Shown piece by piece: positions 1-52,827 of a stretch of DNA of 52,827 bases. Under the pieces are notes generated by a model. The model saw only the letters and a list, made by a program, of their open reading frames with translations, ran no database searches and was not told the DNA's origin. This stretch comes from an uncultured Methanobacteriaceae archaeon (lineage in GTDB: Archaea; Methanobacteriota; Methanobacteria; Methanobacteriales; Methanobacteriaceae). The stretch spans positions 1 to 52,827 of the forward strand of contig CAYUFT010000002.1 of assembly GCA_964444115.1 (NCBI GenBank), in the 5' to 3' direction. A program made the translations under genes and the position numbers. How positions within the stretch are numbered: the first letter of the stretch is position 1; every line of letters begins with the position of its first letter.

Positions 1-177
1 TTTTTCAGGTTTATACGACATATCATGTTAAAGTAAATAGAGATAAGTGAAAATTAGATTATTTTTTTAGTTTAAACTGTTTTAGATTAAACTAGCATAG
101 GAAAAATAGTCTAATTTAAGAATAAAAAATAAAAAAATAAAAAAAAGTCTAATTTAAAAATAAAAAATTATTATTTT

Positions 178-1776
178 TTAAGCAATATCCCGCCGCTGGA
201 AACCAAATATACCCATCAATATTAGCACTAGTGCCACCACCAAAACTATACCTAAAGGCCATCCTATAGTATCCCCTAACAATAAATTAGGTACCTGTGT
301 AAATGGAGAAATATTCAGTATCCACTGATTTATATCCAGGAAATCCGCCAGTAAATTTATTATCAATAATAATCCCAGTACTACCCAACTTAAAGAGGTT
401 AATCTAGGCAAAATACCAAATAATGCCATAGATATTCCCACCATCACCCAGATTGCGGGTAAATAAACTATGGCTGCGCTTAATAGTTGGGGTAGGTTCT
501 GGCCCATATTACCTGAAATTAATCCATAACTGATACTGTAACATGAAATAAATATGACCATAATTATAGCGGGGCCAATTAATGCCAAAGAAAGGTTAGT
601 TAAAGCCCATTTAGTTCTACTTACTGTATTTGTGAGAAGGAATTCTGAATATCTTTTTACTTCCTGAGAACGTAATTTCAATACCGATAAAATCCCATAA
701 ATGGCAAATATCTGACCAAATAATACCAGCATGAAATTTATATAAATATCCAATGGTTCTGTGCCCTTACCAATTTGGGAGATGATATTCAAAAACTGCG
801 GATTATCAATAAATATATTAGAAACGGTCTGGGCAGAGTATCCAATAAAAACTCCCATTAAAGCAAACCCTGCTATCCAAAATAGTAACATTCCCCTTTG
901 TAGTCTCCAGGCCAGTCCCAGGGTACTACCTAATGTAAATGATGCCCGATTAGGACCACTTCTTGGTGGTAAAATCCCTGCCCCTAAATCTCGCACTGAA
1001 GAGAGATAATAGGCTAAAGCAATTAATCCCATGGTCAAAACAGTGAATAATCCAAAAATCCACCATTCTTCACCAGCAAAAGCACGAATATTCTGCACCC
1101 ATCCCAGGGGTGAAAGCCAGAAAAACCAGTTAGTGCCTCCTTCATCCCACCCTATGATGCGTAATATGAAAAAAGCTATTAAAATGGCCACACTGAGGTA
1201 TCGTGCCTCACTTGAACTTTCGGTTAACTGTACCATTACTGCAGTAATGGCTGCAAAAAGGCACCCAAAAGCAACCATGGATAATGCCAGGGCCAGTGAA
1301 CCTTCCCAGGGAAGTCCCAGCCCCAGAAAAGATAGGAAAATTACTATCCCCAGGAGCATATTAGCACCGCAAATGGTAATTAAAGCTGAAGTTAGTGTCG
1401 CCTGCCGACCAACTACCGTGGAATTTAATAGCTCAAGACGCCCTTTTCTTTCCTCACTACGAGTATGTCGAATCATGAGAAAGATACTTACCAATGCTAC
1501 TAATATAGGGCCAAATACAGCACTACGCCAGGCCACCAGGCCACCAATTGAAGAGTTTTGAATAGGGCCTAAAGTTAGAACAATACCAGGATTACTAGAA
1601 ATCTGTAAAACCAGGGCTTCTCTTAGTGCAGCGTCCGCATAAAGATTAACAAAACTGGCAGCGATGCTGACAAATATTAAAATAAGGAATAAAAATAGAA
1701 CTGGTATGATTATGCGATCTCTGCGAAGAATTAGGCGGATTAAGGCCCGGGTACCAGAAAGATTTTCCATTTTCAT
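178..1776 (-). CDS. ABC-2-type exporter permease (multi-pass membrane protein)
   Basis: 532-aa ORF made almost entirely of hydrophobic helices in two bundles. Its start overlaps the stop of the upstream ABC ATPase gene by 4 nt (ATGA at 1773-1776), implying one operon. Confidence 0.7.
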   Translation of the reverse strand: MKMENLSGTRALIRLILRRDRIIIPVLFLFLILIFVSIAASFVNLYADAALREALVLQISSNPGIVLTLGPIQNSSIGGLVAWRSAVFGPILVALVSIFLMIRHTRSEERKGRLELLNSTVVGRQATLTSALITICGANMLLGIVIFLSFLGLGLPWEGSLALALSMVAFGCLFAAITAVMVQLTESSSEARYLSVAILIAFFILRIIGWDEGGTNWFFWLSPLGWVQNIRAFAGEEWWIFGLFTVLTMGLIALAYYLSSVRDLGAGILPPRSGPNRASFTLGSTLGLAWRLQRGMLLFWIAGFALMGVFIGYSAQTVSNIFIDNPQFLNIISQIGKGTEPLDIYINFMLVLFGQIFAIYGILSVLKLRSQEVKRYSEFLLTNTVSRTKWALTNLSLALIGPAIIMVIFISCYSISYGLISGNMGQNLPQLLSAAIVYLPAIWVMVGISMALFGILPRLTSLSWVVLGLLLIINLLADFLDINQWILNISPFTQVPNLLLGDTIGWPLGIVLVVALVLILMGIFGFQRRDIA

Positions 1777-2690
1777 TTAAATTCACTCCACGGCCGCATA
1801 TCTGGGGTGTATTCATCACCATAATAACGCATGAAGAGATCTTCAAGTGTAGGGGGAGTACTTAGGAGAGACTTTACACCGAATTGGACTAAATAGTTCA
1901 GCACCGAATCAATTTTTTCTGCATCCACACTGAACTGAGCATGATTTTCTTTTAAAGAAAGGTTGTAGACACCTTCCTGATTTTCTAGGCCGGTAATGGG
2001 TTTATATGATTCTATGGTGATAGATGTACGGGTGAGGTGTCTTAATTCTTCAAATGTGCCGGTTTCAATAATTTGCCCCTCCCTAATAATACTAACCCGG
2101 TCACAAAGTGCTTCTACCTCTGAGAGTATATGGCTAGAGAGTAAAACTGTTTTACCCTCTTTTTTTAGTTCATTAATACACCCTCGAAAGACTACTTCCA
2201 TTAGTGGATCCAGGCCTATGGTTGGTTCATCAAGAATATATAGTTCTACATCAGAGACTAATGCAGATATAAGGGCTACTTTTTGCTTGTTACCTGTTGA
2301 ATAAGTACCACATTTCTTGGTTGGATCTAATTTAAACATTTTTATGAGTTTTTCCCGGCGTTCTTCACTAAACCCTCCCCGGAGTCTTCCTAAAAAATCA
2401 ATGACCTCCCCACCGGTTAGGTTGGGCCATAGATTCACTTCACCAGGAACATAAGCCAAACGTGAATGGAGTTTTACTGCATCTTTCCAGGGATCAAGCC
2501 CCATAATAGAGACCTTTCCACTGTTTTTTTGCAGCATACCCATTAAAATACGTAAAGTGGTTGATTTACCTGCACCATTAGGGCCAATAAAACCAAAAAT
2601 TTCACCTTGCTCTACTTTGAAATCTAGACTATTTAACGCCCTGAATTTTCCATAATTTTTGGTCAAATTATTTATTTCAATAACCGACAT
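1773..2690 (-). CDS. ABC transporter ATP-binding protein
   Basis: Walker A GPNGAGKST, signature-like YSTGNKQKV, Walker B LYILDEPTIGLD, H-loop LLSSHIL. Confidence 0.92.
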   Translation of the reverse strand: MSVIEINNLTKNYGKFRALNSLDFKVEQGEIFGFIGPNGAGKSTTLRILMGMLQKNSGKVSIMGLDPWKDAVKLHSRLAYVPGEVNLWPNLTGGEVIDFLGRLRGGFSEERREKLIKMFKLDPTKKCGTYSTGNKQKVALISALVSDVELYILDEPTIGLDPLMEVVFRGCINELKKEGKTVLLSSHILSEVEALCDRVSIIREGQIIETGTFEELRHLTRTSITIESYKPITGLENQEGVYNLSLKENHAQFSVDAEKIDSVLNYLVQFGVKSLLSTPPTLEDLFMRYYGDEYTPDMRPWSEFK

Positions 2691-2775
2691 GTACTCACAT
2701 CTCCCGCATTATTTAATCATCATATTCCCTGAATTGAGGTAATAGCCATAGATTATAGAATAATTATAAATTGAT

Positions 2776-4803
2776 TTAAAAGTCTTTATACCTATCAAAG
2801 GTCCTTATTTTGGATCCATAATGTATTAAACCATAAAGTATCTTTATATCTGATATTATCCATTCCAGGTATTTGAATGCTACCATATACTCCTCGTTAG
2901 TGATATCTTTTTTCATATTTTCAATCATGTTAGTTGCATAATTAAAGTCGATTTCTGGGGGTACTTTCGATGTTAGTTTTATTGATTCTTCCAGAGTACC
3001 TAGTAAGTCAGCCAGATATTTTATGGCTAATTGGAAGTCTTCATCAGTTATTTTAATGTTTTTAGTTTGTAAGGTGAGTGCAGTGAAATCACCAGATAAT
3101 TTGTCAACTGAATTAAGAATATCTTGATAAAATAACACATCATCATCTATATCGTCATAGGAGTCTTTTAATTTTTGAATACCAGCCTTAAGATTGTTAT
3201 GGGTTCTGGCTATTTCACGAACAGCGATTAATATTTCTGGATTATTGATATCCATAGGTGGTGATGATTTGAGCACATAATCTCTGGTTGAGTTTAATCT
3301 ATCTGCCAAAAGTTGAGGTAGATTCACCTTTAAACGGGTTGGTAAAACTACATAACTCACAACAAAAGCTATTGTTGATCCAATTAAAACATCTAACACC
3401 CTTAATCCACCCATAATCATTATTTTATCCATAGGTAGAATGAAAATAATAAGCATGGTGGCAGCTACTGCCATGTGTAAATAGCTTATATTGTAATATA
3501 ACACTATAAAAGCCATCATAATCAAAATCATTACTGTAATCATCACTGGCCAGCCAATAAATATGAAAAAGTTAGCTATGATTAAGGCCAGCACCACCCC
3601 GATTATTGTGGCTATCACTCTCTTAATCATCCTTTCTTTGGTGCTTATTAGGTCTGGTTTTAATACCACGAAAATGGATAGTGCTATCCAGTGGATGTTG
3701 TGAGATTGGGTTATTAAATATAATACAAAAGCGATACCAACAGCCAGTGAAAACCGGATCCCGTGCCTAATATACATATTATTTATATTTAAGTTGGCTT
3801 TGATATTCTCCCAAGCCGATAAGTCCGATGAAAAATTATTGGGAGGGAGAGGTATAACCAGGTTACCCATTAAAACATCCTGGGCTTTTAGAAATATGTT
3901 TAGATAGCCTTTCGCTAGTTTTTCAGCATTAAAAAATTCAGGATCAGTACCTGGAAAATCATTTATCAGCTTGAATTTTGCCTCAAGCTTCTCAAGGCCA
4001 ATTATATGGTTTTTATCATTTTTTATAACACTCTCTGCTATATCTCGGCTTAAATAATCTACTTCAGCCAGGTAATCTTGAAAATATTCTTTGATTTTTC
4101 CACTTAATTCTGATTCTATGCTATTTGCTTGGAATCGGGCCGCCACCAATAGCCCTCCCACCGCCACCAGGCTGGTGTTTTTCTGGTTTGAAATAGTATC
4201 AGAGACGAGTTTCTGAGCCATCATAATAGTATTTAGATTCGCGTCGGGAAGAAGACATGAGGCCACAATTTCACGTTTTGAGCGGTCTTTTTGTAAAAAT
4301 TTAGGGATAAGAATAACTAATGAGCTTATAAATGCTCCAAAAGATGCGTAAAGACCCCACTGTAAGGGAGTAGCCTGGTAGTTTACTATGGCAATAGAAC
4401 CATAGAAAAACAAAAATACCCCCATAAAACCTAGAGTTCCCGGGGCCTTTCCAAGTATATTTAAAATTGATAAGAGAAAAATCCATGCAAGCAATAATAA
4501 AAGGGCTACCCATGGACTCATCAATCCAATACCTGCGGTTATAAATGATATGCCAATTATTATAATGCTCAGAATATTTAAACGCAACAATAAATTTAAG
4601 GGGAGTTTTAAACTCAAAATCTGGCTTATAATAGCACCAGTCAATACAAAGGTAATGGCATAGCTATCCAGACCCAATAAATAAACTAATGGTAAAACAA
4701 CTGCCAAGGCAGCGAACATGTTTAAAAGGCCCTTCCAGTTTGGTTGAGCATTATTAGGAAATATAAAGGTATGTATCTTTTTTTTAAAATTTTTCAAAGA
4801 CAT
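2776..4803 (-). CDS. FUSC/YccS-like integral membrane protein
   Basis: 675-aa ORF with two clusters of TM helices, each followed by a long soluble helical region. This architecture is typical of the fusaric-acid-resistance/YccS family. The family assignment rests on architecture only. Confidence 0.45.
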   Translation of the reverse strand: MSLKNFKKKIHTFIFPNNAQPNWKGLLNMFAALAVVLPLVYLLGLDSYAITFVLTGAIISQILSLKLPLNLLLRLNILSIIIIGISFITAGIGLMSPWVALLLLLAWIFLLSILNILGKAPGTLGFMGVFLFFYGSIAIVNYQATPLQWGLYASFGAFISSLVILIPKFLQKDRSKREIVASCLLPDANLNTIMMAQKLVSDTISNQKNTSLVAVGGLLVAARFQANSIESELSGKIKEYFQDYLAEVDYLSRDIAESVIKNDKNHIIGLEKLEAKFKLINDFPGTDPEFFNAEKLAKGYLNIFLKAQDVLMGNLVIPLPPNNFSSDLSAWENIKANLNINNMYIRHGIRFSLAVGIAFVLYLITQSHNIHWIALSIFVVLKPDLISTKERMIKRVIATIIGVVLALIIANFFIFIGWPVMITVMILIMMAFIVLYYNISYLHMAVAATMLIIFILPMDKIMIMGGLRVLDVLIGSTIAFVVSYVVLPTRLKVNLPQLLADRLNSTRDYVLKSSPPMDINNPEILIAVREIARTHNNLKAGIQKLKDSYDDIDDDVLFYQDILNSVDKLSGDFTALTLQTKNIKITDEDFQLAIKYLADLLGTLEESIKLTSKVPPEIDFNYATNMIENMKKDITNEEYMVAFKYLEWIISDIKILYGLIHYGSKIRTFDRYKDF

Positions 4804-5038
4804 ATGAACATCCTATAACTGCATGTATTTTTTGTTAATATGAGTTCCAGGTTCTTAAACCCTTTAAGGTATAGTATAATAAGTTTTATGACTCTAAACG
4901 TATTTATGTTTTTTATTCAATTGATAGTTGTTGTGTAAACAAATTTTTTATATTTCATCATAATATTAAACTCCTTTTTATTATAAAATTAATTAAGTAA
5001 AACATAAAAATAAAGTTTGTAAAAATGGGAAAATATAC

Positions 5039-5280
5039 TAGTACTGGTAGAGTAATTGGTTTAGGCCATGTTTGCAGCCATAGGATTCTCCAGCATACTA
5101 ACGGCCGCCGCCATACTGGAAAAATTTAGAAGAGAAAAGGGAATCTGTAAAAGAAGAAAATCAAGAAACAATGGGCCATTTAATTAAAATAGTGGCCCTT
5201 TACAAATTTTCACAGGAAATAAATAAAGAAATCCTGGAATTCGCTGATAAAACCAAATTAATTTAGGGCATAACCATATA
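5039..5280 (+). pseudogene. Scrambled relic of the downstream K+ channel gene (3' part fused to a mid-gene part)
   Basis: 5039-5189 matches about 6330-6491 and 5180-5280 matches about 6086-6190 of the intact gene. It has indels and a TAT->TAG stop, and the junction lies in the shared decamer TTAATTAAAA. Confidence 0.8.
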
Positions 5281-5341
5281 AAAATAATGGAAAATATAAT
5301 ATGAATATTAATTATATTAAGTAAAATAACAGGTGATATTT

Positions 5342-5521
5342 ATGAATAATACTGAAAAAGTAATTAAAGCATTTAAAGAAGCAGAAGAGCCATTAAACGC
5401 CACTAAAGTCAGTGCCCTCTCTGGTGTAGAGAAAAAAGAAGTGGATAAAATAATGAAAGAACTCAAGAAAGACGAGACCATTATCTCCCCTAAAAGGTGC
5501 TACTGGGCCTTAAAAGAGTAA
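5342..5521 (+). CDS. Small winged-helix DNA-binding protein (about 59 aa)
   Basis: ORF-track frame 5333..5521. ATG at 5342 is preceded by AGGTGA (5331-5336). The sequence ...LNATKVSALSGVEKKEVDKIMKELKKDETIISPKR... has a helix-turn-helix plus wing pattern. Confidence 0.5.
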   Translation: MNNTEKVIKAFKEAEEPLNATKVSALSGVEKKEVDKIMKELKKDETIISPKRCYWALKE

Positions 5522-5610
5522 TTTTAGTTTATTATTCTTATTTTTATATTTATATTAATTCACTTGAGTTTATTTTTACAAGTTTTGATTAAGAATTTAA
5601 ACCAAATCCG

Positions 5611-5630
5611 GTTCAATTTAGAAATTGAAC
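5611..5630. promoter_or_regulatory. Inverted repeat GTTCAATT-taga-AATTGAAC upstream of the K+ channel gene
   Basis: Perfect 8-bp arms. It shares the string AATTGAACTAA with the operator-like region at 14679-14689. Confidence 0.3.
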
Positions 5631-5764
5631 TAATAATATAGTTCTAATTTTTAAAATTAAATTATTAAATAGTTCATTTTAAAATTTTAACCAATTATTT
5701 TTAACAGCAATAGAATTTCTTTTTAAAAACAAAAGAATATATCTAAAAAATATTAATAATAATT

Positions 5765-6568
5765 ATGAAAGAAGAAAGAAGAATCAGACGCATTTACGAA
5801 TTACTATGTTTTGTCCTGGTTATTTTTTATGCTTTCACGCTCTTAATGATTGTTGTTTTTGAATTTGAACCTGATAATTTAATATTATTGATTTATGCGG
5901 ATTTATTAGTCTCATTACTGCTTTTTGTAGAATTTTACCTGAGAATAAAAGATTTAGATGATAAATGGAGTTATATTAAGCGAAACTGGACCGATATTCT
6001 GGTCATTACCCCTTTAAATTTTATTATATTCCTATTTGCCGGCGGAATAACACCCCTGGTCTTCATATCCATCAAAGTGGTCGCTTTAATTAAAATAGTG
6101 GCCCTTTACAAGTTTTCACGGGAAATAAATGAAGAAGTCCTGGATTTTGCTGATAAAACTAAATTAATTTATGGCATAACCATATATCTGGCCATAATCT
6201 TATTTGGATCCCTGGCCGTTTTCCACATAGAAAGGGGCCTGAACCCAGGTATTCATAACCTGGGAGATGGTTTCTGGTTTATAATGCAGACCATTACTAC
6301 CGCCGGCTATGGAGATGTAGTCCCCCATACCAGTACGGGTAGAGTAATTGGTTTAATGGCCATGTTTGCGGCCATAGGATTCTCCAGCATACTAACAGCC
6401 ACGGCCACCACAGCTATACTGGAAAAATTTAGAAGAGAAAGGGAATCTGTAAAGGAAGAAAATCAGGAAACTATGGGCCATTTAATTAAAAAATTAGATG
6501 ATATGGACCATCAGATGCGAGAAATAAAATCAGAAATAGATGATTTAAAGGAAATTCTTAAGAAGTAG
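5765..6568 (+). CDS. Potassium channel, 6-TM-like with a degenerate S4 and a C-terminal coiled coil
   Basis: Selectivity filter TITTAGYGDV. The preceding helices include a K/R-spaced segment, ISIKVVALIKIVALYKFSR. There is no RCK domain. Confidence 0.85.
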   Translation: MKEERRIRRIYELLCFVLVIFYAFTLLMIVVFEFEPDNLILLIYADLLVSLLLFVEFYLRIKDLDDKWSYIKRNWTDILVITPLNFIIFLFAGGITPLVFISIKVVALIKIVALYKFSREINEEVLDFADKTKLIYGITIYLAIILFGSLAVFHIERGLNPGIHNLGDGFWFIMQTITTAGYGDVVPHTSTGRVIGLMAMFAAIGFSSILTATATTAILEKFRRERESVKEENQETMGHLIKKLDDMDHQMREIKSEIDDLKEILKK

Positions 6569-6637
6569 GGTTTGGAATAAGAAATAATATATTACAACAT
6601 CAAGAATATTAATTATAAAAAATTAAATTTAAAAGAT

Positions 6638-7309
6638 TCAAACATCCTTAATTGTTTTCAATTCTTTTAATGCAGATTGATAGGCCGATTCAGTTATGTT
6701 TTTATCATCAAATAATGTTTTTAGTTCAAATCGAATGTTTTTCACGGTGATACGGTCTCCTTTATTGCGAAGATGAGCATAGGCCGTGAGAATGATAGGA
6801 TCTTCATCTGCTAAGTCATAGATGGATACTGAATCTGGGGTTTTCGATTTTTTACTAATGGTGGCATCTATAACTTCCAGGTTAAGAGTTTTAGCATCTT
6901 CATTAGGTGATTGAACTGTTTTTACTGTTATCAGAGACACATTATCATTTACTGTTTTTCGGAATTTGTGGAAATTCACAGAATAGTTTTCCTGCCAATT
7001 TTTAGGAGTATTATTCACCACCTGATTTAAAGAGTCGAGAAAATTGTAAAATAGACCCCCATGTTCTCCATAAATATTATCTGTTTCAGGATAATAGGGG
7101 GTTGTAAATTCACAAACCCATTTTTTACGATTTCCATGATCAGTTATTATGACATAAAATTCAGCTACTTCCCTTTTTCCCATGGGTAAGGCTTTAAATT
7201 CTCCAATGACAATTTCACCAGAAATTTGCTCACCCAGAACTAATTCATTCAAAAATTTAGTTTCATAATCTTCCATTTTTTCCTGGACAGTGATACCAAA
7301 ATCTAACAT
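6638..7309 (-). CDS. Hypothetical protein
   Basis: 223-aa ORF with ordinary soluble-protein composition. No motif recognised. Confidence 0.5.
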   Translation of the reverse strand: MLDFGITVQEKMEDYETKFLNELVLGEQISGEIVIGEFKALPMGKREVAEFYVIITDHGNRKKWVCEFTTPYYPETDNIYGEHGGLFYNFLDSLNQVVNNTPKNWQENYSVNFHKFRKTVNDNVSLITVKTVQSPNEDAKTLNLEVIDATISKKSKTPDSVSIYDLADEDPIILTAYAHLRNKGDRITVKNIRFELKTLFDDKNITESAYQSALKELKTIKDV

Positions 7310-7699
7310 TTTAAAAAACCTCCCCTGTTTAGTATATTGCTTTTTAATAGGATATAATTTCTATTCAAAAAGATAGTTCCTTAGCAAAAAAATTAACCGG
7401 GCAAGATGATGTTTTTATTTCAGTTTCATTGTAAAGGGAGACCTATAATCTAATCGAAGGTTCATATTTTGAGTTGATTGATGATAGTGGACATATGTCA
7501 TTATTCCAGATAATGTGGATTATTTAGAGGTGTTGATTTTGAGATTTTTAGAAAAAATGATAAATAATGGATATTTTGATTAAGTCTTGAAAAAGTCTTA
7601 TTTAGAGAATATAATAAATGAATATTAGCATTTAACTCTTTTGATTATCCATAATAATAAATATTAATAATATTGAAACTAAATTCAAATTGTATAATT

Positions 7700-8071
7700 A
7701 TGAATGAAAAAAACCAGCACTCCCTAAAAAAAATATTATCCATGATTTCTTTTTGCCACCGGCTGCCAGAGAGAACATTTAAGATTAGGGAGCATTATTT
7801 CCCTGTTTGTTCCAGGTGTACCGGTATCTATTTAGGAGGTTTCTCATATTTTATATATGTGTACTTTTACTATGTAGATTACAGTTATCTATTGTTGTTA
7901 TTGGCCTTTTTAATGACACTACCCACTTTTTTAGATGGTTCAACTCAATTATTTGGGTTCAGAAAAAGTAATAATGTTTTAAGATTTTTTTCCGGTGTGA
8001 TGGCTGGAGTGGGGCTGGCTATTTTAATTAAGGCCATTAAATGGGCTATAATTGGTGGGAGCATTAGTTAG
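7700..8071 (+). CDS. DUF2085-like small membrane protein
   Basis: CHRLPERTF...FPVCSRCTGIYLG motif followed by TM helices. The ORF-track frame opens at 7673, and the ATG at 7700 is the more likely start. Confidence 0.6.
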   Translation: MNEKNQHSLKKILSMISFCHRLPERTFKIREHYFPVCSRCTGIYLGGFSYFIYVYFYYVDYSYLLLLLAFLMTLPTFLDGSTQLFGFRKSNNVLRFFSGVMAGVGLAILIKAIKWAIIGGSIS

Positions 8072-8103
8072 ATAAATTTCTTAAATTCTGATATTAAATA
8101 ATT

Positions 8104-8256
8104 ACAATCCTACTAATCAGGATAAAAGAAAAAAACTAAATTCATAAATTAGATATTTAAACACAATCCTACTAATCAGGATAAAAGAAAAAAACTAAAT
8201 TCATAAATTAGATATTTAAACACAATCCTACTAATCAGGATAAAAGAAAAACTAAG
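8104..8256 (+). repeat. 59-bp tandem direct repeat, about 2.6 copies, directly upstream of the 8267 gene
   Basis: ACAATCCTACTAATCAGGATAAAAGAAAAAAACTAAATTCATAAATTAGATATTTAAAC begins at 8104, 8163 and 8222. The third copy runs into the AAGGAGG RBS. Confidence 0.9.
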
Positions 8257-8266
8257 GAGGGTAAAA

Positions 8267-8941
8267 ATGGGTAAAATATGTTCCAAATGTGGAAAAGAAA
8301 ATAAGGAAGACGCCAAGTTCTGTGAAAATTGCGGCACCACTATGCCAGATTTCGGTTCTATTAAAGAACCATTAAATGAACCAATGCCTAAACCAAAAGG
8401 TAAACCCATTGGAAAACCATTAAATGAAAGAGCACAAAAATCAAGTAGACCTGAAAAATCTGAGGGATTTTTAAATAAACATGGATTAAAACTTCTAATC
8501 GGTGTGGGTGTTTGTTGTGTGGGAATTATATTGATTTTAGGAATATTTGGTTTATTATCCATGGATCAGAATAATGTAGATGTGAATGATAATTATTCCA
8601 GTACATCCACTGATAGTGTTAGTGTTAGTGGTACCTGGCACAGTGTGGCTAATTTTACTGGTGCTGACTATGACAATACCAGCTCATTTAATATAAAGGG
8701 AAGCAAATTTAAACTTAAAGTTAGTGCAACCGCAGAAACTCCAAAATATGCTTTATTCTCAGTATATGCTTATCCAGTAGGTGAGACAGGAATATATGCT
8801 GGCAAAGGCAGCATTGATTCTTTTAATAAAACAACTGAAAAAAAGGAATTTATTATAAATGAAGGTTCAGGGGATTATTATCTCCGTATAATAGCTGCCA
8901 ATTTAGGAAAATGGAAGATAGAGGTTTTTGATTATTATTAA
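8267..8941 (+). CDS. Zinc-ribbon / single-TM / extracellular beta-rich domain protein
   Basis: N-terminal CSKCGKENKEDAKFCENCG, a TM helix LLIGVGVCCVGIILILGIFGLL, and a C-terminus ...WKIEVFDYY paralogous to the 21690 gene (...WNIKVYDYY). RBS AAGGAGG. Confidence 0.75.
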   Translation: MGKICSKCGKENKEDAKFCENCGTTMPDFGSIKEPLNEPMPKPKGKPIGKPLNERAQKSSRPEKSEGFLNKHGLKLLIGVGVCCVGIILILGIFGLLSMDQNNVDVNDNYSSTSTDSVSVSGTWHSVANFTGADYDNTSSFNIKGSKFKLKVSATAETPKYALFSVYAYPVGETGIYAGKGSIDSFNKTTEKKEFIINEGSGDYYLRIIAANLGKWKIEVFDYY

Positions 8942-9037
8942 ACCTCATTTTTTTATTTTTAAGGACATATTAAATTTTGATTTTTAATCATAGTTTCTGA
9001 AACCTATCAATGAACGATATGGTGTTTTTATATTACT

Positions 9038-9127
9038 ATGTCGGAATTTATGAATATTTCTCCTGATGTTAAAAAAAGAATATTAAGGCGTTATTTATCA
9101 GATAAACATATTATAAATGCTTTTTGA
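9038..9127 (+). pseudogene. Short relic of the C-terminal wHTH module of an AlbA_2-type gene
   Basis: Encodes MSEFMNISPDVKKRILRRYLSDKHIINAF. Compare ...TMSEFKRVSPNVHERTLRRYLSDLVDKD at the end of the 14828..16165 gene. The DNA string GGCGTTATTTATCAGAT is shared. Confidence 0.5.
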
Positions 9128-9224
9128 TATAAAAAATGGATGAAGTATATTCTTTTTAATGATTAAAATATAGGACACTTATATGACAAATAAAAAAATT
9201 AATATTACTTTTTATCATAATAAT

Positions 9225-10442
9225 TTAACTATTTAAATGGTGTTTCAACCGTTCTACATAACGTTTAGACAAAGGCAGGGCTGTCACCCCATGGGCCACC
9301 ACACTAAATAGCACGGTTACAAAAATGACTAAAATAAAAGTATCCTCGCTAGGAAAAGATCCCAGCTCTTCCAAAGCAATAAGGGCCAATACCACGGAGG
9401 CCAGGCCCCTAGGGCCAAACCAACCCATGAATAAGATGGAACTTATGTCAACTTTGGCCCCCAGTAGGGATAGGGCCACGGGTAGCATACGGATAATGGT
9501 TAAGCTTAAAATAGCATAGAGAACGATTTGCCAGGTGATAAATGGTAGCAATCCCGCGATTATTATCCCTAAAATAAAGAAAACTGTTAGGTTAAGAAAC
9601 TGGCCTTCGGCCTCGGCAAAGTCAATGAGAACTTTCCCTGCATCCCGGGTGATGTATCCTGTAGCCAGGCCACCTACAAAGGCCGCTATAAATCCACTGC
9701 CCCCAATTTCATCAGCTAAAAGGAAAGAGATTACGGCTAAAACTAAAAATGCGATTCTCTGATACTCGGGGGTGATCCATCCCTTATCACGGGATTTTAT
9801 AACCACTCCAGAACCAATGATTCCCACACCCAGACCTACCAGGGCCCCTAATCCTATTTGGGCCAGGGCCACCTCTATAAAATATCCCATGGGGGAAAAT
9901 GTCTCCTCAGCCAGGCCTATGGCAATAAATACCAGTAAAAATGGCACACACAATCCATCATTTAAACCACTTTCCATTTCCAGGGCTTTGCGGATTTTTT
10001 CCGGGATTTTCTTATTTTTAACTACAATCTGGCCCAGGGCCGCATCAGTAGGGGCCAGAACTATTCCAATGATGGCAGCTTCCCAAAAAGTTAAATCAGT
10101 GAATATTGCCGCTGCAGCCAGAATTCCCAGGATTAGGGTAGATATTAGGCCTACAGATAAAAGTCTTAGGGTTAATAGATTTGATTTAAGGGCCCCTAAT
10201 TTGACCTGGGAGGCATCGGTGAACAGCACCAGTACCAGGGCCACTTCGGCAATTATGAGCACGATAGTGGATATGGGAGGTTCTCGCACATCCACAAAAC
10301 CCGTTAAAAAATAGCCGGCCGCCATACCGGCAAATATGAAAATCATCTGGGCCGATACCGGTAGATTATCAATTTTACTTGATATTAAGGCCACTATAAA
10401 TAGCATTATGAGAAAGAATAGTAGTTCCACCATGTTTATCAT
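9225..10442 (-). CDS. Cation:proton (Na+/H+) antiporter, CPA1-like
   Basis: 405-aa polytopic membrane protein with LAPTDAA and ESGLNDG motifs characteristic of Na+/H+ exchanger family proteins. Confidence 0.8.
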   Translation of the reverse strand: MINMVELLFFLIMLFIVALISSKIDNLPVSAQMIFIFAGMAAGYFLTGFVDVREPPISTIVLIIAEVALVLVLFTDASQVKLGALKSNLLTLRLLSVGLISTLILGILAAAAIFTDLTFWEAAIIGIVLAPTDAALGQIVVKNKKIPEKIRKALEMESGLNDGLCVPFLLVFIAIGLAEETFSPMGYFIEVALAQIGLGALVGLGVGIIGSGVVIKSRDKGWITPEYQRIAFLVLAVISFLLADEIGGSGFIAAFVGGLATGYITRDAGKVLIDFAEAEGQFLNLTVFFILGIIIAGLLPFITWQIVLYAILSLTIIRMLPVALSLLGAKVDISSILFMGWFGPRGLASVVLALIALEELGSFPSEDTFILVIFVTVLFSVVAHGVTALPLSKRYVERLKHHLNS

Positions 10443-10612
10443 TATTTTTTATGTTATTGGTGGGTGAAATAATTTTTTATTTAAACTAAAGGACTGATAT
10501 ACTATCGCAATATAATATTTCATTTTATATTCATTATTCAGACAATACTAAACACTTACTTCCATATTTAATGTTTATTGAATTTAAGATTGTATTTAAA
10601 AAAATAAAAGAA

Positions 10613-11362
10613 TTAATATTTTTTTGTTTTGAATTTTAGCACGTATCCTGTGTTTTTATTTCCGGCAGCATCTTTGACCGCTCCCGCAGGTATGTAAACT
10701 CGATAGGTGTTAAGACTTAGTCTGCTTCTGGTCATTTTGATGGTTAATGTGTTTCCAGATAGGCTGGTTACTGTTGATTTTGCGATTTTATTGGTGTTTA
10801 GGTTTTTAATGTAGATTTTTGAGAATTTTGTTCCTTTGCTGATTTTTTCACTGAATTTGATTTTTATGGGTGAGGTTAGAGATAAATGGTTGGAGTTAGT
10901 GAGGGGTTTAGTTGTAATTATTTTAGGTGGAATTATGTCATTGTATGTTGTGCCACCAAAACTCAATTTCTGTGAAGTTACACTTACATAGATATTTCTC
11001 GAGGTGTCAATATCCGGGGTTTCCAATGTATGTCCACTATAATCCCCCATTATCGGTACATCAAAATCATCTGCAACACGTTTTAGGGTTCCAGTAGTTG
11101 TATAATATGCTATGTCTATTTGAACATTATAACTGACATAAACTAGTTCACTTCGCCATTCTGTTTTTAAGCTTGATGATGATGGGCTGGTTATGGTAAA
11201 CCCTACCGTATTGAAAGGACCAGCACCTATTGGTTGATAATTTCCAATTTTAACATTATTATAATATCCTGAGGGTAAATAACTGGCTGAAATGGCCGTC
11301 ATGCTGGCAAAAACACAACATACAAAAGCAACTATTAGAAATTCTTTTTTCATATTTTTCAC
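10613..11362 (-). CDS. Secreted protein with a C-terminal SbsA-type Ig-like domain
   Basis: Signal-like N-terminus MKNMKKEFLIVAFVCCVFASMTAISA. C-terminal pattern ...IKFSEKI...LTIKMTRSRLSLNTYRVYIPAGAVKDAAGNKN. Confidence 0.65.
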   Translation of the reverse strand: MKNMKKEFLIVAFVCCVFASMTAISASYLPSGYYNNVKIGNYQPIGAGPFNTVGFTITSPSSSSLKTEWRSELVYVSYNVQIDIAYYTTTGTLKRVADDFDVPIMGDYSGHTLETPDIDTSRNIYVSVTSQKLSFGGTTYNDIIPPKIITTKPLTNSNHLSLTSPIKIKFSEKISKGTKFSKIYIKNLNTNKIAKSTVTSLSGNTLTIKMTRSRLSLNTYRVYIPAGAVKDAAGNKNTGYVLKFKTKKY

Positions 11363-11535
11363 CTTAGAAGTAATCTATAATCTAGATGTCTAAATATAAA
11401 TAAATTTATGACTAATTCATAAAATAATAGAAATTAAAAATGCAATCAATTTGTTGTAAGTTAAAAAAAGGGTTGATTCTAATTATTTAGATAATGGTTA
11501 ATTGTTTATTTTTTGGCTTATTTCTTTAAAAATGA

Positions 11536-12069
11536 CTATTTTAATAATAATTTCTCAATTTCAAAAAGGAATCTTTTAGATCTATCTAATGAGGTCTTGG
11601 CCTTTGATGTTTTTACTGATTCGGTCATATTATATTGAAATTTAGATCTTTTAATTCGTTCAAATTCAAAGCTTTCTATTAAATCATTTGCTTTCAATTT
11701 AGTAACATCTAGAGCCTCTTCTTTTGCTTCTTCAAAGTCTTCTAAATATTTTTGTTCTAATTTATTTCTAATATAAACTATCAATGCATCACTGGTTACT
11801 TTATGAGAAATACGATCACCAACTTTATAACCCATTTTGTAGAGTATTGCATTGGCCATATAATACATGGCGTAATAAGAACACACTATAACCCACAGAG
11901 AAGACATATCATTTTTATCTAAAAAATCAGCAACCTTTATACTCTCTTGTGAATTTTTTATTAAAATATTTATAATATTTTCATCAGGAGTTTTATTTTT
12001 TAATAACCCCTCTTTAAAATAGGATTTAACGTTTTTTTCTGCCTGAATAATTTTATTATCATCTAACAT
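11536..12069 (-). CDS. HEPN-domain protein (toxin-like partner of MNT)
   Basis: All-helical 177-aa protein, ...WVIVCSYYAMYYMANAILYKMGYKVGDRISHKV.... Overlaps the upstream nucleotidyltransferase gene by 11 nt. Confidence 0.65.
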   Translation of the reverse strand: MLDDNKIIQAEKNVKSYFKEGLLKNKTPDENIINILIKNSQESIKVADFLDKNDMSSLWVIVCSYYAMYYMANAILYKMGYKVGDRISHKVTSDALIVYIRNKLEQKYLEDFEEAKEEALDVTKLKANDLIESFEFERIKRSKFQYNMTESVKTSKAKTSLDRSKRFLFEIEKLLLK

Positions 12070-12634
12070 TATTTAACATCCGGTAATAATCTTCAATACC
12101 CACTAATATTATATTATTTTTCATAGCCTCCGAAACAACGGTAAATTCTTTGCTCATGGCCATATCCATAAAATCTTCAAAATTTAAAGTTGTAAGATGA
12201 ATATCCAAGGGTAATAAAGAAATAATGCTTTCAAAATCATTTTCACGATTTTTTTCACATATTATTAAAAGATCTATATCTGATCCATATAGTGCTTCTT
12301 TTTTAGCATTAGATCCGAAAATGAGGGAAATAAATGGAAAGCTAAGGTGGTTTAGTTTATTATATAGGACTTTAAAATCCAGATTCTTGATTAAATCTTC
12401 TCTTCGCTTAAATTCAGCTTCAAAAAGGCAGTGATGATTTTTTTTATTTAAAACAATATTGTATGCTTTCCCCAACTTCTCCAAGAAAATTAGATTTTCT
12501 TTTTCCAGTCTTTTAACAATATCATGTACGGTTTTATAATCAGTATTAGTCTCTTTAGATAGCTGACTGATAGTTATTTGTTCACTATCTTTCTCTAACA
12601 ATGAAATTAAAATATCCACATCTTTTTTTTTCAT
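12059..12634 (-). CDS. wHTH-fused minimal nucleotidyltransferase (MNT)
   Basis: N-terminal wHTH (ISQLSKETNTDYKTVHDIVKRLEKENLI) and the NTase motif GSNAKKEALYGSDIDLLII. Confidence 0.8.
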   Translation of the reverse strand: MKKKDVDILISLLEKDSEQITISQLSKETNTDYKTVHDIVKRLEKENLIFLEKLGKAYNIVLNKKNHHCLFEAEFKRREDLIKNLDFKVLYNKLNHLSFPFISLIFGSNAKKEALYGSDIDLLIICEKNRENDFESIISLLPLDIHLTTLNFEDFMDMAMSKEFTVVSEAMKNNIILVGIEDYYRMLNNVR

Positions 12635-12637
12635 GAC

Positions 12638-12679
12638 AATATCACCATAACATTATGGTAGTTCTACCATATTATCTAT
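12638..12679. promoter_or_regulatory. Operator-like 42-bp element abutting the MNT start codon (copy 1)
   Basis: AATATCACCATAACATTATGGTAGTTCTACCATATTATCTAT contains the inverted repeat ACCATAA-ca-TTATGGT plus a third ACCAT half-site. It lies 4 nt from the ATG at 12634. Confidence 0.55.
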
Positions 12680-12847
12680 GTATAATTAATTAATATAGTT
12701 TTCTAAAAATTAGTGTTTATTAATTAATTTAACTTTATAAAGAAAATCAATAATTTATAAGATTAAATAAGCATTTTAAATAATTAAAAATCATTATAAA
12801 AGGTTTTTTTAAATATATTTTCAAAAATATATTGAATTTATTATGGT

Positions 12848-12889
12848 AATATCACCATAACATTATGGTAGTTCTACCATATTATCTAT
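12848..12889. repeat. Perfect second copy of the 42-bp element, 210 bp away
   Basis: Identical 42-mer to 12638-12679, preceded by an extra TTATGGT half-site at 12841-12847. Confidence 0.85.
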
Positions 12890-13061
12890 ATTAATATAAT
12901 TAATACTATTGGTTAATTTTTTCTAATCTCTGTAAGAAGTTCTCATTGCACCCCTAGATATTCATAAAAGATTTCAACTTCTTTAATAGTTTTCAATTCT
13001 TTTTTTAATAATCATAATAGTCATATATTTAGTAATAATAAATATTATTTCAGTGATATAA

Positions 13062-13818
13062 ATGTTTTCTGAAAAAGATCTCAATAAAACTAGGGACGTT
13101 AATCCTGGAATAAATAATGATTATCGAATATTAAAAGAGCGTTCTATTAAATCCCAAATAAAAATAAAGTCTAAAAATAATAATTCATATCCCCTTGATT
13201 CAGAAATTAACCAATTAGAATCATCAGGCCAAATATTAATCTCCAAAGGTGGTAGATTCAATAAATTAATAAAAGAACATGAATTAGCCATAAGCAAGAT
13301 TATTATTTATAGTATAAACGAATCAACATTTACTTCTGGATAAATCTGAAACCTTAGACCTTCTTAAAGGTAAAAAATCAGAAAAAATACTTACTTTGGC
13401 AGATGAATTATCTACTTATTCGGCATTATCTCATTGCCGAGAAGAATGGCTAAAAAATTTAATTAACGAGCTATATAAGCAAAAATTATCTTCAAATTAA
13501 ATATAATTCTGGAAAAGAATTATTAACACTAAATGAAAATAGTTTGCAATTATTTCCCCCAATATACCTGGTAAAAATGAAAAAGAGTCATTTGTTTATG
13601 ACGAAAAATTATATGAAAAACTTAGAAAATTAAGAAATGAATTAGCCACAGAAAATAATTTCGCCCCCTACATTATTTGCAATAATTCGACATTAAAAGA
13701 AATGGCCGTGAAAATGCCTAAAAATGATAAATCCCTGATTAAAATTAAAGGCGTGGGTGTGAAATTTTTGGAAAACTATGGCCTTGCTTTTTCAGAAGGT
13801 TATAAAGGATTATTGTGA
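13062..13818 (+). pseudogene. Frameshifted remnant of a RecQ-family C-terminus (RQC wing + HRDC)
   Basis: Three frames read in succession. First ...ISKIIIYSINESTFTSG. Then LDLLKGKKSEKILTLADELSTYSALSHCREEWLKNLINELYKQKL (RQC-like). Then EKLYEKLRKLRNELATENNFAPYIICNNSTLKEMAVKMPKNDKSLIKIKGVGVKFLENYG (HRDC-like). There is no helicase core and no start for the HRDC frame. Confidence 0.55.
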
Positions 13819-14029
13819 TGAAATTATTGGAGATTAAAATTTAGTGATGTAAATTTTACAACAAATATATATAAGTAATCTTTAAAATAACAACACATTA
13901 AAACTATTCAGGCTCGAATCTGGATAAAACATTAATCGTAGAGTCAGTAAAAGAGGTTGGGCCACAGCCATAATGTCCAACATAGAAACAAAGGAATAAA
14001 TAAAAAAGAATTATTAATGGAGCTTTAAA

Positions 14030-14455
14030 ATGAAAGTCACCCTCATAAGAGAAATAACTGGTGAAGAATTAATCCATGATCTGGAAAGAACATATGGATC
14101 CATTAATAAACTGGAAACGCTTTATGAGAGAAATCCAGAGAACATGAAGATATATACGGACCTGGACAATTGGAAATACTATTCTAACAACTTAGAAGAG
14201 GTAATTCAGGAATGTAAAACCACAATCACCGAAAAACTAAGCCTGGGAAAAGTAGAAATGGAATTACTGAATTTAATTAAAACCCAAAAACCCCAATCCA
14301 TCCGAGAACTGGCCCGCATGATTCATAAAGATATAAAGACCGTGCATGTAAAAGTGAAAAAACTGGAAAAAGAAGGCCTTATTGAATTTAAGAAAGGGCC
14401 TAAGAATAAGAAGATTCCGGTGATGAATTATGATAAGATAGAGATTATTGTTTGA
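14030..14455 (+). CDS. wHTH DNA-binding protein (MarR/HVO_A0114-like)
   Basis: C-terminal half ELLNLIKTQKPQSIRELARMIHKDIKTVHVKVKKLEKEGLIEFKK...PVMNYDKIEI. Confidence 0.55.
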   Translation: MKVTLIREITGEELIHDLERTYGSINKLETLYERNPENMKIYTDLDNWKYYSNNLEEVIQECKTTITEKLSLGKVEMELLNLIKTQKPQSIRELARMIHKDIKTVHVKVKKLEKEGLIEFKKGPKNKKIPVMNYDKIEIIV

Positions 14456-14651
14456 TTTTTCATTTTATGTTGACTTAATCTCATTGAATATTTAATTAAA
14501 TACATTGTTAGTTTTAATATATATTAATATTTCCAAAAATCCGATTAAATATTATTTCACTATTAGAAAATAGCTTTGAAAACAAAATAAGAAATTATTA
14601 ACCATGTTTTTACAGTTTATATGGTTATATTTTTTTAAAAATTCTATAAAA

Positions 14652-14671
14652 TTGAACCATATATGGTTCAA
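14652..14671. promoter_or_regulatory. Perfect 20-bp palindrome TTGAACCATATATGGTTCAA in the promoter region of the AlbA_2-like gene
   Basis: Exact self-complement. Additional AACCATAT/ATATGGTT half-sites lie at about 14600, 14619, 14715 and 14730, and an imperfect TTGAAC...GGTTCA at 14681-14699. Confidence 0.55.
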
Positions 14672-14827
14672 TATGATAATTGAACTAAATACGGTTCACT
14701 CTAAGATTTTATAAATATGGTGGACTTAAACCATATTAGGTAAGTTTATTAAATTTATTTAATACAAAAATTATAAATAATTAATACTAATAAATATCAT
14801 ACATTAATTTATAGAGTTGGAGTTAAA

Positions 14828-16165
14828 ATGAATTTTACTACTGTTTTAGAAGAAGGAGAAAATACAAAAGTAGAATTTAAGGAATCCATGAATGAAAATG
14901 GATATAAAACTATTTCTGCTTTTTCTAATACTTCTGGAGGTACCTTATTTTGCGGAGTCTCTGATGATGGAAATATTATTGGTTTTGATTGTTCAGAAGA
15001 ATCTGTAAGGAAAATAACCACTAAAATACTTAATAAAATGGGAATCCACCCCTTAATAGATTGTTTCCAGGAGCAAGAAATAAAAATTTTAAAAATTCAA
15101 ATTGAAAAGAACACCAATCCTATTTCTTACAATGGTCGATATTACAAGCGTGTGGGAAGTTCCACCACTGAAATGAGACATGACGAACTAAAAGAGTTTT
15201 TTTTAAGAGGTACCAACTGGGATGGCCTTACCGGAGATTATGGATTGGAAGAAATAGATCCCGAAACTCTGGAAACATTTATAAAAAGAGCCGTAAATAG
15301 TGGGAGACTATTGGATTACACAACATTTGATATTCAAGAAATACTCACTCAACTAAACCTTCTAGTTGATGGAAAACTCACCCACGCTGCAATTATATTA
15401 TTTGGTAAAAATCCTCAGAAATACTTTAATAACGCCCTGATTAGAGTCATGAAATTTAAAGGAGAAATCAGTATTTCTGATAGGCATATTAAAGGTAATC
15501 TTTTCCAACAAGTTCAGGATGCAGAAGAAGCTATAAAAAATGTTATAAATGTGGAATATTCCATAAATGATGAACTAAGAAGAGAAGAAATTTGGGATTA
15601 TCCTTTAAAAGCAATTAGGGAATCATTACTTAATTCAATCATTCACCGAGATTATTTCAAACACGGCATACAAAATCAAATCAAAATATATGAAGATAAT
15701 ATCTGGTTTTTTAATCCCGGCGGTCTCTTTGGAGGGATTACCCTAGAAGATCTTAAAAAGCCCCATCCTTCGGCCACCAGAAACCCGCTCATTGCCGACG
15801 TATTTTTTAGAGCAGGCCTGGTAGAAGTATTTGGTTCAGGTATAGGTCGAATATTAAATTCTCTCAAAGATAATGGCCTTCCTGAAGCTGAATTTAAGGA
15901 AGAATTTGGCGGTTTCTCAGTTTATTTAATGAGAGTGGCTTGTATGGAAGAAACTCTAAAGGGCCTAGGCCTTAATGAAGATCAGATTATAGTTATGAAC
16001 TATTTAAAAGAACATGAATCTATTACCATGTCTGAATTTAAGAGGGTTTCCCCCAATGTTCACGAGCGGACCTTACGGCGTTATTTATCAGATTTAGTGG
16101 ATAAAGATCTTATAAGGCCCCTTGGGGATAAAAAAGGAAGGAAATATGTTATATTTAATGATTGA
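14828..16165 (+). CDS. AlbA_2/Schlafen-type divergent-AAA domain protein with a HATPase_c_4-like region and a C-terminal wHTH (RecG-like putative transcriptional regulator)
   Basis: EGENTKVEFKES and AFSNTSGGTLFCGVSDDGNIIG (AlbA_2). LLNSIIHRDY, FFNPGGL and TRNPLIADVFFRAGLVEVFGSGI (HATPase_c_4-like). C-terminal ...ITMSEFKRVSPNVHERTLRRYLSDLVDKDLI. RBS GGAG. Confidence 0.8.
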   Translation: MNFTTVLEEGENTKVEFKESMNENGYKTISAFSNTSGGTLFCGVSDDGNIIGFDCSEESVRKITTKILNKMGIHPLIDCFQEQEIKILKIQIEKNTNPISYNGRYYKRVGSSTTEMRHDELKEFFLRGTNWDGLTGDYGLEEIDPETLETFIKRAVNSGRLLDYTTFDIQEILTQLNLLVDGKLTHAAIILFGKNPQKYFNNALIRVMKFKGEISISDRHIKGNLFQQVQDAEEAIKNVINVEYSINDELRREEIWDYPLKAIRESLLNSIIHRDYFKHGIQNQIKIYEDNIWFFNPGGLFGGITLEDLKKPHPSATRNPLIADVFFRAGLVEVFGSGIGRILNSLKDNGLPEAEFKEEFGGFSVYLMRVACMEETLKGLGLNEDQIIVMNYLKEHESITMSEFKRVSPNVHERTLRRYLSDLVDKDLIRPLGDKKGRKYVIFND

Positions 16166-16170
16166 TATAT

Positions 16171-16208
16171 CGGACATTTCGGCCAAATAACGGACAATTT
16201 ATCGGACA
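16171..16208 (+). repeat. Array of four CGGACA-type hexamers at 9-12 bp spacing, just after the AlbA_2-like stop codon
   Basis: CGGACA at 16171, CGGCCA at 16180, CGGACA at 16191, CGGACA at 16203. A matching array (CTGACA, CGTACA, CGGACA, CGGACA) lies at 18613-18649. Confidence 0.6.
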
Positions 16209-16483
16209 AAATGAATTTAATTGAAATTTAATATTATACAGTAACCATTTCTCTCTCAATACTTGGAATACTAGTATCATTAGATGTAAAAGTATCAATA
16301 GATTGAATCTGGTCTTGTTTATGTATATTCACACCTATAGAGACCTTAAGACATATGGATTTATCATCAACATGAACCTTCATTTTTATCATATTTATAT
16401 GGCCCAAGCGGGACTTAGAAATTTTAAGAAAACGAGACGCATTTAATATTTCCAGGACTTTTAAGGAAAATCAGAGATTGTAA

Positions 16484-16852
16484 TTAGGCGATTTTCTGCC
16501 GGCTGCTCGGGGCAGTTACCAGGATCTCCTGAAAAAAGCCAAATTTGCCGCAAATTCCTGGAAAAACCAGAAGGAATTAATGCGTCTTAAAGCCATTGAA
16601 GATAATTCTAAAAGGATATTCAACCATTCCCAGACCGAAGAATGGGCCGTTAATATTAATGTCCACTATAATAATTGGACTAATTTCTCGGTGGAAGATT
16701 TTAGACAGGTAGTGGGGGCTTTTCATGACCTATTTGGAGTTTTCCAGTGCGATAGCTGTAGAGGCATTATACATCTGAGTAAAAACGGAACAACTGCAGA
16801 GGCCGTTCGGTGCAATTGCGGGGCAGTTAATTGGAATTTAGTTAAGAAATGA
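16484..16852 (+). pseudogene. Remnant encoding only the C-terminal module of an ABC ATPase paralogous to the 32232..34604 gene
   Basis: NINVHYNNWTNFSVEDFRQVVGAFHDLFGVFQCDSCRG...VRCNCG aligns by eye with GNLLSHENLMAGNVSIDEVESFCNSIHKLHEFMLCDECSN...FRCSGKNC. The frame is open from 16484 and the first ATG is at 16580. Confidence 0.5.
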
Positions 16853-17160
16853 TGATTTAAATAGGGTTTGCCTACGGCAGGTTCATAAACCTGGTTTCTC
16901 TTCCATGGTGTGATGCTTTCAGGATGTCAACGTTTTTAATCAAATATGCATTATATTTTTTTATAATAATGATTTAGATTATTTTTACTTTTCATACGCT
17001 CTATCCAAATCCTATTATACTTGAATGGTCGACTTATAATAGATATGAGGAGATTAAATACATTATATCAAAATTGAATCCAAATAACCTGCTTTGAGTC
17101 GATATTCAAAGTAATAGGAAATATTATTTTTAAAAATATTATTGGGGATTTTAAGTAAAA

Positions 17161-17990
17161 TGAAAGATGTAGCTTGTGAACAATGCGGGGCTCAGTACCA
17201 GGTCCAGCCTGTGCTTAATATCAAAAGATGTTCAAAATGTGGTGGGAACCTTAAAGGAGCCCCCCGTGCAAAGAGATCCTATAAATCTAAAAGGAAGCTT
17301 ATAAAAAATCGCCGATACTATGCTGAGCGCCAGGCATCATATTTTGGCGTAGCCATGTTAGTCGGAGTCATAATTGGTTTAATTGGACTATTAGCAATAT
17401 TTATCACCAGAGTATATATTGCAGCGGGAATATTTGCTGCGGGAATATTATTATTCAGAAAAGCCTCTGAAAAGAGAAAAATCTGGAAGAAAGGTGTGAG
17501 GGGTGAGCGAAAAGTAGCTAGATATCTAAATACTCTCCCCAGAGGATTCTTTGTTTTTAATGATGTAACCCTACCCCATACCAAAGGCAATCTTGACCAT
17601 GTAGTTGTGGGGCCTACCGGCGTTTTTGCCATAGAGACCAAGAATTATCTGGGTAGATTCCAGCTCAATGGGGATGACCTACAAATTATAAAAAAAGGAC
17701 ATTTAAGACCATTACACACCAACCCTGGCAGACAGTCCAGGTATAATGCAACAGGGCTATCAAAATATATATCTGCCCAGGGTATAACTGGTGTTCGTGT
17801 GAGGCCCGTGGTGACCTTTATAAATAAAAATGTGGATATAAAAATGAATCCTCAGAACTATGATTTCACTTATCATGATACATTGCAGGGTTTTATATTA
17901 AAACAACACGGAAATATGGATTATGATAAAATAAAAAAATGTGCATTTATATTGAGGAAGTATTGTGCTGAATATTCTTTTTTTGAGTAA
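17161..17990 (+). CDS. NERD-domain protein with an N-terminal zinc ribbon and TM helices
   Basis: CEQCGAQY...CSKCGG, TM segment FGVAMLVGVIIGLIGLLAIFI..., NERD core GERKVARYLNTLPRGFFVFNDVTLPHTKGNLDHVVVGPTGVFAIETKNY. The ORF track opens at TTG 17142, and the ATG at 17161 is more likely. Confidence 0.8.
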
Positions 17991-18037
17991 TCCTTACGGA
18001 TTCATGAGACAAAATAATCCTGAAAAATAAAAATAAA

Positions 18038-18065
18038 AAAAAGGAAAAAAGTTTATTTCCTTTTT
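18038..18065. terminator. Hairpin with flanking A/T runs between convergent genes
   Basis: AAAAAGGAAA-aaagttta-TTTCCTTTTT gives oligo-T on both strands. It lies between the stops at 17990 (+) and 18070 (-). Confidence 0.4.
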
Positions 18066-18069
18066 GGCA

Positions 18070-18345
18070 CTAAAAACCACCACAAACCGCAAGCATAGTT
18101 AGTATTAATCCTACTATTGGTAATCCTGTTTTCTGCATCCCCACTGATTTTTCTGTTGTGGTTACTGCGTTTAATGTTGCTGTGGGAATAAAATCGACAT
18201 ATAAAAATAGCAAACCATTTCTTAAAATTAGAATTGATAAAGTTCCTATTTTATATCTTGCTTTTTCTCCAGGGATTAGCACCGGTTCATTAAATAAAAC
18301 TATAGTTTTCACACCATTTGCCTTGACAATAAATGGTTTCACCAC
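18070..18345 (-). CDS. Small protein with a C-terminal hydrophobic anchor (possibly a fragment of a surface protein)
   Basis: 91-aa ORF with a GTG start preceded by AAGGAA. Ends in ...KTGLPIVGLILTMLAVCGGF. No N-terminal signal peptide. Confidence 0.3.
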   Translation of the reverse strand: MVKPFIVKANGVKTIVLFNEPVLIPGEKARYKIGTLSILILRNGLLFLYVDFIPTATLNAVTTTEKSVGMQKTGLPIVGLILTMLAVCGGF

Positions 18346-18390
18346 GGAGTTCCTTAGTTAATTCTAATGTTTTGAAATCTATCCACACTA

Positions 18391-18607
18391 AAGAAACTCT
18401 CAAAGGCCTAGGCCTTAATGAAAATCAGATACTGGCCCTGAATTATGTTATGGAACATGACTCTATTACCATGTCTGAATTTAGGAGCGTTTCCCCCTAT
18501 ACTAATGAGTGGACTTACGGCGTTATTTATCAGATTTAGTGGATAAAGATCTTATAAGGCCCCTTGGGGATAAAAAAGGAAGGAAATATGTTATATTTAA
18601 TGATTGA
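18391..18607 (+). pseudogene. Frameshifted duplicate of the 3' end (wHTH module) of an AlbA_2-like gene
   Basis: Aligns with 15948-16165. About 100 bp (18515-18613 vs 16073-16171) is identical. A 1-bp deletion (GAGCGGACCTTACGG vs GAGTGGACTTACGG) breaks the frame. No N-terminal domains are present. Confidence 0.85.
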
Positions 18608-18691
18608 TATATCTGACATTTCGTACAGGTAACGGACACTTATCGGACAATTTAATTTTAAAGTTTAGAATAATAAAATTAAATAGAAAAA

Positions 18692-19015
18692 TTATAAATT
18701 TATGGTTTTTGAAAATTTAAGTTCCCCACCACATTCACATTCATTAAATTCATCAGGAGATTCATCTTTTTGAAGTTTATAATATCCATGACAATTTTCA
18801 CAAATTAAAAATCCTTTATTTTCAGATTTTTTTAATTTAAAATCTTTAAACTTATTATAAAAATCATCAACCAGATCATTAGCTTCATTTTTGAATTTAC
18901 CAAGCTCTTCATCAATTTTATTTTCTTTTATAAAGTTATTTACTTTTTCTTGAGCTTTAGAAAATTCAGTTTCTACATCAGAAATTAAATCGTTAGGAGT
19001 ATTTTGAGTTTCCAT
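18692..19015 (-). CDS. Zinc-ribbon protein; the frame stays open for 45 more codons (to 19150) encoding a B-box-like Cys/His cluster
   Basis: The 107-aa ORF ends with CENCHGYY...CECGG. The upstream in-frame extension IQCDQHPDKEAVAICLGCYKGLCEECRHYYLEKSVCEDCL has no ATG/GTG/TTG. It opens at ATT 19150-19148, immediately after a TAA and 8 nt after GGAGA. Confidence 0.55.
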   Translation of the reverse strand: METQNTPNDLISDVETEFSKAQEKVNNFIKENKIDEELGKFKNEANDLVDDFYNKFKDFKLKKSENKGFLICENCHGYYKLQKDESPDEFNECECGGELKFSKTINL

Positions 19016-19188
19016 TTCGTTTATAGTAGCTAAACAATCTTCACAAACGCTTTTTTCAAGATAATAATGGCGGCATTCTTCACATAGGCCTTTATAACAT
19101 CCTAAACAAATCGCAACAGCTTCTTTATCTGGATGTTGATCACATTGAATTTAAATCATCTCCAAAAATAATAAAATAAAAAAAGTAT

Positions 19189-19905
19189 TTAAAGTTTTAG
19201 TTTATGTCCTTGATCTATATCTGCTTTAGGAAGCTTAATAATTAAAAGATCGTTATCAAATTCAGCTTCAGCTTTCTCCGGAACTATTTCTTTTCTCAAA
19301 AGAATATCTTTGTTTAAACTGCCTCTTTCAATCTCTTTACGAACTATTTGAGTGCCCTGTTCAATTTCTACTTCATGATCAAATTCAGCTTTGAGATTTA
19401 TCCTGCGAGGAGTAATATCAATATCCAGATCTTCTTTTTTTATTTGGGGTAGGTCAACCGTGACAATGTAACTGTCGTGAGTTTCATTGATTTCAGCCTC
19501 AATAGCTAGAGTATAATCCTGAATAGATTTTTTAATATCTGTTTTGGCCTTATAGGCAGCTTTACCAGCATCAGAAACTAATTTACTAGTTAATCCTTTT
19601 CGCTTGGTTATGGGCTTTTTTTTATTAATTAAATTACTTAGATTACCGGAAGAAGAACTGCTACTTGTGTTAGTTGGAGTAGTTTGTTCAAGAAGATTTT
19701 GGCCACATTCTGGACAAAATTTTACGCCGGCGGGACTAATAGCTCCACATCCATAACAAACACTTTCAGTTTCCTGATTAATTTGTATATTTTGGCCACA
19801 TTCTATACAAAACTTTGCAGTTTCTGTATTTTCACTCCCACAATCTGAACAGATGTTTGGTTGTTCTGAAACATTGTCTATATTACTCATTTTCATATCT
19901 CCCAT
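19189..19905 (-). CDS. Double zinc-ribbon / Hsp20 (alpha-crystallin domain) fusion protein
   Basis: CSDCGSENTETAKFCIECG and CYGCGAISPAGVKFCPECG, a Ser-rich linker, then ...SYIVTVDLPQIKKEDLDIDITPRRINLKAEF...EAEFDNDLLIIKLPK. The third ATG (19890) has the best RBS (GGGAGA). Confidence 0.8.
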   Translation of the reverse strand: MGDMKMSNIDNVSEQPNICSDCGSENTETAKFCIECGQNIQINQETESVCYGCGAISPAGVKFCPECGQNLLEQTTPTNTSSSSSSGNLSNLINKKKPITKRKGLTSKLVSDAGKAAYKAKTDIKKSIQDYTLAIEAEINETHDSYIVTVDLPQIKKEDLDIDITPRRINLKAEFDHEVEIEQGTQIVRKEIERGSLNKDILLRKEIVPEKAEAEFDNDLLIIKLPKADIDQGHKLKL

Positions 19906-20188
19906 TTTAAATTATTAAAATATTCTACAAAATAATATTCCATTTTTTATATATAATTTTATGGATAACATTGAAAATTAATAAAATACATGAAATTAGT
20001 TGATTTTCCAGTTTATTTGTAGATGAAAGTTTAGAATTTAATTTACAAAATTCATTTTTTCTATTTCTAAAATTACATTATAATAGTTACTATTGAATAT
20101 AATAGCAAATATTATAATATACTAAATCATATCTTAACTAAGGTCATTGAGGATTGTAAAGTATGTATAAAGTATACAATTACAACTA

Positions 20189-20890
20189 TTGGCTATTTTT
20201 TTAAAATATTGTAAAGGGGGACTTTTAATATACAGTGAATCAACATCAGAAATGATAAAAGCAGATGAGAAGAATTTCTGCCCAAAGTGTGGAAGTACAG
20301 TGAGGCCAGATGCCGTTTTCTGTAAAAAGTGCGGTTATTCCATGGTAGGCGAAGATAAAAGTCGAATTGATAAATGGAATGATAAAATAAACATATTATC
20401 CATATTCATTGGATTGGGTGTTTCTGTAGTATTTTTATTTTTAGGATCAATAGTATACAGCTTTTTACTATCACAAGGGATTCTGGACCTAGTGTCTTAT
20501 TTTGGACTAGTAATTATAACTATGATATTCTTTGGCGGATTAACTGTAGGAATTCTGAGTTGTAATGATTATTCTGATGCTCCGATAAATGGAGGTTTTT
20601 TAACACTGATTTTATTTATATTAGGGGGTTTAGTAACAGGAACTGGATTTGCCACTACTTTAGGATTCGCTGGAGCAATCGCTAGTGCCTATAGTTCCAT
20701 ATTACCATCTACCAATAGTTATTCCAGTGATATCGTGAATAGTACGGACAGTGGCTCTTCTCAAGCAATGTATTCGGATAGTATCTTTTTTGTTATCAAA
20801 ATTATTGTTATCGGGATAATAGTATTATTAAGTGGAATAGCTGGAAGTTATGTGGGAGTATTCATAAAAAAATCCCTGAAAAATCGTTAA
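20189..20890 (+). CDS. Zinc-ribbon protein with about 5 TM helices
   Basis: CPKCGSTVRPDAVFCKKCG followed by hydrophobic helices. The ORF-track start is TTG 20189, and the ATG at 20252 (MIKADEK...) is an alternative. Confidence 0.7.
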   Translation: MAIFLKYCKGGLLIYSESTSEMIKADEKNFCPKCGSTVRPDAVFCKKCGYSMVGEDKSRIDKWNDKINILSIFIGLGVSVVFLFLGSIVYSFLLSQGILDLVSYFGLVIITMIFFGGLTVGILSCNDYSDAPINGGFLTLILFILGGLVTGTGFATTLGFAGAIASAYSSILPSTNSYSSDIVNSTDSGSSQAMYSDSIFFVIKIIVIGIIVLLSGIAGSYVGVFIKKSLKNR

Positions 20891-20902
20891 TGGGGTAAAA
20901 TC

Positions 20903-21670
20903 ATGATATGTCCAAAATGTGGTACTCCTAATAAGGAAAATGCCAAGTTCTGTGTAAAATGTGGACAAGAATTAGAATATAATTCAAAAAATAATGATAA
21001 AAAAAAGATAATCTTATTAGTGTCTGCATTATTGATACTGGGCCTTATTAGTTCGGTAGTAGGGTATGCTTTTTTAGGAGATAAGTCAAATCCCAGTCAG
21101 AAAGTTAATGAAACTTTAAGTCAGGGAACTCCCCTAGAATACAGTTCTGAATATATTAGCTTTGATAAAGCAAAATCGATAGCTGTTTCCAATAGTGCTA
21201 ATGGAGTTTCCACTTCAGAACCTATTTTAATCCAGGATAAACAGGGCAGAGCGGTTTATATTTGTACTTATAGTTATAATGGCGATGTAATTGGAGGTAT
21301 TATAATAAATGCAAAAAATGGAGCAGTTATCTACCATGAATTAAATCTGCCTTTTTATTATAATGTAGTTCCATCTACAGAATATACAGAATCGAATTAC
21401 GATGAAACTCCCTCCGAAGACCTTTCTAACAGCAATCCGTCCTATGATAGTGATGAAAATAGTTATGATAACTCTGAAAACTATTACACTAGGAGTGAAG
21501 AGAGCCAACCCGAAAAATGCAGTGTTTGTAAAGGAATTGCTTGGTTGGCAGCTTCTTGTAATCAAAAGGATCATGATATAAATCATGAACGAGATTCTTG
21601 TCCAGATTGTGACTATAATGGATGGAATTTTTGTTCAAATTGTGATGGGGACGGATATATAAACGATTAA
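20903..21670 (+). CDS. Zinc-ribbon / TM / PepSY-like / C-terminal Cys-rich (DnaJ-type CxxCxGxG-like) protein
   Basis: MICPKCGTPNKENAKFCVKCG; TM ILLVSALLILGLISSVVGYAFL; ISFDKAKSIAVSN...QDKQGRAVYICTYSYNGDVIGGIIINAKNGAVI; CSVCKG...CPDCDYNG...CSNCDGDG. Confidence 0.75.
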   Translation: MICPKCGTPNKENAKFCVKCGQELEYNSKNNDKKKIILLVSALLILGLISSVVGYAFLGDKSNPSQKVNETLSQGTPLEYSSEYISFDKAKSIAVSNSANGVSTSEPILIQDKQGRAVYICTYSYNGDVIGGIIINAKNGAVIYHELNLPFYYNVVPSTEYTESNYDETPSEDLSNSNPSYDSDENSYDNSENYYTRSEESQPEKCSVCKGIAWLAASCNQKDHDINHERDSCPDCDYNGWNFCSNCDGDGYIND

Positions 21671-21689
21671 AATGAAAAGAGGGTAAAAT

Positions 21690-22253
21690 ATGATATGTCC
21701 AAAATGTGGAACGAAAAATGATGAAGACGCTGCATATTGTGTGAAATGCGGGCGTCAATTAAAGGATTATCAAAGCCAAAAGGGTTCTGGTCGGAACATT
21801 AAAATTTTAATAGCTATCTGTGCCGTGTTGATTATTGGTTTGGGTTTAGTTTCAGGCATGCTTATGCAAAAGAACAGTGCATCACCGCCCACAGATGCCG
21901 TGGTGGTTAATCAGACCTCATCTGAAGTAGTTAATAGTGATAAATGGCATGAAATTGATAGTTTTTCAGGTGTTAGTGATGATTCAACTTCATTTACAAC
22001 TAGAGGCAATCAATTCAAGATTGTGGCCTCGGCAACGCCTCTGAAAAACTACGACACCAACATGCTGAGTCTAGATGTCTCAGATAATAACAACAATCAA
22101 ATAACCAGTGCAGAAATTGACTGGACATCTACCGAAGCGGTGACTGAAAAGCAAAAAACTACAATCATTAAAGCAAGTCCTGGAACCTACGGGATTAATA
22201 TTTACGCCAAGGAACTTAGTTCTTGGAATATTAAAGTCTATGATTACTACTAG
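21690..22253 (+). CDS. Zinc-ribbon / TM / extracellular beta-rich protein (paralogue of 8267..8941)
   Basis: MICPKCGTKNDEDAAYCVKCG, one TM helix, and the C-terminus ...WNIKVYDYY. The 5' end and RBS are near-identical to the 20903 gene. Confidence 0.75.
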   Translation: MICPKCGTKNDEDAAYCVKCGRQLKDYQSQKGSGRNIKILIAICAVLIIGLGLVSGMLMQKNSASPPTDAVVVNQTSSEVVNSDKWHEIDSFSGVSDDSTSFTTRGNQFKIVASATPLKNYDTNMLSLDVSDNNNNQITSAEIDWTSTEAVTEKQKTTIIKASPGTYGINIYAKELSSWNIKVYDYY

Positions 22254-22263
22254 GAGAAACAAT

Positions 22264-22938
22264 ATGCCCATAAACAAAGCCAATTGCCCACATTGCGGTG
22301 CAAAAAACGATGGTGATGCACGTTTCTGTGAACAATGTGGTAAACCAATTTATAAGAAGGAAGCTAAAACTGGTGGAATTGATAATAAGATACTGATTGC
22401 GTTATGCATCATTCTGGTAGTGGGTTTTGGAATTACTGCTGGAATATTACTTAAAAATAACCAGTCAAACTCAGCACAGGCAGCCACTAATAATGCCTCA
22501 CAGGTTTCAGAGAGTACTGGATTTCCAGTCTCCCAAGCCCCAGATTTAGCAAGTAAAATCTATGCCAGTAGCAATTACGGTAGTATAACTTATGGTTCAG
22601 TGACCCTGGACAAATATCAGAGCATGTACATTCTATCCAAGGCCATAGTCCTGATAGATGAGGGAAAAGGTGGAAGCATTCCTATAAATAATTTTAATTC
22701 TCCTGATGAACCTTACGGATATATAACCAGCACCACACTTTCAAAAAGTGAATATGTGGATATTGCAACTAGGACCTATGAATGGATGGATAAAAATGGA
22801 GTCGCACCAAATTATGTGGGTATAAGCTCCCCTGGCCAGCCTGATCTTGCACCAGATACCATGTTAAACCTGTTTTCTAAGGTTTTAGATCAATACAAAA
22901 CCAATAATCAGTTACCCGACACTATAAGCATCCCTTAA
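22264..22938 (+). CDS. Zinc-ribbon / TM / pseudomurein-binding-repeat-like protein
   Basis: CPHCGAKNDGDARFCEQCG and one TM helix. Two repeats of the type ...LDKYQSMYILSKAIVLIDEGKGGSIPINNF and ...SKSEYVDIATRTYEWMDKNGVAPNYVGIS. ATG 22264 follows AGGAG; the ORF track opens at 22240. Confidence 0.6.
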   Translation: MPINKANCPHCGAKNDGDARFCEQCGKPIYKKEAKTGGIDNKILIALCIILVVGFGITAGILLKNNQSNSAQAATNNASQVSESTGFPVSQAPDLASKIYASSNYGSITYGSVTLDKYQSMYILSKAIVLIDEGKGGSIPINNFNSPDEPYGYITSTTLSKSEYVDIATRTYEWMDKNGVAPNYVGISSPGQPDLAPDTMLNLFSKVLDQYKTNNQLPDTISIP

Positions 22939-22953
22939 AATGGTGGATAATAT

Positions 22954-23670
22954 ATGAAAAGAAATAAAACTATCATGATAATAGCCGTATTATCCATGAT
23001 CTTCATCATAACCACCATTTCTTCTTTTTTACTATACTCTAATGAAGAAATAATTGCTTCATCTTCTTCAGATACAGATAATAATGTATCTTTAGGTGCC
23101 ACAGATTATGGTAGTGTTGAGAAGCTGGGGCCCTATGGAAATACCAGTTCCCAGGTGAAGATTGCCTATATCACAGGGGTGCACCCTCTAGAATATAAAT
23201 CACACCAGGCCCTGATGGAATCATTGATAAACAGTTCATCATCCCTCAAATACTGTTACTACATTTACAAGATTAATGTGACACAAGACAAGGACGATTA
23301 CAATAAGGGAAGGATGAATGGCCAATTACTAGCCAATAAATATGTGGTAAGTGATATTGAGAAAAATAATTTTAATATGGCCATTGATGTGCATTCCAAT
23401 AGTGGAAACTGGAAAGAAAATCGTTTTATTTTCGCTCCAGTAAGTGGAAGTGAATCAGAAGCATATGCTAAACAGATAAAAAATAAGTTAAGTTGGTTAA
23501 CCTATTATGTTCCACCAAATCCAACCAGCACGGATTATATTACTGGGCCCTTGATAAAGGCCGGAGTCCCAGCCGTGATTTATGAGACATATAATAAGGA
23601 GTCTTATGATGTCACTCTGGAGCAGGCCCGGGAGTTTATAGGGGTTGTGGATGGGATTGTTTTTGTTTAA
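22954..23670 (+). CDS. Membrane-anchored putative zinc hydrolase (cell-wall amidase/carboxypeptidase-like)
   Basis: N-terminal anchor IMIIAVLSMIFIITTISSFLL. GVHPLEYKSH (HxxE) and AIDVHSNSG (H) resemble zinc-ligand motifs of Amidase_3/M14-type enzymes. The assignment is weak. Confidence 0.35.
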   Translation: MKRNKTIMIIAVLSMIFIITTISSFLLYSNEEIIASSSSDTDNNVSLGATDYGSVEKLGPYGNTSSQVKIAYITGVHPLEYKSHQALMESLINSSSSLKYCYYIYKINVTQDKDDYNKGRMNGQLLANKYVVSDIEKNNFNMAIDVHSNSGNWKENRFIFAPVSGSESEAYAKQIKNKLSWLTYYVPPNPTSTDYITGPLIKAGVPAVIYETYNKESYDVTLEQAREFIGVVDGIVFV

Positions 23671-23700
23671 TAAATTTAATATAGTTAATGAGGGTCTTCA

Positions 23701-24540
23701 ATGGGATATCTAATATGTATTGTTTGCAACCATTACTATGAAATTTCTAGTACAGATGAAATTTTCGAATTCTGCTCTTGTGGCCGGAAACTGGAATATT
23801 ATGAGTACTTAGAAGATTACCATCAATCGGTTTATCCAAAAAATCGGTTCAATTTAAGTTATTTAAAGAAAATGGAATATAAACATGACACCATAATGAT
23901 GTCTGGTGTTTTTTTATCTTTTTTTGGAATTCTAGGAATTATATATGGTAATCTTTTAGGAATATTACTTTTTTTAGGTGGAATTTATCCCATTTTTTAT
24001 GGTTATGCCAATGGAAAAAGCTGGTACAAAGGCTATGAAGGAGAAAAAACCGTTAAAAAATCTTTAAAAAAATTAAATGGCGGTTATCATATTTTTAATG
24101 ATGTTAAACTTCCGGGATCCTGGGGAAACATAGATCACATTGTAGTAGGCCCCACTGGAATTTTTGTTATTGAATCCAAAAATCTTGGTGGGCTGCATAT
24201 AGTGGATGGAGATAATTGGTCTGCTAAATATAAAGAATATGGTGGATTTAAAAAAAGCTATAAAAGTCCAGGAAAACAGACAAAAGCGAATGCAGCTCAG
24301 CTTCGAAAGTATTTAATAAAAAATGATGTGAATATGAAAGATTTATGGGTTAAATCTATGGTGGCTCTCAATAGTATGCACGTTATTAGAAAATATGATC
24401 CTAAAGATTATGAATTGATTCATCCGGACTATTTAGTGGAATTTATTCATCAAAGGAAGTCTAATATTAAAGAAAGAACTATTAATGAGAGTTTTTATGT
24501 TTTAAGAGGATTTTGTGATAATTATTTTTACAAAGAATAG
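23701..24540 (+). CDS. NERD-domain protein with an N-terminal Cys cluster and TM helices (paralogue of 17161..17990)
   Basis: CIVCNHYY...CSCG, TM IMMSGVFLSFFGILGIIYGNLLGILLFLGGIYPIF, NERD core GEKTVKKSLKKLNGGYHIFNDVKLPGSWGNIDHIVVGPTGIFVIESKN. Confidence 0.8.
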   Translation: MGYLICIVCNHYYEISSTDEIFEFCSCGRKLEYYEYLEDYHQSVYPKNRFNLSYLKKMEYKHDTIMMSGVFLSFFGILGIIYGNLLGILLFLGGIYPIFYGYANGKSWYKGYEGEKTVKKSLKKLNGGYHIFNDVKLPGSWGNIDHIVVGPTGIFVIESKNLGGLHIVDGDNWSAKYKEYGGFKKSYKSPGKQTKANAAQLRKYLIKNDVNMKDLWVKSMVALNSMHVIRKYDPKDYELIHPDYLVEFIHQRKSNIKERTINESFYVLRGFCDNYFYKE

Positions 24541-24555
24541 AAATGATAATATTAT

Positions 24556-25695
24556 CTAAGGCTCATAATCTGGAAAACTATAAACACTAGTAATATAAAG
24601 CCAGTGAATGTCCTCAGCAATTTGCTGGAGGCCAATCCTCAAATATAAATCCCTATTTTCAAATTTTGATTTAATCAAATCATTAATCTGGTCAGAAGAA
24701 TTTCCCTGTTCACTTAAATTATTTAAATAATTTTTAAATGTATAATCCTTTACTGATAAATTATACTCTTCATTTTTTTCATCAATAAAAGACAAAATAC
24801 ATTCTTTTTGATCATTAGTCTCGTATTCTAAATGGTTTATTTTAGAAATCTTAATAGTTCCCATGGACTTTTCAATAACCTTAGATTTTACGAAATTTCC
24901 TTGATGAATTTCATCATGGAAGATATCACTAACTGCTTGGTGACAATCATAATCCAATAATTCTTTTATTTCTTCTTCTGAAAGATTTCTTATAAAAATA
25001 GGGGAAATATCATTATCCCATAGCTTATCTTCTAAATAAGAGCTTTCAATATTTTCAGATAACAATTTTAGTTTTACCACAGAAAATGGCCTAATATTCT
25101 TATTTTCAAGTGAATCTATATTTTCATTAATAGCATCGGTATTGGGAATCAATCTTATTGAATTACCATCATTATCAATCGCATGTACTGTTATTTTATC
25201 ATTAACATTATAAAAGAGATCGGTGATGATTACTGTTTTCAATTCTTCCGTAGGCAAGGTAACTGAACTATCAAATTCGTTTAATATAGAATTAATATTA
25301 GAATCCTTTTCATTATTTTGAACTTGGGCTTCAACTTTTATTTTTTTAGCATAAGTATACCAGCTTCCTTTTGCTATTTTAGCATTATTTAGATCTTCTT
25401 CAGAAATAATTCCAGACGCAATTATCTCTTTTATTTTTTTATTATCTGGTGATAAAACCTGCTCCCAGAGGCCTTTTTGTAAGAGAATAGGTTTTAGTTT
25501 ATCTTCATCCCAACTAACTCGAGTAATATAGTTACGGTAGACCTTTATATCATCACTGATGATTTCATTAACTCTTTTTTGGTCAAATATTTCAAAAAGA
25601 GAATTTCGCATCTTTTTTCGGCGAGATTCCAATTTGTTTATTTGGGATTTTAATTCATAGTATTCTCTGGCCATTTGTTCAGGATCTAATTGCAA
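24556..25695 (-). CDS. Hypothetical protein (N-terminal coiled coil) downstream of the DUF1998 helicase
   Basis: 379-aa ORF, 50 nt downstream of and co-oriented with the helicase gene. The track start is TTG 25695 and the first ATG is at 25674. No catalytic motif recognised. Confidence 0.6.
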   Translation of the reverse strand: MQLDPEQMAREYYELKSQINKLESRRKKMRNSLFEIFDQKRVNEIISDDIKVYRNYITRVSWDEDKLKPILLQKGLWEQVLSPDNKKIKEIIASGIISEEDLNNAKIAKGSWYTYAKKIKVEAQVQNNEKDSNINSILNEFDSSVTLPTEELKTVIITDLFYNVNDKITVHAIDNDGNSIRLIPNTDAINENIDSLENKNIRPFSVVKLKLLSENIESSYLEDKLWDNDISPIFIRNLSEEEIKELLDYDCHQAVSDIFHDEIHQGNFVKSKVIEKSMGTIKISKINHLEYETNDQKECILSFIDEKNEEYNLSVKDYTFKNYLNNLSEQGNSSDQINDLIKSKFENRDLYLRIGLQQIAEDIHWLYITSVYSFPDYEP

Positions 25696-25745
25696 AAAAT
25701 CACCTAGTAATTAAATTAAATAATAAATTGAACGATTAATAATAA

Positions 25746-28550
25746 TTATACTAACTTTTTAAGATTTTTAAAGGCATCTTCATGAAGGGGATTGATACTT
25801 AGTACTTGTGAATAACATTTTATGGCTTCTGCATCATTACCTTCGTACTCCAAACAGAATCCTTTAAGATACCAAGCATCTTCATGGTCTTGAACTTCTT
25901 TAATAACTTGATTTAAAAGTTTAATTGCCTCAACAATCTCATTATCATTGAAAAGAGTGACCGCCTTTAGATAAAGAATTTCAAAATTATCTGGATCTAA
26001 TTTTAAAGCCATATCATAATATTTAAGAGCAAATTCCCTATTCTCTTTCATTTCCATAATCATGGCCTTATATTCTAGAGCTTCCAGGTTTTCTTTAGAA
26101 ACTAATGAACGGTTGAAAAATACCAAAGCATCGTCTAGATTACCTTCATCAAATAATCCTTTTCCTTTTTCATTAAATAGTAAAAATTGGTCACTATTTT
26201 TATAAACCTCAGCACCTATACCAATTTTTTCAGGTCTAGACTCTGAAATTAGGTTTTCATATTCCATGGCCTGAAAAGAGGGATTAATGGATTTTAATAA
26301 ATGCTGTAAAACAATTATGGTTCCTTTTTTATCCAGAGGTTGATTATCATTACCACATTTAGGTGAATAGATGCAAGAAGGGCAACCATCTTTACAGCGG
26401 CATCCTTTGACCATTTGCAAGGTTACTTTAATAATTTCCTCAAACAAAACTGTCGCCTTCTCTGCCAGGCCAATGCCACCCTGATAGGAATCATATATGA
26501 AAATAGTGGCCTCTTGAGTGTCACGGTGGTAAGAAGTGGAAAAGCCACCAATATCATTACGATCACACATGACATGCAAGGGCATCATGGAGATAAGAGC
26601 ATGTTCTGCCCCATGGAGACCTCCTTCAAAAATATCACTAATGGAAAAGAGATTAAATATTTTTTCTTGTATGGAAAAGGGTATGGTGAACCATAATCCT
26701 TTGGTTTGAAATTTTATGGGTGGAAGGTCCAATTTATGCACTTCTAGTGTTTTACCATAGTTCATGACTTTATATTTATCAAAATTTTCCGTAACCTCCA
26801 CTTCCCCAAAATGTATGGACAAATTTCCTGTTTTTCTGGTGTTAATTTCATTAATAACATGGATGTCAACATCTCTCATGACATGGGTGGTGTAATCCAC
26901 GTCTTTTTTAGTTACGTTAATAACTTGTTTTTTTAAATCTAATCTATCAACCAGATAGGTTTCCCCTTTATTCATTAAAACTGCGCCTTCGTGGGCCTCT
27001 CGGTAGGCATAGGAGCGATCCATTTTCTCCAGTAATTTATTCTTGTAAAAAACCTTAAAAGTATCTGAAGATATTTGATCTAATCCATATTCAAAAGCAG
27101 GGCTATTATTTTTATCGAAATAAATCCATCCTTGTTTTGTTCGGGTTACTAGGCCTTTATTAAATAAATTTTCAATAAAATTCAATCCGGTCCCAAAAAT
27201 GGTTTCCATTTCATCATCAGCTAATGGAAGTTCATTGGTGGCACATAAAAGATGAGCTTGAATAATGTGTGGATTTTCAAGACTAATAATTGCATTTTCA
27301 TGGGGCTTGTCAAAGAGGAAAGCGGGATTTTGCATAAAGTACTGATCTAAAGGATTTTCAAAGGCCACCAGGAAAACCATGGCATCGTCTGAACCTCTAC
27401 CAGCTCTTCCAGCTTGTTGCCAGGTAGAAATAACAGTGCCAGGATATCCTGAAATAATTACCACATCTAGAGAACCAATGTTAATACCCATCTCTAAAGC
27501 ATTGGTGGAGGTAACGGCCAGAAGTTCACCTTCTTTTAAACCTTTTTCAATTTTTCTTCTATCTTCAGCTAAGTATCCAGCCCTATAAGCCATTATTTTA
27601 TCTACCATCTCTGGTTTTACCTTATTAAATTCATTTCGAGCTTGATTAGCAATAATTTCGGCCATTTTTCGGGAAATGGTGAAACATAAGGTCTGAAGAT
27701 TAGATAAAACAAAAACCAATAATAAGTTCTTGGTTTCTAAGTGAGTTGATAATTTGTTTTTTACTTTATAGGGATTGTAGAGGACAAAATATTTCTTACC
27801 ACGAGGAGAAGTATCCTCACTGACCAGTTTAAAATCTAAACCTGTGAGTTTATTTCCAAATTCCTTAGGATTGGCCAGAGTAGCTGAAGAAAGGATAAAT
27901 TGAGGATTGGAGCCATAGTAATTACAAATTCTGCGTATTCTTCTTATTAAAAAGGCCACATTTGACCCAAAAACACCTCGATAGTGGTGAGCCTCATCAA
28001 TAACAATAAATTTTAGATTTTTATAGAATTTAGACCATAAATGGTGCCAAGAGAGAATTAAATGCAATTCATAGGGATTAGTGAGAACTAATCTGGAATT
28101 GTCTCTAATCCAGGGTCTGATATCACGAGGAGTATCTCCATCATAAATATTTGGTTCCAGTTCCAGTCCTAATTCTTTTTCCAGATCTCTTAAAATATTT
28201 AACTGGTCATTGGCCAGGGCCTTGGCCGGATAGATATAAAGGGCTGTGGCCTCACTATTTTTAGATAAATTTTCTAATATGGGAATATTAAAAGAAAGTG
28301 TTTTACCTGAAGCTGTGGGAGTGGTAATGAGCACATTTTTTCCATCTCTTAAATATTCAGCAGCCTCACATTGATGTTTATAAAGTTTAATCTGATTATT
28401 TTCTAGATAATTTTGAATATTAGCTGGTAAATTATCTAATTGGTCGTATTGGGCCTCTTTAGGAGGGATGATTTCCACATGTTCTATTTTATCCCGGAAG
28501 AGATTATTGGCCTGGATTTTGTCCAGAGTTTTTTTGATCAAGATAATCAA
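25746..28550 (-). CDS. DEAD/DEAH-box helicase with a DUF1998 (MrfA/YprA-type Zn-binding) domain and C-terminal TPR repeats
   Basis: TTPTASGKT (motif I), VIDEAHHYRG (DEAH), SSAT, QQAGRAGR (motif VI). DUF1998 hallmark HALISMMP...CRCKDGCPSCIYSPKCGNDNQPLDK. The last 170 aa or so are TPR-like (ALKYYDMALKLDPDNFEILYLKA..., AIKCYSQVLSINPLHEDA). Confidence 0.9.
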   Translation of the reverse strand: MIILIKKTLDKIQANNLFRDKIEHVEIIPPKEAQYDQLDNLPANIQNYLENNQIKLYKHQCEAAEYLRDGKNVLITTPTASGKTLSFNIPILENLSKNSEATALYIYPAKALANDQLNILRDLEKELGLELEPNIYDGDTPRDIRPWIRDNSRLVLTNPYELHLILSWHHLWSKFYKNLKFIVIDEAHHYRGVFGSNVAFLIRRIRRICNYYGSNPQFILSSATLANPKEFGNKLTGLDFKLVSEDTSPRGKKYFVLYNPYKVKNKLSTHLETKNLLLVFVLSNLQTLCFTISRKMAEIIANQARNEFNKVKPEMVDKIMAYRAGYLAEDRRKIEKGLKEGELLAVTSTNALEMGINIGSLDVVIISGYPGTVISTWQQAGRAGRGSDDAMVFLVAFENPLDQYFMQNPAFLFDKPHENAIISLENPHIIQAHLLCATNELPLADDEMETIFGTGLNFIENLFNKGLVTRTKQGWIYFDKNNSPAFEYGLDQISSDTFKVFYKNKLLEKMDRSYAYREAHEGAVLMNKGETYLVDRLDLKKQVINVTKKDVDYTTHVMRDVDIHVINEINTRKTGNLSIHFGEVEVTENFDKYKVMNYGKTLEVHKLDLPPIKFQTKGLWFTIPFSIQEKIFNLFSISDIFEGGLHGAEHALISMMPLHVMCDRNDIGGFSTSYHRDTQEATIFIYDSYQGGIGLAEKATVLFEEIIKVTLQMVKGCRCKDGCPSCIYSPKCGNDNQPLDKKGTIIVLQHLLKSINPSFQAMEYENLISESRPEKIGIGAEVYKNSDQFLLFNEKGKGLFDEGNLDDALVFFNRSLVSKENLEALEYKAMIMEMKENREFALKYYDMALKLDPDNFEILYLKAVTLFNDNEIVEAIKLLNQVIKEVQDHEDAWYLKGFCLEYEGNDAEAIKCYSQVLSINPLHEDAFKNLKKLV

Positions 28551-28665
28551 GAACTTAGATTTATTTATAAATTTTAAACATTATTGATAAAATACTCCAT
28601 ATTATATATAAATTTAAATAGAATAAATATATATTTTTTTATTTAATTTCAAAGGGGTGTTATTA

Positions 28666-28812
28666 GTGGAATCAATTAAAAAAGAAACTAGAGTAGTAAA
28701 ATATAAAACTGGAGAATATGATTTTAGAGATGAAATAAACTTAATTGAAATGTTAAATCAGCTAAAGCCTAAGCCGGACCAATTAGTTGAGATTATTATT
28801 TCAAAAAAGTAA
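28666..28812 (+). CDS. Possible 48-aa small ORF between the two helicase genes
   Basis: GTG start 7 nt after GGGGTG. Encodes (M)ESIKKETRVVKYKTGEYDFRDEINLIEMLNQLKPKPDQLVEIIISKK. Below the ORF-track cutoff and with no homology evidence. Confidence 0.25.
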   Translation: MESIKKETRVVKYKTGEYDFRDEINLIEMLNQLKPKPDQLVEIIISKK

Positions 28813-28839
28813 AGAATAGGAAATAATCCTGAAATGGGC

Positions 28840-31800
28840 CTATTCTAATTGGGATGTAGTTTTAGGATTATTTTTGAATTTTTCAATAGGTATATAACGT
28901 GTACCTTGAGCAAAGGCCGTTTTTCTGCCTGAAGAATCTTTTTTATCATTTATGATATCATTTTCTAGTTTTATTGTTTCATTAGAATCTGGAGGTGATA
29001 GGAAAAACACTTTACTAGCATAATACAACCTCTCCTGATCATCTTTCTCTTCCAGACTTTTAACTAGATTTAATAGAGCTTCTTTTTTCTCATCACTTAA
29101 TAATTTAGAATTATGAATCAAATCTGGAGATAAAACAAAATTATCTACTACACCCAATATTTTAGGGACGTATTTGGAGACTTTTCCATTAGCATAAAAT
29201 CCTAAATATTCCACATTCCTAAAGGACCTATCTGGTGGGCACATATATACTGAATGATCAAAATATTCATCAATGGCAAATTTAGCAGGTACAATTACCA
29301 CATCTTCATTATAAATATAATCTAAAGCTGAAGGAATAATTAATTCTTTTGGACCAGAAAGCCCATATTCCTCCCTGTATTGTCGAATATATTGAGTAAA
29401 TTCCAAAAGGAACTGAGAAATCCAATTAGGATCTCCATCAAAGGTAATTTCCCAGGAATCTAAAAATTTATCATTTTGATAGATATTAGTTGAATGGGCT
29501 GCACCACATTTATAAAAGAAGTTAATTTTACGCCTTAGAAACTTTTCCCACCATTGATGATCAGTAACTTGTGTTTCATCTAATCTATTTAATTCTGTTA
29601 GTGCTGGGAATTTAGTTGGAGATTTTTTTAATGGAGTTTCTGATGTTCTAAAATCAATTGTTTCTGTCCTTTTTAATCCATTACATGTTTTACATAATAA
29701 TTGCAAATTATCCGCAGAATTATCATGAACATAATATCTAGGTTTAATATGGTCAATTTCTAAAAAATTGACATTATCTTCACCACAGCACTGACAGACA
29801 AAGTTATCTCTTTTAAATATAAACTTTCGGAGATCTTCAGGTAATGGTTCTCTATCTGGATCTTGATCATCATTTATCCAAGGTTTATGAGTTAAAAACG
29901 TTTTAGGAGGATTTAAATATCTGAAAATTCGATAATCCACCTCTGATTTGAATTTTCTAAATTCAGGATATAGTGCCTTCCAATATCGATCTTCTTTTTC
30001 ATATTCACTTTCACAAGCATCATTTAAAGATTTTGGGCCTAAATCATTCATAGCATAAGTCTTTGCTATAGAATCCAAATCATGTTTCTGCCTATCTTCA
30101 AAATTAAAGTATTTAGGTGAGTCTTTATCATTTTGGGCCATGTGCCGTGAAATTTTAAATAAATTCCTTAGAACATCTTTTACCTTATTTTCACTATAGG
30201 TAAATGAGAAAAATTTGTCAAACCATTTTTCAAGACTTTTATTTACATTAGAATCTTTATTTAGGTCAAATTCTAAATTTTCATCTTCAAAAATTTCCAA
30301 ATTCTCATTTTTTAAATGGGTGATAAATTTCTCATAGTAATCTCTTTCTGGGGCTTGATTTTCTTCTTCAAAAACTAATACAAAGTCTTTTACAGATTCA
30401 GGATCTTTATCTTCATTTATTATATCAAATTCAGTTAAATACCATCCCGAAGGCATCAAAGAAGTGAAATTACAGTCAGGAACAATTTCTCCATCTTTAT
30501 CCCTCTCACTAGCCCAATCTATTACCAATTTTATAGATATTAGTTCAAGAGGGATTTTAGGTGGTGAATCTGTTGAATCATCTTCAGGTTCATCACCTGG
30601 AAGAGGATCCCATTCAGCCCAATTAATTTCATACTCCCAGTCATCTACAAAAGAAACTATATTTGCAGTTTCAGTTCCTTTAAATTCAGGACCTCTTAAC
30701 GCCCTTCCTATCATTTGAGTAAGTAATATCTGACTGGTGGTTTGCCGGGTGAGAAATACTGTTTCAGCATCTGGAACATCAGTACCCTCCGTTAACATTT
30801 TAATATTTATTAAAACATCTAAATTTCCATTTTTAAAATTTTCTAATACTTCTAAATTCTTTTGAGCCGTTCCAGCAGTACCTAAAGATTTATCTACCTT
30901 TGTAAACATCACATCAGCATTAACTCCTCTATTTCGCAGGAATTTACACAAAGTGGTGCATTGATACCATCTATCAGTAAAAATTATGGTTTTTCCGTAT
31001 TCTTCTTTATTATCCACATAATTTTGAGCGATTATTCTGTTTCTTTTTTCATTTTTTGCTAGATGCTTAATGATTTTTTGAGGAAGATCTTTATAAGTAT
31101 TAATCCATTTTTGAAATTCTCCCTGATTAAAATCAGCCTTAATTTCGGTATTGATATTCTTGAATATTGGTTTAGAGAGTATTTTATCAGCCATTAATTT
31201 ATCCAAAGTAGTCTGAGAAATATTGGATTGGGGGAATAATTTTCTAAGCCACATTTTCTTATTTTCAGTAGCAGCTGTAGGTGTGGCAGTTAGTCCCAAA
31301 AGATACATATCAGGATGTCTTTTTCTTAAATTCTCAATTAATCGCCTGAAACTTGGAGCTGCTGCATGATGGGCCTCATCAAAGACAACAAATAATTTAT
31401 CACTAGCTGAATCTAGGAAATTCATGAAATGAGGTTGTTCTTTTTCATAAGCGCCCCTAATAGTTTGCAATGTAGCTATAATAACATCGTCATCTTCTTT
31501 AATTTGTTTAGGTGGGTAAAAATTTTGAGCACCCGAAACAACCCTTACTTTGAGTTCTTCTCGAGGTTCTGAAATATAACCTACTTCATATCCTTTATCA
31601 GACTTTTCATATTTAGGACCGAATGTGAAAAATGCCTGTTCTAAAAGGTGATGTGTATGGGCCAGCCATAACACTTTATATCCCTGAGATAGGGGATATT
31701 GACATAGAAATCTTACTGCAGTAACTGTTTTACCACTACCTGTAGGCAAGGCCAGTATTCCTCCTGCATTTTCAGGCCTTTGATTAAACCAATTTGCCAT

Positions 31801-31911
31801 TGCATTAATGGCCTCTTTTTGATGTATTACTGGTTCAAGTACTGATTTCTGTTTACGGCAATCATCAAGATCATATTTTTTATAAAAACCTTCTTTTTCT
31901 ATTAGTGACAT
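28840..31911 (-). CDS. SF2 (ResIII-type) helicase fused to an HNH endonuclease and an unassigned C-terminal domain
   Basis: LALPTGSGKT, VFDEAHHAA, LLGLTATP, TQMIGRALRG. HNH: CQCCGEDNVNFLEIDHIKPRYYVHDNSADNLQLLCKTCNGLKR (about 29672-29800). The C-terminal 170 aa or so (28840 to about 29330) are beta-rich with no recognised motif. Confidence 0.85.
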   Translation of the reverse strand: MSLIEKEGFYKKYDLDDCRKQKSVLEPVIHQKEAINAMANWFNQRPENAGGILALPTGSGKTVTAVRFLCQYPLSQGYKVLWLAHTHHLLEQAFFTFGPKYEKSDKGYEVGYISEPREELKVRVVSGAQNFYPPKQIKEDDDVIIATLQTIRGAYEKEQPHFMNFLDSASDKLFVVFDEAHHAAAPSFRRLIENLRKRHPDMYLLGLTATPTAATENKKMWLRKLFPQSNISQTTLDKLMADKILSKPIFKNINTEIKADFNQGEFQKWINTYKDLPQKIIKHLAKNEKRNRIIAQNYVDNKEEYGKTIIFTDRWYQCTTLCKFLRNRGVNADVMFTKVDKSLGTAGTAQKNLEVLENFKNGNLDVLINIKMLTEGTDVPDAETVFLTRQTTSQILLTQMIGRALRGPEFKGTETANIVSFVDDWEYEINWAEWDPLPGDEPEDDSTDSPPKIPLELISIKLVIDWASERDKDGEIVPDCNFTSLMPSGWYLTEFDIINEDKDPESVKDFVLVFEEENQAPERDYYEKFITHLKNENLEIFEDENLEFDLNKDSNVNKSLEKWFDKFFSFTYSENKVKDVLRNLFKISRHMAQNDKDSPKYFNFEDRQKHDLDSIAKTYAMNDLGPKSLNDACESEYEKEDRYWKALYPEFRKFKSEVDYRIFRYLNPPKTFLTHKPWINDDQDPDREPLPEDLRKFIFKRDNFVCQCCGEDNVNFLEIDHIKPRYYVHDNSADNLQLLCKTCNGLKRTETIDFRTSETPLKKSPTKFPALTELNRLDETQVTDHQWWEKFLRRKINFFYKCGAAHSTNIYQNDKFLDSWEITFDGDPNWISQFLLEFTQYIRQYREEYGLSGPKELIIPSALDYIYNEDVVIVPAKFAIDEYFDHSVYMCPPDRSFRNVEYLGFYANGKVSKYVPKILGVVDNFVLSPDLIHNSKLLSDEKKEALLNLVKSLEEKDDQERLYYASKVFFLSPPDSNETIKLENDIINDKKDSSGRKTAFAQGTRYIPIEKFKNNPKTTSQLE

Positions 31912-32050
31912 TTTGACCCCTTATGAATGTTATACAATTCATTCTATAATTATAGTTGTAAGGTTGATTGTTATATAAAAAGTTTCTAATTTGAATGTCA
32001 AATAGTAAATTTTATAATAGTTTAATATTGATTAATTAATAGGTGTTGTA

Positions 32051-32242
32051 ATGACGGGGGATGAACAGTTTGCAAATATTCTTCTCAAAGAAGTTTTTGA
32101 AGATTTTATAAAAGAATTAGAAAACGATACAGAGTTTCCAAAATATGTTATCAACAATTTAAAGAAATTTAAAACTTATGATTTAACATCAAAAGAAACC
32201 ATGTTAAAATCTTTAAAAAGAGAGGATTCTAATGAAGATTAA
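32051..32242 (+). CDS. Small acidic protein (63 aa) overlapping the start of the ABC ATPase gene
   Basis: ATG preceded by AGGTG. 11-nt overlap with the 32232 gene. No motif. Confidence 0.4.
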   Translation: MTGDEQFANILLKEVFEDFIKELENDTEFPKYVINNLKKFKTYDLTSKETMLKSLKREDSNED

Positions 32243-34604
32243 AAATATTCAAATAGAATCTTTTAGGGGAATACCCTATCTAGATCAACCTTTGAATGAG
32301 AAAAGTTTGTTAATTCATGGCGAAAATGGAACTGGAAAAAGTTCTATAGTAGACGCAATTGAATATTTTTTTACGGGGAATATTTCCCATTTATCTAGGC
32401 CTTTTTCCATTAAAAATCATGGAACTCATACCAATTACTCACCAGAAGATCTTAAGGTATGTTTAGAATTAAATCCAACAAGCTGTTCACTAGAGAGAAC
32501 CATGGATTCAGTACCAATATGTCCTGAGGAACTTGAGGATGATATGGCAGCTGCTGAAAACAGCCCATTTATTTTACGAAGGTCTCAAATTCTTGAATTT
32601 ATTAATAGTGCTCCTGGTAAAAGATATAAACAAATTGGGAGTATGATTGGGGTGGATAATCTAGAAAAGATTGAAAGCACCCTAAAAGATGCCGTCGGTG
32701 ACATCCAGAGCGATATAAATACCAAACTCGGGCATTCCGAGAAAATAAAAGAAAATTTAGGCCAAATTTTAGATGATGATCTGAAAGAAGCTTATGAAAT
32801 TTTGGCTTTAATAAATAATTTTCTAGATAAAGAAGATCTTGATCATTTAGAATCTGTTGATGAAATTGAAGATTATGTTAATAAACTTGAAAAAACAGTT
32901 AAAACAATAGATTCAAGCAAAATTCATACTTTAGATAATATTTCCGGAAAAATTAAGAAAATAAATTCCGCTGATATAGAAATAACTGAGTTATTTAGTA
33001 TAATAGAAGATTTAAAAGAAAAAATCTTCCAAGAGCATGATATTTCTGATTTATCATTAATAGAAATCCTTAAAACTTCTAAAAAAATTCTCACAAAAAG
33101 TAAAACTTGTCCAATATGTGAAAATGAAATTAATGGAAAAGAACTTGTTGAAAAAATTGATGAACGTTTAAATGGGCTTGAAATACTTAAACAAAATCAT
33201 GACGAATTGAAAAAATCTATTAATGATCTTTACAAACTTATTGAGTTAGATAAAAGAAATTTAGAAAGTTTAATTGACGAATTGGAAATATTTGAAGAAT
33301 TTAATGAGTTAAATGATATCGCAACTAATAAAAAAGATTCTTTTGAAGATTTATTGAAAAATATTAATCAAGAGTCTTTCATTAAAGAAGAAATTCAGTT
33401 AGAATACTATGAAACTCTTAAATCGTCTCTAGAAGAATTTTTAAAAGATTTATCAAAACAAAATGAAAAATTAGAAGAAGAATTGAAACCTTCAGAAAAA
33501 GATGAAAATATTACTGAAATTTGTAAGAGTCTTTTAGAAATTAAAGGATATCTAAATGATTTAAATGATTTAAATAAACATATTTCTCAATTAGAGTCTG
33601 AATTAAAACTTGCAGATAAGATGTATACTGTTTTTTCTAAAATTCGAAAGGAAAAAATCCAAGAAATTTATGACACCATTGAAAAAGATGTTCAGAATTT
33701 CTATAGCATAATACATCCCAATGAGTTGTATGATGAGATAAAAATTGATATTGATCATTCGAGAAGAGCAAGTACCAACTTAAAAATGACAATTTTTGGT
33801 AAAGAAGATCAAGATCCTCGTGCATTAAGTAGTGAAGGCCATTTAGATTCATTAGGATTATGTATTTTCTTAGCACTTTTTAAAAATTTTAATAAAGAAT
33901 TCCCTCTTCTGGTTTTAGATGATGTGGTGTCAACCATGGATTCTAGGCACAGAGAACACGTTTGCAAACTTTTGTTTGAAAAATTTGCTGATAAACAACT
34001 TATAATAACTACTCATGATGGAATTTGGTTTGATCAATTAAAAGCTGCTCAAAGAGCCTATGGCCTATCAGGAAAATTTGAAAATATACAAATTGTTGGA
34101 TGGGATCTTGAGAATGGGCCTGTTATTGACAAATACACACCAAGATGGGATCGAATTCAGAATAAAATAAAAGAAAGAGACACTCATTGCGCTGGAAATG
34201 AAGGTCGGCGATATTTAGAATGGTTACTTAAAGAAATTTGTACTAATTCAAAGGCCAAAATTCCCCTAAAATCATCTGGAAGATATGAAATAAATGATCT
34301 TTTTGATCCCGCCAAGACAAGAATGATTAAACTAATCGAAGATCCTGATCTCAAGAAAGAACTTGAATCATCTTTTGATGAATTGAAAGCTACTATGATT
34401 ATGGGTAATTTATTATCTCATGAAAATTTGATGGCCGGAAATGTTTCTATCGATGAAGTAGAAAGTTTTTGCAATTCAATTCACAAACTTCATGAATTTA
34501 TGCTTTGTGATGAATGCAGTAATCCACTTAGATATTATCAAGAGATAAAAGTATTCAGATGTAGTGGTAAGAACTGTTCTAATCCAACCGAGATTAAATG
34601 CTAG
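32232..34604 (+). CDS. PrrC/RloC-like (AAA_13-type) ABC ATPase with a long coiled-coil insert, a CxxC hook and a C-terminal His-containing module plus Zn ribbon
   Basis: Walker A GENGTGKSS (about 32328-32354). Roughly 400 aa of heptad-rich insert with CPIC at 33108-33119. Signature-like LSSEGHLDSLGL, Walker B LLVLDDVVSTMD, H-loop ITTHD. C-terminal GRRYLEWLLKE ... GNLLSHEN ... CDECSN...FRCSGKNC. Confidence 0.75.
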   Translation: MKIKNIQIESFRGIPYLDQPLNEKSLLIHGENGTGKSSIVDAIEYFFTGNISHLSRPFSIKNHGTHTNYSPEDLKVCLELNPTSCSLERTMDSVPICPEELEDDMAAAENSPFILRRSQILEFINSAPGKRYKQIGSMIGVDNLEKIESTLKDAVGDIQSDINTKLGHSEKIKENLGQILDDDLKEAYEILALINNFLDKEDLDHLESVDEIEDYVNKLEKTVKTIDSSKIHTLDNISGKIKKINSADIEITELFSIIEDLKEKIFQEHDISDLSLIEILKTSKKILTKSKTCPICENEINGKELVEKIDERLNGLEILKQNHDELKKSINDLYKLIELDKRNLESLIDELEIFEEFNELNDIATNKKDSFEDLLKNINQESFIKEEIQLEYYETLKSSLEEFLKDLSKQNEKLEEELKPSEKDENITEICKSLLEIKGYLNDLNDLNKHISQLESELKLADKMYTVFSKIRKEKIQEIYDTIEKDVQNFYSIIHPNELYDEIKIDIDHSRRASTNLKMTIFGKEDQDPRALSSEGHLDSLGLCIFLALFKNFNKEFPLLVLDDVVSTMDSRHREHVCKLLFEKFADKQLIITTHDGIWFDQLKAAQRAYGLSGKFENIQIVGWDLENGPVIDKYTPRWDRIQNKIKERDTHCAGNEGRRYLEWLLKEICTNSKAKIPLKSSGRYEINDLFDPAKTRMIKLIEDPDLKKELESSFDELKATMIMGNLLSHENLMAGNVSIDEVESFCNSIHKLHEFMLCDECSNPLRYYQEIKVFRCSGKNCSNPTEIKC

Positions 34605-34637
34605 TAATTAATTTATTGATTTCATTAAATTGACAGA

Positions 34638-34646
34638 TTTTATAAA
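34638..34646 (+). promoter_or_regulatory. Candidate TATA box for the Type I R-M operon
   Basis: TTTATAAAA lies 56 nt upstream of the hsdM ATG, and GAGGG lies 8 nt upstream of the ATG. By position only. Confidence 0.3.
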
Positions 34647-34701
34647 ATAAGAAAGAAGATATTAAATTAATAAATCAGAAATTTTATCGAGGGTATTTAA
34701 A

Positions 34702-36258
34702 ATGGCAGTGAATAACAGCGAGATAGAAAACAAATTATGGAAAGCAGCCGATCAACTGAGAGCAAACTCAAAATTAACAGCCTCTGAATACTCAATTCCA
34801 GTTTTAGGACTAATTTTTTTACGTTATGCTGATTCTAAATTTACTTTGGCAAAAGAAAAGATAGAAAGCGAATTTAAAAATAAGAATAGTCGGATGGGAA
34901 TCAAGAAAGAACACTATCAATCAAAAGGTGTTCTATATCTCCCTGAAGAATCACGTTTTTCAAATCTTCTAGAACTGCCTGAAGACCAAAATATAGGAAG
35001 GGCAGTAAATGATGCCATGAAGGCCATTGAAGCTGAAAATGATGAATTAAAAGACGTATTACCCAAAACTTACAACCGATTAGAAAATGATGTATTGATT
35101 TCATTATTAAAAAACTTCTCTAACATATCAATTGATCTTGAAGGAGATGTTTTTGGGAAAATTTACGAATATTTCTTAGGTAAATTCGCAATGGCTGAAG
35201 GCCAACGGGGAGGAGAATTTTTTACTCCTACATCTTTAGTTAAATTGATAGTAGCGATAATCAAACCATTCCATGGCCGTATTTATGATCCTGCATGTGG
35301 TTCTGGAGGTATGTTTGTCCAGAGTGCTCATTTTGTAGAAGAGCATAAAAAAAATCCTACCAAAGAAATAGCAATTTATGGGCAGGAAAAAACTGCAGCC
35401 ACTATAAGATTATGTAAGATGAATCTTGCCGTGCATGGTTTATCCGGAGATATAAGACAAGGAAACACGTATTATGAAGATATACACAACTCTTTTGGTA
35501 AATTCGACTTTGTAATGGCCAATCCACCATTTAATGTGAGTGGGGTCGATAAAGAAAAGGTTAAAGACGATAAAAGATTTTCTTATGGTATTCCTCGTGC
35601 TGACAATGGAAACTATCTCTGGATTGAAGCTTTTGCCAATGCACTTAATCCAAAAGGGCGTGCCGGATTTGTCATGGCCAATTCTGCTGGTGACGCTGGA
35701 CAGTCTGAACTTGAAATTCGTAAAAAGTTAATCGAAGAAGGAATTGTAGATGTAATGGTTTCAGTAGGGCCTAATTTCTTTTATACTGTAACTTTACCTT
35801 GCAGCCTATGGTTTTTAGATAAAAACAAAAAAGGAACTCCTACTGAAAATAAAGTTCTTTTCATAGATGCTCGTGAAACTTATAGGCAAATTGACCGTGC
35901 ACATCGCGATTTTAAACCAGAACAAATTGAATTTTTAGCAAATATTGCTAGACTCTATCGTGGAGAAGAAATCGAGAATTTACATAATAGTAAATCGTTA
36001 GTTAATGAAACTTTTCCCGAAGGAGAATATAAAAATGTTTTAGGTCTTTGTAAATTAGTAAATTTTGATGAAATCATTGAAAATGGATATTCACTGAATC
36101 CTGGCCGTTATGTTGGTGTTGCTGAAATGGAAGAAGATGAATTTGATTTTAATGAGCGTTTGCATGAAATAAATAATGAGTTTCAACATTTGAATAAAAA
36201 AGCCCATGAATTAGAGAAAACAATTACAGAAAATTTATCTTCTTTATTGGAGAAATAG
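34702..36258 (+). CDS. hsdM: Type I restriction-modification system, methyltransferase subunit
   Basis: HsdM N-terminal helix bundle (LWKAADQLR), FFTP, motif [13 protein letters not shown], motif [11 protein letters not shown]. Confidence 0.95.
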
Positions 36259-36259
36259 C

Positions 36260-37561
36260 ATGCTTAAATTTCATAAATTAGATAATGTGACAAATTTCCT
36301 CGGTAGGGGTGTTCAGCCAGCCTATGATGAAAATGGAATTATTGTTTTTAATCAAAGGTGCATTAGGAATAATATTGTAAGTTTAAAGGAATCTCGAATT
36401 ACTAATCCTGAAAAAAGAAAAATTTCTAAAGAAAAATTTCTTCAAAAATATGATGTTTTAGTTAATTCAACGGGTGTAGGCACTCTAGGACGTGTTGGGC
36501 AGATTAAAGATATAAATTACGCCGCTACTGTGGATTCTCATGTAACCATTGTGAGACCGAATTTAAGTTGTTTTAATGGATTATTTTTTGGATATGCAAT
36601 GGTGTATTCCCAACCAAAAATAGAAGCTATGGGAGAAGGTACTACTGGTCAGACAGAACTTTCTAGAAAACGTTTAGGTTCTCAAATTAAAGTTCCTATC
36701 CCTAATTTAGAAATTCAAAATAAAATTGCTGAAATTCTTACAGCATATGATAATCTTATTGAAAACAATAATAATAGGATTCAAATATTATCTAAATTAA
36801 CAGAAATTATTTTTAGAGAATGGTTTATAAAATACAGATTCCCAAGTAAAGAAAAATTCGAAATGATTGAATCAAAAGTAGGATTAATACCTCAAAATTG
36901 GGAAATTAAGCCTTTGAGAGAGCTAATTTCTTATTACATTGGTGGTGGATGGGGAAAAGAATATCATGAATCTGATTTTCCTGATGAAGCATATGTAATT
37001 AGAGGTACTGACATACCCCAAGTTTCAGTTGGAAATTTAAAATCGTGTCCACATCGATTCCATAAAGCTTCAAATTTAAAATCAAGAAAAATTAAATCAA
37101 CGGATATTGTATTTGAGGTTTCTGGAGGAAGCAAAGGTCAACCCGTAGGTAGAAATATTCTCATTACAGAAGAAGTTGTTAATAGGCTGAGTAATATTAT
37201 GTGTGCGAGTTTTTGTAAATTGATTAGGCCTAATAATGAATTAATTAGCCCATTCTTTTTAGATCAATTCTTTAAATATATTTATAAATCTGGTGAAATT
37301 TTAACTTATCAAACACAATCAACGGGAATTTCAAATTTCAAATTTGAATATTTCTTAGATAAAGTTATGATCGCTGTTCCTCCTAAAGAGTTATCAATTG
37401 AATTTACAAATATTATATCTCCGATTTATGAATTGATAGCTAAATTAGGCCATAAAAACGAAATTTTACTTCAAAAAAGAGATTTAATCCTTCCCAAACT
37501 TATTTCAGGCCAAATAGATATCACAGATTTAGATATTATCACAGAGGAGATAGAATCATGA
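36260..37561 (+). CDS. hsdS: Type I restriction-modification system, specificity subunit (two TRDs)
   Basis: Two variable halves, each followed by a conserved helix (ILTAYDNLIENNNNRIQILSKLTEIIFREWF and LLQKRDLILPKLISGQIDI). 1-nt gap from hsdM and 4-nt overlap with hsdR. Confidence 0.9.
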   Translation: MLKFHKLDNVTNFLGRGVQPAYDENGIIVFNQRCIRNNIVSLKESRITNPEKRKISKEKFLQKYDVLVNSTGVGTLGRVGQIKDINYAATVDSHVTIVRPNLSCFNGLFFGYAMVYSQPKIEAMGEGTTGQTELSRKRLGSQIKVPIPNLEIQNKIAEILTAYDNLIENNNNRIQILSKLTEIIFREWFIKYRFPSKEKFEMIESKVGLIPQNWEIKPLRELISYYIGGGWGKEYHESDFPDEAYVIRGTDIPQVSVGNLKSCPHRFHKASNLKSRKIKSTDIVFEVSGGSKGQPVGRNILITEEVVNRLSNIMCASFCKLIRPNNELISPFFLDQFFKYIYKSGEILTYQTQSTGISNFKFEYFLDKVMIAVPPKELSIEFTNIISPIYELIAKLGHKNEILLQKRDLILPKLISGQIDITDLDIITEEIES

Positions 37562-40500
37562 CTCCAGGTTCATATTCTGAAGATGCATTGATTGAACAAC
37601 CAGCCATTGAATTGTTCAAGTCTTTAGGCTATGAACATAAAAATGGTTTTCATGAGACATTAGGTGAAAATGGAACTTTTAGTAGAGAAACTCAATCAGA
37701 AGTTGTTCTTAAAAAGCGATTAAAAGATTCTCTAATTCGTTTAAACCCTGGAATACCAGATCATATCATTGATCTTGCAATTGAAGACATCAGTAGAGAT
37801 AGGAGTATTCTAAATCCTACTGTGGCCAATCATGAAATTTATAAAATGATTCGAGATGGGATTAAAGTAAGTGTCAATTTTGATGAGGAATATGAAGAAA
37901 TTGAAACTCTAAAGATAATTGATTTTGATAACCCAAATAATAACGACTTTTTTTTGGCTTCACAGTTCTGGATCACTGGAGATATTGAGAAAAGAAGAGC
38001 AGATTTAGTAGGTTTTGTTAATGGCCTACCCCTTATTTTTATTGAACTAAAAGCAGCACATCGGAAAGTTAGTGATGCATTTACACATAATTTATCAGAT
38101 TATAAAGATACTATTCCCCAATTATTCTGGTATAACACTTTTATTATATTATCAAATGGTTCTCAAAGCAAAATTGGAACCATATCTGCTAAATTAGAAC
38201 ATTTTAGTGATTGGAAAAGAATTTCTAGTGAAGGAGAAAAAGGAATAATTTCTTTAGACACGATTATAAGAGGAACTTGTCAAAAAGAAAGATTTTTAGA
38301 TTTATTAGAAAACTTCACATTATTTAATGACGGTGGAACTCTGATTAAGATTCTAGGAAGAAACCACCAATATTTAGGAGTTAATAATGCCATTGAATCT
38401 TTTGAAAAGATTAAAGAAAACCAGGGAAAATTAGGGGTTTTCTGGCATACTCAGGGGAGCGGGAAAAGTTATTCCATGATTTTCTTTTCACAGAAAATTT
38501 TAAGGAAATTCCCTGGAAATTACACTTTTTTAATTGTTACTGATAGAAAAGAGTTAGATGATCAGATTTATAAAAATTTTGCCAATGCTGGTGCAGTAAT
38601 TGAGGATGAAGTACATGCAAAAAGCGGCGCCCATTTACAAGAGCTCTTAAGAGAAAACCATCGCAATATTTTCACACTTATCCATAAATTTCAAACAGAT
38701 GAAGGTGAAATCTATCCTGTTTTATCGGAACGTTCAGATATCATTGTTATTACTGACGAAGCACATCGTTCTCAGTACTCTACACTGGCCATGAACATGC
38801 GAACTGCACTTCCTAATGCTGCTTTTATTGCGTTTACCGGAACTCCTTTAATGGCGGGAGAAGAACTTACTAAAAATACCTTTGGGGATTATGTTAGCAT
38901 ATACAACTTCCGACAGTCTATTGAAGATCAGGCAACGGTTCCTTTATACTATGAGAACCGTATCCCAGAAGTTCAACTCAAAAATAAGGATCTTAACTCA
39001 GATATGGAGCGTATTATTGAAGATGCGCTGCTTGATGAGGACCAGCTGCAAAAACTTGAGCGAGAATTTGCCAGAGAATATCACTTAATAACTCGCAATG
39101 ATCGGCTCGAAAAAGTTGCAGAAGATATTGTCGATCATTTTATAGGCCGTGGCTATGATGGAAAAGCCATGGTAGTGTCCATTGATAAACCAACTGCAGT
39201 TAAAATGTACAATAAAGTTCAAGAATACTGGAAACATCATATTATTGAACTCCAAGATGAAATTAATCTTATTGATGATCCATCCCATAGAAAAGAGCTT
39301 GAAAATAAGCTTAATTTTATGATGGAAACTGATATGGCCGTTGTGGTAAGTGGTGGTCAAAATGAATTTGAAAAGTTCAAGCGCCTTAATTTAGACATAA
39401 AATCCCATCGTAAGAGAATGCAAAGTGAAGATTTAGCTTCCATGTTCAAAGATGCTGATAACCCTTTCAGAATTGTTTTTGTATGTGCTATGTGGATGAC
39501 TGGTTTTGATGTTCCTTCACTTTCAACCATTTACTTAGATAAACCAATGCGTAACCATACACTAATGCAGACTATCGCAAGAGCAAATAGGGTCTTTGAA
39601 GATAAGCCAAATGGTTTAATTGTTGATTACATTGGAGTATTTAGAGATTTGAAGAGAGCTTTGGCAATATATGGAGCTCCTGGAGAAGAATCAGAGGATA
39701 TTCCTGTAAAACCAAAATCAGAACTCATCGAAGAACTTAAAGAAGCATTAGATGAGATTGAAAGTTTTTGTAAAGAAAAAGAAATTAATACAATAGATAT
39801 TATATCTACAACAGGTTTTGAGAAAGTTAAACTCCTTGAAGATGCTGTAGATTCAATTTTAGTTAATGAAGATTCTAAAAAGAAATATTTTACCTTAGAA
39901 AGTGCTGTAAAAAACTTATTTAAAGCAATATTGCCTGATCGTGATGCTGGAATATTTAACGAAAAGGTTACATTATTTAGAATAATTTCCGAAAAAATTA
40001 GATCTTTAGATCCTGATGTTGATATATCCGAAGTAATGGACGACGTTGAGAAATTACTCGATGATTCGATTGAAAGCGAAGGATATATGATAAAAGCTAA
40101 AGGAAAAGGGATAGATTTAAGTAAAATCGACTTTGATGCTTTAAGAAAACACTTCGAAACAGGTAGAAAACATACAAAAGCAGAAAAGCTCAAAAATGAT
40201 GTTCAAAGAAAGGTTAAAGAGATGGTAACTCTTAATCAAACCAGAATAGATTTCATGGAAAAATTTGAAAAGATAATAAACGATTATAATTCTGGATCTG
40301 CCAACGTAGAAGCATTTTTTGAAGAATTGATGGAATTTGCAAAGGAGTTGAATAAAGAAGATATAAGGGGCATTTCTGAAAATCTTACTGAAGAAGAATT
40401 AGTAATCTTTGATTTGATTTACAAAGATGATCTAAAAGAAAAAGAAAAGAAAAAAGTTAAAAATACAGCTAAGTATCTTCTTAAAGTTCTAAAAAACGAA

Positions 40501-40701
40501 AAATTAGTTATTGACTGGAGAAAAAAACAGCAGTCAAGAGCTGATGTGTTATTTACTATTGAAAGCATTTTAGATGAATGTTTACCAAGAAGTTACTCTC
40601 CAGAAATATACGAAGAAAAATGTAATTTTGTTTATCAGCATATTTATGATTCATATTATGGGGTTGGGGAAAGCCTATATTCCAAAATGGGAATTGCTTG
40701 A
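37558..40701 (+). CDS. hsdR: Type I restriction enzyme, endonuclease/translocase subunit
   Basis: N-terminal nuclease region (RADLVGFVNGLPLIFIELKA), WHTQGSGKS, VITDEAHRSQ, FTGTP, QTIARANR. Confidence 0.95.
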   Translation: MTPGSYSEDALIEQPAIELFKSLGYEHKNGFHETLGENGTFSRETQSEVVLKKRLKDSLIRLNPGIPDHIIDLAIEDISRDRSILNPTVANHEIYKMIRDGIKVSVNFDEEYEEIETLKIIDFDNPNNNDFFLASQFWITGDIEKRRADLVGFVNGLPLIFIELKAAHRKVSDAFTHNLSDYKDTIPQLFWYNTFIILSNGSQSKIGTISAKLEHFSDWKRISSEGEKGIISLDTIIRGTCQKERFLDLLENFTLFNDGGTLIKILGRNHQYLGVNNAIESFEKIKENQGKLGVFWHTQGSGKSYSMIFFSQKILRKFPGNYTFLIVTDRKELDDQIYKNFANAGAVIEDEVHAKSGAHLQELLRENHRNIFTLIHKFQTDEGEIYPVLSERSDIIVITDEAHRSQYSTLAMNMRTALPNAAFIAFTGTPLMAGEELTKNTFGDYVSIYNFRQSIEDQATVPLYYENRIPEVQLKNKDLNSDMERIIEDALLDEDQLQKLEREFAREYHLITRNDRLEKVAEDIVDHFIGRGYDGKAMVVSIDKPTAVKMYNKVQEYWKHHIIELQDEINLIDDPSHRKELENKLNFMMETDMAVVVSGGQNEFEKFKRLNLDIKSHRKRMQSEDLASMFKDADNPFRIVFVCAMWMTGFDVPSLSTIYLDKPMRNHTLMQTIARANRVFEDKPNGLIVDYIGVFRDLKRALAIYGAPGEESEDIPVKPKSELIEELKEALDEIESFCKEKEINTIDIISTTGFEKVKLLEDAVDSILVNEDSKKKYFTLESAVKNLFKAILPDRDAGIFNEKVTLFRIISEKIRSLDPDVDISEVMDDVEKLLDDSIESEGYMIKAKGKGIDLSKIDFDALRKHFETGRKHTKAEKLKNDVQRKVKEMVTLNQTRIDFMEKFEKIINDYNSGSANVEAFFEELMEFAKELNKEDIRGISENLTEEELVIFDLIYKDDLKEKEKKKVKNTAKYLLKVLKNEKLVIDWRKKQQSRADVLFTIESILDECLPRSYSPEIYEEKCNFVYQHIYDSYYGVGESLYSKMGIA

Positions 40702-40739
40702 AATTACTTAATTGGAAATAGAATTAATAAAGGTGCAAA

Positions 40740-42884
40740 ATGAAACTATTTGAAGAATCTGAATTAATTCAGTCATCAATATCTTATTTAAGGAATGAAT
40801 TAGGTTTCAGTTTAATTGATTATGAAGTTCCATTTAATATTGGAAAAACAAAAAATAGGGCAGATATTGTAGTTTATAAAAAGAAAAATAATGAACAAAA
40901 GCCCTATATTTTAGTTGAAGTTAATTCACAAGATAAAATCGGAAAATATGCATGGATTCAAGCTGAAAGCTATGCTAAAAGATTAAAAACTCCTTACTTT
41001 GCTGTTACAAATGGTAATGAATGGCAATGGTTTAAAACTGGGAAAATTGGTGAATCTGATGAAATTAATATTGATCAAATAAATCGTTCTGGAACCACTG
41101 TGGGTAAAATTACTATTAAAGATCAAAAACATTTTTTAAAAGTTTTTGATCATATGAAACAGATTGTATATGAATCTGAAAATTTAAGATCAGATAAAAC
41201 CCTATATGAACTAATAAAAATAATATTTGTTAAGTTGGAATATGATAAAGACATTAATAAAAAAAATTCTTTAATTGGTGAAGACAGAAGTTTAACAGAC
41301 GGAATTAATGATTTTTATCAAATAAAGCTAAAAAAATACCCTAAATTGATTGATTCGAAATTAAACGAAAATTTTTTTAGAATAAACCTTAGTGAAGAAA
41401 CAATTTCTAAATTAATTAGTATTTTAGATCAATTTAAATTTATTGATTCCGATGTTAATGAATGTTTTAATCTTAATCTGCCTACTTTGGGTTATAACTT
41501 CAAAAATGAATTAGGATATTTCTTTATACCTCTTGAATTAAGTAAATTCATTGTTAATTTTATTAATCCAAGTATTGATAATTCAATTTTAAATCCTGCC
41601 TGCAAAAACGGAGCTTTATTAATTGAAACAATTAAAAAAAATTGTGAAGAGTTAAAAAGCTCAGAAAAGCCTGAAAATATTAAAGCTAATATATCTAAAA
41701 AAATTCATGGAATAGAAGATAACCCTGAACTTTACTGGTTTACTTGCATGAATTTAATTCTACATGGATATAGTGCTGATGGAATATCCCTTACAGATAC
41801 CTTAAATTTAGAAGAAAATGATAAATACGATATAATTTTTGTTATGCCCCCATTTGGCCATATAAATCGTTTTAATAATTTTATATCTGATGAAAATTTA
41901 AGAATAAGATATACAGAAGAAGCTTTTTTATTAAAATCTATTAAATTGCTTAAAAATTCAGGCAAAATGAGTATAATATTACCTGATCGAGTTTTGACGA
42001 GTCCTAGTGCTAGACTTTTAAGAAAATATTTAAAAGAAAAAATGAATATTTTATCGATTATTTCTTTACCAAATAACATTTTTATTCATAAAAATATTAA
42101 AACATCCATTTTGTTTCTCGAAAAAAAAGAAGAAGGATTTTCTAAACAAAAAACCGTTTTTATGGTTGATTTCCAATCTAAACATCAATTAAAGGAAAAG
42201 GATTTTAATGAAGTTTTAGAAGATTACATTCTTTTTAAAAAGACAAATTTAAAAAAGGGACGAATAAGTGAGAGTTCTTTCGCAGTGAATGAAGATTTGA
42301 TTATTGAAAATGATGTTTTAAGTACTTCTTATTATAATCCCGAATATTTAGAAATTAAAAATCAATTAAAAAAATTAAAGAATCAAAAAAAATTAAAAGA
42401 TATTGGTGAAATATCCATAGGACAAAGATTTAAAGATAATTTTGAATCATCTGACAGCAGCATACCTCTTATAAAGATTAAAAATATAGTTGATGGAAAA
42501 ATTTCAAAAAAAGATCTAAAATTTATAGAGATAAATAATCCTCGGACGAAATTATGGTCACCTGATACGTTAATAATTTCTCGAATTGGACTAAAAAATA
42601 AAATTGCAATATTACCGCCTGATTTTCCAAAATATACTCTAGATAAAAATTTAATAGGTATAAAACTTGAAAAAAACGTTATACCTGAATATTTGGCTTT
42701 ATTTTTAAATTCGAAATATGGAACGGTGCAGTTAGAATCAATAAAAGTTTCTGGAATAATTCCATATCTTGGTTTATCACATTTAAAGGAGATTATTATA
42801 CCTCTAAACTCAATTAAAGCTCAGAAAAAAATTTTGGAATTAAAAGATGGAAATGAAAATGATTTTTTTATGGAGATTAAATAA
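40740..42884 (+). CDS. Fusion protein: HsdR_N-like PD-(D/E)xK-fold N-domain + HsdM-like domain with degenerate catalytic motifs + a single HsdS-type TRD
   Basis: N-terminus NRADIVVYKK...PYILVEVNSQDK...YFAVTNGNEWQWF. MTase fold FFIPLELSKFIV, IHGIEDNPELYWFTCMNLILHG, SIISLPNNIF...TSILFLEK. Motif I reads ILNPACKNGALL (41592-41612) and motif IV reads FVMPPFG (41844-41855), not DPACGSG and NPPF. The C-terminal 190 aa or so are TRD-like. Confidence 0.8.
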   Translation: MKLFEESELIQSSISYLRNELGFSLIDYEVPFNIGKTKNRADIVVYKKKNNEQKPYILVEVNSQDKIGKYAWIQAESYAKRLKTPYFAVTNGNEWQWFKTGKIGESDEINIDQINRSGTTVGKITIKDQKHFLKVFDHMKQIVYESENLRSDKTLYELIKIIFVKLEYDKDINKKNSLIGEDRSLTDGINDFYQIKLKKYPKLIDSKLNENFFRINLSEETISKLISILDQFKFIDSDVNECFNLNLPTLGYNFKNELGYFFIPLELSKFIVNFINPSIDNSILNPACKNGALLIETIKKNCEELKSSEKPENIKANISKKIHGIEDNPELYWFTCMNLILHGYSADGISLTDTLNLEENDKYDIIFVMPPFGHINRFNNFISDENLRIRYTEEAFLLKSIKLLKNSGKMSIILPDRVLTSPSARLLRKYLKEKMNILSIISLPNNIFIHKNIKTSILFLEKKEEGFSKQKTVFMVDFQSKHQLKEKDFNEVLEDYILFKKTNLKKGRISESSFAVNEDLIIENDVLSTSYYNPEYLEIKNQLKKLKNQKKLKDIGEISIGQRFKDNFESSDSSIPLIKIKNIVDGKISKKDLKFIEINNPRTKLWSPDTLIISRIGLKNKIAILPPDFPKYTLDKNLIGIKLEKNVIPEYLALFLNSKYGTVQLESIKVSGIIPYLGLSHLKEIIIPLNSIKAQKKILELKDGNENDFFMEIK

Positions 42885-43681
42885 TGAAATTTTCATCCTC
42901 CGATATTTTCTGTATTTGTAAAATTATTAATGATTATTTCCCGTTAGAAGTCATTATCGGTGAGTTAACTGAAATTACTAATGATCAGGATTTAGATACA
43001 TTTCCAGAAATTCAGGAAACTATTTATAATTCAACTCAATCATTAAACTCAGATGCTATTAATGAATTAAGCGAATATTTTCATAGTTATCATATTAACT
43101 TTTTTTTGTTTATTAAAAAATTTGTCTCTGAAGAATTTTCAGAAACTTATTTAGAATATTTCCAATCATCAGATTTCTTAAAAAAGTTAAATAAAATTTT
43201 AATTGCCTATGAAATACGTATTAAAAACTATAAAATCCAAAAAAGAGTTTTTTTATTGCAAAATAGCTCTTTAGAGGAAAATTTATTATTTGTAGATATA
43301 ATAACACCAGATCATGTTGTTGATTATTACAAAGAATCATTAATTTGTCTAAATAATGAAACATTTAGATCATCTATTCTTTTTTGTGTTTTTGCTTTTG
43401 AGGCCGGGCTAAAATGTATGTATTATACTGTAGAAAAAAAAATTCCAAACGAACCGCTTCGTAGATTAATAGATTGGGCCAATAATAATAATCTTTTAGA
43501 AAAATTAGATGAAGACTATGATGAAGGCTATGAGGAATTAATTAAATTAAAAGATTATAGGAATATTCTTGTACATTGTAGTCCAAAGGAACGCGAAGAT
43601 ATCTCTTCAGAAATTGCAGGAAACCGAGCAGTAGCTGATTTAAATTTAATTAACCAGTCTTTAAATTCAATATTTGATTAA
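42884..43681 (+). CDS. HEPN-domain protein (predicted RNase)
   Basis: C-terminal four-helix pattern with FAFEAGLKCMYY... and the R-x4-H motif KDYRNILVHCS (43559-43576). Its start shares 1 nt with the stop of the upstream gene (TAATG). Confidence 0.6.
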   Translation: MKFSSSDIFCICKIINDYFPLEVIIGELTEITNDQDLDTFPEIQETIYNSTQSLNSDAINELSEYFHSYHINFFLFIKKFVSEEFSETYLEYFQSSDFLKKLNKILIAYEIRIKNYKIQKRVFLLQNSSLEENLLFVDIITPDHVVDYYKESLICLNNETFRSSILFCVFAFEAGLKCMYYTVEKKIPNEPLRRLIDWANNNNLLEKLDEDYDEGYEELIKLKDYRNILVHCSPKEREDISSEIAGNRAVADLNLINQSLNSIFD

Positions 43682-43694
43682 TAGGGGGGCTTAG

Positions 43695-46600
43695 ATGAAA
43701 TGGACATTTATTATAAATAAAGATTTTTATTCCGAACTAAAATCCAAGAATGAAATAAAATGGAATAGTGCTAAAGAAGTGAAGAAAGGAGACATAATTT
43801 TAATATATACTGGATCTCCTTACAGCAATATTGGTTTCATTTTAAAAGCTATTTCAGACCCTTTTGAAGATTCAGAAATAAGAAAAGCCTGGGATAGACC
43901 AGCAATAATGGTTGAAAAATTACTCGAAATTCCAGAACCTATCGAACTATCTCAACTAAAAGAAAACCCCATATTAAGCAATTGGGGTGCCGTGAGAATG
44001 GGTTTTAGGGGTTCTCATTTCAAAATGTCACAAGAAGAGTGGAAAGAAATAATAAAACTTATTTTAGGGCAAAATCCTGAATTGGAAGTTGAAATTCTAA
44101 ATTTAGAAAACATATTATCAAATGGGACAATTAATCCAGAAACTATACATTATAATGATTTAAGTGCTGGTCGGGCCCATTTAGTTCGTGATTTATGCTA
44201 TTTAATAGAAAAAAATAGTAATTTAAGTGAAAAAAAGCTTTTTGATATCTTAAGGAGAAAAGTAGGAAATAATGATAATTATTGGAAAGCATATTTTTTA
44301 AGATCTAATAAAAATAACAGTCCTCAGTACAGTTTAAATTCAGCAAGAAGTTTAGGGCTGGTTGAAAAAAATTCACTACACCTAACTGAAACAGGAAAAG
44401 AATTAGCAGATTTATCTACATCCAATGAATTATTCACTCATTATTATGGGCTAGAAGTAAAAAAGTTCTTCTTTAAATTGGCTGCTTCTATCCATTCTAT
44501 AAAAACAGCTATGCAAATTTTAAAGGAAAAAAGAGAATTGCGTTTTTATTCTCCAACCTGTAAAGAAATTGATAAAGTGACTTGGGACTGGAAGATCGAA
44601 AATGGAAAAGTAATTTGTGAATCTGACAAATATAACAAATGTAAATTATGTGATAACGATTTTATGACTCATATGAAAGAATCATCACTACCCCTTGAAA
44701 CTATGCAAAAAACTAATGGGGAAGGATACGGATTTGTATTCTGGATGTGCAGTCGTATCACTCCAATGCATTTGAAAGGTTCAGATCCAGTTTATTCTGG
44801 AAATTATATTTATTGGGATGATGATGCTGAAAAAGAGCTTGGGCATCTAATTAAAATATTAGATGAAAATAAAAATTCATCCCCCAAAGTATGGAAAATA
44901 TCTCCAGGTAACTTTGAAAAAAGAAAAAAATTATGGCCAATCCTTGTTGAAAAAGGTTATATTGGAGTAGGATGGTTTGGTTGTGAATCTTTTATCAAGA
45001 AATCATTTTCTCAATTTAAATCACTAGATAGTTTAAAAGAAGAACTTCAAAAATGCTCCAAAAAGAAAGCAGTTATAAAAAATGCAGACATGATATGGAA
45101 TTTTGGAAAAGAAATTAAAATTGGAGATTATGTTGTAGCTAACAATGGCCTTAAAGGAATATGGGGCATAGGAATAATAAAAAGTGATTATATACCTCCA
45201 GATGAATCAATTAAGTTGAAGATTGATGAAGATAATGAATATTTCCATTTCAGAAAAGTTGAATGGTTAATAACCGCTCCTATTGAAATGAAAGAAGATT
45301 ATTTTTTTGTACAACAAACTATTAAAAAAATAGATTCCGAGAAATGGAAAAAAATTAAGTCATCTTATATTAAAATAAACCCTGAATATGAACGTATTTT
45401 CAGAGAAATGGAAAATAAGTCGAAAAGTGGGGACATTGAACAAGAAATTAAATTAATTAAAAAGTTATATGCTGAATTCAATAAAGATTATTTTTCAAAA
45501 CCAATAGGCATAGAACATGCTGAGGGCTATGAAAAAGAAAGACAAGAAGTTCTTAAATATTACAACAAAATTAAAGATAATCCTGAAATTTTTAATGATA
45601 CCAATAACCCAATAATTAACTACCTCTTGCCAATAAAACGTTTTTCAGTTGCTCCTACCGGATTCAATGATATTAAAGCTGTTCGAAGAAGAGAAGATAA
45701 TCTGCCTGAATTTTCAGAGTCTGTTTATAATCTAATTATTGATTTAATCAACAAAAATGATTCTAATGAACAGAAAGAGGTAATTAATACATTTAAAACA
45801 GGAGATGGGAAGGGAATACAGTCTGCAGTTTTATCATCAGTTCTTTATTTCTTAAACCCAACTTATCTATATATTAACACAAAGACTGTAAAAACTTTTA
45901 GAATATTATCTGAACTTTTAGGTCATGACAAATATATCAATGGGAATTTAATCGACTATATTGATAATTTAAAAAGATTGAAAGAATTGAAAAATGAAAT
46001 TTCTGCAATTATACCCGAATTTAAAGATTTTGAGGTTTTTGATGCCTTCTGTAACTGGATGTGTGATGCAAATCTAGGTGCTTATGCAGTTAATGGTATA
46101 AAACTCGAAATTTTAAAAAAGAATTATGATTTAAACATCAAAAATTCATTTGAAATCCTTTTAGAAAATTACAACAAAGCTAAAGTAGATAAAGTTTCAC
46201 CTGCTGAAAAAATCTTAGTAAGAGACCTATTATCAACTACAATCCCTGAAAAGTTATCTGAAATAAATCAGGGCCAATATAAAATATTCAGTAGCGCTTG
46301 GGATAAATGGCATTATTGTCCCTATGTGGCCTTGATGAATGAAAAAATCACATCTAAACATATAACTGGATATTATGTTAATTACATGTTTAGAGAAGAT
46401 ATGAGTGGCATTTATCTGGCCTTAAGGCAAGGTGTGCCAGAATTTGATAAAAGAAAGCTGGCTAAAAATTCAGAAGAATATAGAAGTAAAATAAGATCTC
46501 AAAAAGAAGTTACTGAATTTTCAGAAGAAATTGACCTAAAATCCTCTCAGGGCCAATTTGGAAAGTTTTATGAATCTGCAAATATCTACTCCAAATTTTA

Positions 46601-47831
46601 TCCAAAAGAGAACATCCCTTCTGAGGAAGAATTAATCTCTGATCTTGAAAAAATGCTAAAACTTTATGATGATTTAAGTGAATTAACTTCTATTCAATTT
46701 AATTCATTCAATGACTTTTTAAAAGATAAGAACTTCTTATACACTCCAGAAATGTTGGAGAATTACTTACTTTCATTGAAGGTCAAACCATTTGTCATAT
46801 TAACGGGTAACTCCGGTACTGGTAAGACAAAAATAGCACAGCTTTTTGCAGAATACTTAGAACAAAAAGATGTAGGTGAATCAGTAATAATACCCGTGGG
46901 TGCTAACTGGACTGAAAATAGACATCTAATGGGATTCTTTAATGTGATAACCAGTGACTACCAGTCAACCCCAGCCCTAGATCTAATAATAAAGGCCTCA
47001 AATGACAATAGTAAACCTTATTTTTTAATCCTGGATGAAATGAATCTTTCTCATGTGGAACGTTATTTCTCTGACTTTTTATCGGCCATGGAAAGTGGTA
47101 AAGAAATATCCCTATATTCCAAGGATAATGCTAAAGTTATTAAGAACAAACTAATCCCTGAAAAACTGGAAATTCCAGATAACTTATTTGTTATTGGAAC
47201 CGTTAATGTGGATGAAACAACCTTTAGGTTATTTCCTAAGGTTCTGGATAGGGCCAATACTATTGAATTTAAAACATATCCTGCTAGGGACTACATAATG
47301 TGTGAAATTGAACATGAATCTCCCAAAGGAGATATTAATTATTTAGAGAATCCCATATCTGATTTTAAAATGAGAAAATGTAAAATAAACAATTTAAAAG
47401 ATAAATTAACTCACGTGAAAGTCAATGACAATAATAACCTCTGGGAAGAGTTGGCCTTAGAGATTCATTCATTCCAAGATGTTTTATCCACAGCAGGCTT
47501 TGATTTTGGATTCCGAGTTATTGATGAGATAATGAGATTCATGTATACTGCCTGGCTTTATGAAGATTCACCCGATGAATGGAATAACTGGGAGCGTTAT
47601 TTTGATGCTCAAATTATGCAAAAAATGCTTCCTAAAATTCATGGCTCTCAAAGAGAGCTTGAAACTATTTTAGAAGAACTTTTCAAAAAATGCTACCGAA
47701 GTAATTTTGAAGAATTGTGGTATTCAATTAATTTAGAAGGAAATGACATTATTTATGCATCAAGTGCTAAAAAGCTTCAAAGAATGGGTAAAACTCTTCA
47801 GGAAAAACGATTTGTATCATTTACGGATTAG
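43695..47831 (+). CDS. mcrB: McrB-like AAA+ GTPase with an N-terminal EVE/PUA-like domain, a second PUA-like domain and a DUF3578 (MrcB_N)-like domain
   Basis: EVE-like aa 1-125 (KGDIILIYTG...IGFILKAISDP...LSQLKENPIL...FKMSQEEWKEI). Second PUA-like domain about 44885-45300 (KVWKISPGN...GYIGVGW...IKIGDYVVA...GIGIIKSDY...FRKVEWL). DUF3578-like about 46250-46435 (WHYCPYVALMNEKITSKHITGYYVNYMFREDMSGIYLALRQG). AAA+ region: VILTGNSGTGKTK (46806-46829), FLILDEMNLSHVERYFSDFLSAME, FVIGTVNVDETT, LDRANTIEF. Confidence 0.85.
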   Translation: MKWTFIINKDFYSELKSKNEIKWNSAKEVKKGDIILIYTGSPYSNIGFILKAISDPFEDSEIRKAWDRPAIMVEKLLEIPEPIELSQLKENPILSNWGAVRMGFRGSHFKMSQEEWKEIIKLILGQNPELEVEILNLENILSNGTINPETIHYNDLSAGRAHLVRDLCYLIEKNSNLSEKKLFDILRRKVGNNDNYWKAYFLRSNKNNSPQYSLNSARSLGLVEKNSLHLTETGKELADLSTSNELFTHYYGLEVKKFFFKLAASIHSIKTAMQILKEKRELRFYSPTCKEIDKVTWDWKIENGKVICESDKYNKCKLCDNDFMTHMKESSLPLETMQKTNGEGYGFVFWMCSRITPMHLKGSDPVYSGNYIYWDDDAEKELGHLIKILDENKNSSPKVWKISPGNFEKRKKLWPILVEKGYIGVGWFGCESFIKKSFSQFKSLDSLKEELQKCSKKKAVIKNADMIWNFGKEIKIGDYVVANNGLKGIWGIGIIKSDYIPPDESIKLKIDEDNEYFHFRKVEWLITAPIEMKEDYFFVQQTIKKIDSEKWKKIKSSYIKINPEYERIFREMENKSKSGDIEQEIKLIKKLYAEFNKDYFSKPIGIEHAEGYEKERQEVLKYYNKIKDNPEIFNDTNNPIINYLLPIKRFSVAPTGFNDIKAVRRREDNLPEFSESVYNLIIDLINKNDSNEQKEVINTFKTGDGKGIQSAVLSSVLYFLNPTYLYINTKTVKTFRILSELLGHDKYINGNLIDYIDNLKRLKELKNEISAIIPEFKDFEVFDAFCNWMCDANLGAYAVNGIKLEILKKNYDLNIKNSFEILLENYNKAKVDKVSPAEKILVRDLLSTTIPEKLSEINQGQYKIFSSAWDKWHYCPYVALMNEKITSKHITGYYVNYMFREDMSGIYLALRQGVPEFDKRKLAKNSEEYRSKIRSQKEVTEFSEEIDLKSSQGQFGKFYESANIYSKFYPKENIPSEEELISDLEKMLKLYDDLSELTSIQFNSFNDFLKDKNFLYTPEMLENYLLSLKVKPFVILTGNSGTGKTKIAQLFAEYLEQKDVGESVIIPVGANWTENRHLMGFFNVITSDYQSTPALDLIIKASNDNSKPYFLILDEMNLSHVERYFSDFLSAMESGKEISLYSKDNAKVIKNKLIPEKLEIPDNLFVIGTVNVDETTFRLFPKVLDRANTIEFKTYPARDYIMCEIEHESPKGDINYLENPISDFKMRKCKINNLKDKLTHVKVNDNNNLWEELALEIHSFQDVLSTAGFDFGFRVIDEIMRFMYTAWLYEDSPDEWNNWERYFDAQIMQKMLPKIHGSQRELETILEELFKKCYRSNFEELWYSINLEGNDIIYASSAKKLQRMGKTLQEKRFVSFTD

Positions 47832-47836
47832 GTATA

Positions 47837-49624
47837 ATGATTACCCAAGAAATTAAAATCAGTTTCCAAGATGCATATGGGAATAATCTAGGAACACTGA
47901 TTATTACTTACTCTAACAAACACATTGAAGAGTATGAAACCTTCTCGAAAATGATTAATGGCAATTATATTGAATTTAAAAATGTTCCTCGAGTTTTTAA
48001 AACAAATCAGAATACAGCCATAGCATTTAATGAAAATAAATGTGTGCATGAGAGCATATTGCTACTGGAAGAAACGGAATATCAGCTTTTTTTCACTCCT
48101 GCGAATATTAATATTGAAAATATTTCATTTCCCACACTGGAAAAAAAAGACAAAACCCCGGTTTTCAAGAAATTAAATATTAATAGGGCTGATATTTACA
48201 GCGGAATTCTTAATTTCAAAGCATATGCTGGTAAATCATTTTTTGATGTTCAAATTGATAAAAACGTCTCTTTAAAATGTCCCTTCGAAGTTCGATCTAA
48301 AAAAATAGATTATATTAATCACTACTCCTCCATGATTAGTGATCTTTCACAAGCCGATTCTTCAATTATTCTTTATGATAAATCTCCGGTTCACAGTTTA
48401 CTAAACTTTGAAGAAAGGGTAAAAAAGAGTTTTTATGAAGATTTCATGTTTTTAGAATATATTTTCCGCCCTGAGAATCTTCCAACTTCTTATGGGCATA
48501 TAAGAAGAGACCCTCATAGAATACTAATTAAATATACTGAAACAGTCCCTATATCATTAGCATCATCTGTAGGGCCTTCCAGTTTAATTGATATAGTGGC
48601 TTGTCCTGAAAACCTGACTAAAACAGATGAAGTTCCTTTTAACTGGCCAGCTGAAATGAAGAACCTGGTTCCTCAGAAAGTCGCTAAAGAGAGTTATATT
48701 GATAATCTGGATACTCCTGAAAACAGATTTATTAAGTATTTTTTAACTTTATTATTTGAATTAATCAGTGAAATGAATTTATATATTGAAAAGGAAGGTA
48801 TTAATGGATATCCTGCTGAGAAGATAATAGAATATCAAGAAATTATTCAGGAATATGTTATGGATGAATGGGTAGATGAAGTAGGTAAACTGGATCATTT
48901 CCCATCAAATTCTCAAGTTCTACAAAAAAAAGAAGGATATCGAGAAATTTTTGACTATTTCCTAATATTCGAGTTCAGCTTTAATTTCCAGTTCGAAGAA
49001 GTAAAAGAAGAAATTAAAGGATATCAAAAAAAGCTCAGTGAACTTTATGAATACTGGTGCTATCTTAAACTTATTAAAATTATGAGTAAATTATCCAGAG
49101 TTAAAGTTAATTATTCCTCTATTTTCGATTTAAATAGAAAAAAATGGTCTATTAAGGTTAAAAGAGGGGAAGAATCATCTCAAAAATTTATAATCCCCTT
49201 AAATGATATGGATTTGGAAGTAGAATTAGAGTTTAACAGAGAATTTAAAAAATATGAATTAAATTACAATCCATATCCCTTAAAATATAGGCCAGATTAT
49301 ACAATTATAGTGAAAACAAGTTATTATAAAGTATTTTTACATTTCGATGCTAAATATAAACTAAACAAAGAAACTTTTAAAAATGAGGATATTTTTAAAA
49401 TGCATACATATAAAGATGCCATTAAATATTCATCAGGGGCTTATGTATTATATCCCGGTCTGAAAGAAGGAATATATTATGAAAACGAAAAAACTGTGGC
49501 ATCTGTAGGAGCATTCCCTCTTAAACCCGGAAAATTAGATATTGAAGATGAAAATAAGATAGAAACATTTTTAATTAAATTTTTAAACTTAATTTCAGAA
49601 GAATCAGAGGACAATATTAAATAA
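47837..49624 (+). CDS. mcrC: McrC-like protein (DUF2357-type N-region + PD-(D/E)xK nuclease, DUF524-like)
   Basis: 5-nt gap after the McrB-like gene. C-terminal nuclease motif YRPDYTIIVK...FLHFDAKYK (DAK at 49346-49354) ...HTYKDAI. Confidence 0.8.
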   Translation: MITQEIKISFQDAYGNNLGTLIITYSNKHIEEYETFSKMINGNYIEFKNVPRVFKTNQNTAIAFNENKCVHESILLLEETEYQLFFTPANINIENISFPTLEKKDKTPVFKKLNINRADIYSGILNFKAYAGKSFFDVQIDKNVSLKCPFEVRSKKIDYINHYSSMISDLSQADSSIILYDKSPVHSLLNFEERVKKSFYEDFMFLEYIFRPENLPTSYGHIRRDPHRILIKYTETVPISLASSVGPSSLIDIVACPENLTKTDEVPFNWPAEMKNLVPQKVAKESYIDNLDTPENRFIKYFLTLLFELISEMNLYIEKEGINGYPAEKIIEYQEIIQEYVMDEWVDEVGKLDHFPSNSQVLQKKEGYREIFDYFLIFEFSFNFQFEEVKEEIKGYQKKLSELYEYWCYLKLIKIMSKLSRVKVNYSSIFDLNRKKWSIKVKRGEESSQKFIIPLNDMDLEVELEFNREFKKYELNYNPYPLKYRPDYTIIVKTSYYKVFLHFDAKYKLNKETFKNEDIFKMHTYKDAIKYSSGAYVLYPGLKEGIYYENEKTVASVGAFPLKPGKLDIEDENKIETFLIKFLNLISEESEDNIK

Positions 49625-49661
49625 CTGAAAGATTCATGATTGATTAAAAAAATTAAATGAA

Positions 49662-50912
49662 CTATTCAAATATTTCTAGTTCATCATCAAAATTGTCCCA
49701 TTCTAGATTGTCAAATAAGTCAATTATTTTTTCACTGGAGTCGAATTTATCTGGATTTTGTTGAACTATATCCAGCGCACTGACTACTCCCCGAACATAA
49801 TCTCGGGGCTGTACTGAACCGGTAAGAATCGATTTTTCTTTGTAGAAATCAATGATACTCACAATTAAACTATCATCAAATTTATCTGTGATTTCATTCC
49901 CATATACTGAAGAATACAATACTAGGATTTTTCTAGTTAATGTGTCCAGATCTTCATTAGTAAATCCTTCCAACTTCATAATAGGCTTTCTAAAATCTTT
50001 ATATTCAGATTCTATAGCATCTTTAATTCTCTGATGCAAGGCTGGATAGGAGGGAACCCCTTTTTCTGGATTTTCAAAAAATTCATCAGTACCGGCCATT
50101 ACAAACAGGGTCTTTTCAAAATTACCTAAATTGCACTCATCATACAAATATCTAACATAATCCAGAGCCGTGGATCGGATATTCTTATTGGCCAGCATTA
50201 TAATAAATTCAATCTCATCAATCAATATAACAAGACCATTGTAACCTATAGATGAAATAAAAGCAGACAAGGCCTTTAAAAAGTCAAATACATTTTCCTT
50301 AGAAACTCCGCCCTTAACTCCAAATTGTCTTTTCACGGTGAAAGGAATATTATCATCACATCTTAGCCAGGCCTGGGCATAGTTAGCAATTTCATCATCA
50401 CCATTTACCGAAGCCTCATAGTAACTTTCAATAGCTGTAACAAAGGAATTAGAATAATTTCGGGCACTCTGCAAATCAATGTGGATATTATCCATCACAA
50501 TATGATTTTGCTGTAAAGGGTCTTCCGTTTCATCCATAGCCGCGATTTTAAGTTCATTTATCCATCTTTCAATGATATGCTGCAGTGAAACTCCAGTTTT
50601 ACATTTTAAAGTGCTTACAATTTTTCTATAAACTTCTTCAAATTTATTAAAGGGAACATCACGAGTAATAGTTATCTTAGAGACTACAAAATTATTTTCC
50701 AGTGCATTTTCCTCAATCATTTTCAGTAAGAATGATTTTCCAGTCCCAAATTTTCCTTCCACAAATTTTGCGGAACCTTTTCCTTGTTTAATGTTTTCCA
50801 GTATATTTTGAAATTCTAAAATTTCTGAATCCCGTCCCACCGAAATTTCAAAAGTACCCTCTGGAGGAACATTTCCATCCTTTAGTGCCCTTATTATATC
50901 TTCATTTTCCAT
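49662..50912 (-). CDS. P-loop ATPase (DUF2791/BrxD-like by pattern)
   Basis: Walker A VEGKFGTGKSFLLK, Walker B GLVILIDEIEF. 9-nt gap after the upstream co-oriented gene. The family name is from memory of the motif layout and has not been searched. Confidence 0.65.
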   Translation of the reverse strand: MENEDIIRALKDGNVPPEGTFEISVGRDSEILEFQNILENIKQGKGSAKFVEGKFGTGKSFLLKMIEENALENNFVVSKITITRDVPFNKFEEVYRKIVSTLKCKTGVSLQHIIERWINELKIAAMDETEDPLQQNHIVMDNIHIDLQSARNYSNSFVTAIESYYEASVNGDDEIANYAQAWLRCDDNIPFTVKRQFGVKGGVSKENVFDFLKALSAFISSIGYNGLVILIDEIEFIIMLANKNIRSTALDYVRYLYDECNLGNFEKTLFVMAGTDEFFENPEKGVPSYPALHQRIKDAIESEYKDFRKPIMKLEGFTNEDLDTLTRKILVLYSSVYGNEITDKFDDSLIVSIIDFYKEKSILTGSVQPRDYVRGVVSALDIVQQNPDKFDSSEKIIDLFDNLEWDNFDDELEIFE

Positions 50913-50921
50913 TTTAACCCC

Positions 50922-51485
50922 TCACCGCAGTTTAATATAAGCCAATTGATTATCGTTTCCCCTTGAATCAAAAAGTTGAACAAATTTTTTAGGATCCCGA
51001 GAAGTGGTATGTACTATACCTACTTTCCATACATTATATCGATAAAAGTTATTTATTTCTGTTAAACTCTTGGTAATCCCTTGAGATTTAATTAAAGCAT
51101 GTAATAATTTAATAAATTCCTTAATTTCAATTTGATTTAGATTTTGAGTTTCTTGAAGGACTTCATATAATCCCGATATGGAATTAAGAATAAATTCATC
51201 ATAATTAAATGAAATTGACTCAAAATATGTAGGAAATTCATCAGTGGATGTTGATTTTCTGAAAACTCTTTTAAAATCAGTCTCTGAAATTTCCCGGTAC
51301 TCTGAGTTAAAGTAACTGGAAAATTTCTTTTTATTCTTTACAAACTCTAGGCCATCGACATCAGAAACTATTACTGGATTTCGGAAATATTTGATAACCG
51401 CCAATTCAATTTTATGGGCGGACTTATCAAATCCTAGAATTTCATCATCAGACCGGAATAACCGCTTAACGAGACCAAATCCCAC
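50922..51485 (-). CDS. Hypothetical protein; the reading frame stays open 76 codons further upstream (to 51713) encoding a PUA/EVE-like segment without a canonical start
   Basis: The track ORF starts at GTG 51485 with no RBS. The upstream in-frame translation ...HFEGDYIKDKKFHNSPKYWIHRLEPDYIDSFHKKKIISSRSPQARAINKVNTKDRILFVCPINVGKSKKIAFVGFGLV is protein-like. Only ATA/ATT codons follow the TAA at 51716-51714. Confidence 0.55.
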   Translation of the reverse strand: MGFGLVKRLFRSDDEILGFDKSAHKIELAVIKYFRNPVIVSDVDGLEFVKNKKKFSSYFNSEYREISETDFKRVFRKSTSTDEFPTYFESISFNYDEFILNSISGLYEVLQETQNLNQIEIKEFIKLLHALIKSQGITKSLTEINNFYRYNVWKVGIVHTTSRDPKKFVQLFDSRGNDNQLAYIKLR

Positions 51486-51833
51486 AAAAGCTATTTTTTT
51501 AGATTTCCCAACATTAATAGGACAAACAAAAAGAATTCTATCTTTAGTATTAACCTTGTTAATGGCTCTGGCCTGGGGGCTACGGGAACTGATTATCTTT
51601 TTTTTATGGAAAGAGTCAATATAATCCGGTTCAAGCCGATGAATCCAGTACTTTGGAGAATTATGAAATTTTTTATCTTTAATATAATCACCCTCAAAAT
51701 GTATAATTATTAATTAAATTTTACATATATAATCATTTCTTTTTAATTCTCATCGATATATTTATTTAAACATATGTCATGTAAATATTAAATATAAACA
51801 ATACTTGTTTTATTATTGATATCAGGTAACAAA

Positions 51834-52827
51834 ATGTCACAGGAAAATAAGACTCCAGCGCAGCAATTAAACTCCAAAGGCGAATTAAATCAGAAACAAA
51901 AAGACATAGACCCTCGAAAAATTAATTATTATGATGTATTTAAAAAAGATTCAGATATTGAACCAGAAAAAATAGATTTTGATTCTAAAATTTGTGATAC
52001 TTGTGGGAACGATTTGCCCCTGAACATGTTTCTTAGGTCAGCTATGGAAGCTGATGGACATCGTAAAACCTGTCGAGATTGCACTAAAAAACAAAAAGCA
52101 GTCAAAGCATTACAAGAAATATCAGAATATGTTGATTTGGACACTCCATTTAAAAAAGAAGAGCTATCTAGAAAAATAAATATTGATTCTGCATTATTTG
52201 AATATTATATAGATATATTACTGGAATTAGAATTAATTAAGGCCGTTAAAGGTTCAAACTTTTACATTTTACCAAAAACACCTCAATTAGATGAATATGG
52301 TGTTTCTTTTAGCAGTGTAAAGATTAAAGAAAATGATAATTCTAGAAATAAAACCAATAAAGATTTAAATCTTAAGAATGGGACTAATAAGGAAACTAAA
52401 GTATGTGATTCTTGTAAAAAAGAACTTGAATTATCAATGTTTCTTATAACAAAATTAGAAGCGGATGGTTACCGAAAAATCTGTAGAAAATGTACTAAGA
52501 AGCAGAACGCCGCTCGAGCAATTAAAAATTTGCTAAAATTTGTAAAAATAGATGAAAAATTCACCATTGAACAGCTCAAGGGGAGAATCAGCGGTTCATT
52601 TAATTTTTATGAACGATATATTTGGATATTAGAAGAATTAGACTTGCTGGAATATAATGAAAAATCTGAATATTATAATTTAAAAAAAACCGATAAATTA
52701 GTTGAGTTTTGTAAAGAATTTTCCATAGAAATCCCTGAAACTCCAAATGAATTTACAAATAATCTAATTTCTAATAAATATGATGCTCCTAAAGAATCCA
52801 TTGATATAAAGAAAGAAAATGGAGATT
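51834..52827 (+). CDS. Partial CDS (runs off the window): protein with two tandem Zn-ribbon + wHTH-like modules
   Basis: The ATG at 51834 opens a frame with no stop to 52827 (331 codons). It is absent from the ORF track, presumably for lack of a stop. Module 1: CDTCGNDLPLNMFLRSAMEADGHRKTCRDCTKKQKAVKAL.... Module 2: CDSCKKELELSMFLITKLEADGYRKICRKCTKKQNAARAI.... Confidence 0.65.
   Translation, partial: MSQENKTPAQQLNSKGELNQKQKDIDPRKINYYDVFKKDSDIEPEKIDFDSKICDTCGNDLPLNMFLRSAMEADGHRKTCRDCTKKQKAVKALQEISEYVDLDTPFKKEELSRKINIDSALFEYYIDILLELELIKAVKGSNFYILPKTPQLDEYGVSFSSVKIKENDNSRNKTNKDLNLKNGTNKETKVCDSCKKELELSMFLITKLEADGYRKICRKCTKKQNAARAIKNLLKFVKIDEKFTIEQLKGRISGSFNFYERYIWILEELDLLEYNEKSEYYNLKKTDKLVEFCKEFSIEIPETPNEFTNNLISNKYDAPKESIDIKKENGD

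Follow-up and report, generated by a model that had tools for sequence, protein, structure and literature searches.

A Methanobacteriaceae helicase-HNH protein with a predicted PUA-like C-terminal domain: a probable ATP-driven form of the modification-dependent restriction enzymes

SauUSI (PDB 7CLG), a restriction enzyme of type IV that depends on ATP and on DNA modification, carries its nuclease, its SF2 ATPase/helicase and, at the C-terminus, its reader of modified bases on one polypeptide (PMC6765204, PMC12707154). Its nuclease is an N-terminal PLD (HKD) domain and its reader is the SRA-like DUF3427. VcaM4I (EVE-HNH) and TagI (SRA-HNH) are small, two-domain, ATP-independent enzymes in which an N-terminal reader of the PUA superfamily accompanies an HNH nuclease. 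PbeA is an HKD (PLD) nuclease-SF2 fusion whose partners are a CxC ABC ATPase and a DndE-like protein (PMC10853773). Hna, a defence protein that also carries helicase and nuclease in a single polypeptide, has a C-terminal PD-(D/E)XK domain after its SF2 motifs, has no reader domain and acts by abortive infection (PMC13381803).

In a stretch of 52,827 nucleotides from an uncultured Methanobacteriaceae archaeon (hereafter, the window), we analysed a gene on the minus strand at 28840..31911 (stop codon at 28840-28842), an ORF of 1023 codons free of interruptions, whose product is organised as SF2 helicase, HNH and PUA-like parts. The preliminary description of this DNA had reported a 1023-aa ORF with a series of motifs, and all of them were located in the translation: GSGKT at aa 58-62, DEAH at 178-181, TATP at 208-211, GRALRG at 402-407, CQCCG at 706-710, EIDHIKP at 718-724 and NLQLLCKTCN at 735-744, while the C-terminal strings that it cited correspond to aa 873-1007. 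By inspection of the sequence, a candidate archaeal TATA box (TTTATATA; 31972..31979, minus strand) lies about 64 nt 5′ of the ATG, in a divergent intergenic region of 139 bp. The intact gene is present in at least 12 independent Methanobacteriaceae assemblies. A full-length orthologue with 92% identity (P0001) was read on 11 contigs, and a second 1023-aa copy occurs in locus L023; thus, the helicase-HNH-PUA fusion is no assembly artefact. Broken copies were found in L002 and L010, and the scan of the genome collection returned two loci only.

The motor (aa 29-424; 30640..31827, minus strand) matches Pfam ResIII at aa 29-212 (1.7e-24) and Helicase_C at aa 296-406 (2.7e-13), and conservation of its motifs across 120 homologues is 80% or higher. 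Its best PDB sequence match is the SauUSI-type 7clg_A (1.8e-12, aa 139-443). Among PADLOC models, it matches PbeA (2.4e-29) and mREase_IV (7.2e-17 and 4.7e-15), and dnd_restrict_1, RadD, Hef and EcoAI HsdR are the other near profiles or structures. Judged from these matches, the module is an intact SF2 motor for dsDNA, of the type found in SauUSI, PbeA and HsdR, and closer to restriction-system DNA translocases than to RNA helicases.

The HNH (beta-beta-alpha-Me) domain occupies aa 701-760 (29632..29811, minus strand). Pfam HNH covers aa 706-747 (4.8e-8), and HNH_4, HNH_5 and the IscB and Cas9 HNH models also match. The CxCC zinc ligands at 706-709 (C706/C709), C740/C743, D721-H722, N735 and N744 were all identified. 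In 120 homologues, the catalytic His (of the DH pair), the Asn and the four zinc-binding Cys are conserved at 80% or more, and the family consensus at that level reads C.CCGE..L..DH..P.Y....NLQTLC..CN..K. The predicted domain is thus an HNH nuclease, as the preliminary description had proposed, and its zinc ligands are intact. The division of the protein into four parts in that description did not separate out about 100 conserved residues after the HNH domain (aa 761-860; 29332..29631, minus strand). In the alignment of 120 homologues, this region has an occupancy above 0.9 and conserved FR / W / R..N.FY / W...L.N.P.W positions, which places it within the family core; in one homologue, P0092, it is duplicated together with the HNH domain. 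The segment of about 250 aa between motor and nuclease, taken earlier for an acidic linker, is indeed acidic (23.6% D+E in aa 425-700; 29812..30639, minus strand), but it is a conserved, family-specific region rather than a linker, with 20 invariant columns, W/F/R/H among the invariant positions and a mean column identity of 48% across 14 diverse homologues. PDB profile and Pfam searches with this middle region gave no PDB-sequence match and no meaningful Pfam match, and Pfam searches with the whole protein matched neither aa 425-700 nor aa 760-1023.

These parts belong to a helicase-HNH family of more than 2,600 clusters, which includes a protein of Deinococcus radiodurans (WP_027479745). The family core spans residues 1 to about 860, and homologues 830-900 aa long align over about 84% of the query. 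Beyond the core, the C-terminal slot is empty, filled by HEAT repeats or filled by the PUA-like domain: 87 of the 121 sequences examined have no C-terminal extension, and the PUA-like domain is confined to seven, which represent seven clusters from two clades. A reader-less core would need another way to find its targets; we therefore infer that the slot holds an exchangeable specificity or licensing module. Several bacterial core members lie in housekeeping neighbourhoods, so a defence role of the core family as a whole is unproven.

The whole protein, compared with PADLOC, NCBIfam and Pfam, matched generic helicase and HNH parts only. Since none of these three collections matched the protein to a named system and the HNH residues are at least 80% conserved, the earlier view of a fusion outside any named defence system stands as far as these collections go. 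The layout of motor, HNH and reader, which had then appeared without a counterpart, now proves to be a rare variant of a very large family.

The C-terminal domain (aa 868-1023; 28843..29310, minus strand) is a putative modified-nucleic-acid reader. Pfam searches at E<=10 with aa 854-1023 returned no family, and no NCBIfam, PADLOC or PDB-sequence model matched, in agreement with the statement that this module could not be assigned. The Pfam models of ASCH, EVE, YTH, PUA and SRA matched 0 of 43 members of the domain family at E<=10, a PDB profile search returned nothing relevant, and hhalign against the EVE domain encoded in the window itself gave a probability of 0.1%. An AF2 model built from an alignment of 43 sequences reached a pLDDT of 96.3 and a pTM of 0.89, whereas a seven-sequence alignment had given a useless model (pLDDT 46.6). 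In the former, secondary structure elements E3-8, H12-19, E21-24, E35-40, E50-59, E98-104 and E138-141 form a mixed alpha/beta domain of about 156-165 aa around a beta-barrel; the domain is somewhat shorter than the 170 aa announced earlier and is not simply beta-rich. Residues invariant in the domain family are, in the numbering of the present protein, Y883, Y889, C891, R895, F897, F905, Y906, R1005 and Y1006. The predicted topology fits that of the PUA/ASCH core (beta1, helix, beta2...; PMC7641849), a superfamily also described in PMC12707154.

Foldseek searches of the PDB with this model returned ASCH, YTH or EVE proteins at all of the top 15 positions, with weak scores (best E 1.7e-3, probability 1.0-0.5, TM 0.38-0.49). 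The top matches included TTHA0113, ZmASCH, YTHDC1, MRB1-YTH, YqfB and the EVE-HNH restriction enzyme VcaM4I, and BFVD returned viral ASCH proteins. Many ASCH and YTH domains are RNA binders. Given the consistency of these top matches, the model weakly suggests a PUA-like rather than an SRA-like fold, so that one half of the earlier "PUA/SRA-like" proposal is favoured and the other is not.

At E<=1e-3, the family of this domain comprises 793 representative proteins, or about 800 clusters at 50% identity, and its members are labelled "hypothetical protein". The domain exists by itself or is joined to PD-(D/E)XK, GIY-YIG (PD-T4-3-like), TIR or HEPN domains. Among 136 N-terminal partners, 119 belong to one family, in which a PD-(D/E)XK-like signature (…GENR…PDA.I…fEtK) was recognised by eye from the consensus. 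These proteins of about 320-335 aa, which contain a domain of this same family (E down to 1e-47) and make up the bulk of the family, differ from the present protein in having a 168-aa effector and no motor. The remaining partners include HSDR_N/MmeI_N-like domains (PD-(D/E)XK-like partners altogether, 119+8 of 136), HEPN_Swt1, a TIR_2 domain that matches the ThsB1 model (2.4e-48) and a GIY-YIG domain that matches the validated PD-T4-3 model (3.8e-43). From these sequence assignments, the domain is a portable module across PD-(D/E)XK, GIY-YIG, TIR and HEPN effectors. Stand-alone copies also occur in housekeeping contexts. A viral origin of the domain was rejected, as a search of IMG/VR contigs found no relative.

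The gene lies in a defence-island context in three unrelated neighbourhoods. In the window, the defence genes encode NERD, a YprA helicase, an LmuB-like ATPase, a type I RM system and EVE-McrBC; P0011 adjoins a PLD-helicase and BREX, and P0008 adjoins PglZ, EVE-McrB and UvrD. The neighbouring gene is divergent, as had been stated, but it encodes an SMC/LmuB-like ABC ATPase that no RloC/PrrC model matched, so that the label RloC-like is not borne out. This ATPase shares 24% identity between the window and the P0001 locus, although the helicase-HNH proteins share 92%, and neither the P0011 nor the P0008 locus contains it; a functional pairing of the two genes was rejected on both grounds. Lamassu was likewise rejected, because the LmuB-like gene is divergent, not co-oriented with an LmuA effector in one operon, and it is not conserved together with the helicase-HNH gene. 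An operon with the downstream YprA helicase gene was dismissed in view of a 289-bp gap, a convergent small ORF between the two genes and the presence of another gene at that position in orthologous loci.

Among the described systems, SauUSI is similar to the present protein in domain logic and has a homologous motor. The two differ in that the HNH domain follows the motor here and no PLD match was found, in that the putative reader belongs to a new PUA-like family with ASCH/YTH/EVE fold matches, in that the regions 425-700 and 761-860 have no counterpart in SauUSI, and in the archaeal host of the present gene. With VcaM4I and TagI, it shares the pairing of an HNH nuclease with a reader that is, in the present case, a putative member of the PUA superfamily, but here the nuclease is part of an 860-aa core with a motor, and no EVE, SRA, ASCH or YTH model shows sequence similarity to the C-terminal domain. 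PbeA and the Dnd-associated HKD-SF2 proteins (TIGR04095) give the best profile matches to the helicase module (2.4e-29 and 3.5e-21). PbeABCD and Dnd-linked restriction were nevertheless rejected: the match is confined to the helicase, the protein has no HKD domain, the TIGR04095 score is 75.7 bits against a cut-off of 600, and neither a CxC ABC ATPase nor a DndE-like protein is encoded among the neighbours of the gene. No sequence relationship to Hna was detected, and Hna was rejected on its nuclease, which is of the PD-(D/E)XK type and not an HNH.

With its DNA motor, its HNH nuclease and its putative PUA-like sensor domain encoded in a single gene, the protein resembles the restriction enzymes directed against modified foreign DNA and would be a new, ATP-driven form of them. 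We hold with moderate confidence that it works on its own as an ATP-dependent restriction nuclease of type IV-like character, encoded in a Methanobacteriaceae defence island. Its logic would be that of SauUSI, except that an HNH domain stands where SauUSI has PLD and a new PUA-like family where SauUSI has the SRA-like domain. The PUA-like domain would bind or flip out a modified or non-host base in invading DNA, and this binding would recruit or license the enzyme; the motor would then translocate along the DNA, fuelled by ATP, and the HNH domain would cut at a variable distance from the mark. It counts against this reading that a type I m6A methylase of the host is encoded two genes off (34702-36258), whose marks such a reader would need to avoid. 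The same methyltransferase, together with a second N6-MTase fusion less than 10 kb away, could instead point to classical R-M logic, in which the domain reads the host modification and blocks cleavage, so that unmodified foreign DNA is attacked; the existence of a reader-less core, which implies that the domain is dispensable for cutting, would also fit. We regard this reversed role as very improbable, because a methyltransferase partner is not conserved across the loci and all of the characterised fusions of PUA domain and nuclease cited here depend on modification rather than being inhibited by it (PMC6765204, PMC7897488, PMC12707154).

An abortive-infection role, in which the PUA-like domain senses a cue other than a DNA mark (modified RNA, a nucleotide-derived signal or a viral product) and triggers indiscriminate degradation of all cell DNA by the helicase-HNH part, appears unlikely, even though single-protein helicase-nucleases such as Hna work by abortive infection (PMC13381803). 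The fusions of the domain speak on both sides: ThsB-like TIR and Swt1-type HEPN are typical Abi effectors, but the commonest partners have DNA endonuclease folds (the PD-(D/E)XK-like majority and the GIY-YIG/PD-T4-3 fusion), and the fusion of a DNA endonuclease to a reader is a signature of modification-dependent restriction enzymes (PMC6765204). The ASCH/YTH relatives, such as YqfB and YTHDC1, mostly bind RNA or nucleosides, which would suit such a sensor; against it, no signalling enzyme is conserved nearby. Core homologues surrounded by metabolic genes, on Chloroflexota/Cyanobacteria-type contigs and on chromosome II of D. radiodurans, and the resemblance of the motor to the repair helicases RadD, Hef and XPB raise a further alternative, namely, a housekeeping repair or recombination enzyme whose core processes damaged or stalled DNA, with the PUA-like domain targeting a damaged or modified base and the island being incidental. 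This we consider quite unlikely. All PUA-bearing genes with enough flanking sequence, as well as the core gene of M. paludis, lie amid RM, McrBC or BREX genes; the sequences on either side of the gene are exchanged between orthologues that share 92% identity, a pattern seen in defence hot spots; and a variable C-terminal module and broken copies are typical of defence genes.

If the restriction reading is correct, the protein would join McrBC and SauUSI as a third architecture among the restriction enzymes that depend on both ATP and DNA modification, and it would be an archaeal one. To our knowledge, hardly any defence protein of archaea has been characterised. A large PUA-like reader family would have been missed by current annotation and defence-finder tools, its ligand specificity could serve base-modification mapping, as that of other PUA-nuclease fusions does, and the exchangeable C-terminal slot would offer a way into the function of the helicase-HNH family at large. 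More tentatively, and with considerable doubt, the domain may found an unrecognised family of portable infection or modification sensors that serves six or more effector types (helicase-HNH, two PD-(D/E)XK families, PD-T4-3-type GIY-YIG, ThsB-like TIR and Swt1-HEPN). The gene in the window, with a 48-aa partner, would then supply the motor-driven representative of a novel class of immune sensors that consist of one protein. These sensors might recognise a hypermodified base, or a signal derived from a nucleotide, that the known EVE, SRA, YTH and ASCH domains do not read.

The partner in question is a small linked ORF (MESIKKETRVVKYKTGEYDFRDEINLIEMLNQLKPKPDQLVEIIISKK; 28666..28812, plus strand) with a GTG start preceded by GGGGTG. 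It is convergent with the large gene and lies 28 nt downstream of its stop codon. An idea formed by eye, that it encodes an AbrB/MazE-like antitoxin, was rejected, as Pfam gave no match, hhalign gave a probability of 0.2% and the PDB matches were noise; its homologues form only 7 clusters in 5.8 billion proteins. The ORF accompanies PUA-bearing genes in L002, L022, L003-7 and L023, and it is co-directional with them in L008/9. Because of this conserved companion, the description of the gene as a single-gene, monocistronic unit, borne out by the variation of the other neighbours between loci, needs a qualifier. The 48-aa protein may regulate or partner the C-terminal module, and the substitutions in its ORF fall mostly at third codon positions.

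The gene at 28840..31911 (-), in a window with a G+C content of ~31%, is an uninterrupted ORF encoding 1023 aa. All of the helicase motifs (GSGKT, 58-62; DEAH, 178-181; TATP, 208-211; GRALRG, 402-407) and HNH motifs (CQCCG, 706-710; EIDHIKP, 718-724; NLQLLCKTCN, 735-744) listed in the preliminary description were found in the protein, and the three C-terminal strings quoted there were located within residues 873-1007; the motor, the HNH nuclease and its zinc ligands are intact. Pfam matched ResIII (aa 29-212, 1.7e-24), Helicase_C (aa 296-406, 2.7e-13) and HNH (aa 706-747, 4.8e-8), and no Pfam family was found for aa 425-700 or 760-1023, even with matches up to E ≤ 10 included. The helicase-HNH-PUA-like fusion is real, since 11 contigs read in ENA, JGI and Logan assemblies carry a 1023-aa orthologue (P0001, 92% identity) and an NCBI Methanobacteriaceae MAG has a further 1023-aa copy. 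Locus L001 is 93% identical. At two other loci (L010, 6237-9318; L002, 9992-13093), the gene is split into 3-4 ORFs, these copies being either pseudogenes or the product of indel-rich long-read assemblies. The apparently stand-alone P0274 (170 aa, 75% identical to the C-terminus of the window protein) is a fragment of a broken copy.

The query is a rare variant within a very large family. Of 8,000 candidates scored in the homologue search, at least 2,698 clusters matched at E ≤ 1e-5, from Methanobacteriaceae, Methanomicrobiales, Chloroflexota, Cyanobacteria and others, their sole annotation being 'DEAD/DEAH box helicase family protein'. The usual member has 830-900 aa and aligns to query residues 1 to ~860. 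Aligning 120 homologues showed conservation of 80% or more both for the helicase motifs and for the HNH consensus C.CCGE..L..DH..P.Y....NLQTLC..CN..K, which answers the question of HNH conservation raised in the preliminary description. The region between motor and HNH, previously described as an acidic linker of 250 aa, does have an acidic composition (23.6% D+E) but is a family-conserved region rather than a linker, with 20 invariant columns across 14 diverse members. The 100 aa 3′ of the HNH are likewise conserved in the 120-homologue alignment, and in the homologue P0092 a duplication covers both this stretch and the HNH. Neither the acidic middle nor the post-HNH region matched Pfam or PDB sequences. 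On chromosome II of Deinococcus radiodurans, a core homologue (WP_027479745.1; L026, 7872-10484, NZ_OV024759.1) with 39.5% identity over aa 1-835 is divergent from a class I SAM-dependent methyltransferase gene and surrounded by metabolic genes; this species would offer a tractable host for testing the core family.

When 1.84 billion representatives of 50%-identity clusters were searched with a profile of the C-terminal domain (aa 868-1023), 793 of them matched at E ≤ 1e-3 and 451 at E ≤ 1e-10. Every named member is entered as 'hypothetical protein' and has no precomputed Pfam domain, and no Pfam, NCBIfam or PADLOC model covered the domain in any member tested. An AlphaFold prediction from an alignment of only 7 sequences failed (pLDDT 46.6); an alignment of 43 diverse stand-alone members gave a pLDDT of 96.3 and a pTM of 0.89. 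In this model, beta1, a helix, beta2 and further strands follow one another, consistent with the strand and helix order of the PUA/ASCH core (PMC7641849). Among the top 15 Foldseek matches in the PDB were TTHA0113 (2dp9; E 1.7e-3, probability 1.0, TM 0.49), Zymomonas ASCH (5guq/5y6b/5y6c), the YTH domains of YTHDC1 and MRB1, AF2351 and the EVE-HNH restriction enzyme VcaM4I; PF0455, PH0355 and the ASCH amidohydrolase YqfB appeared lower, amid unrelated folds, and the viral library again returned ASCH proteins. Because these scores are modest and we found no sequence-level link to ASCH, EVE or YTH, we name the domain PUA-like, and the model predicts a new PUA-like family that is a member of none of the three. 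Of the earlier 'PUA/SRA-like' guess, the PUA half thus agrees with the predicted fold and the Foldseek matches, and the SRA half does not. No relative of the domain was found in IMG/VR viral contigs.

Among 258 members of the domain family analysed, many are stand-alone (~160 aa), and 136 have an N-terminal partner of at least 100 aa. In 119 of the 136, the partner is one common 168-aa domain whose consensus shows, by eye and outside profile confirmation, a PD-(D/E)XK-like signature (…GENR…PDA.I…fEtK); one protein of this group additionally carries DUF6508. Eight partners are HSDR_N/MmeI_N-like nuclease domains (weak Pfam matches), two are TIR_2 (1e-17; ThsB1 model, 2.4e-48), one is a GIY-YIG domain matching the full PD-T4-3 model (3.8e-43), and two cluster together, a Swt1-type HEPN being found in P0215, the one scanned. 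The GIY-YIG (P0265, 429 aa), ThsB-like TIR (P0131/P0151) and HEPN fusions are candidate new single-protein defence architectures. Swapped among nuclease, TIR and HEPN effectors, the domain has the behaviour of a sensor module from conflict systems, and the predominance of DNA endonucleases is the partner pattern of modification-dependent restriction enzymes (PMC6765204).

The position past the core is variable. In 121 sequences, the C-terminal extension is absent (<40 aa) in 87, 40-120 aa long in 8 and at least 120 aa long in 26; the long extensions are HEAT repeats in 17 cases, the query-type domain in 7 and otherwise oddities, among them an FGE-sulfatase domain and a second HNH unit. The seven PUA-bearing sequences fall into two clades: query/P0001/P0002, whose nearest core relatives (~60%) have no C-terminal domain, and P0008-P0011, whose nearest core relatives (~52%) bear HEAT repeats. 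Between the clades, core identity is ~44-47% and that of the C-terminal domain is 51-54%, which suggests either that core lineages have exchanged the 3′ module or that it was lost repeatedly. P0008-P0011 also have a HEAT-like insert ahead of the HNH. In Methanobacteriaceae, the core often carries ~300 aa of C-terminal HEAT repeats or adjoins a separate HEAT-repeat gene (P0013, P0014, P0016, P0020 and others; L011, 10525-11682; L008, 7861-9675).

A 48-aa ORF (MESIKKETRVVKYKTGEYDFRDEINLIEMLNQLKPKPDQLVEIIISKK; 28666-28812, +), with a GTG start preceded by GGGGTG, is convergent with the large gene, 28 nt past its stop codon. Convergent copies occur in L002 (13128-13280; 92% identity, helicase 60%), L022 (3601-3747; 92%, helicase 69%), L003-L007 (L003, 13064-13258; 83%, helicase 92%) and L023 (8001-8147; 88%, next to a 1023-aa helicase), and co-directional ones in the P0011 lineage (L008/L009; L008, 13327-13476; 69%, helicase 43%). 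The small ORF is better conserved (69-92%) than the large gene (43-92%). The differences between the window and L008 copies lie mainly at third codon positions, which marks the ORF as coding. No more than seven clusters were found in 5.8 billion proteins, two of them named, one from a Methanobacteriaceae MAG. Each copy located at a locus adjoins a PUA-bearing helicase-HNH gene, and none lies beside P0008-type genes; it is the PUA-like 3′ module, not the core, that the small ORF accompanies. The designation 'single-gene' therefore needs a caveat. Family and fold searches gave no assignment for the small protein, and an AbrB/MazE identity was rejected.

We propose that the PUA-like domain would recognise a modified base in foreign DNA, that the SF2 motor, nearest to SauUSI, PbeA and HsdR-type DNA translocases, would travel along DNA with ATP, and that the HNH would then cut it. 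Such a scheme would follow the logic of SauUSI, i.e., nuclease, ATPase and reader (PMC6765204, PMC12707154), with other parts in another order. The TIR and HEPN partners would support a rival role, that of an abortive-infection sensor whose cue may be RNA or a nucleotide. A housekeeping repair enzyme may also be considered, given the metabolic surroundings of several bacterial core genes and the motor similarity to RadD/Hef/XPB, and the domain may instead be a self-protective reader.

The query differs from known systems: it lacks the PLD and DUF3427 of SauUSI, the PD-(D/E)XK nuclease of Hna and the HKD nuclease and partners of PbeA, and two-domain PUA-HNH enzymes, unlike the query, have no motor. 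In the parts available to us, a 2025 review on type IV enzymes covers PUA-nuclease fusions and SauUSI and yielded no helicase-HNH-PUA type, which may have been described earlier. The greater novelty lies in the unannotated PUA-like sensor family and the co-travelling 48-aa gene.

The window is a dense defence island. Downstream of the helicase-HNH-PUA-like gene lie a YprA-family helicase with MZB and a C-terminal TPR (25746-28550, -; TIGR03817, 738 bits), an uncharacterised 379-aa protein weakly matching TOTE-type Mu-Gam (24556-25695, -) and a NERD nuclease (23701-24540, +). On the other side are a divergent 790-aa SMC/LmuB-like ABC ATPase (32232-34604, +; 32051-34604 with a preceding 63-aa ORF), a type I RM system (hsdM, hsdS, hsdR; 34702-40701), a 714-aa HSDR_N_2 and N6-MTase fusion directly 3′ of hsdR (40740-42884, +) that resembles a type IIG single-chain RM enzyme, a 265-aa ORF of no assignment (42884-43681), EVE-McrB plus McrC (43695-49624, +) and a BrxD-like ATPase (49662-50912). 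The EVE-McrBC type IV system consists of a 1378-aa EVE, MrcB_N and AAA_5 protein followed by a DUF2357/PDDEXK_7 McrC-like gene; therefore, a PUA-superfamily reader with no sequence similarity to the C-terminal domain is already present. PUA-bearing relatives lie in other islands with differing neighbours: McrBC-like genes, an SMC-like ATPase and a DUF4011 helicase (P0001); a HEAT protein, a PLD-helicase and BREX (P0011); PglZ, EVE-McrB and UvrD (P0008). The M. paludis core gene adjoins McrBC and a separate HEAT protein.

Both immediate neighbours were rejected as partners. A 289-bp gap containing the convergent ORF lies between the large gene and the YprA helicase, whose place is taken by a different gene at orthologous loci. 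The SMC/LmuB-like gene is missing in other lineages, and its window and P0001-locus copies are only 24% identical, versus 92% for the helicase-HNH proteins. It keeps its position in L003 (7154-9782; 24% identity, E 4e-60, full length), where either replacement by a distant homologue at a hot spot or very rapid diversification has occurred; it has a Cys-rich C-terminal tail and no LmuA-like partner. The set at 23701-28550, here in a methanogen, resembles the rare TALON/TOTE-like systems, which are reported to be largely confined to Chloroflexota (PMC12458937).

What the first reader, a model, noticed from the sequence alone, without database searches (positions are those of the whole stretch)
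32051..34604. RloC/PrrC-like ABC ATPase with a Rad50-style CxxC hook immediately upstream of the Type I R-M operon
The ATPase head (Walker A at the N-terminus; signature, Walker B and H-loop after residue 540 or so) is split by about 400 aa of coiled coil. A CPIC motif (33108-33119) lies near the middle of that coil. This is the arrangement described for RloC, the Rad50-like relative of the anticodon nuclease PrrC. PrrC/RloC genes are classically embedded in Type I R-M loci, and here the gene ends 97 nt before hsdM. The C-terminal module has R-x3-E (RRYLE) and a conserved N-x3-H (NLLSH), followed by a Zn ribbon. That is compatible with, but does not prove, a HEPN-type tRNase. A 63-aa acidic ORF overlaps the start by 11 nt and could be a partner or antidote.
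Basis: partly seen in the sequence, partly recalled or inferred. Interest (0 to 1): 0.65.

Follow-up and report, generated by a model that had tools for sequence, protein, structure and literature searches.

The report
RloC-like zinc-hook ATPase-HEPN gene pair
This methanogen carries a mobile two-gene module, a tiny acidic protein plus a Rad50-like "zinc-hook" ATPase ending in an RNA-cutting-type (HEPN) domain and a zinc ribbon. It belongs to a large unnamed family built like the anti-phage tRNA nuclease RloC, and its position beside a Type I restriction system is incidental, not a fixed partnership.

Summary
ORF 32232-34604 (790 aa) is a Rad50/SMC-class ABC ATPase. Its head is split by about 350 aa of coiled coil, with an invariant CPxC (293-296) in the only long loop of the coil. 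After the head come a helical domain (N656-x2-R659-x3-E663 ... N726-x2-S-H730) and a 4-Cys zinc ribbon.

A 63-aa acidic ORF overlaps the start by 11 nt, and hsdM starts 97 nt downstream.

The protein is not a member of the PrrC/RloC families: it has no AAA_13 or PrrC-model hit, and PADLOC's RloC-type (PDC-S06) models match only its hook-to-head region. It is a distant relative:
- A profile-profile comparison with true RloC gives probability 99.3% and runs into the N-R-E motif.
- The C-domain score beats all 200 shuffles.
- A sister clade carries the canonical HEPN R-N-x4-H at exactly the G725-N726...H730 site, and that Arg is mutually exclusive with R659 (264 versus 20 sequences).

So this is a HEPN site with a relocated Arg, the same configuration as in RloC.

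The small ORF is conserved in 62 of 65 homologous loci. Type I R-M linkage is not conserved (3 of 79 loci).

Most likely function: a self-contained, DNA-sensing, RNase-based abortive-infection module. It is a new variant of a known kind and has not been tested experimentally.

The parts
32051..32242 (+). Small partner gene: 63 aa, acidic (pI 4.7). The sequence pattern suggests three short helices. Its stop overlaps the ATPase start by 11 nt.
   Evidence: An equivalent + strand ORF (46-117 aa, typically about 60) ends within a few nt of the ATPase start in 62 of 65 homologous loci. dN/dS is 0.36 against the 89%-identical relative. No Pfam or PADLOC hit.
32232..34604 (+). 790-aa Rad50/SMC-class ABC ATPase fused to a HEPN-like domain and a zinc ribbon (P0001)
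   Evidence: Pfam SMC_N, AAA_23 and AAA_15. PADLOC LmuB model 1.8e-33. Foldseek hits Rad50 7zr1 at 1e-13, SMC heads and LmuB 9hqx. The family is about 797 aa long in archaea and bacteria.
32319..32345 (+). Walker A, GENGTGKSS (aa 30-38)
   Evidence: Invariant G30, N32, G35, K36, S37, S38 in 81 sequences.
32655..33713 (+). Coiled-coil insert (aa 142-494) that splits the ATPase head
   Evidence: AF2 secondary structure shows long helices with short breaks.
33108..33119 (+). CPIC zinc-hook motif (aa 293-296)
   Evidence: C293, P294 and C296 are invariant in 81 sequences. The motif lies in loop 287-301 between helices. BLASTP aligns it with the CAFC hook of a genuine RloC.
33825..34019 (+). Head C-lobe motifs: signature LSSEGHLDSLG (532-542), Walker B LLVLDD (559-564), D-loop TMDSRH (568-573) and H-loop TTHD (593-596)
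   Evidence: The 'DD...D..H' pattern is shared with RloC (DDPISSLDSNH).
34137..34502 (+). HEPN-like helical domain (aa 636-757)
   Evidence: AF2 pLDDT 92. The only Foldseek hits with low rmsd and high probability are HEPN proteins: 2q00, 1o3u, 1ufb, 2hsb. No Pfam or PADLOC hit.
34197..34220 (+). Helix-2 motif N656-E-G-R659-R-Y-L-E663
   Evidence: E663 is invariant, and R659 and N656 are kept in at least 90% of sequences. It aligns with RloC's invariant N692-x2-R695-x3-E699.
34404..34427 (+). G725-N726-L-L-S-H730-E-N732: the HEPN Rx4-6H site with the Arg lost
   Evidence: N726, H730 and N732 are kept in at least 90% of sequences. A sister clade has R-N-x4-H here and lacks R659: 264 versus 20 sequences with no overlap.
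34503..34601 (+). C-terminal zinc ribbon, CDEC...CSGKNC (C759, C762, C777, C782)
   Evidence: C759 and C777 are invariant; C762 and C782 are kept in at least 90%. AF2 predicts three short strands. RloC has no equivalent.
34605..34701 (+). 97-nt spacer before hsdM. It holds a TTTATAAAA TATA-like element and marks the boundary between modules with different divergence.

Best explanation
The region encodes a self-contained two-gene conflict (anti-virus or abortive-infection) module of a large, unnamed family related to RloC.

Shown:
- The large protein is a Rad50/LmuB-class ABC ATPase. Its coiled coil carries an invariant CPxC zinc hook.
- Its C-terminus is a HEPN-fold domain followed by a zinc ribbon.
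- The HEPN site has the RloC/PrrC configuration. His730 (preceded by Ser) and Asn726 sit at the canonical Rx4-6H position, and the Arg is supplied from helix 2 (N656-x2-R659-x3-E663).
- A roughly 60-aa acidic protein is almost always co-encoded with an overlapping stop/start.

Inferred by analogy with RloC (PMC2610378, PMC3458546):
- The hook-linked dimer senses DNA, such as ends, breaks or foreign DNA, through its DNA-dependent ATPase.
- ATP-driven head engagement switches on the HEPN RNase.
- The RNase cuts tRNA or other RNA and stops translation in the infected cell.
- The small acidic protein is an obligate stoichiometric subunit. Most likely it holds the nuclease or head in the off state, like an antitoxin. 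Alternatively it is a mini-adaptor on the coiled-coil neck.

The adjacent Type I R-M operon is a neighbour in a mosaic defence island, not a required partner.
For: Architecture and invariant residues.

Rad50/SMC/LmuB class.

Relationship to RloC:
- BLASTP against the archaeal RloC L080 gives E=1e-4 with the hooks aligned.
- hhalign of the family against an RloC alignment gives probability 99.3%, E=1.5e-20, over residues 472-666, including N-x2-R-x3-E.
- The C-domain alone scores 23.5 against a shuffled null of 10.7+/-2.0; 0 of 200 shuffles reach it.
- Both share 'x-N-x-x-S-H' with a non-Arg residue before the Asn.

HEPN identity:
- The AF2 C-domain has pLDDT 92, and HEPN proteins are the only well-superposing hits.
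- R725 and R659 are mutually exclusive. The swap appears at two separate places on the tree.

Partner gene: 62 of 65 loci; dN/dS 0.36.

Mobility and defence context:
- Present in 7 of 41 relatives, at 38-100% identity within one genus.
- Neighbours are SNF2-NOV_C, PLD-helicase, Type III R-M, McrB-like, DUF1156 methylase, YhcG and PIN genes.
- The C-domain is found in 1924 clusters at 50% identity. The 150 best listed carry it at the C-terminus of ~800-aa proteins or of shorter, apparently partial ones.
Against: - There is no experimental datum for any family member.
- HMMER profiles (Pfam, PADLOC PrrC and PDC-S06 models) do not detect the C-domain.
- Foldseek E-values for the HEPN matches are not significant (at least 0.46).
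- Probability for the C-domain-only hhalign is low, 2-6%.
- The R659-H730 spacing (66 residues between E663 and H730) is longer than RloC's 36-52.
- The small protein's role is pure inference. No fusion or known-family hit was found.
- The RNA target is unknown.
- A DNA-directed or purely regulatory role for the C-domain is not excluded.
Confidence: 0.62

Rival explanations
1. A PrrC-type guard of the adjacent Type I R-M enzyme. The ATPase-nuclease would be physically masked by HsdMSR and released when a phage anti-restriction factor disables the enzyme.
For: The gene lies directly upstream of hsdM-hsdS-hsdR (97-nt gap) in the window and in the 89%-identical relative L090. PrrC works this way (PMC2610378).
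Against: - HsdM-like genes lie within 10 kb in only 3 of 79 homologous loci.
- The pair stands alone among housekeeping genes in L091.
- The pair is about 91% and the hsd operon 98-99% nt identical between the window and L090, so they have separate histories.
- hsdM appears to have its own TATA-like element.
- The gene is not inserted inside the hsd operon as prrC is.
- There is no PrrC-model hit.
Confidence: 0.1
2. A Lamassu-like, DNA-directed system. The LmuB-like ATPase would sense DNA ends, and the C-terminal domain plus zinc ribbon would act on DNA, or only bind and regulate. The small protein would play an LmuC- or kleisin-like role.
For: The best defence-model hit is LmuB (1.8e-33). Foldseek hits LmuB in 9hqx, 9hqu and 9uxh. 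CxxC SMC-like proteins (SbcC, LmuB, RloC, DndD) form one superfamily (PMC12663957). Zinc ribbons often bind nucleic acids.
Against: - No LmuA or LmuC homologue is in the locus.
- The same LmuB model also hits genuine RloC at 1e-14 to 1e-17, so it is a generic model.
- The C-domain carries HEPN-type residues, including a canonical R-N-x4-H clade, which points to RNA cleavage.
Confidence: 0.12
3. A housekeeping archaeal SMC-related or Rad50-paralogue protein involved in DNA repair or chromosome organisation, with a non-catalytic tail.
For: NCBIfam ASRP (archaea-specific SMC-related protein) 8e-20, and RecF and Rad50 models. Sources annotate homologues as SbcC or RecF ATPases.
Against: - All these scores are far below the curated cut-offs (70.9 versus 300 bits).
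- The distribution is patchy, 7 of 41 relatives, with very different identities within one genus.
- The family spreads across many bacterial and archaeal phyla.
- The neighbours are defence genes.
- There is no Mre11/SbcD partner.
- The polar residues in the tail are conserved in a catalytic-type pattern.
Confidence: 0.04

Closest known systems
RloC (wobble-nucleotide-excising anticodon nuclease; Pfam AAA_13, PADLOC PDC-S06; Davidov & Kaufmann 2008, Klaiman et al. 2012)
   Same: - Similar size (658-897 aa).
- ABC ATPase head split by a coiled coil with a CxxC zinc hook.
- Walker B 'DD' and D-loop 'D..H/N'.
- C-terminal helical nuclease domain with N-x2-R-x3-E ... N-x2-S-H.
- Laterally mobile and only rarely linked to R-M systems.
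   Different: - Falls below the family models: no AAA_13 hit, and PDC-S06 models match only the hook-to-head region.
- About 25 extra residues lie between the R/E and H motifs.
- It has an additional 4-Cys zinc ribbon.
- It has an obligate upstream ~60-aa acidic partner. The two RloC-family (AAA_13) loci inspected have no comparable small upstream ORF.
- It is abundant in archaea.
- The family also contains a clade with the canonical HEPN Rx5H motif.
PrrC (tRNA-Lys anticodon nuclease guarded by the Type Ic R-M enzyme EcoprrI)
   Same: An ABC ATPase fused to a HEPN-type nuclease with an R-x3-E...H triad. In this window it sits next to a Type I R-M operon.
   Different: PrrC is about 400 aa with no coiled coil or hook, and it is always embedded inside an hsd operon. 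Here the R-M linkage is not conserved and there is no PrrC-model hit.
Lamassu LmuB / DdmC (SMC-like CxxC ATPase of the LmuACB system)
   Same: It gives the best defence-HMM hit and is among the closest solved structural relatives of the ATPase and coiled coil. The likely logic of sensing DNA ends is the same.
   Different: Lamassu keeps its effector (LmuA) and LmuC as separate proteins. Here the effector is fused in cis, is HEPN-type, and the only partner is a 63-aa protein.
Rad50/SbcC-Mre11/SbcD
   Same: The head, coiled-coil and zinc-hook architecture. Rad50 is the top Foldseek hit (7zr1).
   Different: There is no Mre11/SbcD nuclease partner, the coil is much shorter, a HEPN tail and zinc ribbon are added, and the gene is accessory and mobile.

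Membership tests
RloC (Pfam AAA_13 / PADLOC PDC-S06) | Scores above the family model's cut-off over its full length | tested here: not met
   P0001 has no AAA_13 hit at E<0.1. The whole genome has 0 hits at E<=0.001. Siblings score 24-36 bits against a cut-off of 36, and only over profile positions ~23-580 of 713. The PDC-S06 model PDLC04891 gives 1.3e-12 on residues 288-607 only, whereas true RloC scores 1e-170 to 1e-217 over its full length.
RloC (Pfam AAA_13 / PADLOC PDC-S06) | Rad50-like coiled-coil insert with a central CxxC zinc hook | tested here: met
   CPIC 293-296 is invariant, lies in the loop between coil helices, and aligns with RloC's hook.
RloC (Pfam AAA_13 / PADLOC PDC-S06) | C-terminal Arg-x3-Glu-x36-52-His triad, with Ser often before His (PMC2610378) | tested here: inconclusive
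   R659-x3-E663 and S729-H730 are present and colinear with RloC's N-x2-R-x3-E...SH. The spacing, however, is 66 residues, and HMMER does not detect the domain.
RloC (Pfam AAA_13 / PADLOC PDC-S06) | DNA- and ATP-switched anticodon nuclease activity | not testable with these tools
   This needs biochemistry.
PrrC | Invariably embedded in a Type Ic hsd operon | tested here: not met
   Here the gene is adjacent to the operon (upstream of hsdM), not inside it. HsdM-like genes lie within 10 kb in 3 of 79 homologous loci. The pair stands alone in L091.
PrrC | About 400-aa ABC ATPase without a coiled-coil insert; matches the PrrC model | tested here: not met
   The protein is 790 aa with a 350-aa insert. 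There is no hit to PDLC02360, although that model hits true RloC at 1e-9 to 1e-14.
HEPN superfamily | Four-helix up-down bundle | tested here: inconclusive
   The AF2 model is confident (pLDDT 92). The HEPN proteins 2q00_B, 1o3u, 1ufb and 2hsb are the hits with the best probability (0.75-0.92), TM-score (0.52-0.57) and rmsd (4-5.5 A), but their E-values are 0.46-1.2.
HEPN superfamily | Rx4-6H motif at the end of helix 3, with a polar residue after the R | tested here: not met
   The window protein has G725-N726-x3-H730, so the Arg is missing. At the same columns, 20 family members have R-N-x3-4-H. These 20 never have R659, and the 264 members with R659 never have R725. This is the Arg-relocated variant also seen in RloC.
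HEPN superfamily | Conserved acidic residue in helix 2 | tested here: met
   E663 is invariant in 81 sequences and lies in model helix 651-673.
Lamassu (LmuACB) | LmuB SMC-like ATPase co-encoded with an LmuA effector (and LmuC) | tested here: not met
   The LmuB model hits at 1.8e-33, but none of the neighbouring genes scanned hits an LmuA or LmuC model.
Rad50/SbcC | Operon with an Mre11/SbcD phosphoesterase; scores above the Rad50 models' cut-offs | tested here: not met
   Rad50 NCBIfam scores are 40-44 bits against cut-offs of 700-1087. There is no Mre11/SbcD gene nearby.

The most novel reading that the evidence does not exclude
The pair may represent an undescribed, very widespread two-gene immune system, with at least 1,900 clusters at 50% identity across many archaeal and bacterial phyla. 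It would be distinct from both RloC and Lamassu.

In this reading, a ~60-aa acidic mini-subunit gates a zinc-hook SMC-like DNA sensor. ATP-driven head engagement of that sensor would bring two HEPN domains together into an active RNase.

The family holds both the canonical R-N-x4-H site and the Arg-relocated, RloC-type site. It may therefore record how the PrrC/RloC anticodon-nuclease active site arose from an ordinary HEPN domain.
Probability: 0.35. Interest if true: 0.8.

Novelty: new variant of a known kind. Interest (0 to 1): 0.62.

Why it matters
ABC-ATPase-HEPN fusions (PrrC, RloC) are classic translation-targeting anti-phage devices, but few have been studied. Pfam, NCBIfam and PADLOC do not name this family.

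This family is large and spans archaea (Methanobacteriota, Asgard, Bathyarchaeia, Thermoplasmata) and many bacterial phyla. It adds two features that can be tested directly:
- An obligate 60-aa partner, which may explain how a toxic RNase is kept silent without an R-M masking protein.
- A natural, reciprocal relocation of the catalytic Arg. This gives a clean mutational test (R659G with G725R) of how the RloC/PrrC-type active site relates to the canonical HEPN site.

It would also add a candidate defence system for archaea, where few have been characterised. For annotation, it shows that lying next to a Type I R-M operon is not evidence of PrrC-like coupling.

Tried and rejected
- **HMMER on the C-terminal domain:** Pfam and PADLOC scans of the 187-aa C-terminal domain from ten family members gave nothing meaningful.
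- **Sequence search of PDB:** it found only the SMC and Rad50 head regions.
- **Foldseek of the C-domain against viral structures:** no credible match.
- **Rosetta-stone fusions:** I searched for the small protein fused to the ATPase. The small-protein HMM hit only P0002 among 282 fetched proteins.
- **Small upstream ORF in true RloC loci (L080, L081):** no comparable ORF; L080 has only an unrelated 41-aa ORF over the annotated start.
- **Literature:** searches for a named family with this architecture found none.
- **Earlier scan notes by sequence:** nothing returned.
- **Considered and rejected:** obligate PrrC-like coupling to the hsd operon; Lamassu membership, because there is no LmuA or LmuC; a housekeeping SMC or Rad50 paralogue, because of the patchy distribution.
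- **Caveat:** the count of hsdM neighbours used tblastn with this window's HsdM and could miss very divergent methylases. De novo clustering of the neighbour ORFs also showed no large HsdM-like cluster.
Full report
**1. Observation.**

The + strand ORF 32232-34604 encodes 790 aa. Direct inspection and motif indexing give these positions:

| Feature | Sequence | Residues |
|---|---|---|
| Walker A | GENGTGKSS | 30-38 |
| Q-loop | RRSQ | 116-119 |
| Hook | CPIC | 293-296 (nt 33108-33119) |
| Signature | LSSEGHLDSLG | 532-542 |
| Walker B | LLVLDD | 559-564 |
| D-loop | TMDSRH | 568-573 |
| H-loop | TTHD | 593-596 |
| Helix-2 motif | NEGRRYLE | 656-663 |
| HEPN-site motif | GNLLSHEN | 725-732 |
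| Zinc ribbon | CDEC...CSGKNC | 759-782 |

The 63-aa ORF 32051-32242 overlaps the start by 11 nt. It is acidic, with 15 D/E against 10 K/R and pI 4.7. hsdM begins at 34702, 97 nt after the stop. hsdS, hsdR and a methylase-S fusion follow. The only correction is that the coiled-coil insert is about 350 aa, not 400.

**2. The ATPase.**

Pfam gives SMC_N, AAA_23, AAA_15 and AAA_21, but not AAA_13. The best PADLOC model is an LmuB model (1.8e-33), followed by mad3 and one PDC-S06 model. NCBIfam gives only sub-threshold ASRP, RecF and Rad50 matches. A family profile searched against PDB sequences finds SMC3 and Rad50 heads.

The full-length AF2 model has mean pLDDT 87.1. It shows a two-lobed head, long helices 142-286 and 302-494 with short breaks, and CPIC in the loop 287-301 between them. 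Its best Foldseek matches are Rad50 (7zr1, 1e-13), SMC heads and Lamassu LmuB.

C293, P294 and C296 are invariant in 81 homologues down to 20% identity. I conclude that this is a genuine Rad50-style zinc hook. I could not measure its apical position because no coordinates were available.

**3. The family.**

Homologues are strikingly uniform, about 797 aa with 37-89% identity among the 120 listed. They occur in:
- Archaea: Methanobacteriota, Archaeoglobus, Methanoperedens, Bathyarchaeia, Heimdall- and Helarchaeota, and Thermoplasmata.
- Bacteria: Chloroflexota, Caldiserica, Cloacimonadota, Acidobacteriota, Elusimicrobiota, Verrucomicrobiota, Gammaproteobacteria and others.

A profile of the C-terminal 187 aa finds 1924 clusters at 50% identity with E<=0.001. 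The 150 best listed carry the domain at the C-terminus of ~800-aa proteins or of shorter, apparently partial ones.

Among 41 relatives of the host genome, only 7 carry a homologue. Identities within the same genus are 100, 49 and 38%. This is an accessory, laterally moving gene.

**4. The partner gene.**

In 62 of 65 homologous loci with intact upstream sequence, a + strand ORF of 46-117 aa (typically about 60) ends within a few nucleotides of the ATPase start, usually overlapping it. Thirty-two of these ORFs cluster by sequence with the window's ORF. They share a core '..EEIFEEFFKKLE.D..FP..I...LK.LW..G....S.E.I...I' followed by an acidic tail, and their median pI is 4.66.

Against the 89%-identical relative, dN/dS is 0.36 for the small gene and 0.22 for the ATPase. 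No library names the small protein. No fused version was found. The two RloC-family (AAA_13) loci examined have no comparable small upstream ORF. The conserved unit is therefore a translationally coupled pair.

**5. Is it RloC or PrrC?**

As a member of those families, no. The host genome gives no AAA_13 match at E<=0.001. Siblings reach 24-36 bits against a cut-off of 36, and only over the ATPase and coiled-coil part of the profile, ending at about position 580 of 713. PADLOC's RloC-type models (PDC-S06) and its PrrC model score genuine RloC at 1e-170 to 1e-217 and 1e-9 to 1e-14. For this family they give only a partial PDC-S06 hit and no PrrC hit.

As a relative, yes. A genuine RloC from a related methanogen (L080, identical to P0127; its homologues are annotated 'wobble nucleotide-excising tRNase') aligns with P0001 by BLASTP at E=1e-4. 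The alignment runs from the hook (KTCPICENEING against STCAFCGQNIDG) to the H-loop.

Profile-profile comparison of the family (A3) with nine RloC-family (AAA_13) sequences (A4) gives probability 99.3% and E=1.5e-20. It runs colinearly from the signature motif, through 'DD...D..H' and the H-loop, into 'PYKPRWE.I' and 'AGNEGRrYLEwLL' against 'fpNnaRKFLEsyl'.

RloC's invariant C-terminal residues are N692, R695, E699, F704 and H739, with Ser before the His. The window has N656, R659, E663 and S729-H730.

With relaxed or global alignment the two C-domains align motif for motif. The local score of 23.5 exceeds all 200 column-shuffled controls, whose mean is 10.7 with sd 2.0. The differences from RloC are about 25 extra residues between the motifs and the terminal zinc ribbon.

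**6. Is the tail a HEPN domain?**

The separately modelled tail is confident (pLDDT 92.3). No Foldseek match is significant by E-value. However, the only hits that combine high probability (0.75-0.92), TM-score 0.52-0.57 and rmsd 4-5.5 A are HEPN proteins: 2q00, 1o3u, 1ufb and 2hsb.

In the model, E663 and R659 lie in the long second helix. G725-N726...H730 lies at the end of the third core helix, running into the loop before the last helix. The HEPN survey places the acidic residue and the Rx4-6H motif at exactly these positions (PMC3710099).

The family's own variation gives the strongest argument. Among 284 aligned tails:
- 264 have R659 and never have Arg at position 725, where they carry G, A, S and other residues.
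- 20 have R725, forming a canonical R-N-x3-4-H (for example VRNWIGAH), and never have R659. Where the helix-2 motif could be aligned, these carry Gly at that position.

I built a tree without these two columns. On it, 17 of the R725 sequences form one clade with support 0.998. One further case (P0188, 'NLTGQYLE / MRNFLSHYN') is nested inside the R659 clade. The reciprocal swap is therefore seen at two separate places on the tree.

This identifies H730 as the HEPN catalytic His. It also identifies R659 as a relocated catalytic Arg, the configuration described for the PrrC/RloC 'R-x3-E...H' triad (PMC2610378).

**7. Relation to the Type I R-M operon.**

tblastn with the window's HsdM, HsdS and HsdR finds HsdM-like genes within 10 kb in only 3 of 79 homologous loci. 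De novo clustering of neighbour ORFs instead finds a mixture: SNF2 helicases with NOV_C or PLD nuclease domains, Type III res and mod genes, McrB-like AAA_5, DUF1156 methylases, YhcG and PIN.

The 89%-identical relative (L090) is syntenic with the window. The 59%-identical pair (L091) lies among transporter and redox genes.

Between the window and L090, nt identity changes along the island:

| Segment | nt identity |
|---|---|
| The pair (small ORF plus ATPase) | 89-93% |
| Spacer and hsdMSR | 96-99.7% |
| Methylase-S fusion | 91-95% |
| Downstream HEPN gene | about 70% |

The island is a mosaic of units that recombine independently. The R-M adjacency looks like defence-island co-location, as reported for RloC (8 of 72 R-M linked; PMC2610378), not PrrC-like obligatory coupling. 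Functional cross-talk in trans cannot be excluded.

**8. Mechanism.**

Shown:
- A hook-bearing Rad50/LmuB-class ATPase.
- A HEPN site of RloC type.
- A zinc ribbon.
- An obligate small acidic partner.
- Mobility and a defence-island context.

Inferred from RloC biochemistry, in which zinc-hook mutations activate the anticodon nuclease and the DNA-dependent ATPase switches it on (PMC3458546):
- DNA sensing by the hook-linked dimer drives ATP-dependent head engagement.
- Head engagement licenses the HEPN RNase against tRNA or other RNA and arrests translation.
- HEPN RNases generally need two domains to form a site (my own knowledge of the family, not tested here). Head dimerisation is therefore an attractive switch.
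- The small protein most likely holds the off state, consistent with its upstream position, overlapping stop/start and acidity. A neck-binding adaptor role is the alternative.

I put about 0.6 on this overall picture, about 0.85 on 'HEPN-type nuclease domain', and about 0.9 on 'defence or conflict module rather than housekeeping'.

**9. Novelty and scan context.**

Pfam, NCBIfam and PADLOC do not name the family, and my literature searches found no description of it. Earlier notes of this scan describe what appears to be the same module in other genomes. These are unverified AI notes. They agree with my results, and I re-derived their claims here independently, including the Arg relocation.

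I classify this as a new variant of a known kind (ABC-ATPase-HEPN, RloC-like), with moderate to high interest.

Noticed in passing
window 31990-44087 compared with L090: The defence island is a mosaic. nt identity to the closest relative is 89-93% over the small ORF and ATPase, 96-99.7% over the spacer and hsdMSR, 91-95% over the methylase-S fusion, and about 70% over the downstream HEPN gene. A patch of about 90% identity at 35285-35884 inside hsdM suggests a recombination tract.
   Followed up: partly
L057, L069, L070, L072, L073, L078, L079 (upstream of the pair): In a divergent bacterial subclade, an SNF2-family helicase of about 1000 aa ends about 190-290 nt before the ATPase start on the same strand, that is, just upstream of the small ORF. 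In five of these loci (L069, L070, L072, L078, L079) a Type III res gene follows within 6 kb, in some with mod and a YhcG nuclease. This may be a larger operon in that clade.
   Followed up: partly
L080 (relative G006, Methanobrevibacter curvatus): A related methanogen carries a genuine RloC (AAA_13 at 402 bits; PADLOC PDC-S06 at 7e-217). It is preceded by a 250-aa gene, not by a small acidic ORF. Both RloC and the RloC-like family therefore circulate in Methanobacteriaceae.
   Followed up: partly
P0188 (family member found): One member nested in the R659 clade has swapped back to G659 with R725 ('NLTGQYLE' / 'MRNFLSHYN'). It is a natural double mutant and would be useful for testing the Arg-relocation idea.
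   Followed up: partly
window 34605-34701: The 97-nt spacer before hsdM is about 98% identical to that of L090 (a 2-nt indel is the only difference) and contains a TTTATAAAA element about 50 nt upstream of the hsdM ATG. This suggests the hsd operon has its own archaeal promoter.
   Followed up: no
L001, L002, L003, L047, L075 (within about 3 kb of the pair): Large McrB-like AAA_5 proteins (955-1508 aa) with long N-terminal reader-like regions recur near the pair in Methanobacteriaceae loci. They resemble the giant McrB homologue downstream in this window.
   Followed up: no

Follow-up and report, generated by a model that had tools for sequence, protein, structure and literature searches.

The seven co-directional genes at positions 34702–49624 of the window (the whole 52,827-nucleotide stretch of DNA analysed here, from an uncultured Methanobacteriaceae archaeon) are, by a judgement a little better than even, best explained as a defence 'superoperon' that lies within a variable island and whose modules were joined by recombination. 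This explanation draws on what was observed of the identities of the genes, the state of their motifs, their conserved pairings, the mosaic build of the array and the purifying selection on its genes. New features of the array are the degenerate motifs in McrBC-linked orthologues of its 714-aa methyltransferase (MTase)-like protein, the adjacency of MTase-like and HEPN genes wherever both are readable, and an in-frame McrB chimera of two types; the idea of layered defence in general has already been published (PMC3710099, PMC11090510).

Array layout and mosaic structure of the island

All seven ORFs lie on the plus strand. Gaps of 1, 38, 13 and 5 nt separate hsdM from hsdS, hsdR from the 714-aa gene, the HEPN gene from the McrB-like gene and the McrB-like from the McrC-like gene, respectively; hsdS overlaps hsdR by 4 nt, and the 714-aa gene overlaps the HEPN gene by 1 nt. 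The ORF list of the window thus reproduced exactly the spacings given in a preliminary description of the same DNA, the gene identities of which were also mostly borne out by domain, motif and homology evidence. ORFs were intact throughout the window, Shine-Dalgarno-like motifs (GGAG, GAGG, AGGTG or GGGGG) preceded each array gene start, the N-termini of the array proteins matched those of orthologues, and two independent metagenome contigs (L001 and L002) carried the same array with identical proteins. Tight spacing was also observed in a second co-directional array of six genes in the same genome (20189–24540; gaps of 12, 19, −14, 15 and 30 nt), and the packing is therefore ordinary operon structure and not beyond chance for this organism.

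The first three genes encode a complete, conventional Type I system, as had been proposed and as judged by Pfam, PADLOC and NCBIfam. The methyltransferase HsdM (34702–36258; Pfam HsdM_N plus N6_Mtase, E = 1e-89; PADLOC MTase_I, E = 1e-223) has canonical motifs (DPACGSGG and NPPF), the specificity subunit HsdS (36260–37561) is full length (Pfam Methylase_S; PADLOC Specificity_I over residues 10–422), and the restriction subunit HsdR (37558–40701) comprises nuclease, SF2 motor and C-terminal domains (Pfam HSDR_N, SWI2_SNF2, T1R_D3-like and T1RH-like_C; NCBIfam hsdR, 522 bits). A TATA-like sequence, TTTATAAA, lies 63 nt upstream of hsdM. There was no TATA-like box within 160 nt upstream of any of the four downstream genes (714-aa, HEPN, McrB and McrC) and no T-run in the 38 nt that join the Type I cassette to the downstream module (40702–40739), where the only signal was a Shine-Dalgarno motif (AAAGGTG); these promoter and terminator calls are consensus matches in AT-rich DNA, with a background of 1.5 TATA-like matches per kb. 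Judged from these signals, co-transcription across 40701/40740 is plausible, and a single transcript may run from the hsdM promoter.

The variable island spans about 18.3–49.6 kb of the window, and the insert is about 31 kb in this strain and about 10 kb in relatives. The conserved right flank (49645–52827) contains two minus-strand genes, one of the BrxC/D P-loop family (Pfam BrxC_BrxD) and one of 187 aa, and 92–95% nucleotide identity to two close relatives (L026 and L027) begins exactly at 49645. Both relatives have an RloC-like gene and McrBC-2 at the same site, beside the same flank, and the Type I and 714-aa/HEPN genes are absent from the island site in both. Identity to the closest relative (L007) fell from 98% to 93% at about 40700 and from 93% to 70% at about 42880, and these steps at both junctions indicate separate histories of the modules; breakpoints were located at gene junctions and within mcrB.

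The order [MTase-like]-[HEPN]-[McrB]-[McrC] was found in six Methanobacterium-type lineages (the window, L007, L004/L005, L006, L008/L009 and L018), and L007 shares the longer order RloC-like/hsdMSR/714-aa/HEPN. The downstream module follows a Type I system in two of the six lineages and a PLD-SNF2/Eco57I-like/DUF365/GmrSD/DUF1802 set in the other four. The notion, in the preliminary description, of a Type I operon fused to an McrBC-like module agrees with the unbroken co-directional packing but not with the mosaic structure, the identity steps and the different upstream set in four lineages. Archaeal copies of the module are always directly downstream of another restriction system, which could reflect a real functional dependence on the upstream enzyme and would favour the preliminary view. 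In M. petrolearium an IS interrupts mcrB, and one of two assemblies has a split MTase-like gene.

The MTase-like protein and its HEPN partner

The fourth gene (40740–42884) encodes a 714-aa single-chain protein, for which Pfam and PADLOC assigned a PD-ExK nuclease-like domain (aa 7–101), a gamma-class N6-MTase fold (aa about 254–526) and one TRD (aa about 550–700) that has no detected similarity to the window's HsdS. Its motif I reads NPACKNG and its motif IV MPPF. Across the McrBC-linked orthologues (7 of 7), motif IV is M/I/F-P-(P/H)-(F/L), with Met, Ile or Phe variously in place of the catalytic Asn, and motif I has K, N or S instead of its first Gly; NPPF is retained in the window's HsdM, four triad MTases (described below) and five distant relatives. 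The state of motifs I and IV suggests that methylation has been lost, although the acidic motif II residue (Glu) and the overall MTase fold are kept and the protein may therefore still bind AdoMet or have residual activity. The nuclease lysine is also replaced (D42...E60-V-N62; codon 62 is AAT), and since K62N occurs in this strain alone among the orthologues, this copy may work unlike the others.

The 265-aa product of the fifth gene (42884–43681), the start of which overlaps the upstream stop (TAATG), combines a novel N-terminal helical domain (aa 1–135) with a C-terminal HEPN domain (aa about 140–265) carrying E151, E173 and R226-N-I-L-V-H231. The protein itself matched no Pfam HEPN model, the AF2 model of its HEPN domain was poor (pLDDT below 50 for aa 225–265), and Foldseek with that model returned nothing significant. 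Nevertheless, the HEPN call made in the preliminary description is upheld by motif conservation and remote homology: the RNxLVH motif is invariant, the remote members P0183, P0191 and P0192 exceeded the Pfam DUF4145 threshold and two exceeded that of HEPN PF05168, and hhalign gave 99.6%. The family is tiny, with 24 representatives. On this sequence evidence the protein is a putative RNA-cutting toxin.

MTase-like and HEPN genes are neighbours in about 12 loci from archaea and bacteria, usually with overlapping stop and start codons, and they adjoin at every locus where both are readable. The 265-aa HEPN gene is always accompanied by the gene of the MTase-like protein rather than by hsdMSR. Purifying selection acts on both members of the pair (dN/dS of 0.24–0.40 for the MTase-like gene and 0.16–0.30 for the HEPN gene), which argues that neither is a pseudogene. 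Four loci (L019–L022) contain a triad of overlapping genes, [PD-ExK-MTase]-[S]-[HEPN], with canonical DPxCGSGGF and NPPF motifs; no McrB or McrC homologues were found among the readable downstream ORFs of L019, L020 and L022, and L021 ends just past the HEPN gene. At L010, a 966-aa version with two TRDs is followed by an apparently frameshifted HEPN gene, directly 3' of a different Type I operon.

The McrBC genes and the upstream RloC-like unit

Pfam and PADLOC supported the McrB-like and McrC-like calls for the last two genes. In the McrB ORF (43695–47831), the N-terminal approximately 800 aa (43695–46088) form a sensor region of the NxxD type ('McrB-1'; Pfam EVE, PADLOC PDC-S02), with an EVE domain at aa 18–122 (43746–44060) and a DUF8426/PDC-S02 domain at aa 398–528 (44886–45278; DUF8426 from precomputed Pfam matches), and are 45% identical to aa 1–773 of the 1109-aa McrB-1 of L006. 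The C-terminal approximately 565 aa (46137–47831) are a complete McrB of the NxD type ('McrB-2'; Pfam MrcB_N, E = 8.5e-32, and AAA_5; PADLOC PDC-M26A, E = 2e-52), comprising MrcB_N/DUF3578 (aa 823–995), Walker A GNSGTGKT (aa 1038), Walker B DEMN (aa 1114) and the signature GTVNVDE, as aligned to E. coli McrB; identity was 58% to the McrB-2 of L006 and 51–55% to those of L026 and L027. By its sequence, then, this McrB is an in-frame chimera in which the EVE plus DUF8426 sensor of an NxxD McrB was grafted onto a complete MrcB_N plus NxD McrB, with Walker A, Walker B and NxD all complete. The McrB-2 type with its McrC occupies the same site in related strains, and the array's McrC-like nuclease (47837–49624; Pfam DUF2357, E = 9e-46, and the PD-(D/E)xK model PDDEXK_7, E = 5e-27) is a McrB-2-type partner, 40–42% identical to the McrC-2 of L006, L026 and L027.

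Upstream of the array, on the same strand, a 790-aa protein (32232–34604; Pfam SMC_N, AAA_23 and AAA_15; best PADLOC match LmuB) has a Rad50/SMC-type ABC ATPase with a coiled-coil insert bearing a CPIC zinc hook (aa 293–296), followed, at the C-terminus, by a helical domain that contains R659-X3-E663...S729-H730 and by a 4-Cys ribbon. CPxC in the coiled coil and R-X3-E...S-H are invariant in its family, the members of which are mostly archaeal or from anaerobe metagenomes. Pfam AAA_13 did not match the protein and matched only 5 of 26 relatives; the AF2 model of its C-terminus reached a pLDDT of 87, and the highest-probability Foldseek matches of this region were HEPN proteins, none with E below 0.1. 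The label 'RloC-like' was apt, as the protein shares with RloC (Davidov and Kaufmann 2008, PMC2610378) the Rad50-like ABC ATPase interrupted by a coiled coil, the CX2C zinc hook, R-X3-E...(S)H, a size within the range of 658–897 aa and a rare linkage to restriction-modification (R-M) genes. It differs from RloC in its Glu-to-His spacing (66 residues, compared to 36–52; PMC2610378), in the extra C-terminal 4-Cys ribbon and in a conserved, overlapping upstream ORF of about 60 aa. In the window this ORF encodes an acidic product of 63 aa (32051–32242, plus strand), overlaps the RloC-like gene start by 11 nt and has a TATA-like box 81 nt upstream. A 58–62-aa ORF overlaps the ATPase gene start in L013–L017, L026 and L027, with identities of 24–52% across archaea and Petrotoga, and is a conserved partner of the RloC-like gene family. 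The two genes are flanked by those for DNA ligase and photolyase in Petrotoga and occur in further contexts without R-M genes; they are a fourth, autonomous unit upstream of the array.

Proposed mechanism, alternatives and related systems

In the mechanism that we favour, hsdM-hsdS-hsdR would restrict unmethylated DNA and McrBC would act as a GTP-driven Type IV nuclease against modified DNA. The 714-aa and 265-aa genes are a conserved two-gene unit that would descend from the nuclease-MTase/S subunit/HEPN triad; the Methanobacterium lineage would have joined the M gene to half of the S gene and lost the catalytic Asn as well as the first Gly of motif I. We infer that the 714-aa protein, no longer methylating, may act as a scaffold and as a DNA sensor that reads sequence or flips bases, in physical complex with the 265-aa protein. 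It would keep the HEPN RNase latent, by analogy with PrrC and EcoprrI, and the RNase would be freed once the sensor engages foreign DNA or an anti-restriction factor attacks it.

The layered design suggested in the preliminary description would make the Type I enzyme the hub, with HsdMSR holding both the RloC-like and 265-aa proteins latent until a virus disables it and releases the RNases and McrBC as a second line. This arrangement would account for the unbroken packing, the lack of promoter-like or terminator-like signals at the hsdR/714-aa junction, the RloC-like/hsdMSR/714-aa/HEPN order in L007 and the L010 966-aa/HEPN pair directly after an unrelated Type I operon, and it has a precedent in PrrC and in the proposed interaction of RloC with R-M in trans (PMC2610378, PMC3710099). 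However, we regard it as unlikely, as in four lineages the restriction set upstream of the module is not Type I, the genes immediately next to the bacterial triads include no Type I operon, and RloC-like and McrBC genes occur in the absence of Type I in the close relatives L026 and L027. Moreover, both junctions show identity steps indicative of separate histories, the 714-aa TRD does not detectably resemble HsdS, and the RloC-like gene and its small ORF occur in non-R-M contexts, including among the Petrotoga housekeeping genes (ligase/photolyase); RloC itself was linked to R-M in only 8 of 73 cases (PMC2610378).

The absence of any functional coupling, with a recombination hot spot packing together unrelated defence genes and the degenerate methylase and chimeric McrB being decaying remnants, seems no more probable than a Type I hub. 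The highly mosaic island (about 10 kb in relatives, about 31 kb here), the breakpoints at gene junctions and inside mcrB, K62N, the disrupted M. petrolearium genes and the apparent L010 frameshift favour this reading, but the MTase-like/HEPN adjacency in about 12 archaeal and bacterial loci, the purifying selection on both genes, the intact ORFs of the window and the complete mcrB motifs speak against it. Slightly less probable again is an active 714-aa enzyme, a single-chain Type IIG/IIB-like R-M protein that methylates the host while McrBC cuts DNA lacking the mark in the manner of LlaJI, making the 714-aa/HEPN/McrB/McrC genes a classical modification-protected system. The nuclease-MTase-TRD arrangement is a Type IIG/IIB architecture, the catalytic motifs are intact in the triad relatives, and the MTase fold and motif II Glu are kept. 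McrBC-MTase association is also widespread (PMC11090510), but the motif IV and motif I changes affect all seven McrBC-linked copies, the nuclease Lys is missing in this copy, and the EVE and MrcB_N domains of McrB read modified, not unmodified, bases (PMC11090510).

Elements of the array resemble several known systems. In LlaJI-type systems, restriction subunits resembling McrB and McrC are paired with cognate methyltransferases, whose m5C activity protects the host. The array likewise joins a McrBC-like pair to a methyltransferase-family gene, but its MTase-like protein lacks the catalytic residue and its McrB domains read modified bases. In BcgI-type Type IIB enzymes the A subunit contains nuclease and MTase and the B subunit is HsdS-like, whereas AloI/CjeI-type enzymes are single-chain. 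The 714-aa protein shares with them an N-terminal PD-ExK domain in one chain with a gamma-class N6A-MTase, and the use of HsdS-type TRDs. The triad loci L019–L022 have the BcgI-like A plus B layout, and L010 has the single-chain, two-TRD layout of AloI/CjeI. The 714-aa protein differs in its single TRD, its degenerate motifs I and IV and its K62N nuclease. By architecture, we take the ancestral triad to be akin to a BcgI-type enzyme plus an RNase. The HEPN gene follows the MTase-like/S unit at every locus with both genes readable and, to our knowledge, has not been described for BcgI.

The immigration control region of E. coli K-12 contains, between hsd and mcrBC, a small toxin-type gene, symE; here a HEPN gene lies between them. 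There and in the Type I plus McrBC single-operon branch (PMC11090510), hsd and mcrBC are likewise adjacent, co-directional and possibly on one transcript. The array differs from the K-12 region in its chimeric McrB (EVE, DUF8426 and MrcB_N; NxD signature, compared to NxxD in E. coli), its interposed MTase-like and HEPN proteins and its archaeal host. McrBC was previously recorded in single operons with Type I R-M, together with a 'surprising' MTase association (Bell et al. 2024, PMC11090510), and DUF4145-type HEPN genes were recorded 'in operon with R-M ... McrB/C', with a hypothesis built on the PrrC analogy (Anantharaman et al. 2013, PMC3710099). CoCoNuTs and other NxD-branch McrBC systems also show the NxD signature, added restriction systems in 'superoperons' and nearby HEPN RNases, for which echeloned defence was proposed (PMC11090510). 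CoCoNuTs are reported to be nearly absent from archaea (PMC11090510), and the array differs from them in that its McrB and McrC have no annotated coiled-coil fusion, there is no CnuH helicase, and McrC is plain DUF2357 plus PD-(D/E)xK. As in PrrC-EcoprrI, in which an anticodon nuclease is kept latent by a Type I enzyme, a HEPN RNase gene is always associated with a methyltransferase-plus-specificity unit for DNA recognition. The partner here, however, is a nuclease-MTase-TRD protein with degenerate motifs rather than HsdMSR, and the 265-aa protein has, in contrast to PrrC, no ABC ATPase domain and a novel N-terminal domain.

Gene layout and the Type I system

Re-examination of a six-frame ORF list returned the seven genes of the preliminary description at exactly the same coordinates, all on the + strand between 34702 and 49624: hsdM (34702–36258), hsdS (36260–37561), hsdR (37558–40701), the gene for a 714-aa methyltransferase-like protein (40740–42884), the gene for a 265-aa HEPN protein (42884–43681), an mcrB-like gene (43695–47831) and an mcrC-like gene (47837–49624). 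The gaps and overlaps were likewise reproduced, with successive spacings of +1, -4, +38, -1, +13 and +5 nt. A Shine-Dalgarno-like purine run preceded every start, the predicted N-termini agreed with those of orthologues, and two independent metagenome contigs carried the same gene order with identical proteins. Another co-directional array of six genes (20189–24540, + strand) was equally packed, with gaps of 12, 19, -14, 15 and 30 nt, indicating that tight spacing is normal for this genome; the packing of the seven genes is thus real, yet shows ordinary operon structure.

A scan for sigma-70 promoters and intrinsic terminators gave no excess over shuffled sequences, but such a scan is not applicable to an archaeal host and a simple TATA-box and oligo-T check was used instead. 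The 38-nt gap between hsdR and the 714-aa gene contained only a ribosome-binding site and no oligo-T run. A TATA-like box was located 63 nt upstream of hsdM, and no such box (≤ 1 mismatch to TTTATATA) occurred in the 160 nt upstream of any of the four genes downstream of hsdR. Co-transcription across the hsdR/714-aa junction is plausible on these signals, if unproven.

The three leading genes encode a complete Type I system, as had been proposed. HsdM matched Pfam HsdM_N (E = 1.5e-24) and N6_Mtase (E = 1.3e-89) and had canonical motifs I and IV (DPACGSGG and NPPF), HsdS was full length (PADLOC Specificity_I covering residues 10–422), and HsdR contained four Pfam domains (nuclease, SWI2/SNF2, domain 3 and C-terminal) and scored 522 bits in NCBIfam hsdR against a cut-off of 285. 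Both hsdM and hsdR had a dN/dS of 0.05–0.13.

Compared to the nearest related locus (L007), nucleotide identity over hsdMSR was 96–100%, except for a dip to 89–91% inside hsdM, and then fell in steps: to 92–95% over the 714-aa gene (step at about 40700) and to 67–75% over the HEPN gene and the EVE segment of mcrB (step at about 42880), while past about 44000 the sequences were unrelated. These steps coincide with gene junctions, which are therefore borders of segments with different histories. Exchange or rapid divergence is locally concentrated at 42880–44000: the identity of this stretch to L007 was 67–75% while neighbouring genes were at 93–100%, and dS was 1.04 for the HEPN gene cf. 0.155 for the gene upstream of it.

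Thus the idea that the Type I operon is fused to the downstream module was only partly borne out. The junction, with neither an oligo-T run nor a TATA-like box, agrees with it; the identity steps speak against it, as does the finding that the module does not require a Type I system. Homologues of the downstream genes do adjoin Type I genes in the window, L007 and L010, contrary to the possibility that they never do so, but the obligate linkage of an RNase gene to a Type I hsd locus that typifies PrrC was not found. The RloC-like gene upstream of hsdM occurred without R-M genes in seven loci (L013–L017, L026 and L027), and the 265-aa family was linked to its own MTase-like/S genes, with Type I genes adjoining only in the three loci just named. 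Shared specificity between the target recognition domain (TRD) of the 714-aa protein and the neighbouring HsdS was rejected, as the two had no detectable sequence similarity. Overall, the array itself was upheld and its interpretation partly supported.

A methyltransferase-like protein paired with a HEPN family

According to Pfam and PADLOC, the 714-aa protein combines HSDR_N_2 (a PD-ExK nuclease fold), an N6_Mtase domain and one HsdS-type TRD. The methyltransferase fold was retained (Pfam N6_Mtase, E = 1.6e-36) and the best PDB sequence match was the StySJI M protein (E = 3e-26). Its motif I reads N-P-A-C-K-N-G and its motif IV M-P-P-F, the latter placed by BLAST opposite NPPF of HsdM, and the combination that marks active methyltransferases, (N/D)PP(Y/F/W) with GxG, was absent. 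Motif IV was IPPF, FPPL, FPPF or FPHF in six McrBC-linked orthologues, and the first Gly of motif I was changed to K, N or S in the McrBC-linked proteins. Both D-P-x-C-G-S-G-G-F and N-P-P-F were found in HsdM of the window, in five distant relatives and in four methyltransferases from gene triads outside this group. Hence, in all seven McrBC-linked copies, variable hydrophobic residues stand where the target amino group would be contacted. Mutagenesis of EcoKI and M.TaqI, and the pseudo-enzyme METTL14 with its EPPL motif, indicate that loss of motif IV predicts loss of catalysis; by analogy, the motifs predict that methyltransferase catalysis was lost in the 714-aa protein and its McrBC-linked orthologues. 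A dN/dS of 0.24–0.40 indicates that the gene is not decaying.

The nuclease motif D42...E60-x-K62 was intact in orthologues (E-V-K or E-T-K), cf. E-V-N in the window, where Lys is replaced by Asn at codon 62 (AAT, 40923–40925). The K62N protein was identical on three contigs, which rules out a sequencing error. Membership of the MADS systems, which is defined by MAD2, MAD3, MAD5 and MAD8 equivalogs above NCBIfam cut-offs, was rejected, since the scores lay far under those cut-offs (99.6 of 720 bits for MADS2, 58.8 of 400 for MADS5 and 18.6 of 420 for MADS3) and reflect shared domain homology only.

The HEPN assignment of the 265-aa protein was borne out by a motif and by remote Pfam homology. 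The protein had no direct match in Pfam, NCBIfam or PADLOC and none in a PDB sequence search, and a family profile search of 1.84 billion representatives returned a tiny family of 24 proteins. The motif R226-N-x-L-V-H231 (RNILVH in the window) was invariant in 12 core members, N227 and H231 were kept in ≥ 90% of 26 members, and E173 was invariant and E151 nearly invariant in the family alignment. The family profile also retrieved three remote members (P0183, P0191 and P0192; E = 1.5e-6 to 4e-4 among 1.8 billion proteins), all of which passed the Pfam threshold for DUF4145 and two of which (P0183 and P0191) also passed that for HEPN (PF05168); hhalign aligned the C-terminal domain of the family to these remote members with 99.6% probability. 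The AF2 model consisted of helices and was confident only in the N-terminal helical domain, which is novel, with pLDDT < 50 for residues 225–265; the C-terminal model was poor, and the best Foldseek match was AbiA, which was not significant (E = 1.2). A C-terminal HEPN domain is accepted here on sequence grounds, and its four-helix fold is putative. No plasmid or phage homologue of the HEPN gene was found.

The preliminary description had asked whether the seven-gene order is conserved elsewhere. The order MTase-like, HEPN, McrB, McrC recurred in six Methanobacterium-type lineages, but hsdMSR, with the RloC-like gene, preceded this module only in the window and L007. In the other four lineages, namely M. 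petrolearium, an M. formicicum MAG, L008 and Methanobacterium sp. MZD130B, the module came after a gene set for a PLD-SNF2 helicase, an Eco57I/MmeI-like MTase, DUF365, GmrSD and DUF1802. In the complete genome of M. petrolearium the MTase-like gene was split (476 + 224 aa), cf. an intact 716-aa gene in the other assembly. The McrB-1 ORF of this species ended at 741 aa in both assemblies (L004 and L005); in L004 it was followed by a DDE_3 transposase gene and the AAA+ part was a separate 374-aa ORF, while the contig of the other assembly is too short to show whether it shares this insertion. These split genes may reflect ongoing inactivation or assembly differences.

Outside this group, the HEPN gene was found in a triad encoding a PD-ExK-MTase (557–585 aa), an S subunit (about 478 aa) and a HEPN protein (about 272 aa), whose architecture resembles that of a BcgI-type Type IIB enzyme to which an RNase has been added. 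Genome and metagenome scans yielded four such loci: L019 (a Clostridia MAG), L020, L021 and L022. The triad genes overlapped and their catalytic motifs were intact. No McrB or McrC homologue lay downstream in L019, L020 or L022, where the flank was readable, and the L021 contig stopped just past the HEPN gene. A further arrangement was seen in L010, in which a 966-aa, two-TRD version of the MTase-like protein and then the HEPN gene directly followed an unrelated Type I operon of R-S-M order. The L010 HEPN gene (12901–13686) looked truncated or frameshifted at its 5' end, with 171 aa in frame and a 36-aa ORF spanning part of the gap. Comparison of the loci identifies the MTase-like/S and HEPN genes as the constant unit, and motif loss coincided with M-S fusion and McrBC linkage. 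A distant HSDR_N_2-MTase homologue in Aliarcobacter cryaerophilus (L012, 10001–18633) was the first gene of a different five-gene set, followed by genes for an S subunit, an SMC-like ATPase, a HATPase_c protein and a NOV_C protein; NPPF was read in its Aliarcobacter butzleri cluster-mate (P0027).

The McrBC pair and the upstream RloC-like gene

The McrB-like and McrC-like assignments held, as the McrBC architecture was found on both counts. McrB has a Walker A motif GNSGTGKT, a Walker B motif DEMN and the signature N-V-D (an NxD variant), and its AAA+ domain aligned to E. coli McrB (E = 2.8e-6). Its other domains were EVE (aa 18–122, E = 5.5e-10), DUF8426/PDC-S02 (aa 398–528) and MrcB_N (aa 823–995, E = 8.5e-32). 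Two intervening stretches (aa 123–397 and 529–800, about 550 residues) matched no Pfam family, and a PDB sequence search of aa 123–800 was empty; a Cys-rich stretch lies near aa 300–330 of this sensor region. McrC, encoded 5 nt after McrB, matched DUF2357 (E = 9e-46) and PDDEXK_7 (E = 5e-27). The predicted function of the pair is GTP-dependent cleavage of modified DNA. CoCoNuT systems have long coiled-coil fusions on CnuB/CnuC, a CnuH helicase and other accessory genes, whereas the McrBC of the window, judged by Pfam only, is plain MrcB_N-AAA_5 and DUF2357-PDDEXK_7, with no helicase gene after it.

The two parts of McrB matched different proteins of one related locus (L006). Residues 1–798 were 45% identical to residues 1–773 of L006 McrB-1, which contains EVE, DUF8426 and an NxxD GTPase (ATMNIYDKD), while residues 815–1376, including the NxD signature (GTVNVDE), matched L006 McrB-2 (35% over MrcB_N, 66% over the P-loop segment and 58% over the GTPase). 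McrC of the window matched the second McrC of L006 (42%). Tandem McrBC pairs were present in L006 (10819–20783) and L018 (10811–20198): in both, the first pair combined an EVE-DUF8426-NxxD McrB with an McrC lacking a Pfam family match, and the second an MrcB_N-type McrB with a DUF2357 McrC, the NxD signature of the latter McrB being read in L006 only. The close relatives L026 and L027 had only the second McrBC type, beside the same BrxC/D flank as the window. Taken together, the two-source matches and the loci of relatives indicate that mcrB of the window is an in-frame graft, for which the module's own McrB supplied the sensor region and the resident McrB the remainder, at the cost of one GTPase domain and one McrC. 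The tandem pairs of L006 and L018 are the likely precursor arrangement.

The RloC proteins described by Davidov and Kaufmann (PMC2610378) are 658–897 aa long, with ABC ATPase motifs, a coiled-coil insert bearing a CX2C zinc hook and a C-terminal triad Arg-X3-Glu-X36-52-(Ser)His, and are seldom linked to R-M loci. The 790-aa protein encoded upstream of hsdM (32232–34604, + strand) has the size, split ATPase and CX2C of RloC, and matched Pfam SMC_N, AAA_23 and AAA_15. In an alignment of 26 relatives (36–89% identical), C293 and P294 of the zinc hook were invariant and C296 nearly so, as were, respectively, R659, E663 and H730, and S729. However, the spacing between Glu and His is X66 rather than X36-52, a 4-Cys ribbon follows the R-E-(S)H residues, and the PrrC/RloC family AAA_13 of Pfam was not matched at E ≤ 0.1; AAA_13 did match 5 of the 26 relatives (best E = 4.5e-9). 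The C-terminus was modelled well by AF2 (pLDDT 87), and its top-probability Foldseek matches were the small HEPN proteins 1o3u, 2hsb, 2q00 and 1ufb, none with E < 0.1 (1o3u: probability 0.85, TM 0.55, E above 0.1); hhalign of the C-terminus against HEPN alignments was not significant. The earlier label RloC-like is therefore fair in view of the ATPase, hook and size, but membership of RloC itself is unproven given the X66 spacing and the missing AAA_13 match.

An acidic ORF of 58–63 aa always overlapped the start of the RloC-like ATPase gene (roughly 797 aa in the family): at 32051–32242 (+ strand) in the window, 7838–8017 in L013, 7841–8017 in L016, and, on the - strand, 19801–19989 in L026 and 20452–20637 in L027. 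The small protein had no family match and was found in archaea and Petrotoga at 24–52% identity; in Petrotoga, the RloC-like family lies between DNA ligase and photolyase genes, without R-M genes. This pairing suggests an undescribed two-gene system.

Proposed roles and the defence island

Several elements of the proposed layered defence have precedents. Bell et al. 2024 (PMC11090510) reported that the E. coli-type McrBC branch often shares an operon with Type I R-M genes, that McrBC of all GTPase branches lie "surprisingly" often beside predicted methyltransferases, a topic that they deferred, and that NxD-branch systems occur in superoperons with other restriction systems, for which echeloned defence was proposed. 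Anantharaman et al. 2013 (PMC3710099) described at least 16 R-M-linked HEPN clades and proposed that PrrC-like RNases are released upon R-M failure. The mechanism suggested earlier, in which interference with the Type I enzyme triggers second-line effectors, is in its general form this published hypothesis. Neither of these papers was found to contain a motif-dead MTase-like sensor, its strict pairing with the HEPN family that is new here, a series leading from an active triad to a dead fusion, or a grafted McrB.

Under the model considered here, the Type I enzyme would restrict unmethylated DNA and McrBC would act on modified DNA via three reader domains. The 714-aa protein would no longer methylate and, in the strain of the window, would probably not cut either; it would instead serve as a DNA-recognising scaffold that keeps the HEPN RNase, its translationally coupled partner, inactive pending a trigger. 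Two triggers can be envisaged. As a sensor, the protein would flip out and read a base, perhaps one already methylated, at a specific sequence; as a decoy, it would lure the DNA mimics with which viruses counter restriction, by presenting an R-M-like DNA-binding surface. In both cases the HEPN RNase would be licensed and McrBC, with its several readers, recruited. We regard this proposal, that the dead nuclease-MTase-TRD protein acts as sensor or anti-restriction decoy in this way, as speculative and rather unlikely to be correct as it stands. If true, it would account, in one clade at least, for the frequent location of McrBC beside "methyltransferases", the explanation being that the methylase is not a methylase, and would establish a trigger of the guard type in an archaeal abortive-infection module.

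The loci form a natural series that starts with an active nuclease-MTase/S/HEPN triad and ends with HEPN and McrBC genes beside one for a fused MTase-like protein whose motifs are dead, so that one clade at least may have turned its "methyltransferase" into a sensor or scaffold, which bears on the McrBC-methyltransferase pairing left open by Bell et al. (PMC11090510). The locus also contributes a HEPN family that is very small and had not been annotated before, an RloC-like family whose micro-ORF partner is conserved, and a case of McrB specificity evolving through in-frame grafting of sensor regions in methanogens, a group with poorly studied antiviral systems.

The genes flanking the array fall in 90%-identity clusters whose named members are Methanobacteriaceae/Methanobacteriales MAGs, and the named homologues of the unusual genes of the array are from Methanobacterium. 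A search for mobile-element signatures found no tRNA genes, Rfam families or meaningful repeats flanking the array. Relative to L026 and L027, the conserved right flank begins exactly at 49645, 21 nt past the McrC stop, and the left flank matches at 18127–18287, which delimits a variable region of about 31 kb in the window (~18300–49645) cf. about 10 kb in L026. The variable region of L026 and L027 contains RloC-like and McrBC genes and no Type I genes.

The array lies inside a defence island, with a NERD protein, a DEAD/MZB/TPR helicase and an SF2-HNH protein encoded upstream and a BrxC/D-family P-loop protein downstream. The six-gene array at 20189–24540, which encodes a zinc-ribbon/PepSY protein, a NERD-domain protein and several others, including ones matching no family, may be another candidate defence module. 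Three large genes follow on the - strand (24556–31911); their products are a 379-aa protein whose Mu Gam/TOTE-like match is weak, a DEAD helicase of 934 aa that also contains TPR repeats and an MrfA Zn-binding (MZB) domain, and a 1023-aa SF2 helicase-HNH fusion.

Follow-up and report, generated by a model that had tools for sequence, protein, structure and literature searches.

The four genes at positions 40740-49624 of the window (the whole 52,827-nucleotide stretch of Methanobacteriaceae DNA analyzed here), which we designate A to D, are best read as part of a methanogen defence island of the Methanobacterium type, in which separable defence modules have been stacked on one strand. Genes A to D resolve into two such modules, A-B and C-D, and their operation as a single machine is not demonstrated. 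By analogy with known systems, A and B together resemble "decoy/guard" immunity, here in an archaeal version, and the reading that we favor, to which we assign about an even chance of being correct, is that of a stack consisting of a Type I restriction-modification (R-M) system, an A-B sensor/HEPN effector pair with PrrC- or Ronin-like logic, and an McrBC system. The four ORFs all lie on the plus strand and are closely packed, with a 1-nt overlap between A and B, 13 nt between B and C and 5 nt between C and D, and since homologues exist for each of them they are taken to be real genes rather than chance ORFs. The Type I R-M system that precedes them (34702-40701, plus strand; domain searches and PADLOC) is intact and consists of HsdM (34702-36258), in which a ten-residue motif and NPPF are both preserved, HsdS (36260-37561) and HsdR (37558-40701), whose end lies 38 nt 5' of A. 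The domain calls of the original prediction for all four proteins were borne out by Pfam, PADLOC and alignments. The PADLOC HMM library names no system here, and its sole candidate-model match is that of C to PDC-M26A. Weak matches of the mad2, mad5 and mad8 models (NCBIfam, PADLOC) to A and to McrB-like ATPases are reminiscent of MADS, a system of eight genes with an active methyltransferase (MTase) (bioRxiv 10.1101/2023.03.30.534895); membership in MADS was rejected on the MAD2 and MAD5 scores, which are 99.6 bits against a 720-bit cut-off and 58.8 against 400 bits, respectively.

Gene A (40740-42884, plus strand, 714 aa) is supported by Pfam matches to HSDR_N_2 and N6_Mtase, a PADLOC match to Specificity_I and eight clade homologues. 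Its product consists of a PD-(D/E)xK-like HSDR_N_2 head (40758-41042; Pfam, residues 7-101, 1.7e-14), an HsdM-like MTase fold (41499-42317; Pfam N6_Mtase, residues 254-526, 1.6e-36) and a target recognition domain, or TRD (42372-42881), that is matched by PADLOC S-subunit models at about 1e-14 and by NCBIfam S-subunit models likewise; the restriction of the PADLOC match to residues ~549-701 indicates that there is one TRD only. Enzymes of Type IIB/IIG, such as those like BcgI and MmeI, carry a PD-ExK nuclease, a gamma-class N6A MTase and one or more TRDs in that order, and BcgI has a separate two-TRD S subunit. A has the same order of parts, and its active relatives resemble BcgI in that a separate S subunit carries two TRDs. 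In A itself, by contrast, the AdoMet loop has no GxG and NPPF no catalytic N, the nuclease K is also missing from the copy in the window, and the HEPN partner is foreign to those enzymes.

Degeneracy of the AdoMet and catalytic motifs, which had been noted from the window copy, turns out to be a loss throughout the clade. Motif I reads NPACKNGALL (41592-41621) in place of a ten-residue motif, motif IV reads MPPF (41844-41855) in place of NPPF, and motif X (FFIP) is degenerate too; what remains is the E of motif II, the D of motif III, motif V and motif VIII. In alignment with StySJI HsdM (PDB 2okc, 3e-26), 'ilNPACKNGall' stands opposite 'vcDPACGTGGFL' and 'fvMPPFG' opposite 'laNPPFG'. Where the AdoMet loop (D/E)PxxGxGxF would be expected the clade reads NNG, NTG or KNG, as against GSGG in all ten active relatives, and the catalytic (N/D)PP(F/Y/W) is replaced by MPPF in the window and by IPPF, FPPF, FPPL or FPHF elsewhere in the clade. 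Both the GxG and the N of NPPF are absent from 7/7 members of the 714-aa clade and present in 10/10 active relatives, the adjoining HsdM included. Purifying selection has nonetheless acted on the whole protein, with dN/dS of 0.25-0.39 overall and about 0.2-0.4 in every domain (0.24-0.30 for the MTase domain in unsaturated pairs; 0.16-0.29 for HSDR_N_2, the best-conserved domain), so A is not a pseudogene. Its TRD, which has no relationship to those of the adjoining HsdS, has changed at much the same pace as the MTase domain (identity ratio ~0.9-1.1) and exhibits no diversification. Because residues required for the chemistry have been lost while all domains remain under selection, A most likely no longer methylates and acts as a binding or sensor scaffold.

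One could take the loss of the MTase motifs, together with a K62N replacement in the nuclease head of the window copy, as signs that A-B is a decaying, functionless R-M remnant beside which Type I and McrBC alone are active, and two further loci might be cited to the same effect, i.e., a copy of A-B in M. petrolearium that is split and carries an IS insertion and a locus (L004) in which B is called as a shortened gene of 171 aa. We regard this as very improbable, given that every domain keeps a dN/dS of 0.2-0.4 among copies that have diverged considerably (54-87% identity), that the ORFs are intact at 6 loci, that the HEPN catalytic residues are invariant and that translational coupling has been kept. 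The nuclease head itself has D42 and E60 in place, and the change of K62 to N (codon 40923-40925) is confined to the window copy, the K being kept in the 8 other clade members. This conservation of D, E and K across the clade except in the window suggests that A may still cut DNA; an A that still cuts would not be needed by a pure decoy.

A different reading of the same residues is that A is a modification-dependent, sequence-specific reader or nuclease, the dead pocket of which flips out and recognises methylated adenine, so that A to D would make up a Type IV-style array against modified viral DNA. Only hydrophobic residues (M, I, F) replace the catalytic N, motifs for base stacking and for the fold (PPF, V, VIII) have been retained, the nuclease triad is conserved across the clade, and the fixed TRD agrees with one conserved target. 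Genes that neighbor A-B are also predicted to deal with modified bases, namely C with its EVE, PUA-like and MrcB_N domains and a GmrSD-HNH gene upstream in L001 and L005. The case is, however, purely inferential; K62 is N in the window, and the reading leaves unexplained why the HEPN partner is kept even beside active MTase relatives. We know of no MTase-fold m6A reader in restriction, literature searches found no precedent for one, and on balance we consider this reading quite unlikely.

Gene B (42884-43681, plus strand, 265 aa), the start of which overlaps the stop of A, encodes a helical N-domain (42884-43258) that is new and specific to the family, followed by a predicted HEPN domain (43310-43678) recognized through its motif and through family-profile matches. 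The HEPN Rx4-6H catalytic motif, R226-N227-x3-H231 (43559-43576), includes the R-x4-H pair that the original prediction had singled out, and it is invariant in 8/8 B sequences; among 22 distant members of the B family, N and H reach 90% conservation or more. B of the window has no direct match in Pfam, PADLOC or NCBIfam, and its distant relatives, found with the family profile, match DUF4145 (3.6e-10), HEPN (2.3e-6) and HepT-like (1.2e-5) models. A DUF4145-type clade of HEPN proteins occurs in R-M and McrBC operons, and at least 16 HEPN clades have been linked to R-M operons (Anantharaman et al. 2013, PMC3710099). Structure prediction gave little guidance: the AF2 model of B has helices at 143-264 with low confidence (pLDDT <70), and a Foldseek search with the C-domain model returned nothing significant, the top match being AbiA (E=1.2). 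It is the motif and the transitive profile matches that suggest a HEPN fold for B, a putative HEPN RNase. Residues 1-125, the N-domain, are all-helical, with no P-loop and no match in Pfam or the PDB.

Genes C and D encode a Type IV restriction system of the McrBC kind. C (43695-47831, plus strand, 1378 aa; Pfam, PADLOC, alignments, hhalign and Foldseek) is a multi-reader McrB in which an EVE domain (43695-44069; Pfam, residues 18-122, 5.5e-10), a Zn-ribbon/helical insert (44172-44879), a second PUA/EVE-like domain (44886-45332, residues 396-548), a helical region (45336-46088) and an MrcB_N/DUF3578 domain (46137-46679; Pfam, residues 823-995, 8.5e-32) precede an NxD-type GTPase (46728-47828; Pfam AAA_5). 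The second PUA-like domain aligns with the EVE domain in hhalign (probability 90.5%, E 1.3e-6), and Foldseek matches its model to EVE, ASCH and YTH structures; a precomputed match to DUF8426 falls somewhere within the first 800 residues of C. Alignment of the GTPase with E. coli McrB (PDB 6hz4, 2.8e-6) covers GNSGTGKT (Walker A), LILDEMN (Walker B, DEMN) and GTVNVDE (the NVDE signature), and the tentative placement of C in the NxD branch is by motif and not by tree. D (47837-49624, plus strand, 595 aa; Pfam) is an McrC with a DUF2357 domain (48203-48961; 9.3e-46) and a PD-DxK nuclease (49040-49465; PDDEXK_7, 5e-27) whose catalytic residues PD486...D504-A-K506 (49292-49354) are intact. McrBC systems with fused EVE or ADAM (DUF3578) readers have been described, as has an NxD-motif branch of McrB that is associated with methyltransferases (Bell et al. 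2020, PMC7641849; 2024, PMC11090510). C and D resemble these in the Walker A and B motifs and N-x-D-E signature of the McrB GTPase, in the DUF2357 plus PD-DxK composition of McrC, in the predicted modified-base readers at the N-terminus of McrB and in an adjoining MTase-like gene and Type I R-M system. They differ in that three predicted reader modules (EVE, PUA-like, MrcB_N) occur in one chain, and in that the catalytic motifs of the MTase-like neighbor are degenerate. Membership among the CoCoNuTs, in which an NxD McrB carries a long coiled-coil, the McrC nuclease is often inactivated and a HEPN domain resides in CnuE (PMC11090510), was considered and rejected: C has the NxD motif but no coiled coils, its N-terminal readers are globular, the nuclease of McrC retains its catalytic motif, and an MTase-like gene is the one with which the HEPN protein is coupled.

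Comparison of relatives bears on how these genes belong together. At every locus recovered, whether of the dead form (window, L001, L002, L003, L005, L006, L007, L016) or of the active form (L008, L009, L010, L014, L015), B lies directly 3' of the TRD-bearing gene, with stop and start overlapping or abutting. The active relatives, which are distant and archaeal, are triads of a nuclease-MTase, a separate S subunit with two TRDs and a HEPN protein; they are without McrBC, a 16-residue motif and NPPFG are intact in them, and S has diverged much faster than M (39-40% vs 63-69% identity). Conversely, tandem McrBC genes occur without A-B in other Methanobacteriaceae (L017-L019), and the C family comprises 68 clusters as compared to about 8 each for A and B. 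A-B and C-D are thus separable while A and B are coupled over many loci. Tight co-adaptation of A and B is not obvious, in that the window and L002 copies of A are 87% identical and those of B just 55%.

The original prediction had treated all four genes as one integrated system, possibly with the TRD protein licensing McrBC, and part of this survives: the order A-B-McrB, with a short gap between B and C, is kept wherever the fully dead single-TRD clade was recovered (7/7 loci). It persists even though the upstream R-M cargo varies (Type I, or a PLD-helicase plus an Eco57I-like MTase) and even though the McrB GTPase and its McrC partner have been swapped; McrB of the window is a domain-shuffled chimera of two McrB types, D is 42% identical to the McrC of a second McrBC pair in L007, and the portion of C that stays with A-B across loci is the N-terminal reader array. 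A census has also noted McrBC-methyltransferase associations as ancestral (PMC11090510). These observations would suit an integrated four-part system in which A is a sequence-specific, non-methylating subunit that recruits McrBC to defined sites or activates it there, and in which HEPN supplies a second effector. We consider it unlikely, however, since both halves are found apart elsewhere, C is already equipped with three readers, nothing such as a fusion was found that would tie A or B directly to C or D, and the SMC-like left flank common to the seven loci, where visible, indicates that the adjacency may be synteny inherited within one genus. Licensing of McrBC by the TRD protein may occur but is not supported by the present evidence. 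A variant that we likewise hold to be unlikely is that A lost its MTase chemistry at the time when McrBC was captured, A having become a base-flipping reader of fixed specificity that licenses both the HEPN RNase and McrBC. Methylated adenine could possibly be read in the hydrophobic pocket of such an A. If true, this would be a four-component restriction/abortive-infection machine in archaea that is gated by both sequence and modification.

The stacked-module reading is framed instead around the A-B pair, and among the proposals of the original prediction it is the decoy hypothesis that fits best, better than licensing. That hypothesis is modified here in two respects: it needs only the HEPN protein and not McrBC, and its logic, with MTase catalysis dispensable, is already known from PrrC-EcoprrI and Ronin. 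The presumed ancestor of A-B is an R-M triad in which a nuclease-MTase was accompanied by an S subunit and a HEPN protein; fusion of the MTase to one TRD would have given the single chain of A, which has also lost its catalytic residues and those of the AdoMet loop. B, translationally coupled to A, presumably docks on it through the N-domain, and A would keep B latent, by analogy with the two known systems. Disturbance of A, e.g., by a viral anti-restriction factor in the DNA-binding cleft or by foreign DNA, might then free B to cleave RNA and halt growth. Failure of A to methylate, binding of A to B, the trigger of B, its RNA cleavage and any communication between A-B and C-D are matters that we infer. 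C-D would act as a Type IV system, the EVE, PUA-like and MrcB_N domains reading modified bases, the NxD-type GTPase ring translocating and the McrC cutting DNA. Counting against the decoy model, we know of no DNA-mimic anti-restriction proteins from archaeal viruses. McrB always lies behind the fully dead single-TRD clade, a point against the stack, which may ignore functional coupling.

Of the two precedents, Ronin consists of HsdM, HsdS and a toxin, RonA, that is triggered by Ocr or ArdA; the catalytic residue of NPPF is dispensable to its function (F287G), and it occurs next to composite loci in which R-M systems of Type I and Type IV are combined (Silas et al., bioRxiv 10.1101/2023.04.06.535777). 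A-B resembles it in the tight linkage of a putative toxic effector to an M-S type protein that has no functioning role in restriction, in the adjoining Type I/Type IV composite and in the proposed logic, whereby the effector is released once the M-S decoy has been bound by an anti-restriction protein. The likeness is one of analogy only: RonA is a 61-aa membrane peptide and B a 265-aa soluble HEPN protein with no sequence homology to it, A combines M and S in one chain with an N-terminal PD-(D/E)xK-like domain and one TRD, the degeneration of its MTase motifs is natural, the host is archaeal, and an intact hsdR lies next to A whereas Ronin is hsdMS without hsdR. The other precedent is PrrC, which is silenced by EcoprrI (PMC3710099), and here too a HEPN RNase gene lies in or beside an R-M operon and is proposed to be latent, as a second line of defence. 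B differs from PrrC and RloC in having no N-terminal ABC/Rad50-like NTPase, and it is paired with a BcgI/Type IIG-like nuclease-MTase(-TRD), as compared to the Type Ic enzyme of PrrC, a partner that in the clade of the window is predicted to be unable to methylate DNA.

The four forward-strand genes at 40740-49624, here called A (40740-42884, 714 aa), B (42884-43681, 265 aa), C (43695-47831, 1378 aa) and D (47837-49624, 595 aa), have exactly the coordinates given in the original prediction. B starts on the last nucleotide of A's stop codon, gaps of 13 nt and 5 nt separate B from C and C from D, and A begins 38 nt after the stop of the HsdR gene that lies upstream. The nearest relatives of all four proteins are found in Methanobacterium or Methanobacteriaceae and the G+C content of the window is ~30%; together with a pseudomurein-binding-repeat protein encoded elsewhere in it, this makes a methanogen of Methanobacterium type the almost certain host. 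A search of the flanks of the block for mobile-cassette repeats returned chance matches of AT-rich sequence only.

In protein A, an HSDR_N_2 nuclease-like head is followed by an N6_Mtase body and a single TRD. When A is aligned with solved HsdM structures and with 18 relatives, its AdoMet and catalytic motifs prove degenerate, as claimed, with FFIP for FFTP, NPACKNGALL for the canonical motif I and MPPF for NPPF; the glutamate of motif II and the aspartate of motif III are still present, as are motifs V and VIII. This loss is common to a clade of 714-aa single-TRD proteins (the dead clade) rather than specific to the window, as the GxG loop is absent in 7/7 members and the catalytic N is replaced in them by M, I or F. 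The motifs are intermediate (GKG, DPPM) in a sister clade, whose members are 966-967 aa long and carry two TRDs, and canonical in all ten of the more distant relatives examined, the neighboring HsdM among them. The D and E of the nuclease head are invariant. The lysine of D...ExK is replaced by asparagine (EVN, codon 40923-40925) in the window only; the same position is a lysine in 8/8 other clade members, including the copy at locus L002, which is 87% identical.

Loss of the catalytic motifs might mean that A-B is simply a non-functional relic, and we consider this very improbable. Nei-Gojobori dN/dS values, which are rough in an AT-rich genome, are 0.25-0.39 for the whole of A across the dead clade, and for unsaturated pairs 0.24-0.30 in the MTase-like domain, 0.20-0.44 in the TRD and 0.16-0.29 in the nuclease head; neutral decay is clearly not what they indicate. 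The TRD of A is conserved to the same degree as its MTase domain; among the related modules with an active nuclease-MTase, S subunits are 39-40% identical as compared to 63-69% for M. Neither the TRD of A compared with the adjacent HsdS, nor all A TRDs compared with neighboring S or IIG proteins, gave meaningful similarity, which leaves shared specificity without evidence.

Protein B gave no match in direct scans with Pfam, PADLOC and NCBIfam, and its assignment as a small HEPN protein is well supported by motif and transitive homology and not by structure. Only 24 relatives of B emerged when 1.84 billion representative proteins were scanned in full with an HMM; R226-N227-x3-H231 and E173 are invariant in the family, and its distant members match HEPN-clan Pfams (DUF4145, 3.6e-10; HEPN, 2.3e-6; HepT-like, 1.2e-5). 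In the AF2 model the N-domain (residues 1-125) is helical with pLDDT ~90 and the helical C-domain is of low confidence; Foldseek found nothing in the PDB at E<1, and a profile of B against PDB sequences gave insignificant Sec7/RalF-like matches to the N-domain only, a domain with no known relatives. Mimicry of an HsdR contact surface by the N-domain was considered and dropped (B profile against the window's HsdR, probability 0.8%). Both this HEPN family with its unique N-domain, defined here, and the obligate association of the family with nuclease-MTase/S modules seem to have gone unannotated so far.

Dead-clade A-type proteins occur at eight further comparison loci (L001-L007 and L016), and in all eight a B homologue directly follows A, although in L004 the gene call covers just a shortened ORF of 171 aa. 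B relatives at 24-31% identity, more distant than these, were traced to their contigs; at the loci that extend far enough upstream (L008, L009, L010, L014 and L015), B comes immediately after a separate gene for a two-TRD S subunit, which is itself preceded by an HSDR_N_2-MTase gene of 557-571 aa with fully intact motifs. At all recovered loci, then, the gene immediately upstream of B is the one that carries the TRD in a nuclease-MTase/S module. McrBC is absent downstream of the active triads, which places A-B at the derived end of a series. The comparison suggests descent from an active nuclease-MTase + S + HEPN triad, by way of a fused form that has two TRDs and partly degenerate motifs and adjoins a Type I system, to the single-TRD form of the dead clade. 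The family is rare: its dead form accounts for ~8 sequence clusters, and among 185,579 reference genomes it was found in a single species. A scan of a genome collection added one locus, in Methanobacterium sp. MZD130B, a metagenome collection yielded one 1.8-kb contig, and IMG/VR viral contigs searched with a broader B alignment yielded no locus.

Some other features of these loci deserve mention. Upstream of active triads lies a small MazE/AbrB-like gene (L008 6444-6919; L009 3542-4017; L014 4611-4802; L015 245-436), joined in L008 and L009 by an HTH gene, and these genes may be controllers comparable to the C proteins of R-M systems. In Methanobacterium petrolearium (AP027739; L005 10001-17664) the A-B-McrB-McrC block is decaying, A being split into ORFs of 476 aa and 224 aa and the McrB gene interrupted by a DDE_3/HTH insertion sequence. 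Between the window (40740-44087) and the metagenome contig L002 (10001-13337), identity falls from 87% in A to 55% in B and 48-62% in C, the Type I genes (HsdM/S/R) being 98-99% identical, and this drop indicates recombination near the A/B junction.

The remaining two genes are McrBC of an already known kind, and the interest of C and of the McrB shuffling described here is narrower. D is an McrC-type nuclease as proposed (DUF2357 plus PD-DxK, with PD...DAK intact). The prediction that C is an McrB GTPase with EVE, second PUA-like and DUF3578-like domains agrees with its matches to EVE, MrcB_N and the McrB GTPase, and with a segment at residues 396-548 that profile comparison relates to the EVE domain (probability 90.5%); the AF2 model of residues 1-810 (pLDDT 82) resembles EVE, THYN1, ASCH and YTH structures. 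Its GTPase signature is N-V-D-E, and the NxD(E) signature marks a large branch of McrB proteins that are often methyltransferase-associated (Bell et al., PMC11090510). At loci L017-L019, two McrBC pairs stand in tandem downstream of a TPR gene and without A-B; the same tandem follows A-B in L001 and L007, where the first pair is EVE-DUF8426-AAA_5 with a 419-544-aa partner bearing the McrC hallmarks PENQ and RPD...EVK, and the second combines an MrcB_N GTPase and a DUF2357 McrC. In the window's C, residues 1-798 correspond to the first McrB's reader array and the chain from residue 815 onward to the whole of the second McrB, with the first GTPase and first McrC missing; judged by its sequence it is a chimera of the EVE-DUF8426-AAA_5 type and the MrcB_N + NxD GTPase type. 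The junction lies near 46088-46137, and the corresponding genes are separate in L001 (12969-21272), L007 (10811-18293) and L017. A unique deletion-fusion origin for C had to be softened, since the N-terminal 800 residues have 68 homologous clusters in Methanobacteriaceae with many architectures, and EVE/DUF8426 + MrcB_N + AAA_5 fusions recur among them.

The original prediction treated A-D as one integrated system, and the block is not covered by any system named in PADLOC-DB 2.0.0; membership in MADS, the methylation-associated defense system, was rejected on curated NCBIfam cut-offs. In favor of integration, the order A-B-McrB is kept in 7/7 loci of the fully dead clade; against it, A-B-like triads occur without McrBC and McrBC without A-B, so that the two modules are separable, and an SMC-like left flank shared by several dead-clade loci makes inherited synteny a possible cause of the conserved order. 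An integrated four-part system is unlikely in our estimation. What we favor is an R-M-derived sensor or decoy with a HEPN effector, since A-B fits the logic of PrrC and Ronin. Anantharaman et al. count at least 16 HEPN clades in R-M operons and read them on the model of PrrC, which EcoprrI keeps latent until a phage anti-restriction peptide releases it (PMC3710099). In Ronin, an HsdMS pair with a linked toxin was shown experimentally to be a decoy triggered by Ocr and ArdA; it acts independently of the NPPF catalytic residue and adjoins Type I/Type IV composite loci or BREX (bioRxiv 10.1101/2023.04.06.535777). A-B likewise has a conserved, probably non-catalytic M-S scaffold and a translationally coupled, predicted toxin-type RNase, and lies beside real restriction systems. 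A would act as the R-M-derived sensor or decoy scaffold and B as its coupled HEPN effector. The suggestion that the dead M-S fusion is a decoy activating the neighboring effectors survives, by this analogy, for HEPN; McrBC would be independent of it. The alternative that A reads m6A strikes us as less probable still than the integrated system. The full proposal, in which a sensor/decoy and its HEPN effector stand next to an independent multi-reader McrBC, has, by analogy, about an even chance of being correct; our confidence in the separability of A-B and C-D is higher, and in the trigger logic lower.

The naturally dead M-S fusion is a variation, in archaea, on the PrrC/Ronin theme, and A-B is a testable candidate for archaeal decoy immunity, rare and confined to one genus, with a mechanism that we infer by analogy. 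If the proposal is right, A-B would give archaea their first example of decoy/guard immunity built from R-M parts, and would be a natural case of a decoy whose methyltransferase was let die; this would support the conclusion from Ronin that sensing can do without catalysis.

A defense island occupies the second half of the window. It includes A-D and a convergent BrxD-like ATPase; its other members are Schlafen/AlbA_2, two NERD proteins, a DEAD/MZB-TPR helicase, SNF2-HNH, an SMC/LmuB-like ATPase and a complete Type I R-M system. The SMC_N/AAA_23 ATPase (32232-34604; PADLOC LmuB, 1.8e-33, with no LmuA seen) forms the left border of the island in several Methanobacterium genomes (L001 1-901; L002 1492-3867; L005 1-792). 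The R-M cargo between it and A varies, being Type I at some loci and otherwise PLD-helicase + Eco57I/MmeI-like MTase + DUF365 + GmrSD-HNH + DUF1802. The BrxD/SngB-like ATPase (49662-50912, reverse strand; BrxC_BrxD, 3e-95), convergent with the McrC gene, is accompanied within the window by no further BREX genes; beside it, a 187-aa protein (50922-51485, reverse strand) has as its sole match NCBIfam PRK00809 ("hypothetical protein", 1e-7). Three co-oriented reverse-strand genes at 24556-31911 may form a further defense module. One product, of 379 aa, has a weak Mu-Gam/TOTE-like match; another is a DEAD helicase of 934 aa that carries an MrfA Zn-binding (MZB) domain as well as TPRs at its C-terminus; and another is an SNF2/ResIII-HNH protein of 1023 aa. 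An HVO_A0114/MarR-like wHTH followed by Schlafen AlbA_2 + HATPase_c_4, and two separate NERD proteins, are encoded at 14030-16165, 17142-17990 and 23701-24540. At 11536-12634 (reverse strand), a gene encoding wHTH + nucleotidyltransferase (MNT-like) domains overlaps one whose 177-aa product has no Pfam match, and the pair may be a toxin-antitoxin of the MNT-HEPN type. A cluster of zinc-ribbon/DUF7577 membrane-type proteins typical of Methanobacteriales (8267-8941 and 19189-23670) includes one with a pseudomurein-binding repeat and one Hsp20 fusion.

Follow-up and report, generated by a model that had tools for sequence, protein, structure and literature searches.

A nuclease-headed relative of HsdM with degenerate methylase motifs and a predicted HEPN RNase as gene partner in Methanobacterium-like archaea

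The window analysed here, a stretch of 52,827 nt from an uncultured Methanobacteriaceae archaeon (GenBank assembly GCA_964444115.1, contig CAYUFT010000002.1, positions 1 to 52,827 of the forward strand), contains an open reading frame for a 714-aa protein, called T below, in which the fold of a DNA N6-adenine methylase is combined with altered residues at the catalytic positions. This raises the question of whether T still methylates DNA and, if not, what role it may have. The features of T, all on the + strand, are:

40740–42884, +, T: PD-(D/E)xK head, degenerate gamma-class N6-MTase fold and single HsdS-like target recognition domain (TRD)
40740–41054, +, N-terminal HsdR-type PD-(D/E)xK nuclease head of T, aa 1–105 (Pfam HSDR_N_2)
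41586–41621, +, degenerate motif I (AdoMet loop) of T, ILNPACKNGALL, aa 283–294
41844–41855, +, degenerate motif IV of T, MPPF (canonical: NPPF), aa 369–372
42372–42854, +, single HsdS-like TRD of T, aa ~545–705

Pfam matched HSDR_N_2 to aa 7–101 of T (E 1.7e-14) and N6_Mtase (PF02384) to aa 254–526 (E 1.6e-36), PADLOC matched Specificity_I to aa ~550–700 (E 1e-14), where MAD5/HsdS-like models of NCBIfam matched too, and phmmer aligned T to the solved HsdM 2okc with E 3e-26, a homology far above chance. The AlphaFold (AF2) model of T (pLDDT 83.7) has an alpha-beta-beta-beta-alpha-beta topology in the head, and Foldseek matches included an M-S fusion MTase, HsdM, BsaXI and BpuSI (E 1e-20 to 1e-28 for the MTase fold). 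Pfam, phmmer and Foldseek agreed on a Rossmann-like MTase fold with collinear motifs, so that the methylase fold is kept, as the original prediction had it. The same prediction described T as an HsdM paralogue, a description that is incomplete, since T showed no match to HsdM_N (PF12161; E 1.5e-24 for the window HsdM at 34702–36258) and carries an HsdR-type head and a TRD of its own.

In T, an HsdR-type head and a gamma-class methylase fold are fused to one HsdS-like TRD in a Type IIB/IIG-like manner; the single chain resembles a Type I enzyme that lacks the motor, its HsdM-type fold being flanked by the HsdR-type head and the equivalent of half an HsdS. The order PD-(D/E)xK, gamma-class N6-MTase, HsdS-like TRD(s) is that of single-chain Type IIB/IIG restriction-modification (R-M) enzymes (AloI, CjeI, PpiI and TstI; BsaXI, 8w0p; BpuSI, 3s1s), whose structures were matched by Foldseek at E ~1e-19 to 1e-20, and the 966–968-aa relatives of T resemble AloI-type enzymes in having two TRDs. 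Unlike these enzymes, T has degenerate motifs I and IV, which by sequence speak against an active self-modifying MTase, a single TRD that is not hypervariable, an obligate HEPN partner and a position beside Type I operons. T shares the MTase fold and collinear motifs of Type I HsdM (34702–36258 in the window; solved structures 2okc and 2ar0), but lacks HsdM_N, has a fused nuclease head and TRD, and has lost the catalytic motifs. Membership of T in MADS (MAD2/MAD5) was considered and rejected, as T scored 99.6 bits with the NCBIfam MAD2 equivalog model (cut-off 720), far below cut-offs; the MAD2 of MADS is an active methylase according to the literature.

All strings quoted in the original prediction were located in the translation of 40740–42884, including FFIPLELSKFIV at aa 261–272, IHGIEDNPELYWFTCMNLILHG at aa 322–343 and YDIIFVMPPFG at aa 363–373. 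The four counterpart blocks of the window HsdM lie at positions 173, 194, 225 and 268, and motifs X, I, II and IV are collinear in the two proteins at an identity of ~21–24%. PACKNGA of T was aligned to PACGSGG, and the window HsdM has canonical DPACGSGG and NPPF. In the phmmer alignment to 2okc, NPACKNG of T falls under DPACGTG and MPPFG under NPPFG. In the AF2 model, PACKNG forms the loop following beta-1 (283–285) and MPPF comes immediately after beta-4 (363–368), which are the canonical places of motifs I and IV, respectively; alignment and model positions together confirm the claim that both catalytic motifs are degenerate. The discovery of an intact motif elsewhere in the protein had been named as evidence that would count against this claim. 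A regex search of the whole protein found no second (D/N/S)PP(Y/F/W/H) and, over the 714 aa, no G-x-G tripeptide anywhere, and a hidden intact catalytic motif in T was ruled out by these searches and the structural positions. The position-1 Asn/Asp of motif IV contacts the target amino group, and MTase substitutions at this position or at the first Gly of motif I abolish activity. Judged from its sequence, T probably no longer methylates DNA or binds AdoMet.

The comparison of MPPF with NPPF among homologues, proposed with the original prediction, gave a uniform answer: canonical motif IV was absent from all members of the family. At 10/10 related loci, from Methanobacterium-like archaea, motif IV was non-canonical (MPPF, IPPF, FPPF, FPPL, FPHF, DPPM, NPPI or HPPV). 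Forms with one TRD had M, I or F at motif IV position 1 and had lost G-x-G too, its first Gly being K or N. In the two-TRD relatives (966–968 aa; L003, L006/7 and L008), G-x-G is intact and the first residue of motif IV is still D or N (DPPM, NPPI), so that some activity might persist. Strict NPPF was present in 139/188 proteins related to T. Proteins with the architecture HSDR_N_2-N6_Mtase-TRD number 510 representatives at E below 1e-30. In a second, independent clade, characterized by VPPF, motif IV position 1 was V or I in 20/23 clusters. The dN/dS of T was 0.29–0.40 overall and 0.23–0.44 in the MTase domain, and was below 1 in every domain; reading frames of 714–720 codons are intact at ~26–31% GC, and the family comparison revealed invariant blocks outside the catalytic motifs. 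With a dN/dS of 0.3–0.4, the T gene is maintained by purifying selection and is not decaying. Motifs I and IV of T are degenerate at the right places, with no intact copy, canonical motif IV is absent throughout the family, and the ORF is under purifying selection; the best reading of T is therefore a non-methylating recognition or scaffold role. METTL14 is a pseudo-methyltransferase scaffold of this kind, with a degenerate catalytic motif and a nucleic-acid-binding role; unlike T, it is eukaryotic, belongs to the MT-A70 family, acts on RNA and has an active paralogue as partner. The searched literature on restriction or McrBC systems with inactive methylase domains contained no description of the T family.

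The original prediction went further and considered T a recognition scaffold rather than an enzyme. Its non-methylating part is retained, but calling T "not an enzyme" overreaches, given the head triad in relatives. D42 and E60 are present in the head of T, and K62 is replaced by N in the window copy. The predicted E-V-N is indeed found at aa 60–62, but is not a family trait: E-x-K is kept in every homologue of T, including one that is 87% identical, and K62N is private to the window. ADIVV...VEVK is conserved in all homologues, and the triad D42/E60/K62 in all relatives. In some PD-(D/E)xK enzymes, Q or E is accepted in place of this K.

The genes on either side of T, all on the + strand, are:

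34702–40701, +, intact Type I R-M operon (Pfam), ending 38 nt upstream of T
34702–36258, +, hsdM; 36260–37561, +, hsdS; 37558–40701, +, hsdR (Pfam)
42884–43681, +, HEPN partner, 265 aa, with C-terminal HEPN-fold domain (motif, AF2 and Foldseek)
43695–47831, +, McrB-like GTPase, 1378 aa, chimeric (Pfam; BLASTP against two proteins of L002)
47837–49624, +, McrC-like nuclease (Pfam DUF2357, 9e-46; PDDEXK_7, 5e-27)

The start of the HEPN partner overlaps the T stop codon by 1 nt (TAATG). Its R226-N-I-L-V-H231 (nt 43559–43576) is an Rx4H motif, and RNxLVH is invariant in 13/13 homologues. The AF2 model is helical (pLDDT 84), with HEPN, HepT and AbiA-HEPN as top Foldseek matches (probability up to 1.0, E only 0.07–1). 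A HepT-like Pfam match was weak and marginal; at the usual thresholds Pfam, NCBIfam and PADLOC gave nothing, and a PDB sequence-profile search returned only weak matches, none of them to HEPN. Based on the Rx4H motif and the predicted fold, the 265-aa protein was assigned as a HEPN-fold protein and predicted RNase. Its N-domain of ~135 aa is unrelated to the ABC-ATPase N-domain of PrrC. A HEPN partner of ~260 aa follows T in all related loci and overlaps or abuts the T stop in most. The HEPN partner, the recurrent Type I position and the downstream McrB/McrC-like pair are context that the original prediction had not included.

T lies directly downstream of a Type I hsd operon in 6/10 distinct loci, with four different hsd gene orders. 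In the VPPF clade, the partner is a Cas4-like nuclease, and Type I systems adjoin in 3/3 contexts. Control loci (n = 46; canonical NPPF, mostly bacterial) were taken from a scan of genome contigs with the motif I pattern, which returned only canonical NPPF proteins and no degenerate-clade context; no HsdR or HsdM_N gene lay within 7 kb of any of the 46. Type I adjacency was 9/13 for both degenerate clades together versus 0/46 for controls (Fisher's test, p = 6e-8). Because the lineages represented are few and related, part of the synteny of T loci reflects shared ancestry. For the window, L001, L003, L006, L008, L091, L093 and L095, the TRDs of the T-type protein were compared with each of the two TRDs of the neighbouring HsdS; similarity was generic only (21–30% identity) in both clades, and a specificity shared with the neighbouring Type I system was rejected. 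Conservation of the TRDs of T tracks that of its other domains while neighbouring systems differ, unlike specificity subunits diversifying toward new DNA targets.

Downstream of the HEPN gene, at a spacing of 13 nt, the window pair has the make-up of a McrBC Type IV system, an McrB AAA+ GTPase and an McrC with DUF2357 and PD-(D/E)xK. The window McrB joins an EVE and DUF8426-type region (aa 1–798) to the MrcB_N (E 8.5e-32) and AAA_5 domains of a classical McrB (aa 815–1376), both matched by Pfam. By BLASTP against separate L002 proteins, its N-terminal region is orthologous to EVE-DUF8426-AAA_5 genes and its GTPase module has been swapped. EVE-DUF8426-AAA_5 genes follow T and HEPN in L001, L002 and L010, and in an IS-disrupted copy in L004; in L005 and L009 the gene after HEPN runs off the contig end. 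The proteins encoded beside the DUF8426-McrB-like genes (419 and 544 aa) had no Pfam or NCBIfam match. Coupling to an EVE-McrB-like GTPase is limited to the one-TRD subclade; in the two-TRD relatives (L003, L006/7, L008), as in the VPPF clade, a small nuclease partner is present and McrB-like genes are absent.

We tentatively favor the reading that T and HEPN form a non-catalytic sensor or decoy holding a HEPN effector, by analogy with Ronin or PrrC. T would be a pseudo-methyltransferase, encoded by the first gene of a two-gene cassette with the predicted HEPN RNase as the second. Its dead M-S body would act as a mimic of a Type I complex, offering a surface for recognition and keeping the HEPN effector restrained; when a phage anti-restriction factor (a DNA mimic or other Type I inhibitor) or abnormal DNA engages this surface, the HEPN RNase, perhaps with the nuclease head, would be released and the infection aborted. 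In the one-TRD subclade, the cassette would be further coupled to the EVE-McrB-like GTPase and its partner. We infer the physical contact between T and HEPN and its trigger from gene order alone, and the abortive outcome is likewise presumed. Against the decoy model stand the conserved nuclease triad of the relatives, which a pure decoy would not need, the downstream McrB-like genes, which hint at DNA-directed, Type IV-like activity, and the 4/10 loci without an adjoining Type I operon. We know of no anti-restriction proteins from Methanobacterium viruses.

Such logic has been demonstrated by experiment for PrrC with EcoprrI and for Ronin (E. coli ECOR55; HsdM-HsdS decoy with RonA toxin). Cell death by Ronin is independent of MTase catalysis and triggered by Ocr, ArdA and Aop1 (10.1101/2023.04.06.535777). 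In T-HEPN, as in Ronin, an R-M-like M/S module is tightly linked to an effector gene, a likeness of organization for which no sequence relationship is claimed; methylase activity is dispensable in Ronin, where sensing of anti-restriction proteins is proposed, and the loss of catalytic motifs in T is consistent with this. The systems differ in that Ronin HsdM and HsdS are separate proteins keeping NPPF whereas T is a fusion without it, the Ronin effector is the 61-aa small membrane peptide RonA whereas the partner of T is a soluble protein of 265 aa with a HEPN fold, hsdR is missing from most Ronin genomes whereas T usually adjoins a complete Type I operon, and Ronin is bacterial whereas the T cassette is archaeal. 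HEPN-R-M linkage and the PrrC paradigm have been described (PMC3710099). In PrrC-EcoprrI, an anticodon nuclease of the HEPN type is encoded within a Type Ic hsd locus; the T locus resembles it in having an Rx4-6H HEPN in or beside a Type I locus, with multi-layer defence as the common logic. PrrC, however, has an ABC-ATPase N-domain and binds an active Type I enzyme, whereas the HEPN of T has a dead M-S fusion of its own as partner.

The other readings of T start from different parts of the same evidence. That T is still an active N6-adenine methyltransferase with an unusual motif IV and AdoMet loop would agree with the conservation of the fold as a whole and of the acidic residue of motif II (E326), with the G-x-G and D/N retained by the two-TRD relatives, and with the database labels of T-type proteins ("N-6 DNA methylase", "type I restriction enzyme M protein", "restriction endonuclease subunit M"), but is very improbable given M, I or F at motif IV position 1 and K or N for the first Gly of G-x-G in one-TRD forms, substitutions that by established MTase biochemistry abolish activity, and the strict NPPF held by 139/188 related proteins. 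A decaying Type IIG/IIB gene, a relic without current function, is equally hard to credit: a frameshift divides the M. petrolearium T gene into pieces of 476 and 224 aa, an IS element lies in the McrB-like gene there, and the dN/dS of T is much more relaxed than the far stricter 0.045 of the window hsdM, but full-length ORFs persist across lineages at only 37–54% identity, dN/dS is well under 1 in every domain, blocks outside the catalytic motifs are invariant, conservation extends to the partner gene that overlaps or abuts T, and a parallel clade has a conserved VPPF. T as a pseudogene was rejected on the basis of dN/dS and the intact ORFs.

Unlikely, but less so than either of these, is that T serves as the restriction-only specificity subunit of a McrBC-type complex, with its TRD binding a fixed DNA sequence. 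The target adenine would be flipped into a remodelled, hydrophobic pocket where its state is read, possibly with a preference for N6-methyladenine; T would recruit the EVE-McrB-like GTPase and its partner, its head or McrC would cut, and HEPN would be a back-up effector. This accounts for the McrB- and McrC-like genes 13 nt behind T-HEPN in the window, the EVE-DUF8426-AAA_5 genes with a partner in L001, L002, L004 and L010, the orthology of the window McrB N-terminal region to them despite the GTPase swap, the nuclease triad conserved across the family, and the replacement of the catalytic Asn by hydrophobic M, I, F or V, with V conserved throughout one clade; McrBC-methyltransferase associations are also common and unexplained (PMC11090510). 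It leaves Type I adjacency without a reason, and the two-TRD relatives and the VPPF clade have no McrB-like gene, which places McrB outside the conserved core; the hydrophobic residues may just be tolerated at a buried position, and reading of N6-methyladenine is conjecture. Improbable is a Type IIG/IIB-like endonuclease without its own methylase, with host sites protected by the neighbouring Type I or Eco57I-like MTase and with the dead MTase fold and TRD still finding sites and sensing unmethylated adenine. Architecture and fold match BsaXI, BpuSI and AloI-type R-M fusions, the nuclease motif is retained in relatives, and an active MTase gene is always near. However, the generic 21–30% identity between the TRDs of T and the adjacent HsdS makes protective methylation at the same sites unlikely, the TRDs of T are conserved though neighbouring systems differ, and the nuclease motif of the window copy carries K62N. 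Enzymes of this type usually require AdoMet for cleavage, and one-TRD forms probably cannot bind it.

Returning to the sensor or decoy, and generalizing with somewhat less assurance, the cassettes may belong to an unrecognized class of defence systems, in archaea and probably some bacteria, in which a catalysis-dead Type I mimic baits or senses anti-restriction factors, or reads flipped or methylated adenine, and controls a HEPN or Cas4-like nuclease toxin. To our knowledge, guard or decoy surveillance of anti-restriction has so far been shown only in E. coli (PrrC, PARIS and Ronin), and it may exist in methanogenic archaea too; if so, this would be the first R-M decoy or guard described in archaea, and an instance of pseudo-enzymes evolving repeatedly and convergently. 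Should the methylase be dead, the methylome and R-M annotations of these genomes would be wrong. T could supply a natural non-catalytic, base-flipping, sequence-specific DNA-binding module. In at least two separate clades, proteins built of nuclease head, methylase fold and TRD have lost the catalytic Asn/Asp and gained a small nuclease partner, and most loci of each degenerate clade lie beside working Type I systems, which points to an unrecognized accessory layer of R-M defence. At the four T loci without an adjoining Type I operon, the neighbours are an Eco57I-like MTase, a PLD-helicase, GmrSD, DUF365 and DUF1802.

The 714-aa protein (T), described in the original prediction as an HsdM paralogue, is more than a plain one: it lacks the HsdM_N domain, and it carries an HsdR-type PD-(D/E)xK head and its own target recognition domain (TRD).

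Domains of T and the adjoining ORF
40740-42884, + strand: T, 714 aa (ORF call)
T aa 7-101: nuclease head, HSDR_N_2 (Pfam, E = 1.7e-14)
T aa 254-526: MTase fold, N6_Mtase (Pfam, E = 1.6e-36)
T aa ~550-700: HsdS-like TRD (PADLOC and NCBIfam)
42884-43681, + strand: 265-aa partner, start overlapping the T stop codon (TAATG)

Foldseek matches of T in the PDB were the M-S fusion methylase 7eew and, further, CamA, HsdM subunits, Type IIB BsaXI and Type IIG BpuSI. In architecture T comes nearest to RM fusions of Type IIB/IIG on a single chain; AloI/CjeI-type enzymes have two TRDs, as do the 966-968-aa relatives of T.

The strings compared in the original prediction were all present and collinear in T and in HsdM (34702-36258). 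HMMER alignment of T to the solved HsdM 2okc (E = 3e-26) placed NPACKNG under DPACGTG and MPPFG under NPPFG. In an AlphaFold2 model (41-sequence alignment, pLDDT 83.7, pTM 0.76), PACKNG formed the loop after β1, E326 lay at the end of β2 and MPPF came straight after β4. No second (D/N/S)PP(Y/F/W/H) and no G-x-G tripeptide occurred in the whole protein, and therefore no intact copy elsewhere displaces the motifs read as degenerate, which the 2okc alignment and model positions confirm. T has retained the MTase fold and lost the catalytic motifs; judged from its sequence, it would not methylate, and AdoMet binding by forms with one TRD is probably absent. The nuclease motif D42...E60-x-K62 was kept in every relative. 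The E-V-N that the original prediction read in the head is present but private to the window protein (K62N), an 87%-identical homologue reading E-V-K.

Close relatives of T formed only 8 clusters (37-87% identity) among 5.8 billion clustered proteins, every named one from Methanobacterium. When 1.84 billion representatives were searched with a profile, the family amounted to only 2 full-length clusters at 50% identity plus 2 fragments, with scores falling from >1100 bits to ~300 bits beyond the family. As to whether homologues share MPPF or retain NPPF, degeneracy was shared, and canonical motif IV was found in no family member. One-TRD forms had MPPF, IPPF, FPPF, FPPL or FPHF, with motif I reading ACK/NNG (ASNTG in one truncated copy) and G-x-G lost; two-TRD forms had DPPM, NPPI or HPPV, with G-x-G kept. 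Among 188 proteins that share this architecture but are more distant, 139 had strict NPPF.

dN/dS values, calculated by the Nei-Gojobori method, were 0.29-0.40 for the whole T gene, 0.23-0.44 for the MTase domain and 0.20-0.46 for the TRD, vs 0.045 for the neighbouring hsdM. T is thus under purifying but relaxed constraint, and classification as a pseudogene was rejected on the dN/dS values and the intact ORFs. In Methanobacterium petrolearium (AP027739.1; L004, 10001-17664), T was frameshifted into ORFs of 476 and 224 aa and the DUF8426-AAA_5 gene was interrupted by a DDE transposase (IS element); the cassette is decaying there.

The 265-aa partner belongs to a family of only 13 clusters among 5.8 billion proteins, and a homologue followed T in every related locus, making this neighbour obligate. 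It consists of a ~135-aa N-terminal domain and a C-terminal half with a predicted HEPN fold and an invariant R-N-x-L-V-H motif. It had no database family match, and HEPN support from sequence searches was marginal. Its AlphaFold model was helical (pLDDT 84), with best PDB matches to TTHA/HepT toxins, the AbiA HEPN domain, AF_0298, TM0613 and sacsin HEPN (probability up to 1.0; E-values weak, 0.07-1). On the motif and this predicted fold, the partner was treated as a putative HEPN RNase-type effector.

In the window and in loci L001, L003, L008, L006/7 and L096, T came immediately 3′ of Type I hsd operons, which showed 4 different gene orders. In L002, L004, L005 and L009 it came instead after DUF365, (GmrSD) and DUF1802, and an Eco57I-like methylase and PLD-helicase adjoined it. 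DUF365 and DUF1802 recurred by the T-HEPN pair, on its downstream side in L006/7 and upstream of it in 4 loci; in some cases a GmrSD-HNH gene separated the two.

DUF365/DUF1802 regions
L002: 7773-9984
L004: 7775-9983
L005: 2569-3588
L009: 3603-5807
L006: 10828-11851

Motif IV was non-canonical in about one quarter of the best 150 representatives, which fell into groups of 700-790-aa, one-TRD proteins. One parallel clade (VPPF; 23 clusters) had V or I at motif IV position 1 in 20 of 23 and kept G-x-G and D...ExK. In 3/3 contexts examined, a different nuclease partner came after its gene, namely a Cas4-like PD-(D/E)xK protein of 244-253 aa that has a cysteine cluster, and a Type I operon came next, an arrangement that parallels T-HEPN.

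Cas4-like partner genes
L091: 8533-9267
L093: 6449-7183
L095: 4270-5031

As controls, 46 loci with canonical NPPF, mostly bacterial and each offering 12 kb of sequence or more, were searched for HsdR or HsdM_N genes within 7 kb, and none had one (0/46). Type I adjacency was recurrent (9/13 vs 0/46, p = 6e-8 by Fisher's test on phylogenetically non-independent loci). T is thus a genuine, conserved pseudo-enzyme, and the window locus is not the only one to show the pattern. In both clades the TRD was unrelated to those of adjacent HsdS and was conserved in step with the remainder of the protein, in which ordinary specificity subunits differ.

Between window positions 34600-43700 and L001, nucleotide identity was 97-99.7% across hsdMSR (~98-99.7% in hsdS and hsdR, dipping to 90-91% inside hsdM at 35198-35797), 92-95% in T and 64-77% in the HEPN gene. 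This stepwise drop shows that the region is mosaic and points to recombination having its boundaries where genes meet.

Loci of the one-TRD subclade continued, at short spacing, with a McrB-like gene of EVE-DUF8426-AAA_5 type and its unannotated partner. The window McrB is chimeric. L002 has two distinct genes of this kind: the EVE-DUF8426 N-terminal region of one, McrB-like, is the orthologue of aa 1-798, and MrcB_N and AAA_5 of the other, a classical McrB, match aa 815-1376. A classical McrC follows the chimera. It looks as if a deletion or fusion swapped the GTPase module and McrC partner. The L001 and L002 partners had no Pfam or NCBIfam match and gave nothing in BLASTP against the window McrC; a divergent component of McrC-like type is one possibility for them.

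McrB-like gene and partners
43695-47831, + strand: window McrB-like chimera, 1378 aa
L001 16069-17328: partner, 419 aa
L002 16295-17929: partner, 544 aa

For mechanism we drew on context alone, from which we infer that T is the sensor or scaffold of the T-HEPN cassette. A guard or decoy role accounts for most features and is tentatively preferred. T resembles a single-chain Type I complex that lacks the motor; its catalysis would be dispensable, and its TRD would have no need to diversify. It would hold the toxin-like partner until engaged by abnormal DNA or by an anti-restriction factor. Experimental precedents are Ronin, an HsdMS decoy with the RonA toxin that responds to Ocr, ArdA and Aop1 as triggers and works regardless of an NPPF mutation (10.1101/2023.04.06.535777), and PrrC-EcoprrI, one of many HEPN-R-M linkages (PMC3710099). 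With McrB-like genes downstream, T could alternatively serve that motor as a specificity subunit, either for restriction only or to read modified adenine, which we consider less likely. A Type IIG enzyme that has lost its methylase and depends on protection in trans would fit the architecture, and is improbable given the mismatch of its TRD with those of HsdS. That T is a still-active methylase, as the names of family members in public annotations imply, is very hard to credit with these motifs, and a relic, as the decay in M. petrolearium might suggest, is equally remote under purifying constraint.

The components are all of known kinds (Type IIB/IIG architecture, HEPN effector, R-M-linked abortive modules, McrBC), and McrBC-methyltransferase associations have been noted and left unexplained (PMC11090510). 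The literature searched held no description of the T family, nor of HSDR_N_2-MTase-TRD proteins that have a degenerate motif IV and a small nuclease as partner.

The ~37 kb around T (window ~14800-52000) form a dense defence island, which holds the Type I hsdMSR, T-HEPN and McrBC genes and the following.

Other genes of the island
14828-16165: Schlafen/AlbA_2-HATPase_c_4
23701-24540: NERD
25746-28550, - strand: YprA-like DEAD-MZB-TPR helicase
28840-31911, - strand: SF2 helicase-HNH
32232-34604: SMC/LmuB-like ATPase
49662-50912, - strand: BrxD-like ATPase
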